From a virus (taxonomy: Duplodnaviria > Caudoviricetes): 53,200 nucleotides of DNA. Both the position numbers and the translations under genes were made by a program. The DNA is taken from IMG/VR virus record IMGVR_UViG_3300027787_000002, positions 1-53,200 of that record; one strand, given 5' to 3'. Positions 1-53,200 of this stretch are shown here, one piece after another. The notes under the pieces are model-generated. The model saw nothing but the letters and a program-made list of their open reading frames with translations. It did no database searches and was not told the DNA's origin. Position 1 is the first letter of the stretch, and each line of letters begins with the position of its first letter.

Positions 1-127
1 ATGAGGATCTCGTTAGGTAACGGCCTCTACATCGAGAGTCGCAACACAGACGTTCCCTCGAAGAGGAACGTCAAGAACAAGGGAGGCTCTCTGAAGCGAC
101 TTCACTCTCGAGAGACGGGGAGGTCGG
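1..127. repeat. Terminal direct repeat, identical to 53074-53200 (circular assembly overlap)
   Basis: First 127 nt match the last 127 nt exactly; 127 is a common assembler k-mer size. Confidence 0.95.
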
Positions 128-318
128 CAGGCGGAACGAACAACACCTCAAGGGCCATCTACGCCAACTTCATCACGTCTCCGGAGACAGGAGAGGTGTT
201 CATCGACCGAGTCACACCTCGAGAGACGTGCGTTACGGTAGACAGCACCAAACGTAAGTACACATGGGATCTCGGTGGTAACTGTTCCACCGGTTACATA
301 GGAGGTAAGGGAATATGA
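1..318 (+). CDS. Hypothetical early protein
   Basis: 105-aa ORF; RBS AGGAG and a TATAAT box lie upstream across the circular junction (53010-53073). Confidence 0.75.
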   Translation: MRISLGNGLYIESRNTDVPSKRNVKNKGGSLKRLHSRETGRSAGGTNNTSRAIYANFITSPETGEVFIDRVTPRETCVTVDSTKRKYTWDLGGNCSTGYIGGKGI

Positions 319-482
319 GCGACAAGAGCTACTACGACACGTCACTAGATCCGATCAGCCCCAACTTCGACCTCAACAAGTTCCTAGATCGGAGTGTCGA
401 CGACATCGAGAGCGTTGACGACCTCGATCCGATTATCGGAGCGTACGTGGTTCCGAAGAACGACATCCAGAACAGGTTCTAG
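315..482 (+). CDS. Small acidic hypothetical protein (55 aa, not in ORF track)
   Basis: ATGA overlap with the previous stop; reads MSDKSYYDTSLDP...IQNRF*. Confidence 0.6.
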   Translation: MSDKSYYDTSLDPISPNFDLNKFLDRSVDDIESVDDLDPIIGAYVVPKNDIQNRF

Positions 483-584
483 TCGCACTGAAAGGGTAGG
501 TTGGTGACTTCGAGACTTGAGAGACGAGTCGAAAGGTTGCCTTCCTACCTCGTCAGAGGGACGAGGGGAAATGAGGGAGTGGTT

Positions 585-1079
585 ATGCGTATCTCGGCTG
601 CGTTAGTTTCCGGTTTGGTAGCCACGAGTACCGTAGGAATTGGTCTCGCGCACATGGGTGCAGAGGCTCGCAGCAACTCGGAGACCGCTAGCGTAACGTC
701 TGTGGTCTCTGCCGACAAGGAGCCGTCGAAGTTCCGCTTCACGCTACCGCAGACCTACAAGAGCTGGCTCGCACAACGCGAGAGCGTGAAGGTGTGCGTT
801 CCGCTTAGTGGTGCTCAGTGGGAGGATTGCCTGCTCGGCCACTACGAGGCCAAGACGAGCTACAGGTTGTCGCACGTGGAGTACAAGGTCAACCGAGCGA
901 AGAAGACGTTCACCGTTAGCTACTCGAAGATCACACTGCCGAAGGGTGGAGATCGACTGACGAACAAAGACAAGGACTTCGTTGGGGTAGACCACACAGT
1001 CTACTGCAAGATCTACTCCAACAGTGGACCGGACAACGAGAGCGAAGTCATCCTCTGCAGTAACGGTACGAGCTACTAG
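585..1079 (+). CDS. Putative secreted protein with signal peptide
   Basis: GAGGGAG RBS before ATG 585; hydrophobic N-terminus ending AEA; four Cys in the mature part. Confidence 0.65.
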   Translation: MRISAALVSGLVATSTVGIGLAHMGAEARSNSETASVTSVVSADKEPSKFRFTLPQTYKSWLAQRESVKVCVPLSGAQWEDCLLGHYEAKTSYRLSHVEYKVNRAKKTFTVSYSKITLPKGGDRLTNKDKDFVGVDHTVYCKIYSNSGPDNESEVILCSNGTSY

Positions 1080-1463
1080 AGTTAGGTTGGTGTCCTCAGA
1101 TGAGGATCTGAGGATGCCTTCCTAGTCCGAGTAACTCTATGAGGGAGTTGACATGACGCAAGAAGAGGCAGACACGTACCAGCGTACGCTCGAGAAGCTG
1201 AAGAGGAGTGGACTATGATCGGGAAGCACTGCGGTAAGGTGCTGTGGAGCATTACCGACAACCAGTTCTACTTCCGGAAGCAGTGCCAGGTCTGTAAGGT
1301 GATCTTCAAGCAGAGGAAGAGGGTAGCGAAGTGAGCGACCTTACACCAGAGCAGATTCAGTACGAGTTGGACCAGATGGTGCTCGATGGCCTTATCGTCC
1401 TTGTAGGGACGGATGAGACTACTGGTGACCCACTGTACAAGTTGGCGGAGGGATGGCAGAGCC

Positions 1464-1673
1464 ATGAGTAGGGTGAACACGAGCTACGCTGAGGTCATCG
1501 TTACCGTTGTTGGTGTAGAACAAGTTACCACAGAGGACTTCTCCACCATCCTCGTAGCACCAACGACACGAGTGTTCCGTATGGAGTTCGACACCATCGA
1601 GAACGCACTCAACTACATCGACACCTCGAACGATCCCAAAGGTTTGGTAAACGTTCAAGAGATGGGGAAGTAA
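1464..1673 (+). CDS. Hypothetical protein
   Basis: ORF in tightly packed early array; start at MSRVN is approximate. Confidence 0.5.
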   Translation: MSRVNTSYAEVIVTVVGVEQVTTEDFSTILVAPTTRVFRMEFDTIENALNYIDTSNDPKGLVNVQEMGK

Positions 1674-1674
1674 C

Positions 1675-2037
1675 ATGCGCAGCAAGTGGGAGATCCTGGC
1701 CGAGAGGCTAGAAGAGAAGAGGAAGGCCTTCGAGAACGCGTCGAAGGAGATCACGGACCTGATCGAGCGACCGTTCCCACAGGACGGTTACACCGAAGGG
1801 AAGTGCGGCTCCTGTGGTGTTGTGTTCGCAACATGGGCGGACCACGATGCGCACTACTTGGTCGACGACGAGCGGTACCTCAACTTGGGTAACTGCCCGA
1901 CGAGGTACAACGCAGGACGTCTGATGCCACAGCTGACCAGTTACCTCTGGAACGAGGCACACACGTTGAACGCGACCAAGGACAAGCTGAAGGCCAAAGG
2001 TACACCTATCACCCTAGCGGAGGGGAACAAGACATGA
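1675..2037 (+). CDS. Hypothetical protein with possible Zn-binding motif (CxxC...HxxH)
   Basis: 120-aa ORF, coupled to neighbours. Confidence 0.65.
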   Translation: MRSKWEILAERLEEKRKAFENASKEITDLIERPFPQDGYTEGKCGSCGVVFATWADHDAHYLVDDERYLNLGNCPTRYNAGRLMPQLTSYLWNEAHTLNATKDKLKAKGTPITLAEGNKT

Positions 2038-2228
2038 GAAACGTACAGGCGTGGCTTGTGAAGCTGATGAAGCCTGAGGGCGAGTTCGAAGAGAAGCTAG
2101 TTCACGCGGAGCAGATGGGACTAGCCTCCAACATGGTTGTGTTCCTACTCGATGGGGACATGGTCGCAGTGTTCAACACCATGCTCGTTCACTCCGTTGA
2201 ACAGGTCGACGTGCTCGCTGGACTCTAG
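2034..2228 (+). CDS. Hypothetical protein
   Basis: ATGA overlap, GGAGG RBS. Confidence 0.6.
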   Translation: MRNVQAWLVKLMKPEGEFEEKLVHAEQMGLASNMVVFLLDGDMVAVFNTMLVHSVEQVDVLAGL

Positions 2229-2505
2229 GTGTTGCGCGGGATGTTTCCGACGAGGAAGCCGCCCGTGTTGTACTCAGAGACCACAGGGAGATGAGGAAAG
2301 AGATGGATGAAGAGCAGTACGTGAACTTGCAAGTGACTGCCACGATGAATGGAGAGCAGTACACAGCACTAGTGGCTGCGATGACGCACTGGTGCGAAGA
2401 GCATCCTGAAGAACGAGATGCCGTTCGACAGATCAGGTCGATCGAGTTCGTAAGGTCAAGGTAATGCTCTGGAGAAGTGCGTTGCCACCGTTAGAGGGAG
2501 GACCG

Positions 2506-2952
2506 ATGAACGATGAAGAGCTCCTGAGGAAGTACCCAGGCCTCAGGCATGAGGTAGAGACACACCCTGATGACGAGTTAGGTAAACGACTGAACGAGGA
2601 AGCCTTTACGGTGCTCAAAGAGCACCAGGAAGCCAAGAGAGTTGAGAGGAACACAGCGATGAGAAGTCTACGGACCAGCAAGACTCGACACTCGACGGGT
2701 GAGGGCACAGACTACGAGCTCTACCACCTTAACGACCTGTCGAAGCATCACGCGTTGACGTTGATCGATGCACTCTCTCAGGCACGTGCGAACTGCGTTG
2801 ACCAGATCCGCAAGGCTGAAGACGTCAACGCCTTGGCACAAGGTGAAGGTAACAACGAGATGAGGTTGGTCGAGGACCTCAAGCATCTGGGTAGCATCCT
2901 TGACGCGATCTGCACCATGGAGTACAACCTACGAGACACCGTGGAGTTCTGA
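2506..2952 (+). CDS. Hypothetical protein
   Basis: GGAGGA RBS before MNDEELL. Confidence 0.65.
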   Translation: MNDEELLRKYPGLRHEVETHPDDELGKRLNEEAFTVLKEHQEAKRVERNTAMRSLRTSKTRHSTGEGTDYELYHLNDLSKHHALTLIDALSQARANCVDQIRKAEDVNALAQGEGNNEMRLVEDLKHLGSILDAICTMEYNLRDTVEF

Positions 2953-3127
2953 TGGCGATGAAGGGTGTGACGTTCGGTGTTACCATTCGATTGGTAGTGC
3001 CGAGTGACAACGAGTACGACACGGAGAGCTACGCCGATGCGATGGCGTCACTCATTCGGCACGATGCCGTTGTTGGCAGTAAGTTCGGGCAGTTCGATGG
3101 ACTACAGGACGTGGAGGTAACACCACT

Positions 3128-3325
3128 ATGACTCTACTAGAGTGGTGGGCAGCTGGGTCAGCAGTCGTTGGAGCTGCGTGGGGATTTGTGAGACTGTGTC
3201 GGCGTGCACCAGGCTGCACGTTCATATCCTCGAACGTTAGGGGTATTACCAGTACTCCACTGTATGTGGAGGAGGAACACCTTCGTAAGTTCCCTTACGA
3301 GGACCAGCTTAACAGGGAGATGTGA
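3128..3325 (+). CDS. Small membrane-anchored hypothetical protein
   Basis: GGAGGT RBS, hydrophobic N-terminus. Confidence 0.55.
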   Translation: MTLLEWWAAGSAVVGAAWGFVRLCRRAPGCTFISSNVRGITSTPLYVEEEHLRKFPYEDQLNREM

Positions 3326-3501
3326 TGGAAGCGAAGAGGTTGTCGACCCTCATTGGGGAACTTACTGAACTCCTCGGACGGTTCGGGGACGGATACGTCG
3401 AGGTGTTCCCGGAGACATTGCGCAAAGACGGATCGGTACCAGTTGCTATTTGGTCCGAGGATGACGAGCAGTACTACCTTGAGGTCGAAGTCCAGGACTG
3501 A
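3325..3501 (+). CDS. Small acidic hypothetical protein (58 aa, not in ORF track)
   Basis: TGATG overlap; reads MEAKRLSTLIGEL...EVEVQD*. Confidence 0.55.
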   Translation: MEAKRLSTLIGELTELLGRFGDGYVEVFPETLRKDGSVPVAIWSEDDEQYYLEVEVQD

Positions 3502-3579
3502 TCTCACTGGCCGAGTTAGCGGTGCGACCCTCTTACTTTGAGTAGGCGGGCGCACTGCTAGTTCTACCAAGGAGGAGAG

Positions 3580-3828
3580 ATGGCAAGGAACCTATCGTCG
3601 GCTTCATACCTAACCATGGAGCCCAAGAACCCCACACCAGATGAGCCTAGGTACGCTGACGGAAGAGCGAAGCCTACCCAGATCCCTATACGGACTGCAG
3701 CCACGTGCGATCACGAGGCCTATGTTTGTCTGACCATGGAGTGTATCAAGGCATGGCAGGAGGATCACATTATCCACTTCGAGAGAACGACTGCAGGTCG
3801 ACGGTTCAAGAGGGAGCTAGGACTGTGA
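3580..3828 (+). CDS. Hypothetical protein
   Basis: Strong AAGGAGG RBS. Confidence 0.65.
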   Translation: MARNLSSASYLTMEPKNPTPDEPRYADGRAKPTQIPIRTAATCDHEAYVCLTMECIKAWQEDHIIHFERTTAGRRFKRELGL

Positions 3829-4385
3829 GGGCACTACTGTATCGGCCGAGCTGGCAGGCTCTACGAGTGTCGTTCCTGAAGGAGAATAGGAACGATGGTG
3901 GCTGGACTACAGCTACCGGTACAGAAGCTAACCTGTACAGACTGGTCGACTACGTGTCTCTCAACGCAGAGACGGTCGACGAGTTCGCGCTCGAGGCCAA
4001 GTCGATGGGTTACGGAGTACGTCAAGAGGAAGCAGTGAGGCTGTACCGAGCCATTAACTGTCTCAACGCCGTTCGCATGGGCAACTCGGGACAAGGTGAT
4101 GCAGGCTCATCGCGTGACCAGGTTGTCCTAGAGGTTAGGGACAGCTTCCAGCGCATGCAGACTCCACGCTACCACGAGTTCCTTACGTACGCGTCTGTAA
4201 GGTGGGACTGGAGAGTGGTCAAGCAGGAGCTTCAGGTCGAGTACGACAAAGGCAACATGCATGGGAGGTTCGACGAGATCTACAAGAGCCTAGAGAGCAG
4301 GTCCAGGAAGAGCCTACATATGGCTACCAGGCCAGAGCTCAGAACGTTCTTGTCACTGATGGACGAGGTTCGTAATAGTGGTTAA
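3825..4385 (+). CDS. Hypothetical protein
   Basis: GTGA overlap start within the 226-aa ORF. Confidence 0.6.
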   Translation: MRALLYRPSWQALRVSFLKENRNDGGWTTATGTEANLYRLVDYVSLNAETVDEFALEAKSMGYGVRQEEAVRLYRAINCLNAVRMGNSGQGDAGSSRDQVVLEVRDSFQRMQTPRYHEFLTYASVRWDWRVVKQELQVEYDKGNMHGRFDEIYKSLESRSRKSLHMATRPELRTFLSLMDEVRNSG

Positions 4386-4692
4386 GCCCAAGCTACCATG
4401 GCTGAAGATGGTTGTATACTTCCCCTTCTGCCTGGTGAACGTAGCTGTTGGCCTGTTCTTCCTGTTCCTACCACCAGTAGGACTCCTCATCGGGATACCT
4501 ATGCTAGTCCTTGCGTGCTGGCCTTATGCCACGTGGCTGTCGAAACACATCCACGCGGGCGTAGCTTACGCAGACAGGGACCAGGGGCTACTCGACGAGG
4601 AAGAGGTTCCGTGGGAGCAAGCATCGGAGCTTAGCGAGGACGAGATCATGGACATCATTATCAACCAATCAGGGAGAGGTCGCAATGAGTGA
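4378..4692 (+). CDS. Membrane protein (two TM segments, acidic tail)
   Basis: Long hydrophobic stretch at aa 8-52. Confidence 0.65.
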   Translation: MVKPKLPWLKMVVYFPFCLVNVAVGLFFLFLPPVGLLIGIPMLVLACWPYATWLSKHIHAGVAYADRDQGLLDEEEVPWEQASELSEDEIMDIIINQSGRGRNE

Positions 4693-5074
4693 CGAAGGTG
4701 TCACCCTAAACATCATCATGAAAGACTATGCTACACCAGTCCTCAGCCAACTGATCGTCGACTGGTTCATGTGGCTACCAGTTAACGAACAGATCTCGTG
4801 GCTAAAGTCCATCGGCATCGAAGCCTCCAGACGTGAAGAGTACATCGGCGCCATGAATGATCAAGCTCAACACCCTGTGGTGCTTCCGTCAGCAACGCCC
4901 GCGCCGGCGCCTGCTACTGGATCGATCCCAGTCATGACGCAGCACGTCGACATCACTCCAACGATGGCACTCAAGGGAGGACCTCACGTCAAGGGTCGAC
5001 CCAAGCCACAGCCTGGGAGCAACCTATTGGCCTCTCCTACGGTCGACTTAACGAAGCGTAAAGGTAAGTCCTAG
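4685..5074 (+). CDS. Hypothetical protein
   Basis: 129-aa ORF overlapping the previous stop. Confidence 0.6.
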   Translation: MSDEGVTLNIIMKDYATPVLSQLIVDWFMWLPVNEQISWLKSIGIEASRREEYIGAMNDQAQHPVVLPSATPAPAPATGSIPVMTQHVDITPTMALKGGPHVKGRPKPQPGSNLLASPTVDLTKRKGKS

Positions 5075-5136
5075 GTCGTGCTCGCGCTGTCACCTCATCG
5101 AGGTCGGCAGTGCTGGTTCTACCAAGGAGGAGACCA

Positions 5137-5430
5137 GTGGTAAGCACAACCAGGCTCGTCTGCGCAGAACGTGGACACATGTGGCCTAACATCAAGGACG
5201 CGCCATACTTCCAGGAGAGAGCAGATAGACGCCTGGGGATCAAGTACGTGTGGGTTCTTCGCCTAGCGTGCGAGCGTCCGGGTTGCGACCGAGAGAGGAT
5301 CGACAAGTGTATGCCTCATACACTTAAGCTCATCACTCGTTCATACAAGGGTGAGTACGAGAAGATGGGTAGAGTGTCTAGAGAGACGCTTCGCAAGGAG
5401 CTCGTCAAGAGGGAAGGGAAGAAGTTGTGA
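5137..5430 (+). CDS. Hypothetical basic protein with Cys/His motifs
   Basis: AAGGAGG RBS before GTG 5137. Confidence 0.6.
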   Translation: MVSTTRLVCAERGHMWPNIKDAPYFQERADRRLGIKYVWVLRLACERPGCDRERIDKCMPHTLKLITRSYKGEYEKMGRVSRETLRKELVKREGKKL

Positions 5431-5771
5431 CCAAGTTCCCGGATATTGGTACAGGAGAGAACATGTCTAGCCAGCTAGACCGTGCGGCGCAGTACAAGAA
5501 CGCCGTCTTCGAGTTGAAGGTCCGAGCTCGAGAAGATGACAACTACCAGAAGCAATGCGTGGGCTGTAAGGAGAAGATCTTCTTTGTTGAAGGCGAGCAC
5601 GCAGTAACGCATGGTCACATCTACTCTCGCGCAGGAATGTCCGAGTGGTCTATATCTCTGCTCTGTGAGTACTGCTTCGACAAGATCATGAAGGAGCCTG
5701 AAGAGGTCGAGCCCGAGGAAGTCAACAATGGCTTGGACTTCGGTCCAACGACTGATCCGTTCGATTGCTAA
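5427..5771 (+). CDS. Hypothetical Zn-finger protein (CxxC...CxxC)
   Basis: CVGC and CEYC motifs. Confidence 0.6.
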   Translation: MTKFPDIGTGENMSSQLDRAAQYKNAVFELKVRAREDDNYQKQCVGCKEKIFFVEGEHAVTHGHIYSRAGMSEWSISLLCEYCFDKIMKEPEEVEPEEVNNGLDFGPTTDPFDC

Positions 5772-5807
5772 GTAGAGACCGATCCAAAAATATCTTCGAG
5801 GTCTCGC

Positions 5808-5837
5808 TTGATGGGTACTACTGGACTACGCTATAAT
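5808..5837 (+). promoter_or_regulatory. Housekeeping-sigma promoter
   Basis: TTGATG-18 nt-TATAAT. Confidence 0.7.
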
Positions 5838-5895
5838 AGAAGTAGAGCAAAAACATAAGGGTGTTTTTGCTTCCGGATCACAACAGGAGAACATC

Positions 5896-6510
5896 ATGGC
5901 ACGTAGAGGAAGAGACAACACTGTGACTGAAGAGACCACCACCGTGGAAGAGTTCCAGCCGGAGCTCGAGGTCGACGGCGAAGGCATCGAAGAGGTCGAC
6001 GTTCCGGCCGAGGACGACGAAGCCGAAGTCATCGCCAGCACCGAAGGCAGTGACACGTCGGAAGAGAAGCCGGCCAAGGAGCCTGCTGCTCCGAAGCGTG
6101 GCGACCTGCCCGAGGGGTTCATCACGCCGGTCGCGTTCGCCAAGGTGCTCAGCCAGCCGCTCGACGGTAACGCCGAGAACCTGGACCCGAGCAACTGGCG
6201 ATACACCCACTCGAAGTCCGGTGACCACGTCGTCGCGCCCCAGATGGTGTACTCGTACATCCGGTCGGCGAAGGACGGGAAGAACCCCCTCGCCACTCAG
6301 ACCGTGACCGACAGCAACGGCGTCCAGCGCGAGAACATCCTGGTCCTCGCCGATGCGCTGGCGTGGTGGGACGCGAAGGCCAAGCGTACCGCGGCTTCTG
6401 CCGAGAACGCGAAGGCCAAGGCTGAGAAGAAGGCGGCCAAGCCCGAAGCCACCGAGACCGCTTCCGCGACTGACGCTGCCCCCGTCGGCGAGGTCGAGGA
6501 AGCCGAGTAG
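5896..6510 (+). CDS. Putative DNA-binding protein: acidic N-terminus, Xis/MerR-like HTH core, Lys/Ala-rich tail
   Basis: ITPVAFAK...PQMVYSYIR...ALAWW pattern; GC-rich codon third positions; own promoter and downstream stems. Confidence 0.55.
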   Translation: MARRGRDNTVTEETTTVEEFQPELEVDGEGIEEVDVPAEDDEAEVIASTEGSDTSEEKPAKEPAAPKRGDLPEGFITPVAFAKVLSQPLDGNAENLDPSNWRYTHSKSGDHVVAPQMVYSYIRSAKDGKNPLATQTVTDSNGVQRENILVLADALAWWDAKAKRTAASAENAKAKAEKKAAKPEATETASATDAAPVGEVEEAE

Positions 6511-6618
6511 TCCAGGGAGGTCCCTCAAGGCTAGTTGAGGCCTGGACTACTCAAGAAGAGCCGGTAGGTAAGTACCAGAGGTCCCCTCATACCTCCGAGG
6601 AACACCTACCGGCTCTTC
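6507..6618 (+). terminator. Two tandem stem-loops (terminator or structured RNA)
   Basis: GTAGTCCAGG/CCTGGACTAC and AAGAGCCGGTAGGT/ACCTACCGGCTCTT inverted repeats, followed by CCTTT. Confidence 0.65.
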
Positions 6619-6628
6619 CTTTACACAC

Positions 6629-6658
6629 TTGATATACCTTGTAGGACTATAGTATAAT
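6629..6658 (+). promoter_or_regulatory. Housekeeping-sigma promoter
   Basis: TTGATA-18 nt-TATAAT. Confidence 0.7.
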
Positions 6659-6687
6659 TGTATTACACCGCAACAGAAAGAAGTGCA

Positions 6688-6900
6688 ATGGAAATAACCG
6701 TAAAGCCGGAAGACTCCGAAGTGGTGAGTGATATGGTAGATGCTACCATATCAGCACTCGGAGACGCGAAGACACATGCGGAGTCATGTAAATCCGTCAA
6801 CTCAGTGAAGATGTTGACGGAAGTAGTTGCTGACTACGACTACCGTATCAAGGTCCTACAGGATATCAAGGGCCAACTGGAGGCGCAGAAGGATGTCTGA
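6688..6900 (+). CDS. Hypothetical protein
   Basis: ORF downstream of promoter, start MEITVK. Confidence 0.6.
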   Translation: MEITVKPEDSEVVSDMVDATISALGDAKTHAESCKSVNSVKMLTEVVADYDYRIKVLQDIKGQLEAQKDV

Positions 6901-7303
6901 GCAGGAAATGGAAGCGCCAGTAGCTGTCTTCCGTCACGCTGTAACGGTATACATGGAGATGGCAGCTCAAGGTACAGTCATCCAGGCCGAGGATAGCAAC
7001 ATGCTAGTGTACGAAGGTAAGCTCGTGGAGCTTGTCGTCGACACTTGCGGGCTTAGTGTACCGTACTACACCAAGGTGACTCAGGCCCTCAAGGGTATGG
7101 GTTGTGCTCGTCAGCTACGACGTGGTGGCGGGTCCAGTCCTTCGCAGTGGGAACTGATTAGGGAACCAACCCCAGAGCTTTGGGAGGCTTACCTGAACAG
7201 CGCTGACCCTGAAGACACTACCGAGTACGCACCAATGCAGACGGTGCGAGATCTAAGTACCCGAATCAAGCGGATCGAGAAGGCGATTGGGATCATCACA
7301 TGA
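6893..7303 (+). CDS. Putative winged-helix DNA-binding protein
   Basis: Helix...L-x-x-x-G...RRGGG wing-like pattern; GGAGG RBS. Confidence 0.45.
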   Translation: MSEQEMEAPVAVFRHAVTVYMEMAAQGTVIQAEDSNMLVYEGKLVELVVDTCGLSVPYYTKVTQALKGMGCARQLRRGGGSSPSQWELIREPTPELWEAYLNSADPEDTTEYAPMQTVRDLSTRIKRIEKAIGIIT

Positions 7304-7647
7304 GTGACGAGGTAGACGAAACGTTCGAAGATCATAAGCGCTGTCCAAGGTGCAAAGAGCCTGGCGAGGACAGTGGATCGGTAGCTGCACCCAATGCACC
7401 TAAGGGTACCAAGCTGCATACCATCTACTGTCGAAACGAGAGGTGTAAGTGGTTCAACACGCCTTGGCTCGTTCAGGTCAATCCTGACGGTAGCGTTCCG
7501 AAGCCTGTAGACCACAAGAAGCGACCCAAGATGTATGTCGGCTTCGAGGGTCATGATCAGATGGCTAACCAGATCAGGGAAGCGATGGAAGCCGACCGAG
7601 CAGCATCACTGCTGCGCGGATCAGAAGTACGACGGAGGCCTCGTTGA
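7300..7647 (+). CDS. Zn-ribbon protein
   Basis: CPRC...CRNERC. Confidence 0.6.
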   Translation: MSDEVDETFEDHKRCPRCKEPGEDSGSVAAPNAPKGTKLHTIYCRNERCKWFNTPWLVQVNPDGSVPKPVDHKKRPKMYVGFEGHDQMANQIREAMEADRAASLLRGSEVRRRPR

Positions 7648-7767
7648 GTTTGCGACCCAGGGACGTTGAGCTTGTGCTTATCGTCCTTGGGGTACTCACA
7701 TGGCTACTCATCCTGTTCTGCGTGCTCTGGATGGTAGTAGACGTCTTTAAGAACTTAGCTTGAGAGT

Positions 7768-7823
7768 AAGTCTCTCCGTATGTCTAATAGAGTCTCTTGG
7801 AGTCTAATAAGAAATTCCCCTAG
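7768..7823. repeat. 56-bp dispersed intergenic repeat, copy 1
   Basis: 49/56 identical to 26755-26810; four phased GTCT units. Confidence 0.85.
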
Positions 7824-7911
7824 GGCTCGTAGTAACTATCACCTAGAGGATCTTGCTAGTTAGACTCTTAGCTAGACTGAGCACAGAGGGTGTGCAGAAG
7901 ACCACAGGGAG

Positions 7912-8124
7912 GTGAGCTTGCTGACGTTGATGGCAGTTTCAGAGTACGCTAAGGCTAGAGGAATTAGTCCTCAGCTGATCCATTACTACATCCGTGAGGA
8001 GAAGCTCGAGGTCGACAACTGTGAGTGCGGTCGTCGATGCGTACGTGTAGAAGAGGCAGACAAGTTCTTCCGAGAGAAGGGGAAGATCAAAGATGAAGGT
8101 GTGGCCTCGTCTAGCCCCACTTGA
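7912..8124 (+). CDS. Small Xis/MerR-like helix-turn-helix protein
   Basis: MAVSEYAKARGISPQLIHYYIREEKL...RCVRVEEA fits an excisionase-type HTH. Confidence 0.65.
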   Translation: MSLLTLMAVSEYAKARGISPQLIHYYIREEKLEVDNCECGRRCVRVEEADKFFREKGKIKDEGVASSSPT

Positions 8125-8374
8125 CATGAGTACTGATCAGGTTTGTCCTGAATGCTTCTCTCGGTACATCATGTACAATGGTAACTACATGTGTGAGGGA
8201 TGGGAGTACAGACAGGACTCTAGTGACCCAGGCTGCCGATGGGCTATGCCAGATACACGTGACATGTCTGAGCTCTTCATTGCCTGCTACAGTTCACTAA
8301 TGCGTAACAGAGGACAAGAGCCTGAGCAACGGGTTATCGACGAAGCAAGAAGGGATACACGAGGCGATGTGTAG
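8093..8374 (+). CDS. Hypothetical Cys-rich protein
   Basis: CPEC...C...C; start uncertain. Confidence 0.55.
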   Translation: MKVWPRLAPLDMSTDQVCPECFSRYIMYNGNYMCEGWEYRQDSSDPGCRWAMPDTRDMSELFIACYSSLMRNRGQEPEQRVIDEARRDTRGDV

Positions 8375-8526
8375 TCATAACTTGGTCGACGTCTGGGGAG
8401 ACAGTCCGACTCCTCTGGCAACCGAGATTACCAAGGACGAGGCACGAGAGATCATCAACGTCGACAACGTCAGTAGGTACATGCAGTGCGCCAACCCGTC
8501 CTGTGGAGTTGAGATCGAGGAGTAAC

Positions 8527-10101
8527 ATGACCGAAGGGGAGAAGTTCCAGCTCAAGAAGTTCCAGGTCGAAGACGTTATCAGGATCGCCAAGGCAGGTAA
8601 CGGTGCTATCGGTTCGGAGATGGGTACGGGGAAGACCCACGTAGCGATCGAGCTGGACAACATCTGGTACAGGACTGCTAAGGTCAAGCTCCCGACACTG
8701 GTGATCTGTCCCATCAACGTCTTCTCGTCCTGGGTAAGTAAGTACAAGTGGCAGTCACCTGAGACAGACGTGTTCGTGATCGACCGTAAGAACCGTACGG
8801 CATTCATTCAGGCCATCAAGGAGGGTAAGGCCGATGTCTACATTATGCATTGGGACGCACTCAGGCTTCTTCCAGAGCTCGCCAAGATCAAGTTCAATAC
8901 CGTCATCGCGGATGAGGCTCATCGTGCCTCGAATCGTAAAGCGCAGGCGACCCAGGCACTCAAACGTATCCCAGCCGTACATAAGCTGGCTATGTCTGGC
9001 ACTCTTAGTGGCGATCAGCCTCAAAATCTCTGGTCGATACTAAACTGGCTCTGGCCTAAGGTTTACAGGTCCTTCTGGAGGTTCGACAAGCAGTACGTCG
9101 TCCGCAAGGTAGACCCTAGGGGCTACACGACAGTAGTCGGTGTACAGAACGCACAGTCCCTAAAGAAGGAGATGAGCCCATGGTTCGTTCGTCACCTGAA
9201 GAAGGAGAAGTGTTGTCCTCACCATCCCGAAGGAGTAATGTCCTGGCTCCCCGACAAGACGTACGATCGAGTCTGGGTAGAACTCTCAACAGAGCAGCGC
9301 AGGATCTACAAGCAGATGAAGGACCAGATGGTAGCTTGGGTGAACGAGCACGAATCGTCACCGCTAGTTGCTTCAGTTGCCGTTGCTCAACTAACTCGGC
9401 TGAGTCAAATTGCACTCGCTACACCAGAGATCCGTACGGAGACCAAGCGCAGGAGGGTTAAGCGCTGGGCAGATGCTACAGGCTCATTGATCAAACCAGA
9501 GATTAGGGCTGACAGCGACGGCAAGCATCGAGCATACTACCCTCCAGGCTCTAAGCAGATTCAGGTACTAGAGCCATACCAGGCTCAGGTAGTCTACCTC
9601 AAGCTGCCTAGCTCCAAGTTGGAAGCCGTACTTGAGATCCTGAAAGAGCACCCCGAGAAGAAGTTCGTCCTGTGGTCAGCTTCGAAGAAGATGTGCTACC
9701 TGATGCAACAGGCTCTCCTGGAGCACAAGATCAAGTCTCACGTCCTAAGCGGAGATACACCACAGGGACAGCGTGACAACATGTTGGCGAACTGGCAGCA
9801 CGATGACTACCAGGCGTTCATTGGTGTCATCTCTGCAGCTGGCGAAGGCATCGATGGACTACAGAACACGACCGATACGGCTATCTTCCTAGATCGTGAC
9901 TGGTCAACGAAGGCGAACAAGCAGGCCGAAGATCGGTTGCACCGACCAGGGCAAGTGAATAACGTCAACACCATCGACATCATGGCCAAGGATACTATTG
10001 ACCTAGGTCGGCATACACGTCTAGCCGAGAAGTGGGAATGGATCAAGGCCATCTTGGGCGACAAGGTGAACCAGGAGACAGGGGAGATGAAGGCAGCATG
10101 A
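8527..10101 (+). CDS. SNF2-like (SF2) DNA helicase
   Basis: Motifs EMGTGKT, DEAH, SGT, QAEDRLHRPGQ. Confidence 0.92.
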   Translation: MTEGEKFQLKKFQVEDVIRIAKAGNGAIGSEMGTGKTHVAIELDNIWYRTAKVKLPTLVICPINVFSSWVSKYKWQSPETDVFVIDRKNRTAFIQAIKEGKADVYIMHWDALRLLPELAKIKFNTVIADEAHRASNRKAQATQALKRIPAVHKLAMSGTLSGDQPQNLWSILNWLWPKVYRSFWRFDKQYVVRKVDPRGYTTVVGVQNAQSLKKEMSPWFVRHLKKEKCCPHHPEGVMSWLPDKTYDRVWVELSTEQRRIYKQMKDQMVAWVNEHESSPLVASVAVAQLTRLSQIALATPEIRTETKRRRVKRWADATGSLIKPEIRADSDGKHRAYYPPGSKQIQVLEPYQAQVVYLKLPSSKLEAVLEILKEHPEKKFVLWSASKKMCYLMQQALLEHKIKSHVLSGDTPQGQRDNMLANWQHDDYQAFIGVISAAGEGIDGLQNTTDTAIFLDRDWSTKANKQAEDRLHRPGQVNNVNTIDIMAKDTIDLGRHTRLAEKWEWIKAILGDKVNQETGEMKAA

Positions 10102-10337
10102 GTGAAGAGCCTGAGGGTGCCACTACAGAGTTCGGTAGCTGCATTGCCGATCACGACTACTTCGTCATCATTGGTGTAACAGACGTCGACAAGATGAGGG
10201 ACGAAGCCTTTCGACGTCAGCAGGGCGACTACTACGCCACGACGGAGTCGTCCGTACTACACCATCATCGGTTCGACGAGGAGTGCGACAAGGACCCGAG
10301 CAAGCACGAGGTCTGGTTAAGGAAGGACCAGTTGTAA
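10098..10337 (+). CDS. Hypothetical protein
   Basis: ATGA overlap with helicase stop. Confidence 0.55.
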   Translation: MSEEPEGATTEFGSCIADHDYFVIIGVTDVDKMRDEAFRRQQGDYYATTESSVLHHHRFDEECDKDPSKHEVWLRKDQL

Positions 10338-10903
10338 TGCCTACAAGCGGTAACTTCGGATACGATGGCAACAATGGTGGAGGAGAACCAGACTGGGATC
10401 TGTATGGACCTAACGATACAGCCAAGCCGGAACCGACTCAGCATGCACTAGAACGTCAGAGAGTCATCTGGCCAAGTCAGGACTACCTGTTCGCACCTTC
10501 GTTCAAGGTACCTGATCGACTGAAAGGTGCTCCCCCGGGACACTACGTAGTGGAGGCAAACGAAGTGATCAGTGCAGATACTGCAGAGAGTCTGGAACGT
10601 CAGGCAGAGCGACTGCTGGAACGAGCCAGAGAGGTAAGAAGGAAGTACGACCGTTTCGGAGAGGACGACTTCCCGGATGGTGCAATCATTGTCTTCGACA
10701 AGGTGTTCCATGAGTACAACGGACGCCAGCTACACAAACCGTCGAAGCCGTACCACTACGCTGCCATCAAGATGAACGGTCTGTGGTCTACTACGGGTCC
10801 GAGGTCGCCGAAGAGCTTCACCTGGACCGAACTGATCCGGTGGATGGGTGACGGCGTTCAGGAGATCTACTACGTCTCAGAGATGGAGAAGTTCGTCGGA
10901 TGA
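10337..10903 (+). CDS. Hypothetical protein
   Basis: TAATG overlap; 188 aa. Confidence 0.65.
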   Translation: MPTSGNFGYDGNNGGGEPDWDLYGPNDTAKPEPTQHALERQRVIWPSQDYLFAPSFKVPDRLKGAPPGHYVVEANEVISADTAESLERQAERLLERAREVRRKYDRFGEDDFPDGAIIVFDKVFHEYNGRQLHKPSKPYHYAAIKMNGLWSTTGPRSPKSFTWTELIRWMGDGVQEIYYVSEMEKFVG

Positions 10904-11048
10904 TTCGAATCGTGAGATGGACTTGGACTAACTGGACCTTCGGAGTCTGGTATGCCAAGTTTGGTAGTCGTCGCCACTTCGGTATCGACATCGGACCGTT
11001 TGAGGTCGTCTGGAAAGACAAGTACGTACCCAACAGGAGGATCCGCTA

Positions 11049-11456
11049 ATGGTTGAGTACCTAGAGAGTGGTGAACCGATACCGGATGGTCGTGTCACTA
11101 TCGAGATCGGTCTGGAGCTAGCGTACGTTTGGGATCCGGGCAACCGTCACTTCATGAACTATACACCACCTCACGAGCCGAAGCAGTCATATGTCTTCTG
11201 GTTCAAGGACCTCGATAGGTTACAGGAGACACAGAACTACTTCTGCATCATCTTCCCCAACGACAAGGGTGACAGAGCCAACACTCGTATGCAGATTCCT
11301 TGGGGGCAGATCCTATCGATCCAGCTCAACAAGAACTCCGACGAGTTCGTAGCAGCTGCTAGAGCCTACCACGGCAACCTACCCGAAGAGTTCTTCGACA
11401 CACGTTACGGAGGTACCTGCATTGCCTGTGCGAGTCGTAGTAGAGTTCGAGGATGA
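11049..11456 (+). CDS. Hypothetical protein
   Basis: AGGAGG RBS. Confidence 0.6.
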   Translation: MVEYLESGEPIPDGRVTIEIGLELAYVWDPGNRHFMNYTPPHEPKQSYVFWFKDLDRLQETQNYFCIIFPNDKGDRANTRMQIPWGQILSIQLNKNSDEFVAAARAYHGNLPEEFFDTRYGGTCIACASRSRVRG

Positions 11457-11829
11457 CAAAGATGCTAAGCAGTTCGTCAGAGACGCCCTGAACACGTATG
11501 AGCTCGACCACTACAGGTTCAAGGTTACGGCTGTATACAAGAAGCCTACCCTGTTCTGTAATCCGGACGACGGTCACCGTGGACGTAAGAGAACCACAGG
11601 GTGGACTCGCGGACGTAAGTGGGGTTGGTGGGTCTGTGGTGTTTGTGGTAGGCCTACGAAGCGTTGGGCCACTGGAGACATCTGGCAATACTCCATGGGT
11701 TACAATCTGTTACCACCATCAGTCTCATCACTCGAACGAGGTACAAGGAGTACACACGAATGGACAGAAGAAGAGTTGGGTTTGGAGTCTTGCGACTTGC
11801 CGGAGGACTCGTCCTCATCTTCGGACTAG
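11422..11829 (+). CDS. Hypothetical Zn-binding protein
   Basis: WWVCGVCGRP motif; start uncertain. Confidence 0.55.
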   Translation: MPVRVVVEFEDDKDAKQFVRDALNTYELDHYRFKVTAVYKKPTLFCNPDDGHRGRKRTTGWTRGRKWGWWVCGVCGRPTKRWATGDIWQYSMGYNLLPPSVSSLERGTRSTHEWTEEELGLESCDLPEDSSSSSD

Positions 11830-11964
11830 AGACCTTGGTGTACATGTACGTCACTCAGGGTCTCTGGTACACCATCTTCGCCTGCGTTATGGGGGGCATT
11901 TATGGATGGAACATCGACAACCTATATCGAGGTCGCGTCATCAAGAACCTCTGGAGGAGAAGCA

Positions 11965-12405
11965 ATGGGTAAGGTAGTTACGATCGAGTTCGACACGGAA
12001 GAGTCAGCGCAGAACTTCTACGACGCTTACAAGGACTTACCTGATAGGCTGCCAGCCTTCAAGAGCATCGAGATGGACTGGCATACCCCACACGAGCTGT
12101 ACGAGCACCGCTACACCCTCTTCAGGGCTCTGGTGTTCAGTAGCCACAGGTTGCGGAGCTGGATGTCGAAGCAGCACCACGACGGAACGATGTTCAAGGA
12201 CTCATTCATCGTGGGGATTAACCTTCCAAAGGGTCCTATCACCTACCACCTCCCCATGAGTTGGTGGCCTCACTTCGTAGGCATTACGGAGTACGAGAAG
12301 GCGCCTGAATGGGATGGCTGTACTCCTGAGCAGGGCCTCGTTCGACTCAATGAGACCATCGACTCCATCCAAAGATTCGATGCCTTACAGAGGGAGAGGT
12401 CATGA
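11965..12405 (+). CDS. Conserved phage protein (APEWDG motif)
   Basis: ELYEHR...SKQHHDG...ITYH...APEWDG, a pattern I recognise from phage hypotheticals. Confidence 0.6.
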   Translation: MGKVVTIEFDTEESAQNFYDAYKDLPDRLPAFKSIEMDWHTPHELYEHRYTLFRALVFSSHRLRSWMSKQHHDGTMFKDSFIVGINLPKGPITYHLPMSWWPHFVGITEYEKAPEWDGCTPEQGLVRLNETIDSIQRFDALQRERS

Positions 12406-12507
12406 AGGAGGTCTTACTGAACCCCTTCATTCTCTTCGTCCTGTTCTGTCTGTCGGTAGCGTTAGCCGGTAGCAGATTCGATTGACGATTGATCGTAGAG
12501 GAAAGAG

Positions 12508-12537
12508 TTGACTTCCCAAGGGTTTCCACTATATAAT
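12508..12537 (+). promoter_or_regulatory. Housekeeping-sigma promoter
   Basis: TTGACT-18 nt-TATAAT. Confidence 0.75.
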
Positions 12538-12561
12538 TATAGTATAAGCCCGCAGAGAGGG

Positions 12562-13797
12562 ATGCAGGTGGATCAAGACATCAACTGGTATATAGATCGT
12601 CGACTCGTTCATGAGTTCCACACGTCTGAGCGGAAGTCGTTTCGAGGGTGTCGACGTCGGTGGGACTGGATCTTCCGAGAGGGATTCTACCCCAAGCTGA
12701 CTCCCAAGCAGCTGGACTTCGGGACTGCCTACCACAAGGCTGAAGAGGTCTACTACGCACCTGAGACCTGGGATATGCCTCGAGAGGTAGTCCTTGAGCA
12801 GTCCATTCGAGCGTTCGTTGACAAGAACAATGAGCAGAGGAAGATCGCTCATGACGTTCTGATGTACAAGACTCCTGAAGAGGTCGATGCGGACTTCGAT
12901 GAGCGCAAGGCCCTCGGTATCGGAATGCTTAGGTACCAGCACGAGGTCATTAGTCCTAGAGAAGATCAGCACTGGCGACCTATCAGAGTCGAGATCCCCT
13001 TCATGGTACCCATCCCTCACCCTGACACAGGTGAGCAGATGTGGTGTAGGTGCGACGCCTGCTATAAGAAGACCACTGATTGGCATGGAAAGACTACCGA
13101 GAACTGGCCAGAAGGCGGATGGGCGGGTCTCCCAGTTGTCTACGCAGGTCGTCTTGACTGTTTGGGGGAGGACGACAACGGTGACCTCTGGATCATCGAC
13201 TGGAAGACCGCAGCTCGTATCCCAGACGACCATTCGTTCCTCGATCTGGATGACCAGGTAGGCTCTTACGTTTGGGCCCTGTGGTCTATTGGGATGAACG
13301 TGCGAGGGTTCATCTATCATGAACAGAAGAAGGGCTACCCCCTTCCTCCTCCTCGCAACAAGAACATCCGCCTAGGTCGTATGTACTCCGTCAAGGCCGA
13401 CATGGATACAGACTTCGATACGTATCTGAAGGCTGTCTCTGAGGGCGACACCAAAGCCTATACTGATGGACTGTATGATACGTACCTCAACTTCCTCAAG
13501 TCCGAAGGTCAGATCTTCTACCACAGGGCTCAGATTCACAAGACCGAAGAGGAGCTTCTGAACCTTCAGCGTGACTTGGGTAACGAAGTTCTCGACATGA
13601 TTGCGCCTGACTTGAGGATCTACCCCAACCCAAGTCGTTCAGGTTGGGGAGGCTGTAGTGGTTGTGCATTCAAGGAGCCCTGCACCGAGAAGACTCGTGG
13701 TGGAGACTATGAGTACGGGCTTGAGACAATGTTCGAAAGGCGCGAGGCTTACTACTTGAGGGAAGAGCCTAGCACAGATAGGAAGTCGCAACAATAG
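12562..13797 (+). CDS. Cas4/RecB-like PD-(D/E)XK exonuclease
   Basis: GCRRRW, FGTAYH, GRLD...IIDWKT, C-terminal CxxC-x5-C. Confidence 0.85.
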   Translation: MQVDQDINWYIDRRLVHEFHTSERKSFRGCRRRWDWIFREGFYPKLTPKQLDFGTAYHKAEEVYYAPETWDMPREVVLEQSIRAFVDKNNEQRKIAHDVLMYKTPEEVDADFDERKALGIGMLRYQHEVISPREDQHWRPIRVEIPFMVPIPHPDTGEQMWCRCDACYKKTTDWHGKTTENWPEGGWAGLPVVYAGRLDCLGEDDNGDLWIIDWKTAARIPDDHSFLDLDDQVGSYVWALWSIGMNVRGFIYHEQKKGYPLPPPRNKNIRLGRMYSVKADMDTDFDTYLKAVSEGDTKAYTDGLYDTYLNFLKSEGQIFYHRAQIHKTEEELLNLQRDLGNEVLDMIAPDLRIYPNPSRSGWGGCSGCAFKEPCTEKTRGGDYEYGLETMFERREAYYLREEPSTDRKSQQ

Positions 13798-13800
13798 TAA

Positions 13801-13845
13801 GGCTGACGGACGTGGGATAATGGGATGTCGGCACGTCCGTCAGTC
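13801..13845 (+). terminator. 14-bp stem-loop after exonuclease
   Basis: GGCTGACGGACGTG/CACGTCCGTCAGTC. Confidence 0.55.
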
Positions 13846-14054
13846 TATCCCATTCAACAACAGGAGGAAGCGATGCTAAGAGCTATTTGGGTCATCACCA
13901 GGGCAGTAGTGCCTAGGCGAGGAATCTACGAAGACGGTCAGTCACCTTGTGACGGGACCAATGTCGATAGTGGTCGGTGCAGTCGAGGTAACCCTCGAGT
14001 GTCTCCTCGTCAGAACCCTATCGACGATAACTGTAACGCTCCATCACCTAACAG

Positions 14055-14282
14055 GTGAGACTGGTAACGCTGCTTCTGATTAGGTTATATCAGAAGTGGT
14101 ACACTAAGTACACGCCTAGGTGTTGGCAGACACCCTCCTGCAGCCAGTACGGATACGAAGCCATTCGGGACTATGGCTTCCGAAAGGGAATCGTGATGGC
14201 TGCAAACAGGATCGAAAGCTGTACACCAGAGAACAAGGAGCTCCAATGCCAGACGTCTCTCGAGAAGAGTTCGACGCACTAG
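14055..14282 (+). CDS. yidD: YidD-family (membrane protein insertion efficiency factor) protein
   Basis: LIRLYQ...C-x-x-x-PSCSQY..EAI...G..KG.....RI..C-x-P matches the YidD signature. Confidence 0.8.
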   Translation: MRLVTLLLIRLYQKWYTKYTPRCWQTPSCSQYGYEAIRDYGFRKGIVMAANRIESCTPENKELQCQTSLEKSSTH

Positions 14283-15526
14283 TCCAACGCGTTACAAAGC
14301 TGGAAGGAATACAGCCTCAGCCTACAGGTCTCCAGGTCAAGGCGACCCCTCAGATTGGGGCTGTCAAGGTAGACTGGGTTCCTACCATCGGCAAGCCTGT
14401 TCTGAAGTTCGAAGCCGGTCGAGACGGTGTCGATACCAGCGGCTCAGGAGTCTGGACTGGTACCTACGTAGCTTCAGCTAGGACAACCACGTTCGACAAG
14501 CTCAAGAATCAGGCCTACAAGTTCACAGTCAAGGCCTTCTACACAGACGGGACTACTGAGCAGCAGATCGTCCGGGCTATCCCTGCGCCTGTGATCGTCG
14601 TTCCACCTACAACTGATACCAAGGGTATCGCTTGGCTGTCGGGTGTCTCGGATACCTGGGACCGAGCTCAGGGCTGGGAGAAGTTCCGTGGAACACCTCT
14701 CACCTACATGAGGGTATGGTCTGACTCCGATCGCTTCAACATGTTGAACCTTCCATCGATGGCCGATGTCACTCGTGGGGGTTACAAGGGTACTCTCGAC
14801 CTTGCCTGTGGAGGCCCTAGCGACTGGGGCGACGCAGCTAGTGGAGGGTTCGACGGTGTCTGGCGTCAGCAGTGTCGACAGGCCTACACCTTGTGGGGAG
14901 GCTTGCGAGAGCTTCATCTGTCACCCGCACACGAGTTCAACAACGGTTACGAGTGGAAGGTCGATGCGAGCGAGCAGGCTAACTTCCGTAAAGGGTGGGC
15001 ACGCTTCTACAGCATTGTGCAGGAAGAGCTAGTAGAGCGAGGCAAGAACGCTAAGGTCTTCCTGTCGTGTAACTCCGACACTAACTCTGGTTGGCGGATC
15101 GACGGAGGCCTTCCTGATCCAGAGTACATCGATGGCATAGGTGTCGACTTCTACAGCATGTGGCCTCCCCTCGACAGTCAGGCAGCGTGGGACGCCAACC
15201 TGGATACCTGGAAGGGAGGGACGCCAAGGGGCATCAGGGCTTGGAAAGACTTCGCCAAGCAGATCAAGAAGCCTATCTCATTCCCGGAGTGGGGCCTCAA
15301 TCCTAGTCAGCCAAACAACCCCACGGACAACCCCTTCTTCATCCGTGCGATGTACGACTTCTTCCGCTCCATCGCTCCCGTGGATGCATACAAGCCTGGC
15401 CCCGGTGAGCTCGCCGGTGAAGCGTACTTCAACGCCTGGACGGATCACGGCCAGTTCCTTCCACAGTCTTCTAGCGCACCCAAATCTCGTGACGCGTATC
15501 TAGCGCTCAAGTGGGGTGTAGTCTAG
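14246..15526 (+). CDS. FN3-like domain plus GH26-type glycoside hydrolase
   Basis: AAGGAG RBS; HEFNN acid/base motif, IDGIGVDFY, KPISFPEWG nucleophile motif; N-terminal V-x-W...Y-x-F-x-V-x-A. Confidence 0.75.
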   Translation: MPDVSREEFDALVQRVTKLEGIQPQPTGLQVKATPQIGAVKVDWVPTIGKPVLKFEAGRDGVDTSGSGVWTGTYVASARTTTFDKLKNQAYKFTVKAFYTDGTTEQQIVRAIPAPVIVVPPTTDTKGIAWLSGVSDTWDRAQGWEKFRGTPLTYMRVWSDSDRFNMLNLPSMADVTRGGYKGTLDLACGGPSDWGDAASGGFDGVWRQQCRQAYTLWGGLRELHLSPAHEFNNGYEWKVDASEQANFRKGWARFYSIVQEELVERGKNAKVFLSCNSDTNSGWRIDGGLPDPEYIDGIGVDFYSMWPPLDSQAAWDANLDTWKGGTPRGIRAWKDFAKQIKKPISFPEWGLNPSQPNNPTDNPFFIRAMYDFFRSIAPVDAYKPGPGELAGEAYFNAWTDHGQFLPQSSSAPKSRDAYLALKWGVV

Positions 15527-15534
15527 AATGGTTA

Positions 15535-15627
15535 GCCCCTGACCACCCTACCATAGGTGGACAAGGAGATACCCAGCACATCCTTAACGGGAGCTGAGGA
15601 AGAGGCGGTTCGATTCCGTCCGGGGCA
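15535..15627 (+). ncRNA. tRNA-like structured RNA (non-canonical)
   Basis: GCCCC/GGGGC terminal stem and T-arm GGCGG-TTCGATT-CCGTC; no canonical D or anticodon arm. Confidence 0.5.
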
Positions 15628-15650
15628 CGTCAATAGAAGGAGGTGTTACA

Positions 15651-16445
15651 TTGACAACAGTTACAAAGCTCACTCCGGGTAGGACTATCGGAGGCGCTAA
15701 GATTCAGAAGGTAGGGAACAAGAACCCTTCCCTGAACATTCTGATCTATGGTGACTCCGGTACAGGCAAGACGACTCTTGCAGGCTCCGCTGATGATGTA
15801 CCAGAGATGCGGAGTGTCCTTCTGATAGACCTCGAGGGTGGAACGGAGAGCCTTAGGAACTCGTATCCTGAAGTAGACACCGTTCGCGTTCAGTCTTGGA
15901 AGGAAATGCAGGAGGTGTACGATGCACTCCACAGAGGCGACCATGGCTACAACACAGTCATCGTTGACTCCCTGACGGAGTGTCAAAAGTTCAACATGTA
16001 TACTATTATGACCGAGCTCGTCAATCGGAAGACTGATGAGGGAAAGGATGTAGACCCTGACATTCCATCGGTACGTGAGTGGGGAAAGAACATCGAGCAG
16101 ATGCGCAAGTTCGTTCGCGCTATGCGAGACCTACCCATTCACACCATCTTCACTGCACTCGAGCAGCAGAAGAAGGATGACAAAACAGGTGCAGTTCAGG
16201 TCAAGCCATCCTTGTCTGGCAAGCTAGCAGATGAGGTGGCAGCCTTTCTCGACGTGGTGATGTACTACTACGTCAAGGAGGTTCCGACCGAAGGTGGTGA
16301 GTCGGAGATCAAGAGAGTCCTTCTCACCCGCAGGACGGCTAAGCACACTGCAAAGGATCGCAGTGGTAAGCTGCCGACGATCATCGTAGATCCGACTATG
16401 AAGTCGCTCTACAACATGATGTACAAACCACCAGTGACTCAGTGA
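15651..16445 (+). CDS. AAA ATPase (Sak4-like recombination protein)
   Basis: GDSGTGKT, IDLEGG, VIVDSLT, AKDR; sits between exonuclease and SSB. Confidence 0.85.
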   Translation: MTTVTKLTPGRTIGGAKIQKVGNKNPSLNILIYGDSGTGKTTLAGSADDVPEMRSVLLIDLEGGTESLRNSYPEVDTVRVQSWKEMQEVYDALHRGDHGYNTVIVDSLTECQKFNMYTIMTELVNRKTDEGKDVDPDIPSVREWGKNIEQMRKFVRAMRDLPIHTIFTALEQQKKDDKTGAVQVKPSLSGKLADEVAAFLDVVMYYYVKEVPTEGGESEIKRVLLTRRTAKHTAKDRSGKLPTIIVDPTMKSLYNMMYKPPVTQ

Positions 16446-16459
16446 AGAGAGACTCAGAC

Positions 16460-17035
16460 ATGGCGCGCGACGAAGAAATCACCATTACAGACGAAGATCT
16501 GCTCCCTGAAGGAACATCGTTCGAGCCCGACGAAGACGACGACTTCGACATCAACAACCTTCGGGTTAACTTCTCGGAGAAGGAGGCGCAGTCCGAAGCT
16601 CGAGACTTCGACCCTCTTCCTTCCGGTAAGTACCACGTCTCCATTACGGAGGTGACGGTCGAAAGGTCGCAGTCCAAGAAGAACCCGGGCAAGCCGTACT
16701 ACGCCTTCCAGGTCACCGTGCAAGAGGGTAAGTACGAGAACCGGAAGCTGTACGGCAACTGCATGCTCTGGGCAGGCGCTGGCTACACGCTGGTCCAGAT
16801 CATGAAGGCGATGGGCAAGCCGCTCAACGGTAACGTTCCTACGCCTGACGAGCTCGAGGGCTACCACTTCGTCGTCAGCGTTGCCAACATCGTCGACACC
16901 TACAAGGTGGAGAAGGATGGCTGGACACCGTCTGACGGTCCGAAGCCTCGCAAGAACGAGATCAAGTCCTGGTTCAAGTACGACTCCCGTGACGTGCAGC
17001 CAAAGGGTGTAGGCAGCGACAGCATGCTCCCGTAA
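16460..17035 (+). CDS. Putative single-stranded DNA-binding protein (DUF669-like)
   Basis: FDPLPSGKYHVSITEV...GKPY...GKYENRKL pattern and gene context. Confidence 0.7.
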   Translation: MARDEEITITDEDLLPEGTSFEPDEDDDFDINNLRVNFSEKEAQSEARDFDPLPSGKYHVSITEVTVERSQSKKNPGKPYYAFQVTVQEGKYENRKLYGNCMLWAGAGYTLVQIMKAMGKPLNGNVPTPDELEGYHFVVSVANIVDTYKVEKDGWTPSDGPKPRKNEIKSWFKYDSRDVQPKGVGSDSMLP

Positions 17036-17145
17036 CACAGCACCACAGGGAGGGCCGGGGCGTCTGCGGACGAGGTGAAGTAAGCCGGGAGCGGGAGCAA
17101 CGGTACCCCGCACATAATGCCTCTACACCTTAAGGGAGGTGATGT

Positions 17146-19380
17146 ATGGACCTACTGAGTCAGGAAACCGATGCTGCACGGGAAGCATTCTTTCGTACGG
17201 CATTTGGTGTACACAAGGGCTATGTTAGCCTGGCGTTCCTAACACCTGACAAGACGAACTTCTGGGAACAGTACTTCATGTACCCTCAGGAGTTGCCAGA
17301 GATGCTAAGAGAGATTCGACTCCAGGTAGCGTCGCATAACGTATACTTTTGTCCTCAGCTCTTCCGAAGCAGGAAACGTAAGAAGGAAGAGGTACTACTA
17401 ACACCGACAGCCTGGTCAGATCTAGACACCTGTGACCCGAAACACCTCCTAGTACAACCCACAATCCTCATCGAGTCATCCGCACATAGATGGCAAGCCC
17501 TGTGGACTCTTGACAACGTCGACCCCGATGATGCAGAGTTCCTCTCCAAGAGGATCGCGTACCATCACGCAACAGAGGGTGCGGACCGTACAGGTTGGGA
17601 CCTAACTCAGCTTCTCAGAGTACCTCTGACCTACAACTACAAGTACAGTGCGGTAGCAGGCGAGCAGCAGGTAGTCAGGTTAGCTAAGTACCATCCTTCT
17701 TCGTACCGCATGAGTGACTTCGAGGATTATCCGCGTACAGCGGATGAGAACACCGTAGCCATTCCTATGCCTCTACCAGAAGAGCTTGGCGAGTCAGCCG
17801 AAGCACTCCTGCAAGAGAAGCGCAGAATGATGAACCCGCTCCTGTGGTCTCTATATAACACGGAGCCCGACGAGGACTGGAGCAAGCCTCTATGGCAGCT
17901 ACACATGCTGTGCTTCGAAGCAGGCTTCTCCATGGAAGAGTCATTCCTCATTGCGAGGGATGCAAAGTGTAACAAGTACGCTAGAGATAATCGATCCGAG
18001 AAGTTACTATGGAAGGAAGTTCTAAGAGCTCATGCACGGGGGAAGGCTACGGAAGGACTTTTCGACCTTCCAGAAGGACCTGAGCACACTACGCTTCTTA
18101 CTCCCGAGGAGCAGGAAGCAGTCAAGCGTCAACCCGATTCGTTCGTCGAACGTTACATCTCTTGGGCCCGAGGCTTGGGAGATGCCGCACACCAGTATCA
18201 TCAAGCTGGAGCATTTGTCATCCTGTCCACGTTGCTCTCAGGTAACGTACGACTACCCACTAGCTTCGGAACCTTTATCCCTAACCTCTGGTTCATGATC
18301 CTAGCGGATACTACTCTGACTCGTAAGACTACTGCAATGGACATAGCAGTAGATCTGATAGCTGAGATCGACTCCGATGCCATCCTGGCTACAGACGGTT
18401 CCATTGAAGGACTCATGACATCGTTGTCATTGCGTCCAGGTCGTCCTAGCATCTTCCTGAGGGATGAGTTCTCAGGTCTGCTAGACTCGATGACTAAGAA
18501 AGACTACTACGCAGGTATGGCGGAGGTGTTCACCAAATTATACGACGGAAAGATGCAGAAGCGGGTCCTCCGGAAGGAGATATTAGAGGTACGGGACCCG
18601 AGGCTAATTTTGTTCGCTGGTGGAATCAAGAACAAAGTGACGGGTCTCCTGACCTTCGAACAAGTCTCGTCAGGCTTTATGCCACGATTCATATTTATTA
18701 CGGCCAAGTCGGACGTGACGAAGTTGAAGCCGCTTGGGCCACCTACCGATCTGACGAGGAACAACCAAGAAGTAATCCTGGACGAAATGAGGGATCTAGC
18801 AGCTCACTACCAGCAGATGACAACCCTAGAGCTAAAGAACGTTCCGGGAAAGATCGAGTCACCTCTAATGTGGGATGCTCAGATGACTCCGGAAGCATGG
18901 ATCCGTTACAACGAGCTAGAGTTCAAGATGCTAGAGGCAGGGACTGCGAGTGAGTTCAGGGCAGACGTCCTTACCCCTACCTACGACCGACTCAGCAAGT
19001 CCATCCTCAAGGCAGCCGTCCTGTTGGCTGCTTCACGATCTCGAGCCGAGCAAATCATTGTCGAGCTCGACGATGTGCTGCGTGCCATTCATTATGGTGA
19101 GCAGTGGAAGATACATGCTGACGATGTCATGTCCAACATCGGCAAGACTACATATGAGCGACAGATCATTAACATCCACAGACTCGTTTGGCGAAAGCCT
19201 GGATGTAGTCGGTCCCAAGTAATGCAGCACTACCACCTCAATGCGAAGGTCACTACAGAGGTGTTCCAGACAATGGAGCAGCGAGGCTTGATCATCGTCA
19301 AGCGTACAGGTCGAACCGAACAGTTGTTTCCGACAGCAATTCATCCACCAGAGGAGTACAATGGGAACCAGCCAGGCTGA
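17146..19380 (+). CDS. Primase-helicase (RepB-type primase plus DUF3987-like ATPase)
   Basis: YFCPQ, WSDLD, ESS..RWQALW, LLRVP.T.NYKY; C-terminal RKTT, DEF, SGFMPRF. Confidence 0.85.
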   Translation: MDLLSQETDAAREAFFRTAFGVHKGYVSLAFLTPDKTNFWEQYFMYPQELPEMLREIRLQVASHNVYFCPQLFRSRKRKKEEVLLTPTAWSDLDTCDPKHLLVQPTILIESSAHRWQALWTLDNVDPDDAEFLSKRIAYHHATEGADRTGWDLTQLLRVPLTYNYKYSAVAGEQQVVRLAKYHPSSYRMSDFEDYPRTADENTVAIPMPLPEELGESAEALLQEKRRMMNPLLWSLYNTEPDEDWSKPLWQLHMLCFEAGFSMEESFLIARDAKCNKYARDNRSEKLLWKEVLRAHARGKATEGLFDLPEGPEHTTLLTPEEQEAVKRQPDSFVERYISWARGLGDAAHQYHQAGAFVILSTLLSGNVRLPTSFGTFIPNLWFMILADTTLTRKTTAMDIAVDLIAEIDSDAILATDGSIEGLMTSLSLRPGRPSIFLRDEFSGLLDSMTKKDYYAGMAEVFTKLYDGKMQKRVLRKEILEVRDPRLILFAGGIKNKVTGLLTFEQVSSGFMPRFIFITAKSDVTKLKPLGPPTDLTRNNQEVILDEMRDLAAHYQQMTTLELKNVPGKIESPLMWDAQMTPEAWIRYNELEFKMLEAGTASEFRADVLTPTYDRLSKSILKAAVLLAASRSRAEQIIVELDDVLRAIHYGEQWKIHADDVMSNIGKTTYERQIINIHRLVWRKPGCSRSQVMQHYHLNAKVTTEVFQTMEQRGLIIVKRTGRTEQLFPTAIHPPEEYNGNQPG

Positions 19381-20176
19381 CAAGCCTCGAGTCGTTGTCG
19401 TGTTTAGTGGCGGACTAGACAGTACGACGGTCGTGTACGATGCTCTGAATCAAGGTTTCACAGTCGACCTAGTCTCATTCAACTACGGACAGAAGCATAA
19501 GAAGGAGCTGGAGTATGCTAAGCGGACCGCTATTCGATTGGGTCTTCGTCATGACGTCGTTGACCTTAGCAGCCTTACTCCCCTTCTGGCTGAATCTGGA
19601 AGCTCGCTCGTATCGGAAACGAAAGTACCTGAAGGTCACTACGCGGAAGAAAACATGAAGCTGACGGTTGTACCTAACCGTAACATGATCATGTTGTCCA
19701 TCGCTGGCGGCCTAGCAGTAGCTCGAGGAGCTAAGCACGTCATCACAGGCGTTCATGCAGGTGACCATGACGTGTATCCTGACTGCAGGTACGACTTCAT
19801 CATGGCAACTAGCACTGCACTCATCGAGGGCAACGAAGGCTTTGGTGACATGCAAGGAGTTATCGCTCCCTACATTGGTAGGAGTAAGGCAGACATTGCC
19901 TACAGAGCTATTGTCCTAGGTGTTCCTCTTGAAGAGACCTGGAGCTGCTACAAGGGTGCTCACGTCCACTGCGGTAAGTGTGGAACCTGCGTCGAGAGAC
20001 TCGAAGCCATCCACGAAGCGTACGACAGGCTCAAGGGCGAAGGTGCTGGCCAGGTTGTCGTAGGAGACTTCGAAGGCGTTACGTACTACAAGAGGTACGA
20101 AGACGTCGACAAGACTGACTACAACGACATTCACTTCTGGAAAGAAGCTACTCAAGAGTATCAGGAGAACAACTAA
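19361..20176 (+). CDS. queC: 7-cyano-7-deazaguanine synthase
   Basis: SGGLDS, VPNRN, YPDCR, TWSCY, CGKCGTC. Confidence 0.97.
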   Translation: MGTSQADKPRVVVVFSGGLDSTTVVYDALNQGFTVDLVSFNYGQKHKKELEYAKRTAIRLGLRHDVVDLSSLTPLLAESGSSLVSETKVPEGHYAEENMKLTVVPNRNMIMLSIAGGLAVARGAKHVITGVHAGDHDVYPDCRYDFIMATSTALIEGNEGFGDMQGVIAPYIGRSKADIAYRAIVLGVPLEETWSCYKGAHVHCGKCGTCVERLEAIHEAYDRLKGEGAGQVVVGDFEGVTYYKRYEDVDKTDYNDIHFWKEATQEYQENN

Positions 20177-20637
20177 TGGGTGACCTCGAAGTCTACACAG
20201 TCAGTAAGGAAGTGGAGTTCGATGCAGGGCATAGAGTTCCGAATCACAAGAGCAAGTGCAGGAACCCGCATGGACATCGGTATCGACTTCGAGTTACTAT
20301 TACCGGTCAGATTGTTCAGACGCCTGGTGCAAGCGACGAAGGAATGCTTGCAGACTTTGGGGATCTAAAGACCCTTATGACTGAGCACGTCCACGATGTT
20401 CTCGACCATGGCTTCATCGCGTACGAGGATGATGAGCTCATTATGAGCATGTTCGCAGGCGAGTATGTTGAGGACTTCAAACTCATCGTCGTCCCTTTCA
20501 TCCCTACCGCCGAGAACCTCGCCAAGTGGTGCTGGGATCAACTGGAGGTACACATTCTAAACATGGGCTTTATTCCGACCGTAGTCGAGCTGTGGGAGAC
20601 TCCCACGTCCAAGGCAACGTACGCGGTGTACAGATGA
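20176..20637 (+). CDS. queD: 6-carboxy-tetrahydropterin synthase
   Basis: FDAGHR, CRNPHGH, LDH, PTAEN, WETP. Confidence 0.95.
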   Translation: MGDLEVYTVSKEVEFDAGHRVPNHKSKCRNPHGHRYRLRVTITGQIVQTPGASDEGMLADFGDLKTLMTEHVHDVLDHGFIAYEDDELIMSMFAGEYVEDFKLIVVPFIPTAENLAKWCWDQLEVHILNMGFIPTVVELWETPTSKATYAVYR

Positions 20638-21353
20638 CAAAACTTCGCGTGTCCGAGATCTATCTAAGCATCCAGGGTGAAGGTCCGAGAGTTGGCGCTC
20701 CTACTGTTTTTGTACGTTTCGCTGGCTGCAATCTGCGTTGTCCTGGTTGGCCTTGCGACACTCCTCATGCTATTGATCCACAAATCTATCGTACTGATGC
20801 TAAGCTTCTTACGCCAGAGGAGATCATCGCAGAGGTCGAAAAGGTAGCACCTGGGGGAGCAGACATCTGTTACACAGGAGGTGAACCTTTCCTACAGAAC
20901 CACGACAGCTTCTTCCAGGTTGTCGAGGGCCTAGCTAAGACTGGATACATCACTCAGGAAGCATTCACCAATGGTACCTTAGAGTATCCAGAGTGGGCCT
21001 ATGAGTGGATGTTCCTAGTCCTAGACTGGAAGCTCACGGGTGCAGGTGAAGAGGTGAACATCCTCGGCACTGAAGGCACTCAGTCAACTCGCTTGAAGAA
21101 CGTCGAACGAATGAACGAGGGTGACGTAGTCAAGTTCACTATCAAGAACGAGGCTGACTACGAAGAAGCCAAGCGCTGGTACGAACTTCTAGGCGAGCTT
21201 AGCGACAAAGCTAACTTCATCTACGGAGTAGTATGGGGAGCACTCGAGCCTAGTCAGCTCATCGAATGGGTCCTACGAGATGAACTGGTCGAGTGGACCT
21301 ACAGCCATCAACTGCACAACGTCATTTGGGATCGGAGCAAGCGTGGCATCTGA
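20634..21353 (+). CDS. queE: 7-carboxy-7-deazaguanine synthase (radical SAM)
   Basis: SIQGEG, FVRFAGCNLRC...CDT, TGGEP, TNGT, QLH. Confidence 0.95.
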   Translation: MTKLRVSEIYLSIQGEGPRVGAPTVFVRFAGCNLRCPGWPCDTPHAIDPQIYRTDAKLLTPEEIIAEVEKVAPGGADICYTGGEPFLQNHDSFFQVVEGLAKTGYITQEAFTNGTLEYPEWAYEWMFLVLDWKLTGAGEEVNILGTEGTQSTRLKNVERMNEGDVVKFTIKNEADYEEAKRWYELLGELSDKANFIYGVVWGALEPSQLIEWVLRDELVEWTYSHQLHNVIWDRSKRGI

Positions 21354-21990
21354 AGCTGAGTTCTTGGGTAACAAGCCTGAACTTGAAGGTCTTCTCGCAC
21401 AAGCCTTCGTCAGGAAGCGCAAGACGGACTTCGAACTGAACCTGAGAACTACCGAAGACTCTGTGAGGGAATTTCTCGAAAGTCTCGACGCCTGGGGTGA
21501 AGTTGAAGAAGACCACAGGGCGAAGACACCTGCTCGTATGCTGAATATGTTTAAGGAGATGACAACGCGTGAGCCCTTCGACTTTACTACCTTCCCGGCC
21601 AAGACCCAGGACATGGTTACTCTTGGTCCGTTACCTTTCTACAGTCTGTGCGCTCATCATACTGCTCCCTTTTTTGGGAATGCTTTCGTTGGCTATGTTC
21701 CTGAAGGACGAATTGCAGGCCTTTCGAAGTTCGCGCGAGCTGTCAAGCAGCAGGCGAAAGGTTTCCATGTTCAGGAGGAACTAACGCATGCCATCGCCAA
21801 CTTCATTCAGACCAATCTGGGTCCCAAGGGAGTTGCTGTCGTCCTTCGAGCCGAGCACCTATGTATGGCGATGCGGGGTGTGCAGCAGCCTGGTGTCATC
21901 ACCACCACCTCAGCAATGCTGGGTGTGTTTGGTGATCACTCCAGAACAGCTAAAGCCGAGTTCATGTCAATCATCGGAGGAACCAAATGA
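21343..21990 (+). CDS. folE: GTP cyclohydrolase I
   Basis: TPARM, SLCAHH, GLSK.AR, QEELT, AEHLCMAMRG. Confidence 0.95.
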   Translation: MASEAEFLGNKPELEGLLAQAFVRKRKTDFELNLRTTEDSVREFLESLDAWGEVEEDHRAKTPARMLNMFKEMTTREPFDFTTFPAKTQDMVTLGPLPFYSLCAHHTAPFFGNAFVGYVPEGRIAGLSKFARAVKQQAKGFHVQEELTHAIANFIQTNLGPKGVAVVLRAEHLCMAMRGVQQPGVITTTSAMLGVFGDHSRTAKAEFMSIIGGTK

Positions 21991-22322
21991 GCGGTAGGCC
22001 ACTCTCTCGTCTAGGCGAGATGGCCATCGAAGCTGATGGGGATAGTCGTCGTTGGTTCTCCGGGACAGCAGATGACCTCTTCTTCATTACAGCTTGCATG
22101 TCAGGTGAAGCAGGTGAAGCGGTCAACAAGCTGAAGAAGGTTTACCGTAACGGCCAAATGAACCAGATGACTCCCGTGGAGCGTCATGAGTTCGTTATGG
22201 AATTGGTAGACGTTCTGACCTACTTGCTAGACGCGTTCGCCCTGATGAAGGTTGATCCCGAACGTGCTTACTACCAGAAGCGTGCGGACAACGAAAAGCG
22301 TTTTGGAGGAAGGGTAGCATGA
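21987..22322 (+). CDS. MazG-like nucleotide pyrophosphohydrolase
   Basis: GEAGE...KK...ELVDV (ExxE...ExxD) motif. Confidence 0.85.
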   Translation: MSGRPLSRLGEMAIEADGDSRRWFSGTADDLFFITACMSGEAGEAVNKLKKVYRNGQMNQMTPVERHEFVMELVDVLTYLLDAFALMKVDPERAYYQKRADNEKRFGGRVA

Positions 22323-22621
22323 CCGATTCTCTTGACCCTACCGAGTTGATGAGTGAGTTCGCCAGAGAGTTCGATGAGAAGTGCATCGAGCGACATGAGT
22401 TCGGTCAGGAGAAGTACGGTCCGTTTAGCTTCCTCGGCAAGGATATGATCCAGGAAGCGCTGTTGGAATGTCTGGATACCGCTAACTACATGCGCTACCA
22501 GTACATCAAGCTTCGGATGGTTCAGCTGTACCTCGCTCAGGACCCTCGGCTAGCTGGACTCGCTGACTCCGAGGGGAACATTACCATTGGGGCTGAGAGC
22601 TTTAAGGGAGCACTACAGTGA
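22319..22621 (+). CDS. Second all-alpha NTP-pyrophosphatase-like protein
   Basis: R...G.EKYG...EALLECLDTANY resembles phage MazG-superfamily proteins. Confidence 0.55.
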   Translation: MTDSLDPTELMSEFAREFDEKCIERHEFGQEKYGPFSFLGKDMIQEALLECLDTANYMRYQYIKLRMVQLYLAQDPRLAGLADSEGNITIGAESFKGALQ

Positions 22622-23400
22622 AGATGATCTATATCCCTCCACTGCAAATGATTACTGAGACAGGTAAGTCGAGGTTGCAGCTTATGCTTCCTCACATGAC
22701 CTCTCATGAGACCTATGCTCGACACTTCCACAAGGCTAAGGGACTAGGCAGGTACACCATTCTAGACAATGGTGCCGCTGAGGGAGTTGACATCACTCCT
22801 GCTAGGCTATCTAGTACAGCCTGGAACTACAAAGTCGACGAGCTTGTTCTTCCTGATGCTATGGGAGACCCAGAACGGACACTCCACCTGGCTATAGACT
22901 TCCATGCGTCGGAGCGTCATCGTATTCCGGTAAAGACCAAACTAGGATACGTACTCCACGGGAACAACGCTATGTCAACCTATGAGACGTACTTAGCTCT
23001 TCGAGAAACAGTCTTGTTCAAGTGGATCAGAGTTCTGTACCTGCCTCGAAGGCTCGTAACGGAAGATGATCCCTTTGCTAGGCTAGCTGCAGCTAGGACC
23101 ATCTTGGAGGTCGAGGGAACAGCTGACCGAAGGATTCACTTCCTAGGTGCAGCCCCTACCTTCTTGCGAGAGCCTCTGCATGTTACAAAGCAGAAGCTAC
23201 CCATTAGGAGTATGGACACCTCTGCACCTTTCGTCTACGCCATCAGGGGAAGAAGTGTAGACACACGAATGAGCATCCGTCGAGAAGTTGATACGTACTT
23301 CGGGACTCCTATGTCGAACGCGACTAAGGAGTTGGCGATGACCAATATGACTACCATGGATGGGTGGGCAAGTGAGGAAGCATCCCTTAGCGCAGTGTGA
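22618..23400 (+). CDS. Divergent TGT-fold guanine transglycosylase (DpdA-like)
   Basis: ILDNGA, VLPDAMGD, IHFLG, SMDTS echo TGT/DpdA motifs; directly follows que genes. Confidence 0.65.
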   Translation: MKMIYIPPLQMITETGKSRLQLMLPHMTSHETYARHFHKAKGLGRYTILDNGAAEGVDITPARLSSTAWNYKVDELVLPDAMGDPERTLHLAIDFHASERHRIPVKTKLGYVLHGNNAMSTYETYLALRETVLFKWIRVLYLPRRLVTEDDPFARLAAARTILEVEGTADRRIHFLGAAPTFLREPLHVTKQKLPIRSMDTSAPFVYAIRGRSVDTRMSIRREVDTYFGTPMSNATKELAMTNMTTMDGWASEEASLSAV

Positions 23401-25750
23401 GATATGTCCGCTCAATGAGGTAGGCAAGTATGTCCCTTCAGAGATCCCGACCTCAGGGAAGGCACAAATTGCTTTTGTTGGCGAGGCACCGGGAGTCCAG
23501 GAAGCTCGCACGGGTCGCCCTTTCAGTGGTCCTTCTGGAGCTCTTCTCAATCGTGTACTTAGTCATCATCGTATTAGCCGGAAGGAAGTAGTACTAACCA
23601 ATGCGTGCCTTTGTCGCCCGCCGGATAACGCGACTCCTCCTACGATGGCTGTCAAAGCATGCCGAGATCGTCTCGCGGGAGAGCTCGAAGCCGCGTCAGT
23701 CAGGACCGCGGTGGCACTCGGTAACACTGCAGCTCAAGCGCTCACGGGTAAAACTGGTGTTACAAAGTTACGAGTCGGGTCGGGTATCCCATCTAGCTTC
23801 GATCCAGATCTTAGGGTCGTCACCACCCTTCATCCTGCGTACTGTCTTAGAAATGCTGATGGGTTCCCTTCCCTCATCATTGACATAGGAAAGGTAGTCA
23901 ACCCTGGTGTCCAGTTTACCCCTCCAAAGTACAGAGTCGTTCTTAACCCAATACACGCTATCAGGATCCTCAGAGAACTTCTTCGAGGAGAAGGCCCTCT
24001 TGTTGTCGACATTGAGACAGACGTTGAAAAGGATGTCGGCTTCGGTCACCCTAACCAGCACACTATGCTCTGTATTGGAGTCGGCAAGCGAAAGGAAGGA
24101 TACTTTGTATTTGCTGACGCTGCACTTAACAAGCGATTCTACCGCGCACTCAGAATCGTTCTCCTACGCAGAGGTGTCGTCGCCCAGAATGGGAAATTTG
24201 ACCTTGCCGGACTATACCGCTTCATTGGGTCAGTACCTCTAAAGTTCGACACGCTGCTAGCATCGTACGCCTTCGACGAGCGTCCAGGTATTCATGGCCT
24301 CAAGCATCAGGCACAGGAGTACTTAGGCGCTCCACCCTATGACGACGAGGTCAAGAAGTATGTCGGTCCCGGTGAAGGTTACGGCGCTATCCCGAGAGAT
24401 ATCCTGTACAAGTACAACGCGTACGATATTTATTGCACGGATCTCTTGCAAGAGATGTACGAGAGGAGGTTTAGTAACCATCCAGACGCAAGGCGACTCC
24501 ACGATTTTCTGGTGGCTGCATCCGGAGAACTCATGTTCGTGGAGCTTAATGGACTGGCAGTTGACGTTGCATACCTGAAGGAACTAGAGAAGCAGTTCAT
24601 CGCCAGCCTGAACGAGATCGAACAGCGGATGGATCTACAGCTCAAGAACAACCCCAAGGTTCCTGTTGACTTCGTCAACCCTAGATCGCCTCAGCAAGTC
24701 AAGAAGGTACTCCATGCATTAGGTATGAAGGTAGGTTCAACAGAGAAGGAGACACTGTATAAGATCCTCGATTACTGTAAGCAGCTCGCTACCCAGAAGG
24801 GGATGTTGCCAGAAGAGTTCCCGATCTTTAACTTCGTAACGGTCCTGCTTCAGCATCGTAAGGAGGCGAAGCTCTATGGCACCTACGTCAAGGGTATTCG
24901 GAAGCGACTGTACCGTGGAAGGGTGTACCCGACATTCCTTGTCCATGGAACTACTACCGGACGGCTCTCTTGCAGGAATCCTAACCTGCAGAACATCCCA
25001 CGAGGTAGCAACATTCGAAACCTCTTCGTCCCTGCTCGACCAGGCAATGTCTTCGTCCAAGCCGATTATAGTCAGGCTGAGCTGCGAGTGCTCACCTGGT
25101 TGGCTGGCTGTATCTATTTTCGCGACATCTTCAATGCTGGTGACGTTGATCTATTCGACGAGCTCACACCGGTGCTCTACCCCAGGCTTGCATCTAAGTC
25201 GAGTGTACATCCGGGGGAGTGGAAAGAAATCCGTATTCGTGTCAAGGCTTTCGTTTACGGGTTGGGTTACGGTCGAGGAGAGGGTTCTATCGCAGAAGAG
25301 TTCAAGATCCCGTTCTCCGAAGCACTTACTCTCAAACGGAACTTCTTCTCAGTCATCCCCGAGATTGTCACTTGGCAGAAGGCGATCCAAGCTAAGGTCC
25401 ACGCAGGAGAAGATCTCAAGACCCCCTTCGGCAGAGTTCGACGATTCCCTCTCATTACTGAACAGAACAAGCACGAGGTCGATAAGGAAGCATTAGCATT
25501 CCTGCCTCAGTCGATATCATCAGATGCCTGCCTAGGAGCAATGGTCAATGTCAGGAGAGACCTCAAGGGAACCGGATGGGTTCGCAACATTGTTCACGAC
25601 TCAATTCTATCCGAGTGCGCCCCACGAGATGCTGAGCGAGTCGGATCGGTTATGGATCAACGAATGCTTGAGTCGGCAGAAGCGATCGTCCAAGGTTACG
25701 TCAAGTTCGCTACAGAGAGTAAGATCGGCACAAGTTGGGGAGAGGTATAG
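23372..25750 (+). CDS. polA: Family A DNA polymerase with N-terminal family-4 uracil-DNA glycosylase and 3'-5' exonuclease
   Basis: UDG: CxxC, GEAPG, TN..CRPP, HPAY. Exo: DIET, NGKFD, YNAYD. Pol: TTTGRLS, DYSQAELR, KAFVYGLGYG, VHDS. Confidence 0.95.
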   Translation: MRKHPLAQCEICPLNEVGKYVPSEIPTSGKAQIAFVGEAPGVQEARTGRPFSGPSGALLNRVLSHHRISRKEVVLTNACLCRPPDNATPPTMAVKACRDRLAGELEAASVRTAVALGNTAAQALTGKTGVTKLRVGSGIPSSFDPDLRVVTTLHPAYCLRNADGFPSLIIDIGKVVNPGVQFTPPKYRVVLNPIHAIRILRELLRGEGPLVVDIETDVEKDVGFGHPNQHTMLCIGVGKRKEGYFVFADAALNKRFYRALRIVLLRRGVVAQNGKFDLAGLYRFIGSVPLKFDTLLASYAFDERPGIHGLKHQAQEYLGAPPYDDEVKKYVGPGEGYGAIPRDILYKYNAYDIYCTDLLQEMYERRFSNHPDARRLHDFLVAASGELMFVELNGLAVDVAYLKELEKQFIASLNEIEQRMDLQLKNNPKVPVDFVNPRSPQQVKKVLHALGMKVGSTEKETLYKILDYCKQLATQKGMLPEEFPIFNFVTVLLQHRKEAKLYGTYVKGIRKRLYRGRVYPTFLVHGTTTGRLSCRNPNLQNIPRGSNIRNLFVPARPGNVFVQADYSQAELRVLTWLAGCIYFRDIFNAGDVDLFDELTPVLYPRLASKSSVHPGEWKEIRIRVKAFVYGLGYGRGEGSIAEEFKIPFSEALTLKRNFFSVIPEIVTWQKAIQAKVHAGEDLKTPFGRVRRFPLITEQNKHEVDKEALAFLPQSISSDACLGAMVNVRRDLKGTGWVRNIVHDSILSECAPRDAERVGSVMDQRMLESAEAIVQGYVKFATESKIGTSWGEV

Positions 25751-25998
25751 TGAAACTGTTAGCGGTTATCGTCTGCACAGTCGGATTATGTCTGACCTGG
25801 CTAAGCATAGAGCTCCAGCCAGAGATCGCAGGTCCGAAGAAGACATTCCAGTACGTCCCAAGTACCCAACCCACAGGCTTCCCGAAGACCCAGTCTACTG
25901 GTGTTGACAAGAAGTCCTTGATCATCCAACAGGATGTCAACTGCTGGTTGGGTGGAGTAGTCGGTGCGACCTGTGGTTCAGACCGGACCTACTTGTAA
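25750..25998 (+). CDS. Small membrane or secreted protein
   Basis: Hydrophobic N-terminus; start approximate. Confidence 0.5.
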   Translation: MKLLAVIVCTVGLCLTWLSIELQPEIAGPKKTFQYVPSTQPTGFPKTQSTGVDKKSLIIQQDVNCWLGGVVGATCGSDRTYL

Positions 25999-26222
25999 TG
26001 GTCCGCATCTTTGTCCATCCAAGTTACGTCCGTTCCAAGAATGACAATGACAGACACTTCGTAGGCTTCATGCAATTGTGTCGTCTGTTCAAGCTGAACC
26101 CTCGAGAGTGCATTAACATGCATGATCCAAGTAACCAGCATGGCCACGGCAAGCAAGATGGCGACAGGCATTACTTCCCTCTCTACGACGGGAACTATCC
26201 TCTATTCGATAAGGAGGACTGA
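25998..26222 (+). CDS. Hypothetical protein
   Basis: TAATG overlap. Confidence 0.55.
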   Translation: MVRIFVHPSYVRSKNDNDRHFVGFMQLCRLFKLNPRECINMHDPSNQHGHGKQDGDRHYFPLYDGNYPLFDKED

Positions 26223-26482
26223 TGGCCGAACATGGTACCGTTGCCAGGTACAAGCAGCACGTCCGAGAGAAGGATGAGGCTTGTCGTCCCTGTAAGGATG
26301 CTACTGCAGCCTACCAGAGAGAACTCTTCGAGAATAACCCACAGGCACGCATAGATGATAGGCTGAAGAAGAGAGCGGTCTCAAGAGCAGCAACACGTCT
26401 GAAGAATCTGCACCGAGTAGAGTGGGAAGTCTTCTACCAGGAGGAGTTGAGGAAAGAGTATGGTACGAGGACAAGCGAGTAA
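26222..26482 (+). CDS. Hypothetical protein (HGT...Y..H...CxxC)
   Basis: AAGGAGG RBS; Zn-binding-like motif. Confidence 0.65.
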   Translation: MAEHGTVARYKQHVREKDEACRPCKDATAAYQRELFENNPQARIDDRLKKRAVSRAATRLKNLHRVEWEVFYQEELRKEYGTRTSE

Positions 26483-26753
26483 GGTCGGAGACACTCGAAC
26501 CTCTAGCAATGGTTACCACTACACCCGTACCAAAGACGCCTGGAAGCTTACACACCACTTGCTGGCAGAAGAGAAGTTGGGGAGACCTCTGAAAGGGAAT
26601 GAGCGCGTTGTCTTCATCGACAAGAACAGGAAGAACCTCGATCCTACCAACTTGAAGGTACAAGTTGTAGGTTCTGGATCAACTGCTAGAACTCGTGCCA
26701 GGATCGTCGCTCGCATCCAGGAGCTAACTGCTCAGCTAGAAGAGCTTAGCTAA
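26460..26753 (+). CDS. HNH-like protein, probably catalytically degenerate
   Basis: GY...H.LLAE..LGRPL...E.VVFID.NR.NL...NL; the usual His pair is replaced by VF. Confidence 0.6.
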   Translation: MVRGQASKVGDTRTSSNGYHYTRTKDAWKLTHHLLAEEKLGRPLKGNERVVFIDKNRKNLDPTNLKVQVVGSGSTARTRARIVARIQELTAQLEELS

Positions 26754-26754
26754 A

Positions 26755-26810
26755 AAGTCTCTTCGTATGTCTAATGAAGTCTCTTGAAGTCTAATGAGAG
26801 ATTCCACTAG
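26755..26810. repeat. 56-bp dispersed intergenic repeat, copy 2
   Basis: 49/56 identical to 7768-7823. Confidence 0.85.
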
Positions 26811-26884
26811 CTTTAATACTAGGAGACCCGGGAAGTATAGCTTCAAGTCTAACCGCTTGACAATGATAAGGAGACCACAGGGCG

Positions 26885-27382
26885 ATGAGTCTAGAGCCGA
26901 ACTACAGAGTCATAGCGTTCGACCCGGGCGGGACTACTGGCTGGGCAACTTACAGCGCTTTGTATGTCCCTGGAACTACTCAGGAATGGTTCAGTGAGAC
27001 CTACAGGATGGGGCACCTCGGCTCTCACGATCACCATCAGCAACTGGAGCAGCTACTAGGTATGCAGCGTGTGCAGGACTACACCGTTGTATGCGAGCGC
27101 TTCGATGACAGGCCAGGAGGGACCTTCTCAGTCAACCTCAAGGCGAAGGAGTACATTGGGGTTATCGAGAAGTACTGCGCAGAAGAAGATATACCACTCT
27201 TCCGGCAGATGCCAACCACGGCTAAGACTTTCGTAAAGGACGAGAACCTAAAGCGACTTGGAATCTTCCATGGAAAGAAATGGAAGCATGCCATGGATGC
27301 CGAACGACACCTCTTGTGGTATCTAGTCAACGGAGGCCCACGACGCTTTGACATCCTCAAGAAGGGTTGGCCTAATGAATAG
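26885..27382 (+). CDS. RuvC-like Holliday junction resolvase
   Basis: IAFDPGGTTGWA, VVCERF, HAMDA. Confidence 0.85.
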   Translation: MSLEPNYRVIAFDPGGTTGWATYSALYVPGTTQEWFSETYRMGHLGSHDHHQQLEQLLGMQRVQDYTVVCERFDDRPGGTFSVNLKAKEYIGVIEKYCAEEDIPLFRQMPTTAKTFVKDENLKRLGIFHGKKWKHAMDAERHLLWYLVNGGPRRFDILKKGWPNE

Positions 27383-27641
27383 AGGCACCTTGGTATGTGC
27401 AGGTATCACCTTCAACGTGATAGGGGTTATATTAAGGGACTCGAAGATACTGCTGGTAGCATCGACTCCTGGACCTACACCTCAATTCAGGAACGAGCCA
27501 GTAACCATCTTCGGTGAGGACGGAAAGGGTATAGGTCAGGGAGGCCTACTTAACCTCGACAGACCTGCTAGGCGGGGTGATACCGTAACGATCACGTTCG
27601 AGCTAACACTGAATGCCATCGTGTCGCCTATGGCTGAGTAG
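27375..27641 (+). CDS. Hypothetical protein
   Basis: Last gene of the + arm, start MNRGTL. Confidence 0.5.
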   Translation: MNRGTLVCAGITFNVIGVILRDSKILLVASTPGPTPQFRNEPVTIFGEDGKGIGQGGLLNLDRPARRGDTVTITFELTLNAIVSPMAE

Positions 27642-27643
27642 GC

Positions 27644-27711
27644 AGAAGCCTGGCCCCCTACGAAGGGACGATCTACCGAGGAGGGATCGCGTAGGAGGCC
27701 AGGCCGTTCTG
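27644..27711. terminator. Nested stem-loop between the convergent arms
   Basis: GCCTGGCC/GGCCAGGC, CCTACG/CGTAGG and CGATC/GATCG nested inverted repeats. Confidence 0.7.
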
Positions 27712-27714
27712 TGG

Positions 27715-27897
27715 TTACTTGTTCTTGACCTTATAGACTCCAATGGCAGTCATGAAGGCAACAACAGCAACAGCGTACGTGTTGTAAGGCTCAGGCACAA
27801 GTCCAGTAGCCAGAACAGTTACAAGCCCACCGGCGAGAGCAGTACCAAACTTCTTCGCCTTGGTAGTAAGCTTAGTCCAGTCGGGACTCTCGTTCAT
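27715..27897 (-). CDS. Holin-like membrane protein
   Basis: 60 aa, two TM segments, ends GVYKVKNK, follows endolysin. Confidence 0.75.
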
Positions 27898-28685
27898 GAC
27901 TTCTCCTTCAGTAGCTGGTCGAGCTTCATGTCGATCTTACGTGAGAGGGTTGGGTAGCGAAGCATGTCACTAACCGTTACCTCGGAACCCTTCTTGTACA
28001 CATCGGTCTTCCCGTGAAGGTTCCAGACCCGAGCGTCTTCCTCCGTGAGCTTGATCTTGTCCGTCCACTGCATATCGATCAACCCCTGTGGTGTTGTGAT
28101 ACGAAGTCGCCTCTGAACTTCAGGAATGATGACGTTCTTGAATTGCCTAGTGCGGGCAGGACCAGGACACACCTTCCCTTTTGAAGTGCTCCAAGTCTCA
28201 CCTCCAGGAACAATGTTTGGTGTACAGCCCTGAGCGTGGTAAGCCAGACCCCTTCGATGTGGCTTGGTGTCAGGAATGAGTTCTGCCGGGATGTCGTACA
28301 AGCGACAAAGCTCGACAATCAGATCGACGATGGCTTCCACTTGCTTAGGAGTCCATGCCAAGATGTCTTCCGGGAACTTTGGTGCGTTGTCTGCCGTCTC
28401 GATAGAGATGACATGGTGAGCTCCTTCGAGGTTCGCATCGGCCTCAAAGTCTGTATCTTGGAACTGCCATACGACGCCATCAAGTTCCCTATCCTTGTCA
28501 GCGCCCCACTTACCTCCGACACCGAAATGAGACTCGGTACCGGTAAAGCCTCCTTGCGCGAACATCTCCTCAGTAGTCCAGAGGAAACCTACCATCGTGT
28601 GAATGCAGATGATATCCTTACTGGATATACGGCTCTCGGTCTGGTGCCCTAACAGTTTCTTTGTCGCCGACTTTAGCAACACCAT
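27894..28685 (-). CDS. Endolysin, N-acetylmuramoyl-L-alanine amidase
   Basis: ICIHT, SHFGV, ISIET, YH, KVCPG Zn-amidase motifs. Confidence 0.88.
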
Positions 28686-28836
28686 TTAGCTTACCCTCCC
28701 TCAACTGCTCCTGTAAAGATTCGATCTGCTTCTCCAGCTGTTCTGCATAGGCCTGTTGCATAGCCTCCCTCTGAACTCCTTCGGCTACTCTCATTCCAAG
28801 GATCTGAACAATTCGATCTGCATCGATCTCAGCCAT
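28618..28836 (-). CDS. Small coiled-coil protein
   Basis: 72-aa ORF with heptad pattern. Confidence 0.55.
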   Translation of the reverse strand: MAEIDADRIVQILGMRVAEGVQREAMQQAYAEQLEKQIESLQEQLREGKLNGVAKVGDKETVRAPDREPYIQ

Positions 28837-29395
28837 TCCTCACCCTTTCCATTTGCTGCGCTTCTTCGTGAAGTACTGACAGTGCGTGGTCCTTTAGTTG
28901 CCTCAGGAGGTTGTAAGGGTTGTCGCGCCTTACCTTCTTCCTCTCTTCGTCGCGATACACCTTAACCCAAATAGGTACAGTGTCATCACAGTAGTGTAAG
29001 AGACGCTCTTTGACATCCGTGAGGCCTTGAGTTGATTCGGGTACAGGGAGGTCTGCTGCATGGAAAAGAGACCTGAGATGTGGTTCCGTAGGTGCCTGGT
29101 TTCTTGTCTTGGCATCTTCAACTTGAGCCCATACGATCTGTAGTGCCTCTTCAATGGTGTCACAAGTGTGTAGTGGATGAAATGGTTGAGGCTCGGTATA
29201 TACAATGAAAGGTTCCATGAGCATGATATCGAGAGCCTTAGGGTGATCCGGTTCAAGGTTGTACTCAGCAGCACGAATAGCTAGAGTCTCCCTTGGCATC
29301 TTGTTGTAGCGCTTATTGGGACTACTATCTATCGTCCTCTCCAGATAGAGAAACCCATCGCCAGGATCGACAATACCAGTGATCTGAATGTCCAT
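28829..29395 (-). CDS. Hypothetical protein (tail region)
   Basis: 188 aa, coupled to the upstream gene. Confidence 0.65.
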   Translation of the reverse strand: MDIQITGIVDPGDGFLYLERTIDSSPNKRYNKMPRETLAIRAAEYNLEPDHPKALDIMLMEPFIVYTEPQPFHPLHTCDTIEEALQIVWAQVEDAKTRNQAPTEPHLRSLFHAADLPVPESTQGLTDVKERLLHYCDDTVPIWVKVYRDEERKKVRRDNPYNLLRQLKDHALSVLHEEAQQMERVRNG

Positions 29396-31215
29396 CAGAA
29401 GATCCTATACGCCCAGTAATGAAGACTGACAGTCACACTATTAATGTGTTGGATGGTGAACGATGTAGCACTGCGAGCAACTGGCATTCGATCGTTACCT
29501 TGATCGCTCGCACTCTCGATGCTATAGATAGGAACAGGAATAGTACTCATCGTTACACCATAGGTAACGGTGGCTCCACCTGCTGCATTAACAGCAGTCC
29601 ATACATCCGTAAACAGCGCTGAGTTACCGGATAGGGTATTGCTCTTAATGAATGCGCCCTGAATGCTTATCGATCCGCTATCATTCAAAGTGAGCTGAGA
29701 ACCAACAACGCCTACGTCTTGAGCCTCTAGGATTAATCTATTGGTGTCAGCAAAGATCTGTCCACCGTCCAGGATGGCACTAGTGCCGTATCTACGAATC
29801 GTAAAGGTTGTATCTGAACCAGTGTATGCCGCACCTTCCAAACCACCACTTACTGTTCTCTGCAAGCTCATGGTATTTGTAGCCATGCTGAGTCCAAACC
29901 CATTAGAAACTCCGGAAACGTTCCTTAACAGGTTCATGGTAGAGTCACGCATGTCTAGACCGTATCCGTGCGACAGACTTCCAGAGGTAATAGTCTGCAA
30001 CTGGATACCCGTTGTGGTACTTAGGAATAGACGGCTCCTACAGTTAGCTACGGATAGGTATGTAAACTCACCTGAGTTAATTCCAATGCGGGGAACGTTG
30101 CTTCCATCCAGGGGCGAGTTCATAAATGCAAAGTTGGCACCTGAACCTGAGTTGTCTGTGAAGAAGATAGTCGTACGGTCACCGGAGTTAACCATCTCCA
30201 AGTGAGGTGTTGTTGATCCTGGGAAGTCAGTCTTGAATGCGCCAATGATAGTTGCATTACCCGTAGCTGCAGCAATGTCTACAGTCTGCCCACCACTGGA
30301 GTTGAATGCCTGAATACCATTGACATTCATCTCAACACGTGCACCTGTTAGAGCAGTTGCAAGTCTTCCCGTTATAGTCATCACCGCAGTGATCACACCT
30401 GCAGTTAGCTTGCCAACCGCCAACGATGAGATGTCACCATTAGCCGCCTGTACAGGGACTCCAGAACCTGCGGTTGACGCTGGAGACCTATTGCCAACAG
30501 TATCAACAGCGACCAAGCGACTGTAATAAGTAGTCCCGTAGGTAAGGCCAGTGGCAACCCAAGTACCGCCGCCACGAAGAATAGTTCCGACGAGAGTTGA
30601 CACAGTAGGAGTGAAAGTGCTACCCGTCGTACTAATGTGGACTTCGACAAACCTGAAATCAGTAGGAGGCTGGCCAGCAGATACATCTAGACCATTCCAA
30701 TCGATGGCGAGCTGCCCCAGGTATGGAGAGACCACAGGGGTGCTGGGCTGGAAGGGTGCAGTGGAATCTGTAGTTGTACTGTCTGTACGACTAGTGTAGC
30801 CACCTAGTGTACCCTTAACAGTCCTGGCACGTACGCGAAAGGTAACGCTCAAGCCTTGAGTGAATGGTCCAGCATCGATAAACGTATCAGTAGTGAATAC
30901 ATCTGCAGTGTAGTTAACACCGTTGAGGGACCAGGAAGTAAGATACCCATCAAGGGCATCCTTATTGTACTCCGACGGATCATCTGGAATGGCTGTCCAG
31001 CTGTAACGCATCATGACCTGGTAGAAGTCATTAGCCGCAATGACTGTCTGAGTAGATAGAGTCAGACCAGAGATGGCCAAGCTCGTTATTACAGTAGGAT
31101 CATCTCCACCAGTACGACCCTGCGAACCGCGTTCCAGTCTAGCGAGTCGACGTTCAAGCATCCTCATGTAGTCGACGATGTCATTCTCACCTGTGGAGTT
31201 GATATATCCAGGCAT
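29395..31215 (-). CDS. Minor tail or central fibre protein with FN3 domains
   Basis: FRVRART, DSTAP..PSTP, Y..RLVAVD..GN.S, KLTAG.I, GARVE. Confidence 0.8.
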   Translation of the reverse strand: MPGYINSTGENDIVDYMRMLERRLARLERGSQGRTGGDDPTVITSLAISGLTLSTQTVIAANDFYQVMMRYSWTAIPDDPSEYNKDALDGYLTSWSLNGVNYTADVFTTDTFIDAGPFTQGLSVTFRVRARTVKGTLGGYTSRTDSTTTDSTAPFQPSTPVVSPYLGQLAIDWNGLDVSAGQPPTDFRFVEVHISTTGSTFTPTVSTLVGTILRGGGTWVATGLTYGTTYYSRLVAVDTVGNRSPASTAGSGVPVQAANGDISSLAVGKLTAGVITAVMTITGRLATALTGARVEMNVNGIQAFNSSGGQTVDIAAATGNATIIGAFKTDFPGSTTPHLEMVNSGDRTTIFFTDNSGSGANFAFMNSPLDGSNVPRIGINSGEFTYLSVANCRSRLFLSTTTGIQLQTITSGSLSHGYGLDMRDSTMNLLRNVSGVSNGFGLSMATNTMSLQRTVSGGLEGAAYTGSDTTFTIRRYGTSAILDGGQIFADTNRLILEAQDVGVVGSQLTLNDSGSISIQGAFIKSNTLSGNSALFTDVWTAVNAAGGATVTYGVTMSTIPVPIYSIESASDQGNDRMPVARSATSFTIQHINSVTVSLHYWAYRIF

Positions 31216-32234
31216 TACAACTCCCTCAGGTCTTGAGTATACATTACAATGGTCTCTTCGCCACTCTTGTTAACAGTTACCTGTGCCCCTTTGTACCGGA
31301 ACTGTGTATCGATGTTAACGTAACCATCCTGAATGGTAACCTTGACCTTGTCGCCAAAGGTAATGGTGAAGGGATCAAAGATGTTCAGGTATTGTCCACG
31401 AAGGACAAGAGTCGGATAGGCCTTGACATCTTTACGTAGATCACGAACGTGGCCAGTGTAAGCTGTTAGGTCATTCTCCGTCGCAGCATCCTTTAGTGCA
31501 TCGCCGTATTCCCGTAGACCGTAAGCTGTAAGGGAAGTAGTGTCAGTGGCAACCACGTAGGCTGGGTCAGGACCTTGAACAACAACTCTGTTTCGCAGGT
31601 ACTTACCGTAATATGTGACTGCGTAGGAACTGATGTGTTGTGGGTATACGAGATGGAGAGATCGGTCAATAGCTGGTCGAGGGTAGATTGCATTGAACTT
31701 CCTAGTGCTAGGTTCGATCCAGAAGTCAAAGCCATCCTCCATCGCAGCAAAGTCCTGGATAGCTTCCAAGATGTACTTGTTGTCGTACGTCTTATATTCT
31801 ATGGAACGAGACACTCCACCGAAGAGGAAGCCCGACGTGAATCCGAAGTCGCCACCAGTAAGAGCCTGTGAATCACTAATGAGGTCCCAAGCAATGTTGA
31901 CCTGGTCAATTACACTGTATGTTACATCCCTCGCTAGCCTCACGTCGAGGTAGTCCTCTAGTGACTGAGCTGAACACGTCAACGCCTTGGCATCACTGCT
32001 AGCTGTAACATCCCAAATGGGTCCAGCAGCTACACAGGCTCCGTCACGCATTACGGCAATCTCATGAAGACCGGCTGAGAGGTTAGCAGGAAGAATCTGC
32101 TCATGATACATTGGACTGGTCCAACGAATGCCTGTAGGTCCGTTGAAGCCTGTCTCGAACTGTAAGTTGTAGAATGGAATCTTGGCAACGAAAGCTCCGA
32201 GCCTTGTCCTAGTCTCGAGCCAATAGGTTGCCAT
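31215..32234 (-). CDS. Minor tail protein (hub/Tal-like)
   Basis: Position after Dit; GPIW, DGFDF, GDKVKVTI. Confidence 0.75.
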   Translation of the reverse strand: MATYWLETRTRLGAFVAKIPFYNLQFETGFNGPTGIRWTSPMYHEQILPANLSAGLHEIAVMRDGACVAAGPIWDVTASSDAKALTCSAQSLEDYLDVRLARDVTYSVIDQVNIAWDLISDSQALTGGDFGFTSGFLFGGVSRSIEYKTYDNKYILEAIQDFAAMEDGFDFWIEPSTRKFNAIYPRPAIDRSLHLVYPQHISSYAVTYYGKYLRNRVVVQGPDPAYVVATDTTSLTAYGLREYGDALKDAATENDLTAYTGHVRDLRKDVKAYPTLVLRGQYLNIFDPFTITFGDKVKVTIQDGYVNIDTQFRYKGAQVTVNKSGEETIVMYTQDLREL

Positions 32235-33040
32235 TACAGGAACGCACTCCTAGGAATAGAAGATCCGTTACCTACGTTCGACGTTACCCTCCAAGTGTTT
32301 AGACCTGTGGTCACTGTAGGCCAGAAGCCACCAGTCAAAGTCATCGACACGTTACGGAGAGCACCGTTCACCCTGACAATTAGTTTCTCGGTGTCGATCG
32401 TAATAACCTGACCCGAAGTAATCGCGGTGGAGAATACGTACGAGCGTGCTTGGGTCTGATTACTAACTGTAATCGTAGCCGTCGTTGTGGACGTTGCGGT
32501 GATGGATATAATCTGATTACTAGCAGTATTACCTGCGTTAGTAAATGTATAGTTATTACCAGACGTCCAACCAACAGAACTGATGTCAATGTAAGACCTC
32601 GGGTCTGTGCAACCAATCTGTAACTGGAACGGCATTTTACCAGTGCGTCGACCTGCTTCAACATCAGCATGGTATGCAACCGGCTTACCCATGAAGTATC
32701 GCTGGGTCTTATTCGGATGCTTGAAGTAGAGAGGGTAGTCGGTTCCATCGGGGATGATAGTCGCTTTGAGTAGTTCATTGTTGACATCAACATCCACTGT
32801 TGCAGAGTATAGTATGCCGTCGAAGATGCACATACGATGCTTGAAGAAGTTACCTGTTACAAACGACCCATGCTGCCCGTCAAGGTCTAGAGTATCCCAG
32901 TCCAACTCAGGGAAGTCAGTCAGACCTGTAATCTTAGTTACATCCCAGAAAGGCATAGTAGGAGTTGCTTGGTTGAGCAGTACACCTACACCTGCATCCT
33001 TATACTGGTATTCGTAATCACCCAAAGTAGGTGCAGCCAC
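32234..33040 (-). CDS. Distal tail protein (Dit)
   Basis: Follows tape measure; C-x-DP, NAGN, ITIDT patterns. Confidence 0.75.
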   Translation of the reverse strand: MAAPTLGDYEYQYKDAGVGVLLNQATPTMPFWDVTKITGLTDFPELDWDTLDLDGQHGSFVTGNFFKHRMCIFDGILYSATVDVDVNNELLKATIIPDGTDYPLYFKHPNKTQRYFMGKPVAYHADVEAGRRTGKMPFQLQIGCTDPRSYIDISSVGWTSGNNYTFTNAGNTASNQIISITATSTTTATITVSNQTQARSYVFSTAITSGQVITIDTEKLIVRVNGALRNVSMTLTGGFWPTVTTGLNTWRVTSNVGNGSSIPRSAFL

Positions 33041-33045
33041 TTAGA

Positions 33046-35238
33046 TCACCCCAACCTCTGCGCAGCCATGACACCGAGGTCAGCAGCATGCTTCCGCGGG
33101 TCGATCTCTTGGGTGTTAATAGTGAAGTGCTGAACTACTCCTCCACCACCTCCAGATCCTGAAACCATAGAGGGTATATCTCTAGTCAGTCCTTGAAGTG
33201 TATTTCTCACATCTGGGACGCTGTCCTTGATTCCATCCTGATATCCTTGCATCGTCAACTGGCCTGCTCCGTATAGAAGCTTCTTGTCGACGTCCGGAGG
33301 ACCCTTCCAACTGGAGATCCATCCAGTAATGTTACCCAAGTAGCCTTTTAGATTGGGCACCCAAGAGGAGATACCGTCGATAAGGCCTTGAATAATCCAC
33401 TGACCTGCGTTATAGAGCATCCGACCAGGGTTAGGAATGGCTCCTATGATACGACCTGGAAGTCCTCTGAACCAATTGACCAAGTCGTTAAAGCCTGTAG
33501 TAACGGCATTCCATGCACCGACAAATACATTGTACGCCCAACGAGCCATACTAAGTGCTAGGGACCCCACTGCACTTAGTACTCTTCCAGGTACTTCTGT
33601 GAAGAAGAAGACTATAGCATTCCACTGCCTAGTAGCATCATTTCGAATGCCAGTCCAAATGTTGCTAAAGAAGGTAGCTAGGCGTCGCCAAGTACCAGTA
33701 GCCAGGATCTCGATACCAGACCAAATGTCTCGCCAGAACTGAATGAAACTGTTGTACCAGCCTACGACGGTATTCCTAATGTCTGTAACAGCATCATGAA
33801 CGTTGTTCTTCATGCCTTGCCATAGGTTGGCGAACCAGGGACCTATGACATTCCAGTTCATGATGATCTGATAGACTGCTGCAATGAGCAAGACGATGAT
33901 GGCAATAACAGCTGCCACAATACCTACAACAGTACCTAAGGCTACACCAGCTAGAGCCGCTGCTCCCATCAGCATTAGGATACCGCCAACAACAACTAAG
34001 ACTACACCGATCAAGATGGTTAAGCCCGTAACCACTAGTGCAGTAATGACAATGAACTTCTGTGTTTCAGGACTAAGACTATTCCACCCGTCTAGGAGTT
34101 TCATGATAGCATCCAGGAGCTTCATCTTGATAGGCAGTAGCTTCTCACCTATCTCAACTCGCATGACCTGGTACTTGTTAGTCATCAACTGCATCTTGGC
34201 CTGAGGCGAATCGAACATCGTCTTATAGGCACCCTCCATCGACCCAGCAGAGTCGTGCATCTCCTGGGTTCGGAGGTTAAGTTCCTTGAAGCCTGGAATG
34301 GCTAGGTCGAAGAACCTACGAGCCTGAATAGTTCCACCAGAGCCTAGGAACAATTCCTTCATGGCATTAGCTCTCTCAGGAGCCGTCATGTTCTTCAGCT
34401 TACCGTTTAGCTCTTCGACGATCTGCGACATAGGTTTGAACTCACCATTCGCACCACGCGTTGTTAGGCCTAGCTCCCTCATGTGCTTCTCAGTAGCTGG
34501 GTTCGACATCGCATCGAAGGCGCGCGCAGCTGAAGTAGCTGCCTGAGCAGTTGACAAACCATTACGAGTCATGAATGCCATCATACCAGCAAGGTCCTCA
34601 ATAGACCCACCAGCACGAACGGTAGAAGGAATGGCTCGACCAATAGATGTAGCGAACTGATCGTAAGTACCGACACCCTTCTGGACCAATCTGAACATGA
34701 CGTCATTGACTCTGTTGACTTCTGTTGCAGGTAGCTTCCAGGCGTTCAGGATAGCGATCGTACCACGACTAGCAGTTTGCAAATCTGTCTGACCTGCAAC
34801 AGCTGCCTTGGAGAACTCAGTCAGCAGGTTCTTCGCCTCTGGTACTGTAACATCCATTGACGAGAAGATGTCATACAGACCACCTTGGATCTCTTCAAAC
34901 GGCACAGGAATAGTTCTAGCTAGATCCTTACCAATATTCCCTAGTTCCTGAAGCGACACTTTAACCTTATCGGTCTGTGTCTTAGTGTACGCAACCTGAG
35001 TAGCGTATGCACCGGCAGCATCGGTAGAGTCGTTCAACCACTTTAACGCTATGCCACCAACAACAGCAACACCAGCACCTACTGTAACTAGTGCCTTACC
35101 TTGGTCGATATGCTTCTGTGCTGCCTTCTGCGAAGCATCCGACATATGATCGATATCGCCTGCAGCACTCCTGAGGACACGCGACGCCTCATCACGCACA
35201 CGTAGGATCAGCATTAGCTCTCGTGCGCCTATGGCCAT
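33046..35238 (-). CDS. Tape measure protein
   Basis: 730 aa, Ala-rich TP901-like core, TM segment, Trp-periodic repeats. Confidence 0.92.
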   Translation of the reverse strand: MAIGARELMLILRVRDEASRVLRSAAGDIDHMSDASQKAAQKHIDQGKALVTVGAGVAVVGGIALKWLNDSTDAAGAYATQVAYTKTQTDKVKVSLQELGNIGKDLARTIPVPFEEIQGGLYDIFSSMDVTVPEAKNLLTEFSKAAVAGQTDLQTASRGTIAILNAWKLPATEVNRVNDVMFRLVQKGVGTYDQFATSIGRAIPSTVRAGGSIEDLAGMMAFMTRNGLSTAQAATSAARAFDAMSNPATEKHMRELGLTTRGANGEFKPMSQIVEELNGKLKNMTAPERANAMKELFLGSGGTIQARRFFDLAIPGFKELNLRTQEMHDSAGSMEGAYKTMFDSPQAKMQLMTNKYQVMRVEIGEKLLPIKMKLLDAIMKLLDGWNSLSPETQKFIVITALVVTGLTILIGVVLVVVGGILMLMGAAALAGVALGTVVGIVAAVIAIIVLLIAAVYQIIMNWNVIGPWFANLWQGMKNNVHDAVTDIRNTVVGWYNSFIQFWRDIWSGIEILATGTWRRLATFFSNIWTGIRNDATRQWNAIVFFFTEVPGRVLSAVGSLALSMARWAYNVFVGAWNAVTTGFNDLVNWFRGLPGRIIGAIPNPGRMLYNAGQWIIQGLIDGISSWVPNLKGYLGNITGWISSWKGPPDVDKKLLYGAGQLTMQGYQDGIKDSVPDVRNTLQGLTRDIPSMVSGSGGGGGVVQHFTINTQEIDPRKHAADLGVMAAQRLG

Positions 35239-35248
35239 CGCTTACCTC

Positions 35249-35431
35249 CTACCTCCTGTTGGCTTCCTTGGCAGCCTTCTCACGTAGGGCACTTAGTCCA
35301 GCCTTCAGGAGGTGGATGTGATATGGATCTTGGTCTAACAATCCGCCAGCTTTAGGTAGTACGTGTAGTTCCTTACACAAAACGGTTAACTCTATAGCGA
35401 GTGCTGTTTCGTCGTCAGGCTGTCTAGACAT
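35249..35431 (-). CDS. Tail assembly chaperone, frameshift extension (gpT-like)
   Basis: In the -1 frame of the upstream chaperone; LPKAGGLLDQ motif. Confidence 0.75.
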   Translation of the reverse strand: MSRQPDDETALAIELTVLCKELHVLPKAGGLLDQDPYHIHLLKAGLSALREKAAKEANRR

Positions 35432-35445
35432 GACAACACTAGCAG

Positions 35446-35841
35446 CTACTCGCCCGAAGAGTTTCCCGGGTCCTCATCCCCCGAGTCTTCGTCCTCAAGG
35501 TTGTTCAAGCTCTCGATCAGCTTCTCAACCTCCTGACCAACTTTGGGATCAAGAGAATCGACATCCTGAGCGTTGTTCAGGTTGAGAAGCTGACCCTCAA
35601 CACGTTCCAGGTTGTGCTCTACAACGCAATGGCGGAACTCGAACAGGTTGATTGCCCTATTCGCCATCGCGATCTCACCCTCGGCAGACTTACCCTTGCC
35701 CTGAGAAGTGAACGTAAGCTTCATAAGTGCTCGGCGTTCTAGAATCTGTCCATAAGACATCCTCCTGAGTACAACAAAGGCACCAGGTAGAGTCTTCAGA
35801 TCAAACTTCTCGGTGTCGTTACTTCTTACTGCTACAGGCAT
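35446..35841 (-). CDS. Tail assembly chaperone (gpG-like)
   Basis: Between major tail and tape measure; ends D-P-G-N-S-S-G-E. Confidence 0.8.
   Translation of the reverse strand: MPVAVRSNDTEKFDLKTLPGAFVVLRRMSYGQILERRALMKLTFTSQGKGKSAEGEIAMANRAINLFEFRHCVVEHNLERVEGQLLNLNNAQDVDSLDPKVGQEVEKLIESLNNLEDEDSGDEDPGNSSGE
35461..35467 (-). other. -1 programmed frameshift slippery site G GGA AAC
   Basis: X XXY YYZ heptamer in frame; the -1 frame reads GKLFGRVAASVVMSRQ into the next ORF. Confidence 0.85.
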
Positions 35842-35877
35842 TGTCCCTCCCTTAAAGGTTAGGCCTGTGGTTATTTG

Positions 35878-36801
35878 TTAGACAATACTCTCGGGTGTAG
35901 TTACAACTACACTGTAAGCATTACCAGCACCCAGTGTTCCGACGTATTCGATCTGAGTCCGGACCAAGTCTCCTTGACTGTCCAAGTTGACCTCGTAAGT
36001 ATCCTTTACAGCAGTAGCTGCTGCTAGGGTAATCACGTTAGCGCCCTGAGTTGCAGTCAGCGTAATCGATTGAGCTGTAAGAGCCTTGAAAGCGTCATAC
36101 TCGACACGAGTATCGAAATCGCGCTCCGACTTAATCCCGATCTCACGTTCCTTGAATGCAATGAACTGAGCTCCCGTACCAGTATTCTTAATACGGAAGT
36201 TTGGTTCAGCCTTATCGTCGACCTTGAACTCAAAGGTATCAGCATCGAATACCTGAGAGGCAGTAGGAATCTGGAGGCTGTAAGAACCTGCACCAAAAGG
36301 AACTGACGTAGGCCAGGTTGCAGTAGGAGCAGACTGTACAGCTTCATCACGTCCGACAATCTCAGGCTTGAACATGAGCTTGCCTTTGTCGATAGAGAAC
36401 GTGAACCCACCAACAACACACCCAGTATAGCCGAAGACAACACCATTACGAAGAACAGTAATGGACAATGTCTTCACTGGAATAGCAACTGCTGATGGGG
36501 TGCAAGTATAAACGAAAGGTCCTGCACCAGTTTTGACTACCGTGTTACGTGTTGCGTAGAGGAAGTACGGAACGCAGTCGTGCAGCGCCTCCATATCAAT
36601 GTCGCCCTTGATGTACGAGTCACCAGCAACAGCGCCGATAACATCTGGAGACTGACGAATAGGCCTACGCCAATCCGTTGCCTGATCGTACTTCAACGTC
36701 TCTTTCATGAACGGAACGTACTTAGTGGGCGCAAGGTAGGTGCCAGGAGTGGTTTCGATAGCAACACCCAGAAGACCTGATGCACCAATGCCGGGAGCCA
36801 T
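35878..36801 (-). CDS. Major tail (tube) protein
   Basis: LGVAIETTPGT N-terminus, YTGCVV; position. Confidence 0.85.
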   Translation of the reverse strand: MAPGIGASGLLGVAIETTPGTYLAPTKYVPFMKETLKYDQATDWRRPIRQSPDVIGAVAGDSYIKGDIDMEALHDCVPYFLYATRNTVVKTGAGPFVYTCTPSAVAIPVKTLSITVLRNGVVFGYTGCVVGGFTFSIDKGKLMFKPEIVGRDEAVQSAPTATWPTSVPFGAGSYSLQIPTASQVFDADTFEFKVDDKAEPNFRIKNTGTGAQFIAFKEREIGIKSERDFDTRVEYDAFKALTAQSITLTATQGANVITLAAATAVKDTYEVNLDSQGDLVRTQIEYVGTLGAGNAYSVVVTTPESIV

Positions 36802-37079
36802 TACTTCTCACCCTTCTGAGATGTCTTGCTAACCGTAACGTGCTCGTTGTCCTTGAATGCCTCGAGCAGCGTCGGACCGAGTTCCCACTCAGTAGGCGCC
36901 TGCGGGTCAGGACTTGCAGAGACCACAGGGCGTTGGTTGTGAACTCGGTATGCATCGGCTGCTTCCTTCGAGATGGTGTATTCTTTACCATTCTCGAAGA
37001 TGACATTCAGTCCAGTAATGTCAATCTCCCCACCCTTAGGGAGGTTCGGGAAGTCAAACTTGATCGTATACATGCGCAC
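36801..37079 (-). CDS. Hypothetical virion-region protein
   Basis: Coupled ORF. Confidence 0.65.
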   Translation of the reverse strand: MRMYTIKFDFPNLPKGGEIDITGLNVIFENGKEYTISKEAADAYRVHNQRPVVSASPDPQAPTEWELGPTLLEAFKDNEHVTVSKTSQKGEK

Positions 37080-37082
37080 CTC

Positions 37083-37532
37083 CTAAGGGTTGTTCGGGAG
37101 TCGTTCCTGTGTCTCTACTTGGAACGTAATTCTAGTAGATCGCAATGTAGTGTTCTGCTTGTTCGAATAGCCTGATTGCATTTCAGTTACGTAACAATGG
37201 ATTGCTAGTCCAAAGAAGGTTCCGTCTGTATTGACTAGGGTGGCAATGTCTTCCGCTAGCCTGTCAGCGTCTCTACGGTTTGATTGCAGGTCACGAATCT
37301 CACTGTGATACACTAGCAGGTACACTTCAAGGAAGACCTCAGTCATCCTACCTGCACCGTATAGGCTTACCTTCTTGGTGTTGGGTTCAACGCATACGGC
37401 AGGTGAAGCAGGAATACGTTCTTGATCGCCGTAGAACACACCGCCGTCGGCAATGCCCAAGTCTTCTGCTTGAGCCTCTAGTAATGCAACAAGCTTATCA
37501 CAAACCTCGGAGAGCTTAGTGGCTAAGGCCAT
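37083..37532 (-). CDS. Putative tail terminator
   Basis: Size and position; PAVCV motif. Confidence 0.65.
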   Translation of the reverse strand: MALATKLSEVCDKLVALLEAQAEDLGIADGGVFYGDQERIPASPAVCVEPNTKKVSLYGAGRMTEVFLEVYLLVYHSEIRDLQSNRRDADRLAEDIATLVNTDGTFFGLAIHCYVTEMQSGYSNKQNTTLRSTRITFQVETQERLPNNP

Positions 37533-38047
37533 TATCTACCTGCCCAACGAGCTATGATACGCTCGTCCAACCACTTAGCAAAGACTTCCGTAATCTTCTC
37601 GTAGTCCTCATCCTGAAACATAATAAAGGGTCGTGCGGGAATAATGCCCTTTGGACCCTTACCTCCCTTACCGCCGGTCTGATGTAGGTTACCGTACCAG
37701 ACGTTAGGAGGTAGACTGTTTAGGGTGGCGTCTTCCTTACCAATGGTCCAGATTGCCAATGTAGTAGCTGTACGCTTTAGTGCACCTGTCTTGTCCAACA
37801 TACTCCTAGACATGTCTATGCCTAGCATCTCATGGAACTCAATCGTACTAGCTGCATAGGGAGCCCAAGCGGGCCGACCCTGAGCATCGAAGTTGGCACG
37901 AATACTAGGAATGATTACCTGCTGAACGGAGCGCTTCAATGGTTCATGAAGAGATCTGAGATCGACGCTTAGGAGTAGCAGATCACGTCGGATAACAGAC
38001 AGTGAGGGTTTGAACGTCAGTTCGAGAAACGGTTCGCCTGTAGCCAT
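37532..38047 (-). CDS. Virion morphogenesis / tail completion protein (Mu gpG-like)
   Basis: NFDAQGRPAW, L..TG.L, HQTG, IPARPF. Confidence 0.8.
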   Translation of the reverse strand: MATGEPFLELTFKPSLSVIRRDLLLLSVDLRSLHEPLKRSVQQVIIPSIRANFDAQGRPAWAPYAASTIEFHEMLGIDMSRSMLDKTGALKRTATTLAIWTIGKEDATLNSLPPNVWYGNLHQTGGKGGKGPKGIIPARPFIMFQDEDYEKITEVFAKWLDERIIARWAGR

Positions 38048-38055
38048 CTCTCTCC

Positions 38056-38511
38056 CTAGAAGACTGTACCCATTGAGAACTTAGCAGGTCCTAGACTCGG
38101 ATCCTCGACAGTAGCCTCTAGCGCTGAAGAAGCATCTGTAGGGTAGAACGATGGTTCACTGGAGTCGCCTACGGGCTCAACCCCTGGAATCTCTGTAATA
38201 CCGTCAATGATGTTCTGAAGCATCGCGTCTGCCATAGCCATAAGCTTATCAGCATACGCGTTAGTGTCGGTATTGTCGTCCGAGTACAGCTTGTTGTACG
38301 TCCACGCCGCATAGTACATGGCGATGATAGTCTTGACAAGCTGAGGAGTATTCAGCGAGGTAGTCCAGCTCGAGGTGTCATAGACCGCTGCTACTCTTCC
38401 GAGTATCTGGGACGATACCTGAACCTCGAGCCCACCATCAAGTTGTACACCCAGATCAAGTTTGTTGCGCTGGCACCAAACCTGAGCTTCCTCGACAGTG
38501 ATGTTACCCAT
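38056..38511 (-). CDS. Head-tail adaptor (Mu gp36-like)
   Basis: Position; helical pattern P.LVK.I...A..ML..I.DG. Confidence 0.65.
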   Translation of the reverse strand: MGNITVEEAQVWCQRNKLDLGVQLDGGLEVQVSSQILGRVAAVYDTSSWTTSLNTPQLVKTIIAMYYAAWTYNKLYSDDNTDTNAYADKLMAMADAMLQNIIDGITEIPGVEPVGDSSEPSFYPTDASSALEATVEDPSLGPAKFSMGTVF

Positions 38512-38514
38512 GAG

Positions 38515-38814
38515 CTACTTCGCCGGAGCCTTCACTGCAGTCTTAGCAGCAGGAGGATTCGGAGACGCAGGAGCTTCCTGACGAGCCTTGACCGCTGCGA
38601 GCTCTGCCTGCAAGTCAGCGACCTGCTGGAGCAGTTCGTCCTTCTCTGCATCCTTGTCGGCCTGAGTCATTGCAGGCTCACCGATAGCTCCGAGCTCCCG
38701 GAACTCGTCCAGCGTGTCTGCAGGAACCTTGTCGACCTTATCACCTTCGGCGACAGAGACACGATTGCCCTTGTCGTCGATGTACTCTAGCCCGGTAAGG
38801 GCAACCTCTGCCAT
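38515..38814 (-). CDS. Hypothetical protein after capsid
   Basis: GD.V...L..LGAI motif followed by coiled coil. Confidence 0.65.
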   Translation of the reverse strand: MAEVALTGLEYIDDKGNRVSVAEGDKVDKVPADTLDEFRELGAIGEPAMTQADKDAEKDELLQQVADLQAELAAVKARQEAPASPNPPAAKTAVKAPAK

Positions 38815-39029
38815 CAGTATGGCCTCCAAACGTTTGTCTGTGTTGCGGTAGTGCGTCGCGCAACAGCTACGCCTCCGTTGAGAGCTACGCGCGAACGGTT
38901 AGAGTCTACCACGGCTAGCACTAGATTGTTCTGATCGGTAACCGCAGTCACCTTAGCAGATTGCCACCTAGCGCTAGCCGTGATGTAGCTCACGTTATCG
39001 CCTAGCTTGATCACGTAGGCGTTAGCCAT
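38814..39029 (-). CDS. Small beta-rich protein
   Basis: TAATG-coupled to capsid gene. Confidence 0.6.
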   Translation of the reverse strand: MANAYVIKLGDNVSYITASARWQSAKVTAVTDQNNLVLAVVDSNRSRVALNGGVAVARRTTATQTNVWRPY

Positions 39030-40030
39030 TACGCGATCGCAGCCTTGATGATGTAGCCGGTAACGGACTTGCCGAAGTCACCTGATGCAGGGTTGATCTC
39101 GTTACCGATCATCTTCAGGTCGTAACGACGCTGGCACCGAATGAGGTCGGACTTGCGCTGATCCTCACGCCACCGGTCGACAACCTGAGCAGTCCCACCG
39201 TAGTTCCAGGTGAACTCGTAGCCGAAGGCAGGAATCTTGAGACCCGCTCGAGCAGGAACCCAAGCCATGATGACATCCTTGCCCCAGAGGTAGCCGACCG
39301 AGATCGCGTTACCCAAAGCACCAGGAGCACCAGTACCGACACCAACACCAGGAACGATGACCCTCTGGATACCGAACACAGCGGCGATGATCTCGGGCGT
39401 CAGGATTGCTCGCTCAGAGTACTTGATCCGCTCGATGATGTCCGGATGATCCTCGAGGGTCGACATCACCAGGTACGGGATGACTGCGAGGTTGGGCTCC
39501 ATGAAGATCTTAGCGTGAACGGCACGCATGCCCGTGCGCCAGTCACCAATCGGGTCTGACGTAGCGTAAGCGCTCCACTGAGTACCACCAGCCAACGTGA
39601 CCGACAGACCTGAGGCGTAGTTCGCCGTAGTGGTCACCATGGTCTTCATGGCAAGCTCACGACCCAGGAGGATCTTGGCCGTCAGGAGATCCGTAGCGTC
39701 ACGATCAGGCGAGAAGGCCGAGTCGGTGTTCTCTCGTTCCTCATCAGGCACCGCCATCTGCAGCGCGTGCTCCTGAGCGTAGTACGTGTCCTGCGACACA
39801 GTGAAGCCGGGGATCTCGTTCGCCTCAGTACCAGGCGCACGATAGTCCGACGTCTCTGCGAGCCATGCCTCACGGCCGAACATGTAGTACTTGTCCGACT
39901 GCTTCTTCACTCCGACGGAGGGGAAGAGAGCTTCACCGACGAAAGCGTTGTTCGGAAATGCGAGCGAGATCTGGGTAAGGATCTGATCGATGTGCGTTCC
40001 ACCGGACCCAGTGGGACTCCAAACAGTCAC
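39029..40030 (-). CDS. Major capsid protein
   Basis: 333 aa; LFPSV.V, RAPGTEA, W...TSDP; GC-rich codon third positions; follows protease and decoration genes. Confidence 0.88.
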   Translation of the reverse strand: MTVWSPTGSGGTHIDQILTQISLAFPNNAFVGEALFPSVGVKKQSDKYYMFGREAWLAETSDYRAPGTEANEIPGFTVSQDTYYAQEHALQMAVPDEERENTDSAFSPDRDATDLLTAKILLGRELAMKTMVTTTANYASGLSVTLAGGTQWSAYATSDPIGDWRTGMRAVHAKIFMEPNLAVIPYLVMSTLEDHPDIIERIKYSERAILTPEIIAAVFGIQRVIVPGVGVGTGAPGALGNAISVGYLWGKDVIMAWVPARAGLKIPAFGYEFTWNYGGTAQVVDRWREDQRKSDLIRCQRRYDLKMIGNEINPASGDFGKSVTGYIIKAAIA

Positions 40031-40051
40031 AGCGAGATACCTCCCTTCCTG

Positions 40052-40465
40052 TTAGAACGTGCCACCGGGGGTCAGCAGCATGTCGAAGAATTCGTTTGCG
40101 TTTGACGTCGCCGTGAGAGCGATACCGAAGCAAGGCTGAGGCTGTGCACCAGCAGCAGCACGAGTAATCACAACGCCTCGAGCGGAGGTGTCGTTGGTAA
40201 TGCGAGCGTTCTTGGTAACCGCTGCACCGCACTTGACTCGGACGATACCCATGAGGGCTACGCCGATGAACGCCTTGTTGGTAGACACCTTGGCGATGTC
40301 AATGTCTTCGACACACACGCCCAGAGGAACAAGCGTCGAAGCGGAAGTCGCGCGCGCAACCGACTGTTCGACGGAACCTGCAACGACCAGGTCGCCCGAG
40401 CCGTATGCAACGCTACCCTGAGCAAGAAAGCCCTTGTTCAGGACGTAGTTAGGACCGACACCCAT
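40052..40465 (-). CDS. Capsid decoration/cement protein
   Basis: G.V.V..G.AV...GIALTA pattern; position. Confidence 0.75.
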   Translation of the reverse strand: MGVGPNYVLNKGFLAQGSVAYGSGDLVVAGSVEQSVARATSASTLVPLGVCVEDIDIAKVSTNKAFIGVALMGIVRVKCGAAVTKNARITNDTSARGVVITRAAAGAQPQPCFGIALTATSNANEFFDMLLTPGGTF

Positions 40466-41586
40466 TAGTTAGCACCTCCCGGCTGAACAGCGTAGGACGC
40501 ACCGGCGTAGTTGCGGTAGGCGTCAGGGTTCTCCAGTGCGACCTTCTGAACAGCGTCGACGTAGGAGAGCTTGTGATCGGTCTGAGCCTTGGAGACCAGG
40601 TCCGAGAACTGCTTGATGGGATCGGAACCGTTCTGGTTCTGCTGACCAGCTCCACCCTTCTCACCCAGGACGACGAAGCCTGTCTCGCCGAGTGCCTTGA
40701 CCATCTCCAGCACGATCTTGCCTGTGGTGTCAGGCGTCTCGTGGAGGACCTTGGTCAGGGTCTCGATGACAGCTGCAGGGATAGCAATGTCCTTGGCGCG
40801 AAGCTCTTCGCCAAGCTGCATGACGTTGCCTCGAACTTCGGCCAGTCGAAGTGCTGCCGTAGTCCTAGCGGACGTTTCGCGTAGCTCCTTCTGCTGGTCC
40901 ATCAGAAGCTTGATCGCCGGGTTGGTCTCGGCCAGCTTCTTCAGTTCAGCATCGGCGTCACTCAGAGTGACCGGAGGCTTGTTAGCCTTCTCCTGGAGCT
41001 CTTTGATCTTAGCCAGAATGACGTCTTCGGACGCACCTTCGGCCAGACCCAGAAGCTCAGCGAACTTCTTCGGATCCATCTCTTTCCTTTCTTCTGGGTC
41101 TTCCGAGTGGTCGAGCATTTCGGAAAGATTCAATGGGGACAGGTCCTTCAAGAAAGGCCTGTTAGTAATTGCCCCTCCGTTGAGTACATCCTGGAACTTA
41201 GCTTTGGTCTTAGGATGTTCCCACTCATCAACGAATTCGGGCGAGAAGTACTTGTAGGCTTTCGACTTGATTTTCTCTGCAGCTGTCTTGGTCCACTCAA
41301 CGAACAGGTACAGTCCGTCAGCTCGTACTTCCGCGTTCTTGACCCAGCCGGCAGCGTCTCCGGTTCGCGCCTTGTGGTCGTAGTCGATATCGGGTTCAAT
41401 TTCCCGTACCTTGTCTACGACGCTCCGGGCGAATCTCTTGAGCCTATCTTCGGTGAATGCAATCTCGCCGTATACGGGATGATCGTACTTCCCTACAGTC
41501 ATTGCGTGAATCCAGGATGAGGGAGTTTCGCCCTCGCTAAGGTTAACCTGTGACAGGTCAACCAAGTAGCTCATCCGCTGAGTCAT
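40465..41586 (-). CDS. Mu-like prohead protease with scaffold domain
   Basis: IDYDH, AAGW, VEWT, YKYFSPEF, AITNRPF; helical C-terminus. Confidence 0.9.
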   Translation of the reverse strand: MTQRMSYLVDLSQVNLSEGETPSSWIHAMTVGKYDHPVYGEIAFTEDRLKRFARSVVDKVREIEPDIDYDHKARTGDAAGWVKNAEVRADGLYLFVEWTKTAAEKIKSKAYKYFSPEFVDEWEHPKTKAKFQDVLNGGAITNRPFLKDLSPLNLSEMLDHSEDPEERKEMDPKKFAELLGLAEGASEDVILAKIKELQEKANKPPVTLSDADAELKKLAETNPAIKLLMDQQKELRETSARTTAALRLAEVRGNVMQLGEELRAKDIAIPAAVIETLTKVLHETPDTTGKIVLEMVKALGETGFVVLGEKGGAGQQNQNGSDPIKQFSDLVSKAQTDHKLSYVDAVQKVALENPDAYRNYAGASYAVQPGGAN

Positions 41587-41594
41587 CGCATCGC

Positions 41595-41614
41595 CCTCCT
41601 TACCTCTTATTGTA
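41595..41614 (-). promoter_or_regulatory. Putative late promoter/leader
   Basis: TACAATAAGAGGTAAGGAGG, nearly identical to the element before the small terminase. Confidence 0.55.
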
Positions 41615-41651
41615 GCTTAACCCTATATGTGACTACCACTAGCCTGTATAT

Positions 41652-43778
41652 CTAGGTATGAGATGTTATATTGAAGCGTGCAGGATTGGCTGTAATACTT
41701 CCGTCAGGACCTATAATGGTAACGGAGACTGAACCACTCTTACCAGTAACATACTGCGGACGACCTTGGGAAGTACTCAAGTAGGTCGCAGTAGTAACAC
41801 TAGGTGAAACTGTTGCGCCTGCCTGAGCGATGCGCCCCAGCGTGGAAGAGACCACAGGGCTTGGGGAGGTAATGGCTAGTACATTACCGGTCTTGCCTAG
41901 AACAGCTACAGTGGTAACGCTAGCATTGACTACCTGCGATACACCAGTGACAGCTGTAACATTAGCTGGAGGGTTGAGTACGGGACTTACAGTAGCTGTG
42001 ACGCTACCAAACTTACTGACAAAGCCACTTACGGTTAGTGAGGCATTGACAACTTGAGCTACTGACAACCCTGCAGCAGCTACGAATCCTGATGCAGTAA
42101 GGGAAGCACTCTCGGTAAGCGTAGTCCCAGCAAAGAGCGAAACCGAACCTGAGACAGTGGAACTAGCTGTGACGGTTTGATTTACTGCTCCGAAGGCCCC
42201 TACTACGCCTGCAGTTATTAGTGACGCTGTTTCGGTAGATGTGACGTTTACGAACCTAGCAACTACAGCTGCAGTAGTAATGGCAGGCGAGATAGTAGGA
42301 CTAGCGTTTCCTACGACCCCGACAATACCACTTATGGTGGAGCTAGGAGTAACGGTCTCCGATACATTCCCGAATATAACTGTGCCAACAGAAGCTGTAA
42401 TGGTCGTAACGGGTCCAACGGTCTGACTTACGTTACCTACCTTACCGGCTACTCCTGTGACCGTAGAGCTGTCGTTGATGGTTAGGGAAGCTGCTCCACT
42501 TAGTGCGGTTGTTGCAGCAGTAGTAACTACAGGACCCTCGGTAGCTGTTACACTACCTACCTTAGTAACAAAACCAGAAACGGTCGAGCTCGCAGTAACT
42601 GTTTGTGATACGTTACCTACTGCACCAGCCACACCAGTATTAGTTGAGCTGTCAGTAACAGTTAGCGATACGTTACCGAACTTAGCAACAACGCCTACGA
42701 TAGTTGAACTAGCAGTAGTTGTAGCACTTACGTCACCAAAGCGAGCACCAGCACTAATGTTCGTGGTAGCAGTAATAGTCTCGGAGACATTACCTACTGC
42801 ACCTACAACTCCGGTATTAGTCGAGGCTGCTGTTACGGTAAGGTTGACATCACCCGACCTAGCTACGACACCGGTGTTAGTGGAAGCAGCAGTTACAGTT
42901 GCACTTACATCTCCAACCTTACCGACAACGCCGGTAATGGTAGAGCTGGCAGTTACCGTTAGGGTAGCTGCTCCGGATCTTGCTACAACACCTGTGTTCG
43001 TGGAGCTATCGGTAATGGTAGCACTAACGTTGCCTACCTTACCTACAACACCCGTGATGGTACTGCTTGCAGTAACAGTAGCGCTTACATCTCCAGGTAT
43101 AGTAAACCCTGGTAGCAGATACCCAACCAAGCCAGTTCGACCGACATCAGCTGTTACAGTCGTAGCAGTAACCGAGCCTGTAGCGGTAGCAGTTGTCTGC
43201 GCCAGCGTAGCAATGGTGTTGGCTCCTGCAATGTCTACCTGTTCGGTAAACCCTGTAGGAGGAGTCCAACCACCAGCATTGAAGTTAGTACCCATGAAGA
43301 GTACCAGACAGTTATTAGAGCTAGGCGTAAGCGTTGCAACTGCAGGTGTTACGTTGCTAGACCCTACACTGTCCGTGGTAGCAGTATTAACTGGACTACC
43401 AAACGGATCACCTGAGGTTGTGCAAGCAGTAAACCTTTGAGCAAAGCCCTCAGCCCATACAGATCCTGTCCAGGAGAAGTCGTAGGTGCCAGAGTCAGCT
43501 CCTGAGGGACGCTTGTAGTAAATGTAATGATTATGAAGGTGTGATCCTGCACATGTAACAGTCGTCTTAAGAGTAAAACCTGCAGGAGGTGTTACAGCTG
43601 CAGTAGACTCCTTATACAAACCAATGATAATTACTTCCCCAGGTGTCCCTGTTACACCTGAAGGTACAGGTATACTAGCTGTGGTCCTATTCGCGCCTGC
43701 TAATGTCCCAGTTGCTTGAGGGATGGGAGTAGTAAGTATGATGTTACCAGGACTTCGTAGCAGCAGGAGCAAACTCAC
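41652..43778 (-). CDS. Fibre-like protein with about 22 copies of a 20-aa repeat
   Basis: GNVSATVTASSTITGVVGKV-type tandem repeats after a globular N-terminal domain. Confidence 0.75.
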   Translation of the reverse strand: MSLLLLLRSPGNIILTTPIPQATGTLAGANRTTASIPVPSGVTGTPGEVIIIGLYKESTAAVTPPAGFTLKTTVTCAGSHLHNHYIYYKRPSGADSGTYDFSWTGSVWAEGFAQRFTACTTSGDPFGSPVNTATTDSVGSSNVTPAVATLTPSSNNCLVLFMGTNFNAGGWTPPTGFTEQVDIAGANTIATLAQTTATATGSVTATTVTADVGRTGLVGYLLPGFTIPGDVSATVTASSTITGVVGKVGNVSATITDSSTNTGVVARSGAATLTVTASSTITGVVGKVGDVSATVTAASTNTGVVARSGDVNLTVTAASTNTGVVGAVGNVSETITATTNISAGARFGDVSATTTASSTIVGVVAKFGNVSLTVTDSSTNTGVAGAVGNVSQTVTASSTVSGFVTKVGSVTATEGPVVTTAATTALSGAASLTINDSSTVTGVAGKVGNVSQTVGPVTTITASVGTVIFGNVSETVTPSSTISGIVGVVGNASPTISPAITTAAVVARFVNVTSTETASLITAGVVGAFGAVNQTVTASSTVSGSVSLFAGTTLTESASLTASGFVAAAGLSVAQVVNASLTVSGFVSKFGSVTATVSPVLNPPANVTAVTGVSQVVNASVTTVAVLGKTGNVLAITSPSPVVSSTLGRIAQAGATVSPSVTTATYLSTSQGRPQYVTGKSGSVSVTIIGPDGSITANPARFNITSHT

Positions 43779-43794
43779 CTGTAACTCCTTTCTG

Positions 43795-45573
43795 CTACTT
43801 GGACTTCTTCATCCCCAGGTAGGGAACTGTACCGGTCAATACTCCACCCGTAGGCCACGATCCTGGCATAGCACCTGTTGCCTGACCAGTGAGCTGCCAC
43901 CCCATGTAGCCACCTGCAACAGGAAGACCCGTAGTCCCAACATTAGGTAGCAGGTCATTAGCTCCAGTCATAGCACGGAGGATCTGCGACGTCCCTACAG
44001 TATCGATTTTAATCGACAGCCAATACAATCCAGGGTCAGGTACGAAGGTCGTAGTGAACGTTGAGGAGGTCTTGACACCTGTAGAGTTTGCAACGGAGAA
44101 TGCACCAGCAACGCTGACATCCATTCCGGAGAGCAGCTCCGCAGGATACCCGTCGTAGTTGACATCTTCGTAGAGTCCCCAGCGGATCGTCGACTGTGTA
44201 GACCCTGCAGTCGTAACCTCAATCGCGAACTGGTTCCACTGGTCGCGCGGCTCGGTAATCTCCAACGGAATCGCGAACATGTGTCCTGCGACAGGAGTAT
44301 ACGTTCCTGTAATGGCATCATAATCAGACGTATACCAGTTGTTCACTACTCTAGGTCTACGTCGACCAGCAACACGAGGAGAAGGAGGATTGAAGCCAAT
44401 AGACGAGGACGTAGCTGATGCCGGAGGACTCATACGGTTCAAGGCGGCAAGCATAGCATCCACGATCTTACCCGACCCGTACTCGTTCGGGTGGATGCCA
44501 TCAGAGAATGCAGCAGCGTCCTTGCCTACAAGGGAGTTACAGTCTGCGAGCTGGACCATCCCGTCGAACTCGGTCAGCATTGTTGCCAACAAGCCGTTGT
44601 AGGTATCGATATCGGCGTCCCAGCCAGCCTCGTTCGACTGACCAGTCCAAGTGGTGAAGAATGCATTCAATGCCGAGTAACCAGCAGTAGTAGGCTTTGA
44701 GACGTTACAGACAATTACTGGCGGAGGAGTATTCGACTCTAGCCACGCACCGTCGAAGAAGCCTGACCCGGTACCTCCATCACGTGCTGTGCAAGTACCG
44801 ATAATCGTCTGACCGGCATTGGCTGACGTCAGACCCGTAAACCGATAGACCATGTAGCCGTGCGTGAGGAACGAACCTGGTAGCGACTGACCGGTATTGA
44901 AGGTAGCATTATTGTGTGGCGTTGAAGCAATAGCAGTACCTGTCCAAGTCATCGTGACACCAGTCGAGTCAGGTCGATGCAGGAACGCCCACGCGACAAT
45001 CTCACCCTTGTAGTCCGAAGGTAGGGTCATCGTAATTGTAGCGGCAGTGGTAGTAGCACAGGTCCTGTCTACAGTACCCATGCCCAGGTCGGCACCGCTC
45101 GCGTTACTGGTCCAACCAGCGCCATAAGCGAATACAGCGTCGGTAGTTAGATATTCACGACTAGCTCTAGCCCTACTGATACAAGCCCGATGAGCATGAA
45201 CCATAGAGGTTCTGACGTTAGCTGTCTGACCTCCATAGGCTGCTAGGTCGTTGATACCATAGCAGAATAGTGTACCACCACCATCTGGTGCGTAAGGACC
45301 TGTTCGTCCGGCTGGAGGCTTGATACGCTGCATGACCTTCGTCCAGCCATGACCTCCACCACCCGCACCACCTCTACCAGCGCCTACGATCCGTCCGCCA
45401 GCACTACCGAAGTTCTTCCATGAGTTGTACTCAACATCTAGTGCCGATCGAAACAACGCATCAACTCGACCAGTCTGATCACCTGAGGGACCATTCTGGA
45501 ACTGGAGCCACGAGTGACCAAAGGCTCGCCAGAAATCTACCTTAAGTGGAGCCTTTGCAGGATATAGAGGCAT
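43795..45573 (-). CDS. SGNH/GDSL esterase-domain virion protein
   Basis: FGHSW, G, YGINDL, DGIHPN blocks. Confidence 0.75.
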   Translation of the reverse strand: MPLYPAKAPLKVDFWRAFGHSWLQFQNGPSGDQTGRVDALFRSALDVEYNSWKNFGSAGGRIVGAGRGGAGGGGHGWTKVMQRIKPPAGRTGPYAPDGGGTLFCYGINDLAAYGGQTANVRTSMVHAHRACISRARASREYLTTDAVFAYGAGWTSNASGADLGMGTVDRTCATTTAATITMTLPSDYKGEIVAWAFLHRPDSTGVTMTWTGTAIASTPHNNATFNTGQSLPGSFLTHGYMVYRFTGLTSANAGQTIIGTCTARDGGTGSGFFDGAWLESNTPPPVIVCNVSKPTTAGYSALNAFFTTWTGQSNEAGWDADIDTYNGLLATMLTEFDGMVQLADCNSLVGKDAAAFSDGIHPNEYGSGKIVDAMLAALNRMSPPASATSSSIGFNPPSPRVAGRRRPRVVNNWYTSDYDAITGTYTPVAGHMFAIPLEITEPRDQWNQFAIEVTTAGSTQSTIRWGLYEDVNYDGYPAELLSGMDVSVAGAFSVANSTGVKTSSTFTTTFVPDPGLYWLSIKIDTVGTSQILRAMTGANDLLPNVGTTGLPVAGGYMGWQLTGQATGAMPGSWPTGGVLTGTVPYLGMKKSK

Positions 45574-45956
45574 TAGGCGCTAGTCACCAACTTCGAATTC
45601 ACAGTTCCACCAGCGAACTGACCAAGCATGGAGATAGCAAAGGTAACTGCATACTCAGGTACCTCATACCGATCACCAGATTCCAAGTACCAGTCGCAAA
45701 CGGTAGCAGTAGGCGCAGTTGAGTCGAATCGCAAGTACACTCGTCCCGACCCAAAGTTCACCATCATGATGCCTAGCCTAGAAGTATCAGCAGCAATCTG
45801 GGAGGTCGATGCAGTCGTAGAGATTGTCCAGGAGTTCTCGGACTCAGCGGTTCCCTTTGCCTTACGGAAGATCTGCTGATGGTCACCGCCCGTAATAGCA
45901 TAGGTATCGATGTTGGTACCGGAGCCTGCCGTAATAGCTACGGCTGAGTCAGCCAT
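45573..45956 (-). CDS. Small beta-rich structural protein
   Basis: Coupled ORF, Thr/Ser-rich. Confidence 0.6.
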   Translation of the reverse strand: MADSAVAITAGSGTNIDTYAITGGDHQQIFRKAKGTAESENSWTISTTASTSQIAADTSRLGIMMVNFGSGRVYLRFDSTAPTATVCDWYLESGDRYEVPEYAVTFAISMLGQFAGGTVNSKLVTSA

Positions 45957-45959
45957 CGG

Positions 45960-46346
45960 TTACGCCGCGATAGGCGAGTAAGCCAGAGTAAGGGTAGTCA
46001 GCGTCAAGGTGTTGGTAGACACCCAAGCCTGAGAAGCAGTCAATGCACCTGACTGCTTGAACGTTCCTGCAGACGAAGCAGTCCAGATGCTGATGTGAGT
46101 AATGGTCTCTGACGTACCACCATTGGTCCATGCACCCAATGAGGAGATCGTCATCGAGCCACCAGAAGCAGCGTTCCAAACCGCAGCGTTCCGAGTAGTC
46201 GACCCGACCGAGACGTTAGCAGTACCGGCGGCTCCTGGGTCACCAGTGTGCAACTGGATGAAGGGAGTAGCTACCAGTGTAGGAGCCACGTTCCGGTAGA
46301 TTTCGAGAATCTGGTTAGCCAGTGAGCTGGCAATACCGACAGTCAT
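45960..46346 (-). CDS. Small virion fibre-type protein (LHTGDPG family)
   Basis: QLHTGDPG..GT...ITHISIW.A...GTF pattern seen in phage minor structural proteins. Confidence 0.65.
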   Translation of the reverse strand: MTVGIASSLANQILEIYRNVAPTLVATPFIQLHTGDPGAAGTANVSVGSTTRNAAVWNAASGGSMTISSLGAWTNGGTSETITHISIWTASSAGTFKQSGALTASQAWVSTNTLTLTTLTLAYSPIAA

Positions 46347-46488
46347 TACTTACTCCATTCATGGTCGCGAGGGCACTCAGGAACGCACGGGTAGTTGCAT
46401 TGAACTTCTGCAGTCGCAGTAATCTTCGGGAGCAGCTTCATTGCTCCGAGGCCGTAATCGACTTCCCAGCCAGGACCCTGTTGTTCAC

Positions 46489-46821
46489 TCATCGCTGCAC
46501 CTGAACCTCTCCTGTCATAACAACCTCTCGAATAGCTGTCTTAGTGAATATTACTTGGAACGGTCTAGTGTCCCAAGCAAACTGTACAGTTGCTGCAGGC
46601 TGATCAAAGATTGCCTCGTTCAAAGTATTGGTCGCCGTCCAAGTAGTAACACTACCACCTAGAACCTCTTCGATCTCGATCGTTATAGTCACACCAGTCA
46701 TGACTGTTGGAATGGTGTTGTTAACATCATCCCAAAAGAAGAAGCTGAACTTGTTCCTGGAGTTATGCTTCACTATCAGTCGAGAGCTGACAGCAGGAGA
46801 ACCAACAGTGAAGACTCTCAT
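46489..46821 (-). CDS. Hypothetical beta-sandwich protein
   Basis: 110 aa ending ..TGEVQV. Confidence 0.55.
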   Translation of the reverse strand: MRVFTVGSPAVSSRLIVKHNSRNKFSFFFWDDVNNTIPTVMTGVTITIEIEEVLGGSVTTWTATNTLNEAIFDQPAATVQFAWDTRPFQVIFTKTAIREVVMTGEVQVQR

Positions 46822-47078
46822 TTCGTCTCACAGTGATAGCCAGTACGAAGTCTTACCAAGGCGTTGTATGTCTCAACCTGTTGAGCTCGCGCCTGCTTAC
46901 CCGAAGGTGTCGTAGGCTCAATTTGTGTCCGAGGATCTACTCTAGTCAGGATAGTAAGCGTATCACACCACTTCTTGTTCTGACTTGTCACATAGTATAC
47001 GGCGAAGCCTCCTGACAAGATCACAGACATGATTACAGAAGCGATTGAGTACTCCAAGCGTACTCTAGCAGTCGTCAT
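46818..47078 (-). CDS. Membrane protein
   Basis: One TM segment, then WC...C C-terminal part. Confidence 0.6.
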   Translation of the reverse strand: MTTARVRLEYSIASVIMSVILSGGFAVYYVTSQNKKWCDTLTILTRVDPRTQIEPTTPSGKQARAQQVETYNALVRLRTGYHCETK

Positions 47079-47085
47079 CTGTGAA

Positions 47086-47340
47086 TCACCGTGTACCAGA
47101 GGACTGCGTAGGAGGCTCCTGCGACGGCACCGAGGGAGAAGATGGTGGAGGCGATGCGCCACCCTGTCTCAGTAGCAAGAAAATGTTTGTCGCCGCTGGA
47201 ATGCCCAGTACCGACGTGAACACGCCTAGTAGTAGTGCGTTCACTTCCCCCGTCAGAAGCTGGTACAGGATTCCGAAGATTCCTAGGAGGTACAGGCCGA
47301 CGTCTTTGAGGATTAACAGCCATGGGGGTCCGCTCACCAT
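47086..47340 (-). CDS. Holin-like membrane protein
   Basis: Two TM segments, Pro/Ser tail. Confidence 0.55.
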   Translation of the reverse strand: MVSGPPWLLILKDVGLYLLGIFGILYQLLTGEVNALLLGVFTSVLGIPAATNIFLLLRQGGASPPPSSPSVPSQEPPTQSSGTR

Positions 47341-47348
47341 TCACCTGG

Positions 47349-48830
47349 TTACTTTGAGCCGGAACGGTCGGTTCCAGCATTGCCGGCGGGGAGTTGTGCC
47401 TTCGCTGGTGCCTGACGCGGAGGCCCTGCCTTTGGTGCCTTTCCTGCCCCAGGCTTCCCAGCCTCAGCTTCACCAGGTGCTTGTGGTGTCTCTGTCTTCC
47501 GGATGGTTGCTTCATCCAAAGGAGGCAGGTCCATTTCTTCACGGATGTTCTTCTCGAGTACGTCATCAGGCTGAATGATACCAGCTCCGACGAAGTTCCG
47601 AATAGCAAAGCTCATTGTACGCCAGTCAGCGGTCTCACCAATGCGCCGAGCCCTCAGGTGTGGGTACTTCTTTACACCTGAGAAGTTGTAGTCGACAAGT
47701 TCCTTGATGAGGTAGTCGTTGAACGTCTGGCATACAATATCCGCAATGAATCTAGTGGCTTTAAGGAACAGGTCGAGACTAGTATCCTGATTGCCTCCCT
47801 CAGACAGGAAGGAGGCTAGAATGGACTTTTCAATTTGCTTGTCGTGGTGGTCAATGCTCTTTAGGCAATCAACAGGCTGCCCTTCGAGCTTGAGCATGAT
47901 CAGTTCCCACATTGGGGGCAGGACGATGTGGGCACGCTCATTGGTACGAAGGTTCCTACCCATATTCTCAGCCAAAGCACGGTCATTCGCAGAGAAACCG
48001 GGAGGAAGCGTAATCATGGGGATACCGATACCGTGACGCTCTTTCTGAATGGCATCGATTTTGTACAGCGTCTCTTTGTAGTACCAGTGCTTGTAGGGGG
48101 TTCGCAGAAGCGACATCCCCTCGATGTTACCTGCCTCCTTATCGAACGTAAAGACCAGCATCTTCTTGATCGGAATCGTCACGTCGTTCATGAAGGGATT
48201 AGTCGAGGGCCACAACGTGACAGCCTTGGGTCCGCCGTTCTCGTCGTAGTGCCACTCCTTGACATCCATAGGATGCCGAGGGCCAAGCTTCTTAAGGACC
48301 GTACGCATACGGCCCTCAACCATCCTGTTCTCCCAGACCTTCTCGTACATGTAGTAACCGAACTCACACATCAGCAAAGCTTCCTGGAGTATTTGGCTCC
48401 AGGAAATGCTCATCTGTTCTGTGAAGCAGTCCCATACGAAATCGGCAATTCGCTTATCCTTAAGCCGATCACCACCAGGCTCCATGAACCAACGAGCAGC
48501 CAAAACGGGAGTCTTAACCAGCCGGAGAGTGCCACGTACAGTTCCGTCACTACGACGCATCTGGTCATACTTCTGGAGACCCTTAATGCCTTGAAGGTCA
48601 CGGTTGTACTCCGCCCGAATGAAGGAAGTGAAAGGACTAGGCGAGCTAGTACCTAGTTCCCTTAGGTCGACATCCCTAACAATGGGTTCACCGAATGCTC
48701 TAGGCGTCACAACCATGAAGGGCTCGACACCGTCGTCGCTAACGATCGACACTAGCTCGAACTTGTCCATGACTTCAGACAACGTAGAGACTTCGCGGAA
48801 GCCTGACGCAGTATCCACAGGGCTAACCAC
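47349..48830 (-). CDS. Portal protein (Mu gp29/DUF935-like)
   Basis: Follows TerL; FGY...EKVW, G.SLLR..Y..W, ERHGIGIP. Confidence 0.9.
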   Translation of the reverse strand: MVSPVDTASGFREVSTLSEVMDKFELVSIVSDDGVEPFMVVTPRAFGEPIVRDVDLRELGTSSPSPFTSFIRAEYNRDLQGIKGLQKYDQMRRSDGTVRGTLRLVKTPVLAARWFMEPGGDRLKDKRIADFVWDCFTEQMSISWSQILQEALLMCEFGYYMYEKVWENRMVEGRMRTVLKKLGPRHPMDVKEWHYDENGGPKAVTLWPSTNPFMNDVTIPIKKMLVFTFDKEAGNIEGMSLLRTPYKHWYYKETLYKIDAIQKERHGIGIPMITLPPGFSANDRALAENMGRNLRTNERAHIVLPPMWELIMLKLEGQPVDCLKSIDHHDKQIEKSILASFLSEGGNQDTSLDLFLKATRFIADIVCQTFNDYLIKELVDYNFSGVKKYPHLRARRIGETADWRTMSFAIRNFVGAGIIQPDDVLEKNIREEMDLPPLDEATIRKTETPQAPGEAEAGKPGAGKAPKAGPPRQAPAKAQLPAGNAGTDRSGSK

Positions 48831-50275
48831 TAGAAGACGCCTCCTGACGTGAACATGCCACCGTCTCCTCCGGAAGAGCCTATGTCTGCAGAAGTCATGG
48901 TGAAGTTTCCTGAATCTCCATCGGGTCCAGATCCTCCACTTTCTCCTTGGTAGACTTCAGAGAGGTGGTGATGAGCTCCGAGCTTGAACACATGCATGAG
49001 TCCATACCGCAAAGCATCGAGTGCGTGGTCTTCGACCTTGTTTCCGAACTCGGGAACGTTTCGTCCCTTGACAGGAGCGTTGGACTTGTAGTTGTTGAAC
49101 TCATGGATGAGACTCTTGCACGAATGATCGACGAGCATTCCCGTAGTAGTAAGAGGCGTTCCGAACTCATCGGCCACAAGGCCTGTGTCTCTGTCCTTGA
49201 GGAACGAGGCGACCAAGTCCACACCGTCACGCCAGTTCTCCTTAGCCTCGGGAAGTGCCCAACAGCCTACGTAGTTGATGGAGACTTCGACCGCCGCTTC
49301 AGGATCCGCGGCATCTCCAAACGCCATGTCAAGGTGATAACCATCAGGCTGTTCGCGACCTTTAAGTATCCTGATGTGCTCAGCGAGGGTAGTAAACGCC
49401 TTATAGTGCTCACGCCAAACACGAATCTCATCCCAAGGTGTTATCTGGAACTCAATAGCTGCCAGCGGGTTGGTGTAGCCCCAGTCGAACGCTATGTAGT
49501 TAGGCCACGCAGGGTTGAACTCCACCTTACCAACGTGCTTGGTGATGTCCCACTCAGGGTAGATCTTGCCTACAAATGAGGAAAAGTCAGCTGCAATCTC
49601 CTGCAGGAACTGTTCAGGTCGCATGGTGCGGAGTAGGAGCTGAATCTCAGGGTCGTCGTAGCCACCCGGATATACTGCGGAGTTATCCCAACTAGGAAAG
49701 CGCCACGACGCATAGTCGGGGAAGTTGGGGTCTTGTCCGTACATCCACTGAGTGTAGAGCCAGTTGAATCCTTCGGGGGTGGTGGGGAAGTCTGCTGATC
49801 CACGCTTGTCCGCCAATGCTGGTCGAATGAACCGCTCCCAAGTCTCCTCTTTGTGCTTGGCAGCTTCCGACATGATCACGTGGTCGAGTGCTTCGCCAAC
49901 CAGGTTCTCTGGGTGATCTGCCGACCTGACCTCAAGTATAGTGTTCCAAGGGAACTCAATATACATGTGGCCTTGCTTCTTGTTGTACGCCTTCTTAACT
50001 CGTGAGTCCCTACCCAATTGCTGCTTAACAATCAGGTCATCCCATACTACCCGGAACTCCTTCTCGCCGAGGTCATAGGTAGGGCCTACGATCCAAAAGC
50101 GCTTGTTTGGCGCAAAGAGCCTAGGCTGGAGGTCTTTGCCTGCCATAGTGCTCTTGCCAAACCGTCGACCACAATTGGCCAAACGAAAGCGAGCCGTCGA
50201 CTGATGGTACAGCTGCTGACGTCCGTGCGGCTTGTACTTAATCCGTCGAAAGTACTCTTCTCTCGTCCAGGCCAT
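48830..50275 (-). CDS. terL: Terminase large subunit
   Basis: GRRFGKS, TTPEG.NW, FDWGY, DHALDALRY. Confidence 0.95.
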   Translation of the reverse strand: MAWTREEYFRRIKYKPHGRQQLYHQSTARFRLANCGRRFGKSTMAGKDLQPRLFAPNKRFWIVGPTYDLGEKEFRVVWDDLIVKQQLGRDSRVKKAYNKKQGHMYIEFPWNTILEVRSADHPENLVGEALDHVIMSEAAKHKEETWERFIRPALADKRGSADFPTTPEGFNWLYTQWMYGQDPNFPDYASWRFPSWDNSAVYPGGYDDPEIQLLLRTMRPEQFLQEIAADFSSFVGKIYPEWDITKHVGKVEFNPAWPNYIAFDWGYTNPLAAIEFQITPWDEIRVWREHYKAFTTLAEHIRILKGREQPDGYHLDMAFGDAADPEAAVEVSINYVGCWALPEAKENWRDGVDLVASFLKDRDTGLVADEFGTPLTTTGMLVDHSCKSLIHEFNNYKSNAPVKGRNVPEFGNKVEDHALDALRYGLMHVFKLGAHHHLSEVYQGESGGSGPDGDSGNFTMTSADIGSSGGDGGMFTSGGVF

Positions 50276-50492
50276 CTACGTCCTTGGATGCTCGTTGGTC
50301 TCGTGAAAAGGCTTCGAACCATGCTTTGAGCAGATCATGCAGTACGGGTTCTCCGCTTTAGGTCCTGTGGGCTCGCTCACCGAACTCCCTCGCAGGTACC
50401 GTTGGCGCATTTCATTCGCTGGTAGGCGGTTTCCCAATCCCAACGGTTAGCATCCTCCACTGGGACGAGCAACCACCGCTCAAGGCTATCCA

Positions 50493-50756
50493 CTACTGGA
50501 TTCCTCGAGCTGTGTACGCAGACAGCGTCTTCACTGCAGTCGCAGCAGGGACGTTATCTAAGATCTGATTCCCGGCAGTGAATGCGGAAGCAGGCACACG
50601 CAGCACCAACTTCAGACCTGAAGACGTCCCAGGCCCTACGACAACTGCATCCTGCGTCTGCCCATTAGCATCACGATACGACACCCGCATGCGACCAGCA
50701 GTCTTCATCTTGCCGCCCTGCGCAGTTGCCTTGGTTCTCAAGTCCTGCAGTGGCAT
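50493..50756 (-). CDS. Small hypothetical protein
   Basis: 87-aa ORF resembling 38814-39029. Confidence 0.55.
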   Translation of the reverse strand: MPLQDLRTKATAQGGKMKTAGRMRVSYRDANGQTQDAVVVGPGTSSGLKLVLRVPASAFTAGNQILDNVPAATAVKTLSAYTARGIQ

Positions 50757-50810
50757 TTCTTGCTCCCAACCGCGTCCGTGTTTATATAGAGCACCACAGG
50801 GCGAACCGGC

Positions 50811-50897
50811 TTAGTAGCCTCCGCCTTTGGGTTTCTTCGTGCCCTTTGATGGCTTCGGCATCTTTACGGAAGCCTTCTTTCCACCCTTCTTAGCCAC
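50811..50897 (-). CDS. Lys-rich 28-aa peptide (not in ORF track)
   Basis: GTG overlapping the TerS stop; VAKKGGKKASVKMPKPSKGTKKPKGGGY. Confidence 0.45.
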   Translation of the reverse strand: MAKKGGKKASVKMPKPSKGTKKPKGGGY

Positions 50898-51309
50898 CGT
50901 ACGCCTCATTTGCAGCCTTTTCGACATCGTCTTGCATCTGCCGAACCAGAGCATCGAGAGGCGAATCTGCGCGGTGAGTTTCCTTGCCTACGGGACCCAT
51001 TACGCGATCGATCACGTACTTCCCCGCGTCTAGCTTAAGTCTCTCCGAAGTCCCACGTAGCGCAATGTGAACGATCTGCATCGCAACACTAGGGGAATTC
51101 TCCTTGAAGAGCCTGTGCGTTAGCTCTTCTGTGGTCTCGTCAGGATGCGTTGCACGCTCCATGCCAAGAGCGATGTCCATGGCTTCTTGGTTGACGAAGC
51201 CCTCAGGCAGTGGGGTACCAGAACCAGCACTACGCCGTTTCCCTTGTGGAGGACCCATCGGCTGTTCGGGAGTGATCTCCCCTTCGTACTCGTCGAACTC
51301 TCTGCTCAT
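50890..51309 (-). CDS. Putative terminase small subunit
   Basis: First gene of the late arm; helical A..L..IAL....LDA...VIDR..G. Confidence 0.6.
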   Translation of the reverse strand: MSREFDEYEGEITPEQPMGPPQGKRRSAGSGTPLPEGFVNQEAMDIALGMERATHPDETTEELTHRLFKENSPSVAMQIVHIALRGTSERLKLDAGKYVIDRVMGPVGKETHRADSPLDALVRQMQDDVEKAANEAYGG

Positions 51310-51315
51310 CACACA

Positions 51316-51343
51316 CCTCCTTACCCTTATTATACAGTAGTCC
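51316..51343 (-). promoter_or_regulatory. Putative late promoter/leader
   Basis: GGACTACTG-TATAAT-AAGGGTAAGGAGG. Confidence 0.6.
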
Positions 51344-51454
51344 CAGACGGGAACACCTACCTCTCGTATATGCAGGTAACACATGCCCCCAAAAAACTGG
51401 CGCGTATGCCCTACGGGTTATATACGTGTGTGTCTGTGTCCACGGAATATAGTT

Positions 51455-51685
51455 ACGTAGGTGTACGTACATGTACACATTGTACTAGACATTACATGTT
51501 GGTCTGGTCATCACCAGGGGGTAGGACATGTACAGGGTGGTCTGGTCATGTCTAGGGGATAGGGATAGAACATAGTAGTCTGGACACGTCGACATGTCAG
51601 GACTAGTCTAGGTATGTCTAGGCCGACATGTCTGGACTAGTCCTATAGGGCCTACACCCCTAAATCTTACGTAAAGATTTAGGCT
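51455..51685. repeat. Palindrome- and GTCT-rich non-coding region
   Basis: Repeated ACATGT, GACATGTC, GACTAGTC and GTCT(A/G)G; CCTAAATCTT/AAGATTTAGG inverted repeat. Confidence 0.7.
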
Positions 51686-51803
51686 TAATTTACGCATATA
51701 AGTTAAGCTTGTTTTAGGCGTAATTTGGGTTTTTCTTACGATATGCGCTACTATAATTATGTTATAAGAGAAACACACACACACTCACAGAATCGAGCAG
51801 ATC

Positions 51804-52109
51804 ATGAACGAGATCGCGAACTACTTCACCGCTTCTACGTACTCCCCGTACGGAATGTGCAAGATCGTCAACAAGATCCTTCACGACATCGATTCCGAAA
51901 TCAAGGAACTGCCGGCACCGATGTTCTACACGTACGTGAAGAAGGGTTTCATTCCGTCAGAGAACAAGGTCGTCACTCGCGAACACGCTATCGAGTGGAC
52001 CGTGAAGTACTTGACGAAGCGTTTCGGAATCACGGAAGCTCCGAGCACTGTTGAAGCTGTGAACATGAACGAGATCAACGAAGCGCTCGAGCAGTTCGCA
52101 GCAGAGTAA
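51804..52109 (+). CDS. Putative Xis/MerR-like DNA-binding protein
   Basis: SPYGMCKIV...PAPMFYTYVKKG...HAIEW resembles 5896 and 7912 products; TATAAT at 51752. Confidence 0.5.
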   Translation: MNEIANYFTASTYSPYGMCKIVNKILHDIDSEIKELPAPMFYTYVKKGFIPSENKVVTREHAIEWTVKYLTKRFGITEAPSTVEAVNMNEINEALEQFAAE

Positions 52110-52116
52110 CGCAACA

Positions 52117-52157
52117 ACAAGATCCGGATCTTGTACAACACAAGATCCGGATCTTGT
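52117..52157. repeat. Two tandem perfect 18-bp palindromes ACAAGATCCGGATCTTGT
   Basis: Copies at 52117-52134 and 52140-52157. Confidence 0.92.
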
Positions 52158-52293
52158 AACATCCTTTAGTAAGGACCCAAAGCGGTCAGGCAGTACCAAG
52201 ACAGCCAGGTGGGACGTGTACCATTGCCACGCCCAGGTTGGAACGTTGCCTCGCGGCCCTACGTGGACGTACCTTGACAACTCCATAGCGACA

Positions 52294-52653
52294 CTACTCC
52301 ACAGGGCTCCCTGTATCTAGGAACTGACGGAGCACCTGAGCGTACGCTTCCTGTTGGGCGATCTCGACTTCCCTCAGGGCGTCCGCCAGGGAAAGTCTAC
52401 CGGCCCTCCTACGGGCAAACTCCGCCTTACGTTCCATGACGGCCTTCCAGCCCTTCTGTGCCACGTAGTTACAAGCTCGACAGTAGCTCTTGGGTTGACC
52501 GTACTGCTTGCCAGTATCGGGATCGCCCCACCAGATGTCCTTCATGGACGCACCATCGAGTACGGGCCTAGTGTAGAACCCGGAGATGTGTATCCACTCT
52601 TCACATAGTCCGCACTCGATACGTCCGTAATCATCGACCTCTCGTCTCTTCAT
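52294..52653 (-). CDS. Zn-finger protein (CxxC...CxxC), probably leaderless
   Basis: CGLC...F...SYCRAC; ATG 6 nt after TATAAT, no RBS. Confidence 0.6.
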   Translation of the reverse strand: MKRREVDDYGRIECGLCEEWIHISGFYTRPVLDGASMKDIWWGDPDTGKQYGQPKSYCRACNYVAQKGWKAVMERKAEFARRRAGRLSLADALREVEIAQQEAYAQVLRQFLDTGSPVE

Positions 52654-52659
52654 ACCTAT

Positions 52660-52689
52660 ATTATATAGTAGAACACTAGGTAAAAGCAA
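52660..52689 (-). promoter_or_regulatory. Housekeeping-sigma promoter
   Basis: TTGCTT-18 nt-TATAAT on the minus strand. Confidence 0.65.
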
Positions 52690-52988
52690 GGCTCATAGTG
52701 GCTAAACCTAGTGGCTAAAGGCTCATAGGGCTAATGAGGAAGCTACTCTAAACTACCAAGATCCTTAAGAAAACGTATACGTAACATCCGATTACGTAAC
52801 AAATATACATATATACTACTATATATACTACCTATATTATATAAGACCCTACTTAAGCCAAATTGGTCCATTAGCCATGTAACATAAAGGGACCGAACAG
52901 TATCGCTAGTCTTCTTTAGAGAGACATCACTCGTTAGGCTCTGGGCGAACCACTTAAAGATTAAGATAGATTTACGCTAGATTTAAGC

Positions 52989-53015
52989 TTGACTTAATAG
53001 TGACCACTATATAAT
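52989..53015 (+). promoter_or_regulatory. Putative early promoter
   Basis: TTGACT...TATAAT, but the spacer is only 15 nt. Confidence 0.5.
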
Positions 53016-53073
53016 AAAAAGAAAAGCGCATACAAAGAGAACCTAGTATCGTAACAGAGAGATAGGAGTCGTC

Positions 53074-53200
53074 ATGAGGATCTCGTTAGGTAACGGCCTC
53101 TACATCGAGAGTCGCAACACAGACGTTCCCTCGAAGAGGAACGTCAAGAACAAGGGAGGCTCTCTGAAGCGACTTCACTCTCGAGAGACGGGGAGGTCGG
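53074..53200. repeat. Terminal direct repeat of 1-127
   Basis: Exact match. Confidence 0.95.

Follow-up and report, generated by a model that had tools for sequence, protein, structure and literature searches.

The window, that is, the whole stretch of 53,200 nucleotides analysed here, is the complete genome of an uncultured siphovirus with 7-deazaguanine genes. Its recombination set comprises an SNF2 helicase, a PD-(D/E)XK exonuclease, Sak4, an SSB-like protein, and a RuvC-like resolvase. The phage also encodes a RepB-like primase-helicase with a RepB-primase domain at the N-terminus, a DpdA-like protein (22618-23397), and a small HNH_3-type protein that has a homologue in 20 of 20 genomes bearing the word described below. 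PHROG and Pfam scans showed no integrase or other sign of lysogeny, and the word-bearing phages appear to be lytic.

A short asymmetric word recurs throughout this genome. The 11-mer AGACCACAGGG occurs in eight exact copies, seven on the plus strand and one on the minus strand, whereas 100 dinucleotide-preserving shuffles of the window gave a mean of 0.02, and none of the 100 reached eight. Its 8-nt core CCACAGGG, the top-frequency k-mer for k = 8 to 12, occurs 18 times (14 plus, 4 minus; shuffles: mean 2.06, sd 1.48, maximum 6). An earlier reading made from the letters of the window (hereafter the sequence-only reading) had placed every copy of the 11-mer correctly on both strands; the 17 places that it listed for the core were also right, but the plus-strand copy at 9760 had been omitted. 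Coding analyses were based on 74 hand-picked ORFs of the window, within each of which synonymous codons were shuffled for 500 rounds while the protein and codon usage were kept. Coding DNA contained 13 core copies versus 2.18±1.33 after shuffling and five copies of the 11-mer versus 0.11, and none of the 500 shuffles reached either count. The enrichment, whose disappearance under a codon-preserving null had been named as a possible refutation, thus persisted. The core copies within genes (13 of 18) occurred in both orientations, and approximately one-third of all core copies fell in the 9% of the window that is intergenic. These data establish a dispersed DNA-level signal that is unexplained by codon usage, protein sequence, or transcription direction.

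Three copies of the 11-mer lie just before starts, as had been claimed. The copy at 2278..2288 (+) is intergenic, 14 nt before ATG 2303, which opens a 53-codon frame that was read in the sequence and is shorter than the ORF cut-off used; a copy lies at the same place in the relative G002 (14727). The copy at 7899..7909 (+) lies at the 3' end of a leader of 264 bp (7648-7911) and is fused to GGGAGG before the adjoining ORF, which starts at 7912/7918, and GACCACAGGAGG is kept at this place in G002. The copy at 26872..26882 (+) is separated by 2 nt from the start codon (ATG) of the adjoining RuvC-like gene (26885-27382) and lies at the end of a second leader, a paralogue of the former. The remaining copies are found within genes. 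The single minus-strand copy (13277..13287) is antisense in the PD-(D/E)XK exonuclease gene, where the coding strand reads ALWSI, and the copy at 21510..21520 (+) is sense in the GTP cyclohydrolase I gene, where it reads EDHRAK; both are exact in the relative G001 and have one mismatch in G002. Three plus-strand copies are antisense, in the gene for a 606-aa tail protein (30729..30739; exact in G001, lost in G002), in a 92-aa gene at 36801-37079 (36920..36930; exact in G002, two changes in G001), and near the 3' end of a 708-aa gene at 41652-43778 (41849..41859), and all three read PVVS (STPVVS, QRPVVS, and PSPVVS, respectively), as the sequence-only reading had cautioned.

Further core copies on the plus strand were located at 9760..9767 (ACACCACAGGG, in the SNF2 helicase gene), 11594..11601 (GAACCACAGGG), 13521..13528 (CTACCACAGGG), 17043..17050 (GCACCACAGGGAGG, intergenic, upstream of the primase gene), 48815..48822 (antisense, at the portal / large terminase junction), 50794..50801 (GCACCACAGGG, in the intergenic segment 50757-50889), and 52299..52306 (ACTCCACAGGG). 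Near the primase gene, G001 (21346) and G002 (30210) carry GCACCACAGGG with flanks similar to those at 17043, as judged by reading the unaligned flanks. On the minus strand, core copies were located at 4873..4880 (GCACCACAGGG), 17498..17505 (AGTCCACAGGG, antisense in the primase gene, with an ALWTL context identical in G001 and G002), and 28084..28091 (ACACCACAGGG, in the amidase gene). A weaker minus-strand series spans 698..51137, with CCACAG intact and at most two mismatches to the 11-mer (starts at 698, 1810, 9668, 10779, 17840, 32303, 40720, 50363, and 51127).

The copies in leaders suggest one possible function, namely that the word is a site for a phage transcription regulator, as are the L5 stoperators and other actinophage repeats, with the copies in genes being secondary or silencing. 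These leader copies have the same direction as the downstream gene, lie 0-30 nt before its start, and are fused to the ribosome-binding site GGGAGG as CCACAGGGAGG. Those at 2278, 7899, and 26872 were matched between genomes in alignments, others, such as that upstream of the primase, seem to match by the similarity of their flanks, and two window leaders have in common an element of ~60 bp with GTCTAAT/TTAGAC boxes. The large intergenic share of the core copies points in the same direction, as does the frequency of such repeats in actinophages, for which the available text of one study describes asymmetric repeats of 18 bp (cluster EC) and a start-associated sequence of 13 bp (clusters EF and K; PMC7302621). 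The latter elements and, as is generally known, the L5 stoperators are similarly asymmetric, with lengths of 13-18 bp and 10-30 copies; as far as that text describes them, however, they are intergenic and follow transcription, whereas the present copies are mostly in genes, in both orientations, and evenly distributed. The contrast with L5 stoperators is weaker for the leader copies than the sequence-only reading had supposed, because these follow the downstream gene. We consider a regulator improbable, given that most core copies are in genes, that both orientations were enriched against the codon-preserving null (in 11 relatives, sense 27 versus 4.4 expected and antisense 33 versus 3.7 expected), and that Pfam (E <0.001) detected no repressor or HTH protein among 56 ORFs. 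Moreover, the sites do not cluster at control regions but are evenly spread on each strand, and their spacing is strand-dependent, a feature not predicted for a plain duplex-binding regulator.

We compared the window with 21 contigs, giving a set of 22 whole genomes. The word was retained in relatives, with 11 exact copies of the 11-mer in G001 and six in G002. Across G000-G002, exact copies numbered 25, and all 33 single-mismatch variants combined numbered 23, with just one of these 23 altering positions 4-9, which points to a sharply defined specificity. Relatives carried variants around an invariant CACA (CTTCCACAGGG, ACTCCACACGG, and ATCTCACAGGAG), and 20 of the 22 genomes had an enriched word in which [C/T]CACA[G/C]G is surrounded by flanks particular to the lineage, at a density of 2-6 per 10 kb and, in some lineages, conserved over 11-16 positions. 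This conservation as a class agrees with the enrichment over the codon null and with the dispersed-site interpretation proposed earlier. The sample includes groups of kin (G000-G002; G018, G019, G022, and G028; G016 and G021), and pooled statistics therefore overstate independence.

FolE, QueC, and QueE were present in every word-bearing genome and QueD in most. All of these genomes also encode a DpdA-like protein of 250-270 aa, the model of which (pLDDT 89.7) matched DpdA 7ui4, Cap10, and tRNA-guanine transglycosylases, and cultured relatives without these genes were also without the word. The word might accordingly be the target or loading site of the DpdA-like transglycosylase, with 7-deazaguanine replacing the G of the invariant TGT in the complement CCCTGTGG, and the copies serving as evenly spaced strand-specific marks or as places where a modification machine would enter the DNA and track along it. 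The U-G-U required by bacterial tRNA-guanine transglycosylase resembles the invariant centre TGT(G). If one G were changed per site, 18 sites in 53 kb would correspond to ~170 per million, and some phages contain 7-deazaguanines at no more than tens to hundreds per million nucleotides, according to the accessible part of one report (bioRxiv 10.1101/2023.04.13.536721). Nevertheless, the specificities recorded for DpdA are very short (in the account available, a strict GA motif for phage iggy and two motifs for CAjan), and it is not obvious what a phage would gain by having more sites for its own modification. DpdA homologues are also present in G025 and G029, neither of which has such a word, and common descent confounds the co-occurrence. 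We thus regard a role in DNA modification as a poor candidate.

The new result of this analysis is that the sites are evenly spaced on each strand. Among strand sets with at least six sites, the gap CV was below random in 30 of 31 sets from 20 genomes (Stouffer z -7.06), and z was below -1.5 in 13 of the 31, compared with 2.1% of control 7-mers of like abundance (n=6000; mean z +0.40). Permutation of strand labels on fixed positions raised plus-strand CVs of 0.47, 0.32, and 0.45 to 0.71-0.88. In the window, ACCACAGG occurs 12 times on the plus strand and 10 times on the minus strand, and the gap CVs of the two strands are 0.45 and 0.62, respectively. The claim that copies are mostly on the plus strand stood for the window (14:4) and was only partly borne out beyond it: two close relatives had ratios of 13:8 and 11:7, G003 had 5:5, and the 20 genomes oriented by replication genes together had 200:136. 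The minus strand of the window also has its own weaker series. Part of the excess in the window consists of leader copies pointing with the downstream gene. No clean switch point of the plus excess, as would mark an origin or terminus, was found, and the word is therefore not the KOPS-like polar signal suggested previously. The broader suggestion of a signal for replication or recombination fared better: even per-strand spacing fits a strand-reading signal of this kind better than it fits an operator, although the one-strand polarity is incomplete.

The word was also linked to the replication module. Among copies in genes, 112 were sense and 137 antisense. Homologues of the window capsid, portal, and terminase were undetected in G016, G020, and G021, and these genomes nevertheless carried 28, 13, and 21 core copies, respectively, including copies in opposite-strand genes. 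The word tracks the replication module rather than structural genes or transcription direction.

Such a distribution bears on a Chi-like signal, in which one strand would be read by the RecBCD, AddAB, or AdnAB of the host, or by a phage Cas4-type exonuclease with a helicase. The word would halt degradation or start recombination, and an oriented copy every few kb per strand would protect ends and feed recombination-dependent replication. The word resembles Chi in its 8-nt core (the length of E. coli Chi), its strand-specific and transcription-independent occurrence, its approximately tenfold enrichment, and its presence in genes, and the complement CCCTGTGG is loosely similar to the known sequence GCTGGTGG. 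The phage has a full recombination gene set, and even coverage of each strand suits a rule that any break needs a nearby site, although to our knowledge even spacing is no described property of Chi. On the other hand, conservation covers 11-16 positions of the word in some lineages, and we know of no Chi of that length. Chi is set by a host enzyme and enriched in the host genome, whereas the present word stays with the phage replication module even in genomes with an exchanged structural (host-contacting) module, which argues against a host-encoded reader. A Chi-like role is therefore unlikely in our assessment, though the likeliest of the rivals.

The same association weighs against a host-derived word, that is, an uptake sequence or genome signature acquired through life in word-rich hosts. 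The DUS of Neisseriaceae and USS of Pasteurellaceae, such as those of Neisseria and Haemophilus, have 9-12 nt and occur at several copies per 10 kb, on either strand and in every frame, and their variants differ among lineages while keeping one core; the present word is similar in all of these respects. Uptake sequences, however, are features of host genomes driven by transformation and are not known to be evenly spaced per strand; the present phages appear lytic, and their word goes with the replication module rather than with the tail module. We judge this origin very improbable.

The explanation that we tentatively prefer, on the evidence of sequence patterns, is that the word is the recognition site of a strand-specific enzyme encoded by the phage, a nickase or primase. 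The enrichment, its independence from coding, the variation among relatives, the regular spacing per strand, and the tie to the replication module are observed; the existence of an enzyme that reads the word, its identity, and its action at the site are all inferred. The reader would be part of the replication/recombination module, and selection would maintain approximately one site per 3-6 kb per strand, so that every stretch of either strand would be near some site. Speaking against this reading, G025 has homologues of the primase and the HNH protein, yet no recognisable word was found there. Moreover, cultured phages with 23-29% identical primase were mostly without enrichment (word versus control word: Amigo 3 vs 4, Molivia 2 vs 3, CMP1 2 vs 4, and Nonagon 0 vs 1), with only a mild excess in Yappy (10 vs 4). 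The variants were fitted about equally well by trees of all ten proteins analysed (4-7 changes), and no single gene therefore stands out as the reader. Point mutation could create new sites of such an enzyme wherever they are tolerated, including at ribosome-binding sites that already contain GGGAGG, yielding CCACAGGGAGG ahead of genes, and in frames of common residues (PVVS, ALW-S/T/K, DHR, TTG, and PQG); drift of its specificity among relatives could lead to drift of the flanks around the fixed CACA.

Within this preferred reading, the likeliest act at the site would be a single-strand nick, which is itself rather doubtful, and the small HNH_3-type endonuclease is a candidate nickase. The Pfam family HNH_3 is grouped with I-HmuI, according to the available text of PMC5714182. 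Localized single-strand interruptions are found in T5/BF23 and phiKMV-like phages as well as in Pseudomonas phage tf, whose 46-kb genome (53% G+C) consists of two convergent transcription units. As described in the portion of the tf study available to us, proven nicks occur at 14 copies of the short asymmetric 9-nt word TACT/RTGMC, all on the top strand and so placed independently of gene direction, and the relatives LUZ24, PaP3, and MR299-2 carry the variant TACTATGAC (PMC3517423). The asymmetry of the word, its variation among relatives, and a choice of strand that ignores transcription are features common to tf and the present genomes. The complement CCCTGTGGTCT of the present word has CTGTG in common with the tf site (TACT/GTGAC), which is weak evidence, as a rough estimate puts the probability of such a coincidence at a few per cent. 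The two systems also differ: tf is a podovirus unrelated to the actinophage-like siphovirus studied here, and nicks are proven in tf but putative at the present word. The nicks of tf, T5, and phiKMV are confined to one strand, and those of tf are crowded to the left (11 of 14 in the left half; PMC3517423), whereas the present sites occupy both strands, each evenly.

The second likeliest act, which sequence features suggest but which we hold to be still less probable, would be the start of primers by the RepB-like primase-helicase. Primase words are likewise strand-specific and read in a single-stranded template, and spacing of a few kb per strand suits the size of Okazaki fragments. Known primase words, however, have 3-5 nt and do not need enrichment. 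The ssi of RSF1010 RepB' are two structured sites at one origin, and we know of no primase that requires a word of 8-16 nt genome-wide. The phage primase nonetheless contains a RepB-primase domain, and the complement of the present word includes TGGTC, which corresponds to the site 5'-(G/T)(G/T)GTC-3' given for the T7 gp4 primase in the accessible text of PMC12839067.

The exact 11-mer, an asymmetric word, occurred eight times in the window (7+/1−) against an expectation of 0.02, and its 8-nt core, CCACAGGG, occurred 18 times (14+/4−) against 2.06 ± 1.48; the word was the top-frequency k-mer of the window at k = 8–12, and these counts ruled out chance. The sequence-only reading had placed its copies correctly throughout, and its tally of the core fell short by the plus-strand copy at 9760. 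That reading had also proposed a codon-preserving null as a check that could count against it. Synonymous codons were shuffled 500 times inside each of 74 hand-picked ORFs, with proteins and per-gene codon usage kept, and the enrichment persisted: the coding DNA of the window held 13 cores against 2.18 ± 1.33 and five 11-mers against 0.11, and none of the 500 shuffles reached either observed count. Codon choice is therefore bent to make the word. The same null applied to 11 relatives gave 27 sense copies against 4.4 and 33 antisense copies against 3.7, so that both orientations were enriched inside genes in the window and its relatives, and a codon or protein artefact was ruled out. Specificity was sharp in the window's own group, with 25 exact copies compared with 23 for all 33 single-mismatch variants together, only one of the 23 changing CCACAG. 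The signal is genuine and statistically robust, and belongs to the clade as a whole.

This extent was established with relatives from IMG/VR, where a primase search recovered 12 related loci. Two of the relatives, G001 (51.9 kb) and G002 (53.3 kb), were collinear with the window over their whole contigs, with aligned blocks of 65–78% nucleotide identity, and contained 11 (7+/4−) and six (4+/2−) exact 11-mers, respectively. Three of the window's eight exact copies were in the same place and exact in G001 and two of the eight in G002, several more were present with one or two changes, and some copies were private to a single genome. The sites are therefore kept above neutral DNA at this divergence, yet turning over; the lack of conservation in relatives that had been named as evidence against the motif was not what we observed. 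The core was enriched in every primase-related contig (1.6–6.0 per 10 kb), and most relatives contained 10–29 copies of the word. As controls, the reversed word was found in 0–2 copies per contig and the core at 0.5 per 10 kb in the unrelated contig L150. Five cultured phages with a distant primase homologue showed no clear enrichment of the word. A scan of viral contigs with the 14-mer CAGAGACCACAGGG returned at least 119 stretches; those inspected held one match apiece, mostly in contigs that looked unrelated, which chance alone would allow.

A search with an alignment of the DpdA-like protein of the clade recovered 80 more loci, from which 23 long contigs were searched for the word and 18 were fetched whole. 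Genomes poor in CCACAGGG were rich in a related word. The variants fell into type I (AGACCACAGGG / GAACCACAGGG; seven genomes), type II (CTTCCACAGGG / TCCACAGGGC; six genomes), type III (AAACTCCACACG(G/C)CC, AACCCACACGG, and AGACCACACGC; six genomes), and type IV (ATCTCACAGGAG; one genome), and the CACA centre was invariant across all of them. Three kinds of search found no CACA-type word in two further genomes, G025 and G029, which were excluded from the spacing and orientation counts. The DpdA-bearing contig G029 also had neither primase nor HNH gene, and it carried a cluster of eight GGGCGCCC palindromes at 20978–22907; an apparently even k-mer in this contig proved to be a 7-bp tandem repeat, GAGAATA, of about 17 units (32494–32615).

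Most copies lay inside genes, namely 13 of the 18 core copies in the window and 93 of 108 family-wide by a crude ORF call. Gene-internal copies in 20 genomes read 112 times in sense and 137 times in antisense, and only the leader copies followed their gene: these point in the same direction as the next gene, and their GGG merges into the ribosome-binding site to give CCACAGGGAGG. Such placement differs from that of L5-type stoperators and start-associated sequences, which occupy short intergenic spaces and hold one orientation with respect to transcription. Repeats of Microbacterium phages and of cluster K actinophages are likewise described as intergenic and following transcription (PMC7302621), a rule that fails for the word. 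Regulator sites, which the leader subset would suit, are an improbable explanation of the word. A sigma-70 promoter element was not supported, given that the strong matches at 5808–5837 and 6629–6658 adjoin no copy and that a scan of positions 1–20000 gave 11 promoter-like sites against 9.7 expected. No known RNA family or tRNA was found.

When the 20 genomes were oriented by their replication genes, 200 copies shared the strand of those genes and 136 lay opposite, a strand bias that is real but moderate. The plus excess of the window comprised two groups, the leader and gene copies of the plus block and the antisense copies of the minus block, and weaker copies formed a separate series on the minus strand (ACCACAGG, 12+/10−). 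No origin-type orientation switch was seen along the sequence. The G/C strand term at fourfold sites was about zero (mean −0.005) and showed no correlation with the strand bias of the word (r = −0.17). Separately, A exceeded T at fourfold-degenerate sites on the replication-gene strand in all 20 related genomes (0.03–0.14, with the transcription term removed), an excess that may reflect gene-class differences rather than replication. The earlier proposal, a polar signal serving replication, recombination or packaging, named the right kind of element; it overstated the one-strand polarity, and packaging is unlikely to be the process involved. Chi, primase sites and similar strand-specific words are central to replication and repair. 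Like Chi, the word is strand-specific, independent of transcription and present inside genes; the likeness is partial, as it is to primase words and uptake sequences, each of which shares some features with the word, and we consider a Chi-like signal unlikely. In the host chromosome Chi itself is skewed and over-represented, its reader being a helicase-nuclease of the host; uptake sequences are abundant in the genomes of naturally competent hosts.

The copies were spaced more evenly than random, and far more so strand by strand; this per-strand even spacing is the main new result. The coefficient of variation of the distances between neighbouring copies was 0.47 on the plus strand of the window, and 0.32 and 0.40 on the plus and minus strands of G001, compared with 0.71–0.88 when strand labels were permuted on the same positions. 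Using the core word of each genome, we tested the 31 strand sets that had at least six sites, from 20 genomes; nine further sets, with fewer than six sites, stood outside the test. Thirty of the 31 sets were more even than sites placed uniformly at random would be, with z < −1.5 in 13 (Stouffer z −7.06), values drawn from genomes of which several are close kin and from words chosen in the same genomes, though by abundance and not by spacing. A control set of 6000 7-mers from these genomes, at 8–17 copies per strand, had z < −1.5 in 2.1% of cases, and its mean z of +0.40 indicated slight clustering. With the strands combined, the largest gap was 5.4 kb in G001 (7.9 kb expected) and 4.8 kb in G002 (7.7 kb expected). 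There were 8–17 sites per strand per ~50 kb. A limited literature search found no report of an evenly spaced over-represented phage word.

The last 127 bases of the window, which is an entire IMG/VR virus record of 53,200 bp, repeat the first 127, indicating a circular assembly with a unique genome of 53,073 bp; assemblers commonly use a word size of 127, and the repeat may therefore be an assembly overlap. The plus strand of 1–27,957 encodes first small early genes and then a block for replication and recombination, and the minus strand of 27,894–52,689 encodes lysis, tail, head, portal, and terminase genes. Members of the block are an SNF2 helicase, a PD-(D/E)XK (Cas4-like) exonuclease, Sak4, an SSB-like protein, a primase-helicase of 744 aa with a RepB-primase domain (17146–19380), a small HNH_3 endonuclease (26460–26753), a RuvC-like resolvase, and a family A DNA polymerase of 796 aa (23360–25750) that joins an N-terminal uracil-DNA-glycosylase (UDG)-superfamily domain and a 3'-5' exonuclease domain in one protein. 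Also in the block, a 7-deazaguanine pathway at 19361–23400 comprises QueC, QueD, QueE, GTP cyclohydrolase I, two small unknown genes, and the 260-aa protein p260.

Megablast found no near-identical or close cultured phage for the window. Matches to the primase protein in the phage collection were mostly actinophages, among which Arthrobacter phage Amigo has the replication block in the same gene order with a primase identity of ~29%. The closest bacterial QueC proteins (42–56% identical) were mostly from Proteobacteria, many of them Alphaproteobacteria, and have no firm bearing on the host; a search of genomes with the window endolysin found no relative, and the WhiB Pfam model gave no match. 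Part of the window was present in five sequencing runs from four studies, all stored as contigs and with no RNA run among them, and a metagenome scan with PolA returned two loci only.

All word-bearing contigs shared a block of primase, QueC, (QueD), QueE, FolE, p260, PolA, and HNH, usually with the RuvC-like gene. Sequence searches of Pfam, NCBIfam, PADLOC and PDB assigned no family to p260 (22618–23397). The fold of its predicted model (pLDDT 89.7, pTM 0.87) matched Cap10, the DNA preQ0 insertase DpdA (7ui4), and many tRNA-guanine transglycosylases, which supports a DpdA-like fold. This predicted fold, together with the neighbouring genes, makes it very probable that the phage DNA is 7-deazaguanine-modified. 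The compact DpdA subfamily of p260 type was common to at least 80 IMG/VR loci. That the word is the target or loader of DpdA would fit the presence of DpdA-like genes in the word-bearing contigs; the DpdA motifs on record are 2–3 nt long, and we regard this explanation as very doubtful.

Three genomes (G016, G020, and G021) show that modules are mosaic in this clade: their replication and Que block is that of the window, and tblastn found in them no homologue of its capsid, portal, or terminase. They contained 28, 13, and 21 core copies, respectively, some in opposite-strand genes. The word therefore follows the replication block and not the packaging or host-contacting parts, and a host-derived word appears highly improbable. 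Trees of Prim, PolA, DpdA, SNF2, Exo, Sak4, QueC, FolE, MCP, and Portal each required 4–7 variant changes; as these ten fitted the variants equally well, they name no reader gene.

Among described systems, the word comes nearest to the localized nicks of Pseudomonas phage tf. Nicks of this type are ligatable and leave 3'-OH/5'-P ends in virion DNA. The published account describes 14 of them at 5'-TACT/RTGMC-3', every one in the top strand, in a 46-kb genome with two convergent transcription units, notes that relatives of tf carry a variant word, and calls the site-specific nicks of T5, phiKMV, and tf enigmatic since the 1960s (PMC3517423). Like these nick sites, the word provides many copies of one short asymmetric consensus (here eight 11-mers and 18 cores). 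Unlike them, it lies on both strands (14+/4− in the window and, across 20 genomes, 200:136), and unlike the uneven sites of tf it is evenly placed. The complement of the word, CCCTGTGGTCT, shares only CTGTG with the tf-type nick site TACTGTGAC, an overlap whose probability by chance we estimate at roughly a few per cent. A limited literature search found no named phage nickase for such sites.

Taken with its link to the replication block, the word could plausibly be recognised by a phage-encoded strand-specific enzyme of that block, a reading that we favour tentatively. Selection would then maintain one site per 3–6 kb on each strand. The act at the site might be a tf-like nick providing a 3' end, with the HNH_3 protein as candidate nickase, a proposal that is possible and still doubtful. 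Like primase sites, the word occurs on each template strand at Okazaki-fragment distances; a primer start, made on single-stranded template, would be a little less likely at the site than a nick. The places where point mutations can cheaply create the word would best account for leader copies being fused to ribosome-binding sites and for the narrow peptide set at coding copies. More speculatively, and distinctly unlikely as a whole, the DNA of the lineage would carry a 'word code' private to these phages, a fast-evolving word of 8–16 nt co-evolving with a replication enzyme (the primase-helicase, or a nickase supplying 3' ends), so that only phage DNA would have its synthesis seeded, at one site per few kb per strand, and the central TGT would possibly also be the 7-deazaguanine insertion point of DpdA as the mark that is read. 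If true, this would be genome-wide self-specific priming or marking, described for no virus.

In a large clade of uncultured phages, of which 20 whole genomes were examined, selection on the word is indicated by three kinds of sequence evidence: its presence inside genes against codon expectation, the shifts in its form between lineages, and its regular per-strand distances. The regular spacing is a measurable signature of a 'coverage' requirement that can be searched for in other phages, and the variants are natural specificity swaps useful for finding the reader protein. Were the sites nicks or primer starts, the old nick puzzle would be tied to a testable function, the seeding of DNA synthesis; were they 7-deazaguanine sites, they would show sequence-specific use of that modification.

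Several other features accompany the word in the window. The copy at 2278 is directly followed by a 53-codon frame (2303–2463), below the ORF cut-off used, which is probably a real small gene. The leaders at 7648–7911 and 26754–26884 each end in the 11-mer and share a paralogous element of ~60 bp in which GTCTCT and GTCTAAT boxes alternate and TTAGAC boxes are inverted; the corresponding operons of G001 and G002 have similar elements in front of them, as does a tail operon there, and the element probably represents a control region specific to the phage. The two best sigma-70-like promoters, those at 5808–5837 and 6629–6658, lie in early-region intergenic gaps and have TTGATG / TTGATA, an 18-nt spacer, and TATAAT. 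Two long non-coding stretches, one with many short repeats (51385–51956; TGGTCTGGTCAT twice, GACATGT and GTCTAGG boxes) and one A+T-rich with TATATAC repeats between the divergent gene blocks (52690–53073), may each represent an origin, a packaging site, or early promoters. Another 8-mer in excess, AGGTAACG, occurred in 12 copies including the terminal repeat, against 1.35 expected; the unique genome has 11 of them, distributed over both strands, at 15, 8595, 18240, 21629, 27975, 29493, 29562, 30840, 32266, 42431, and 42611.
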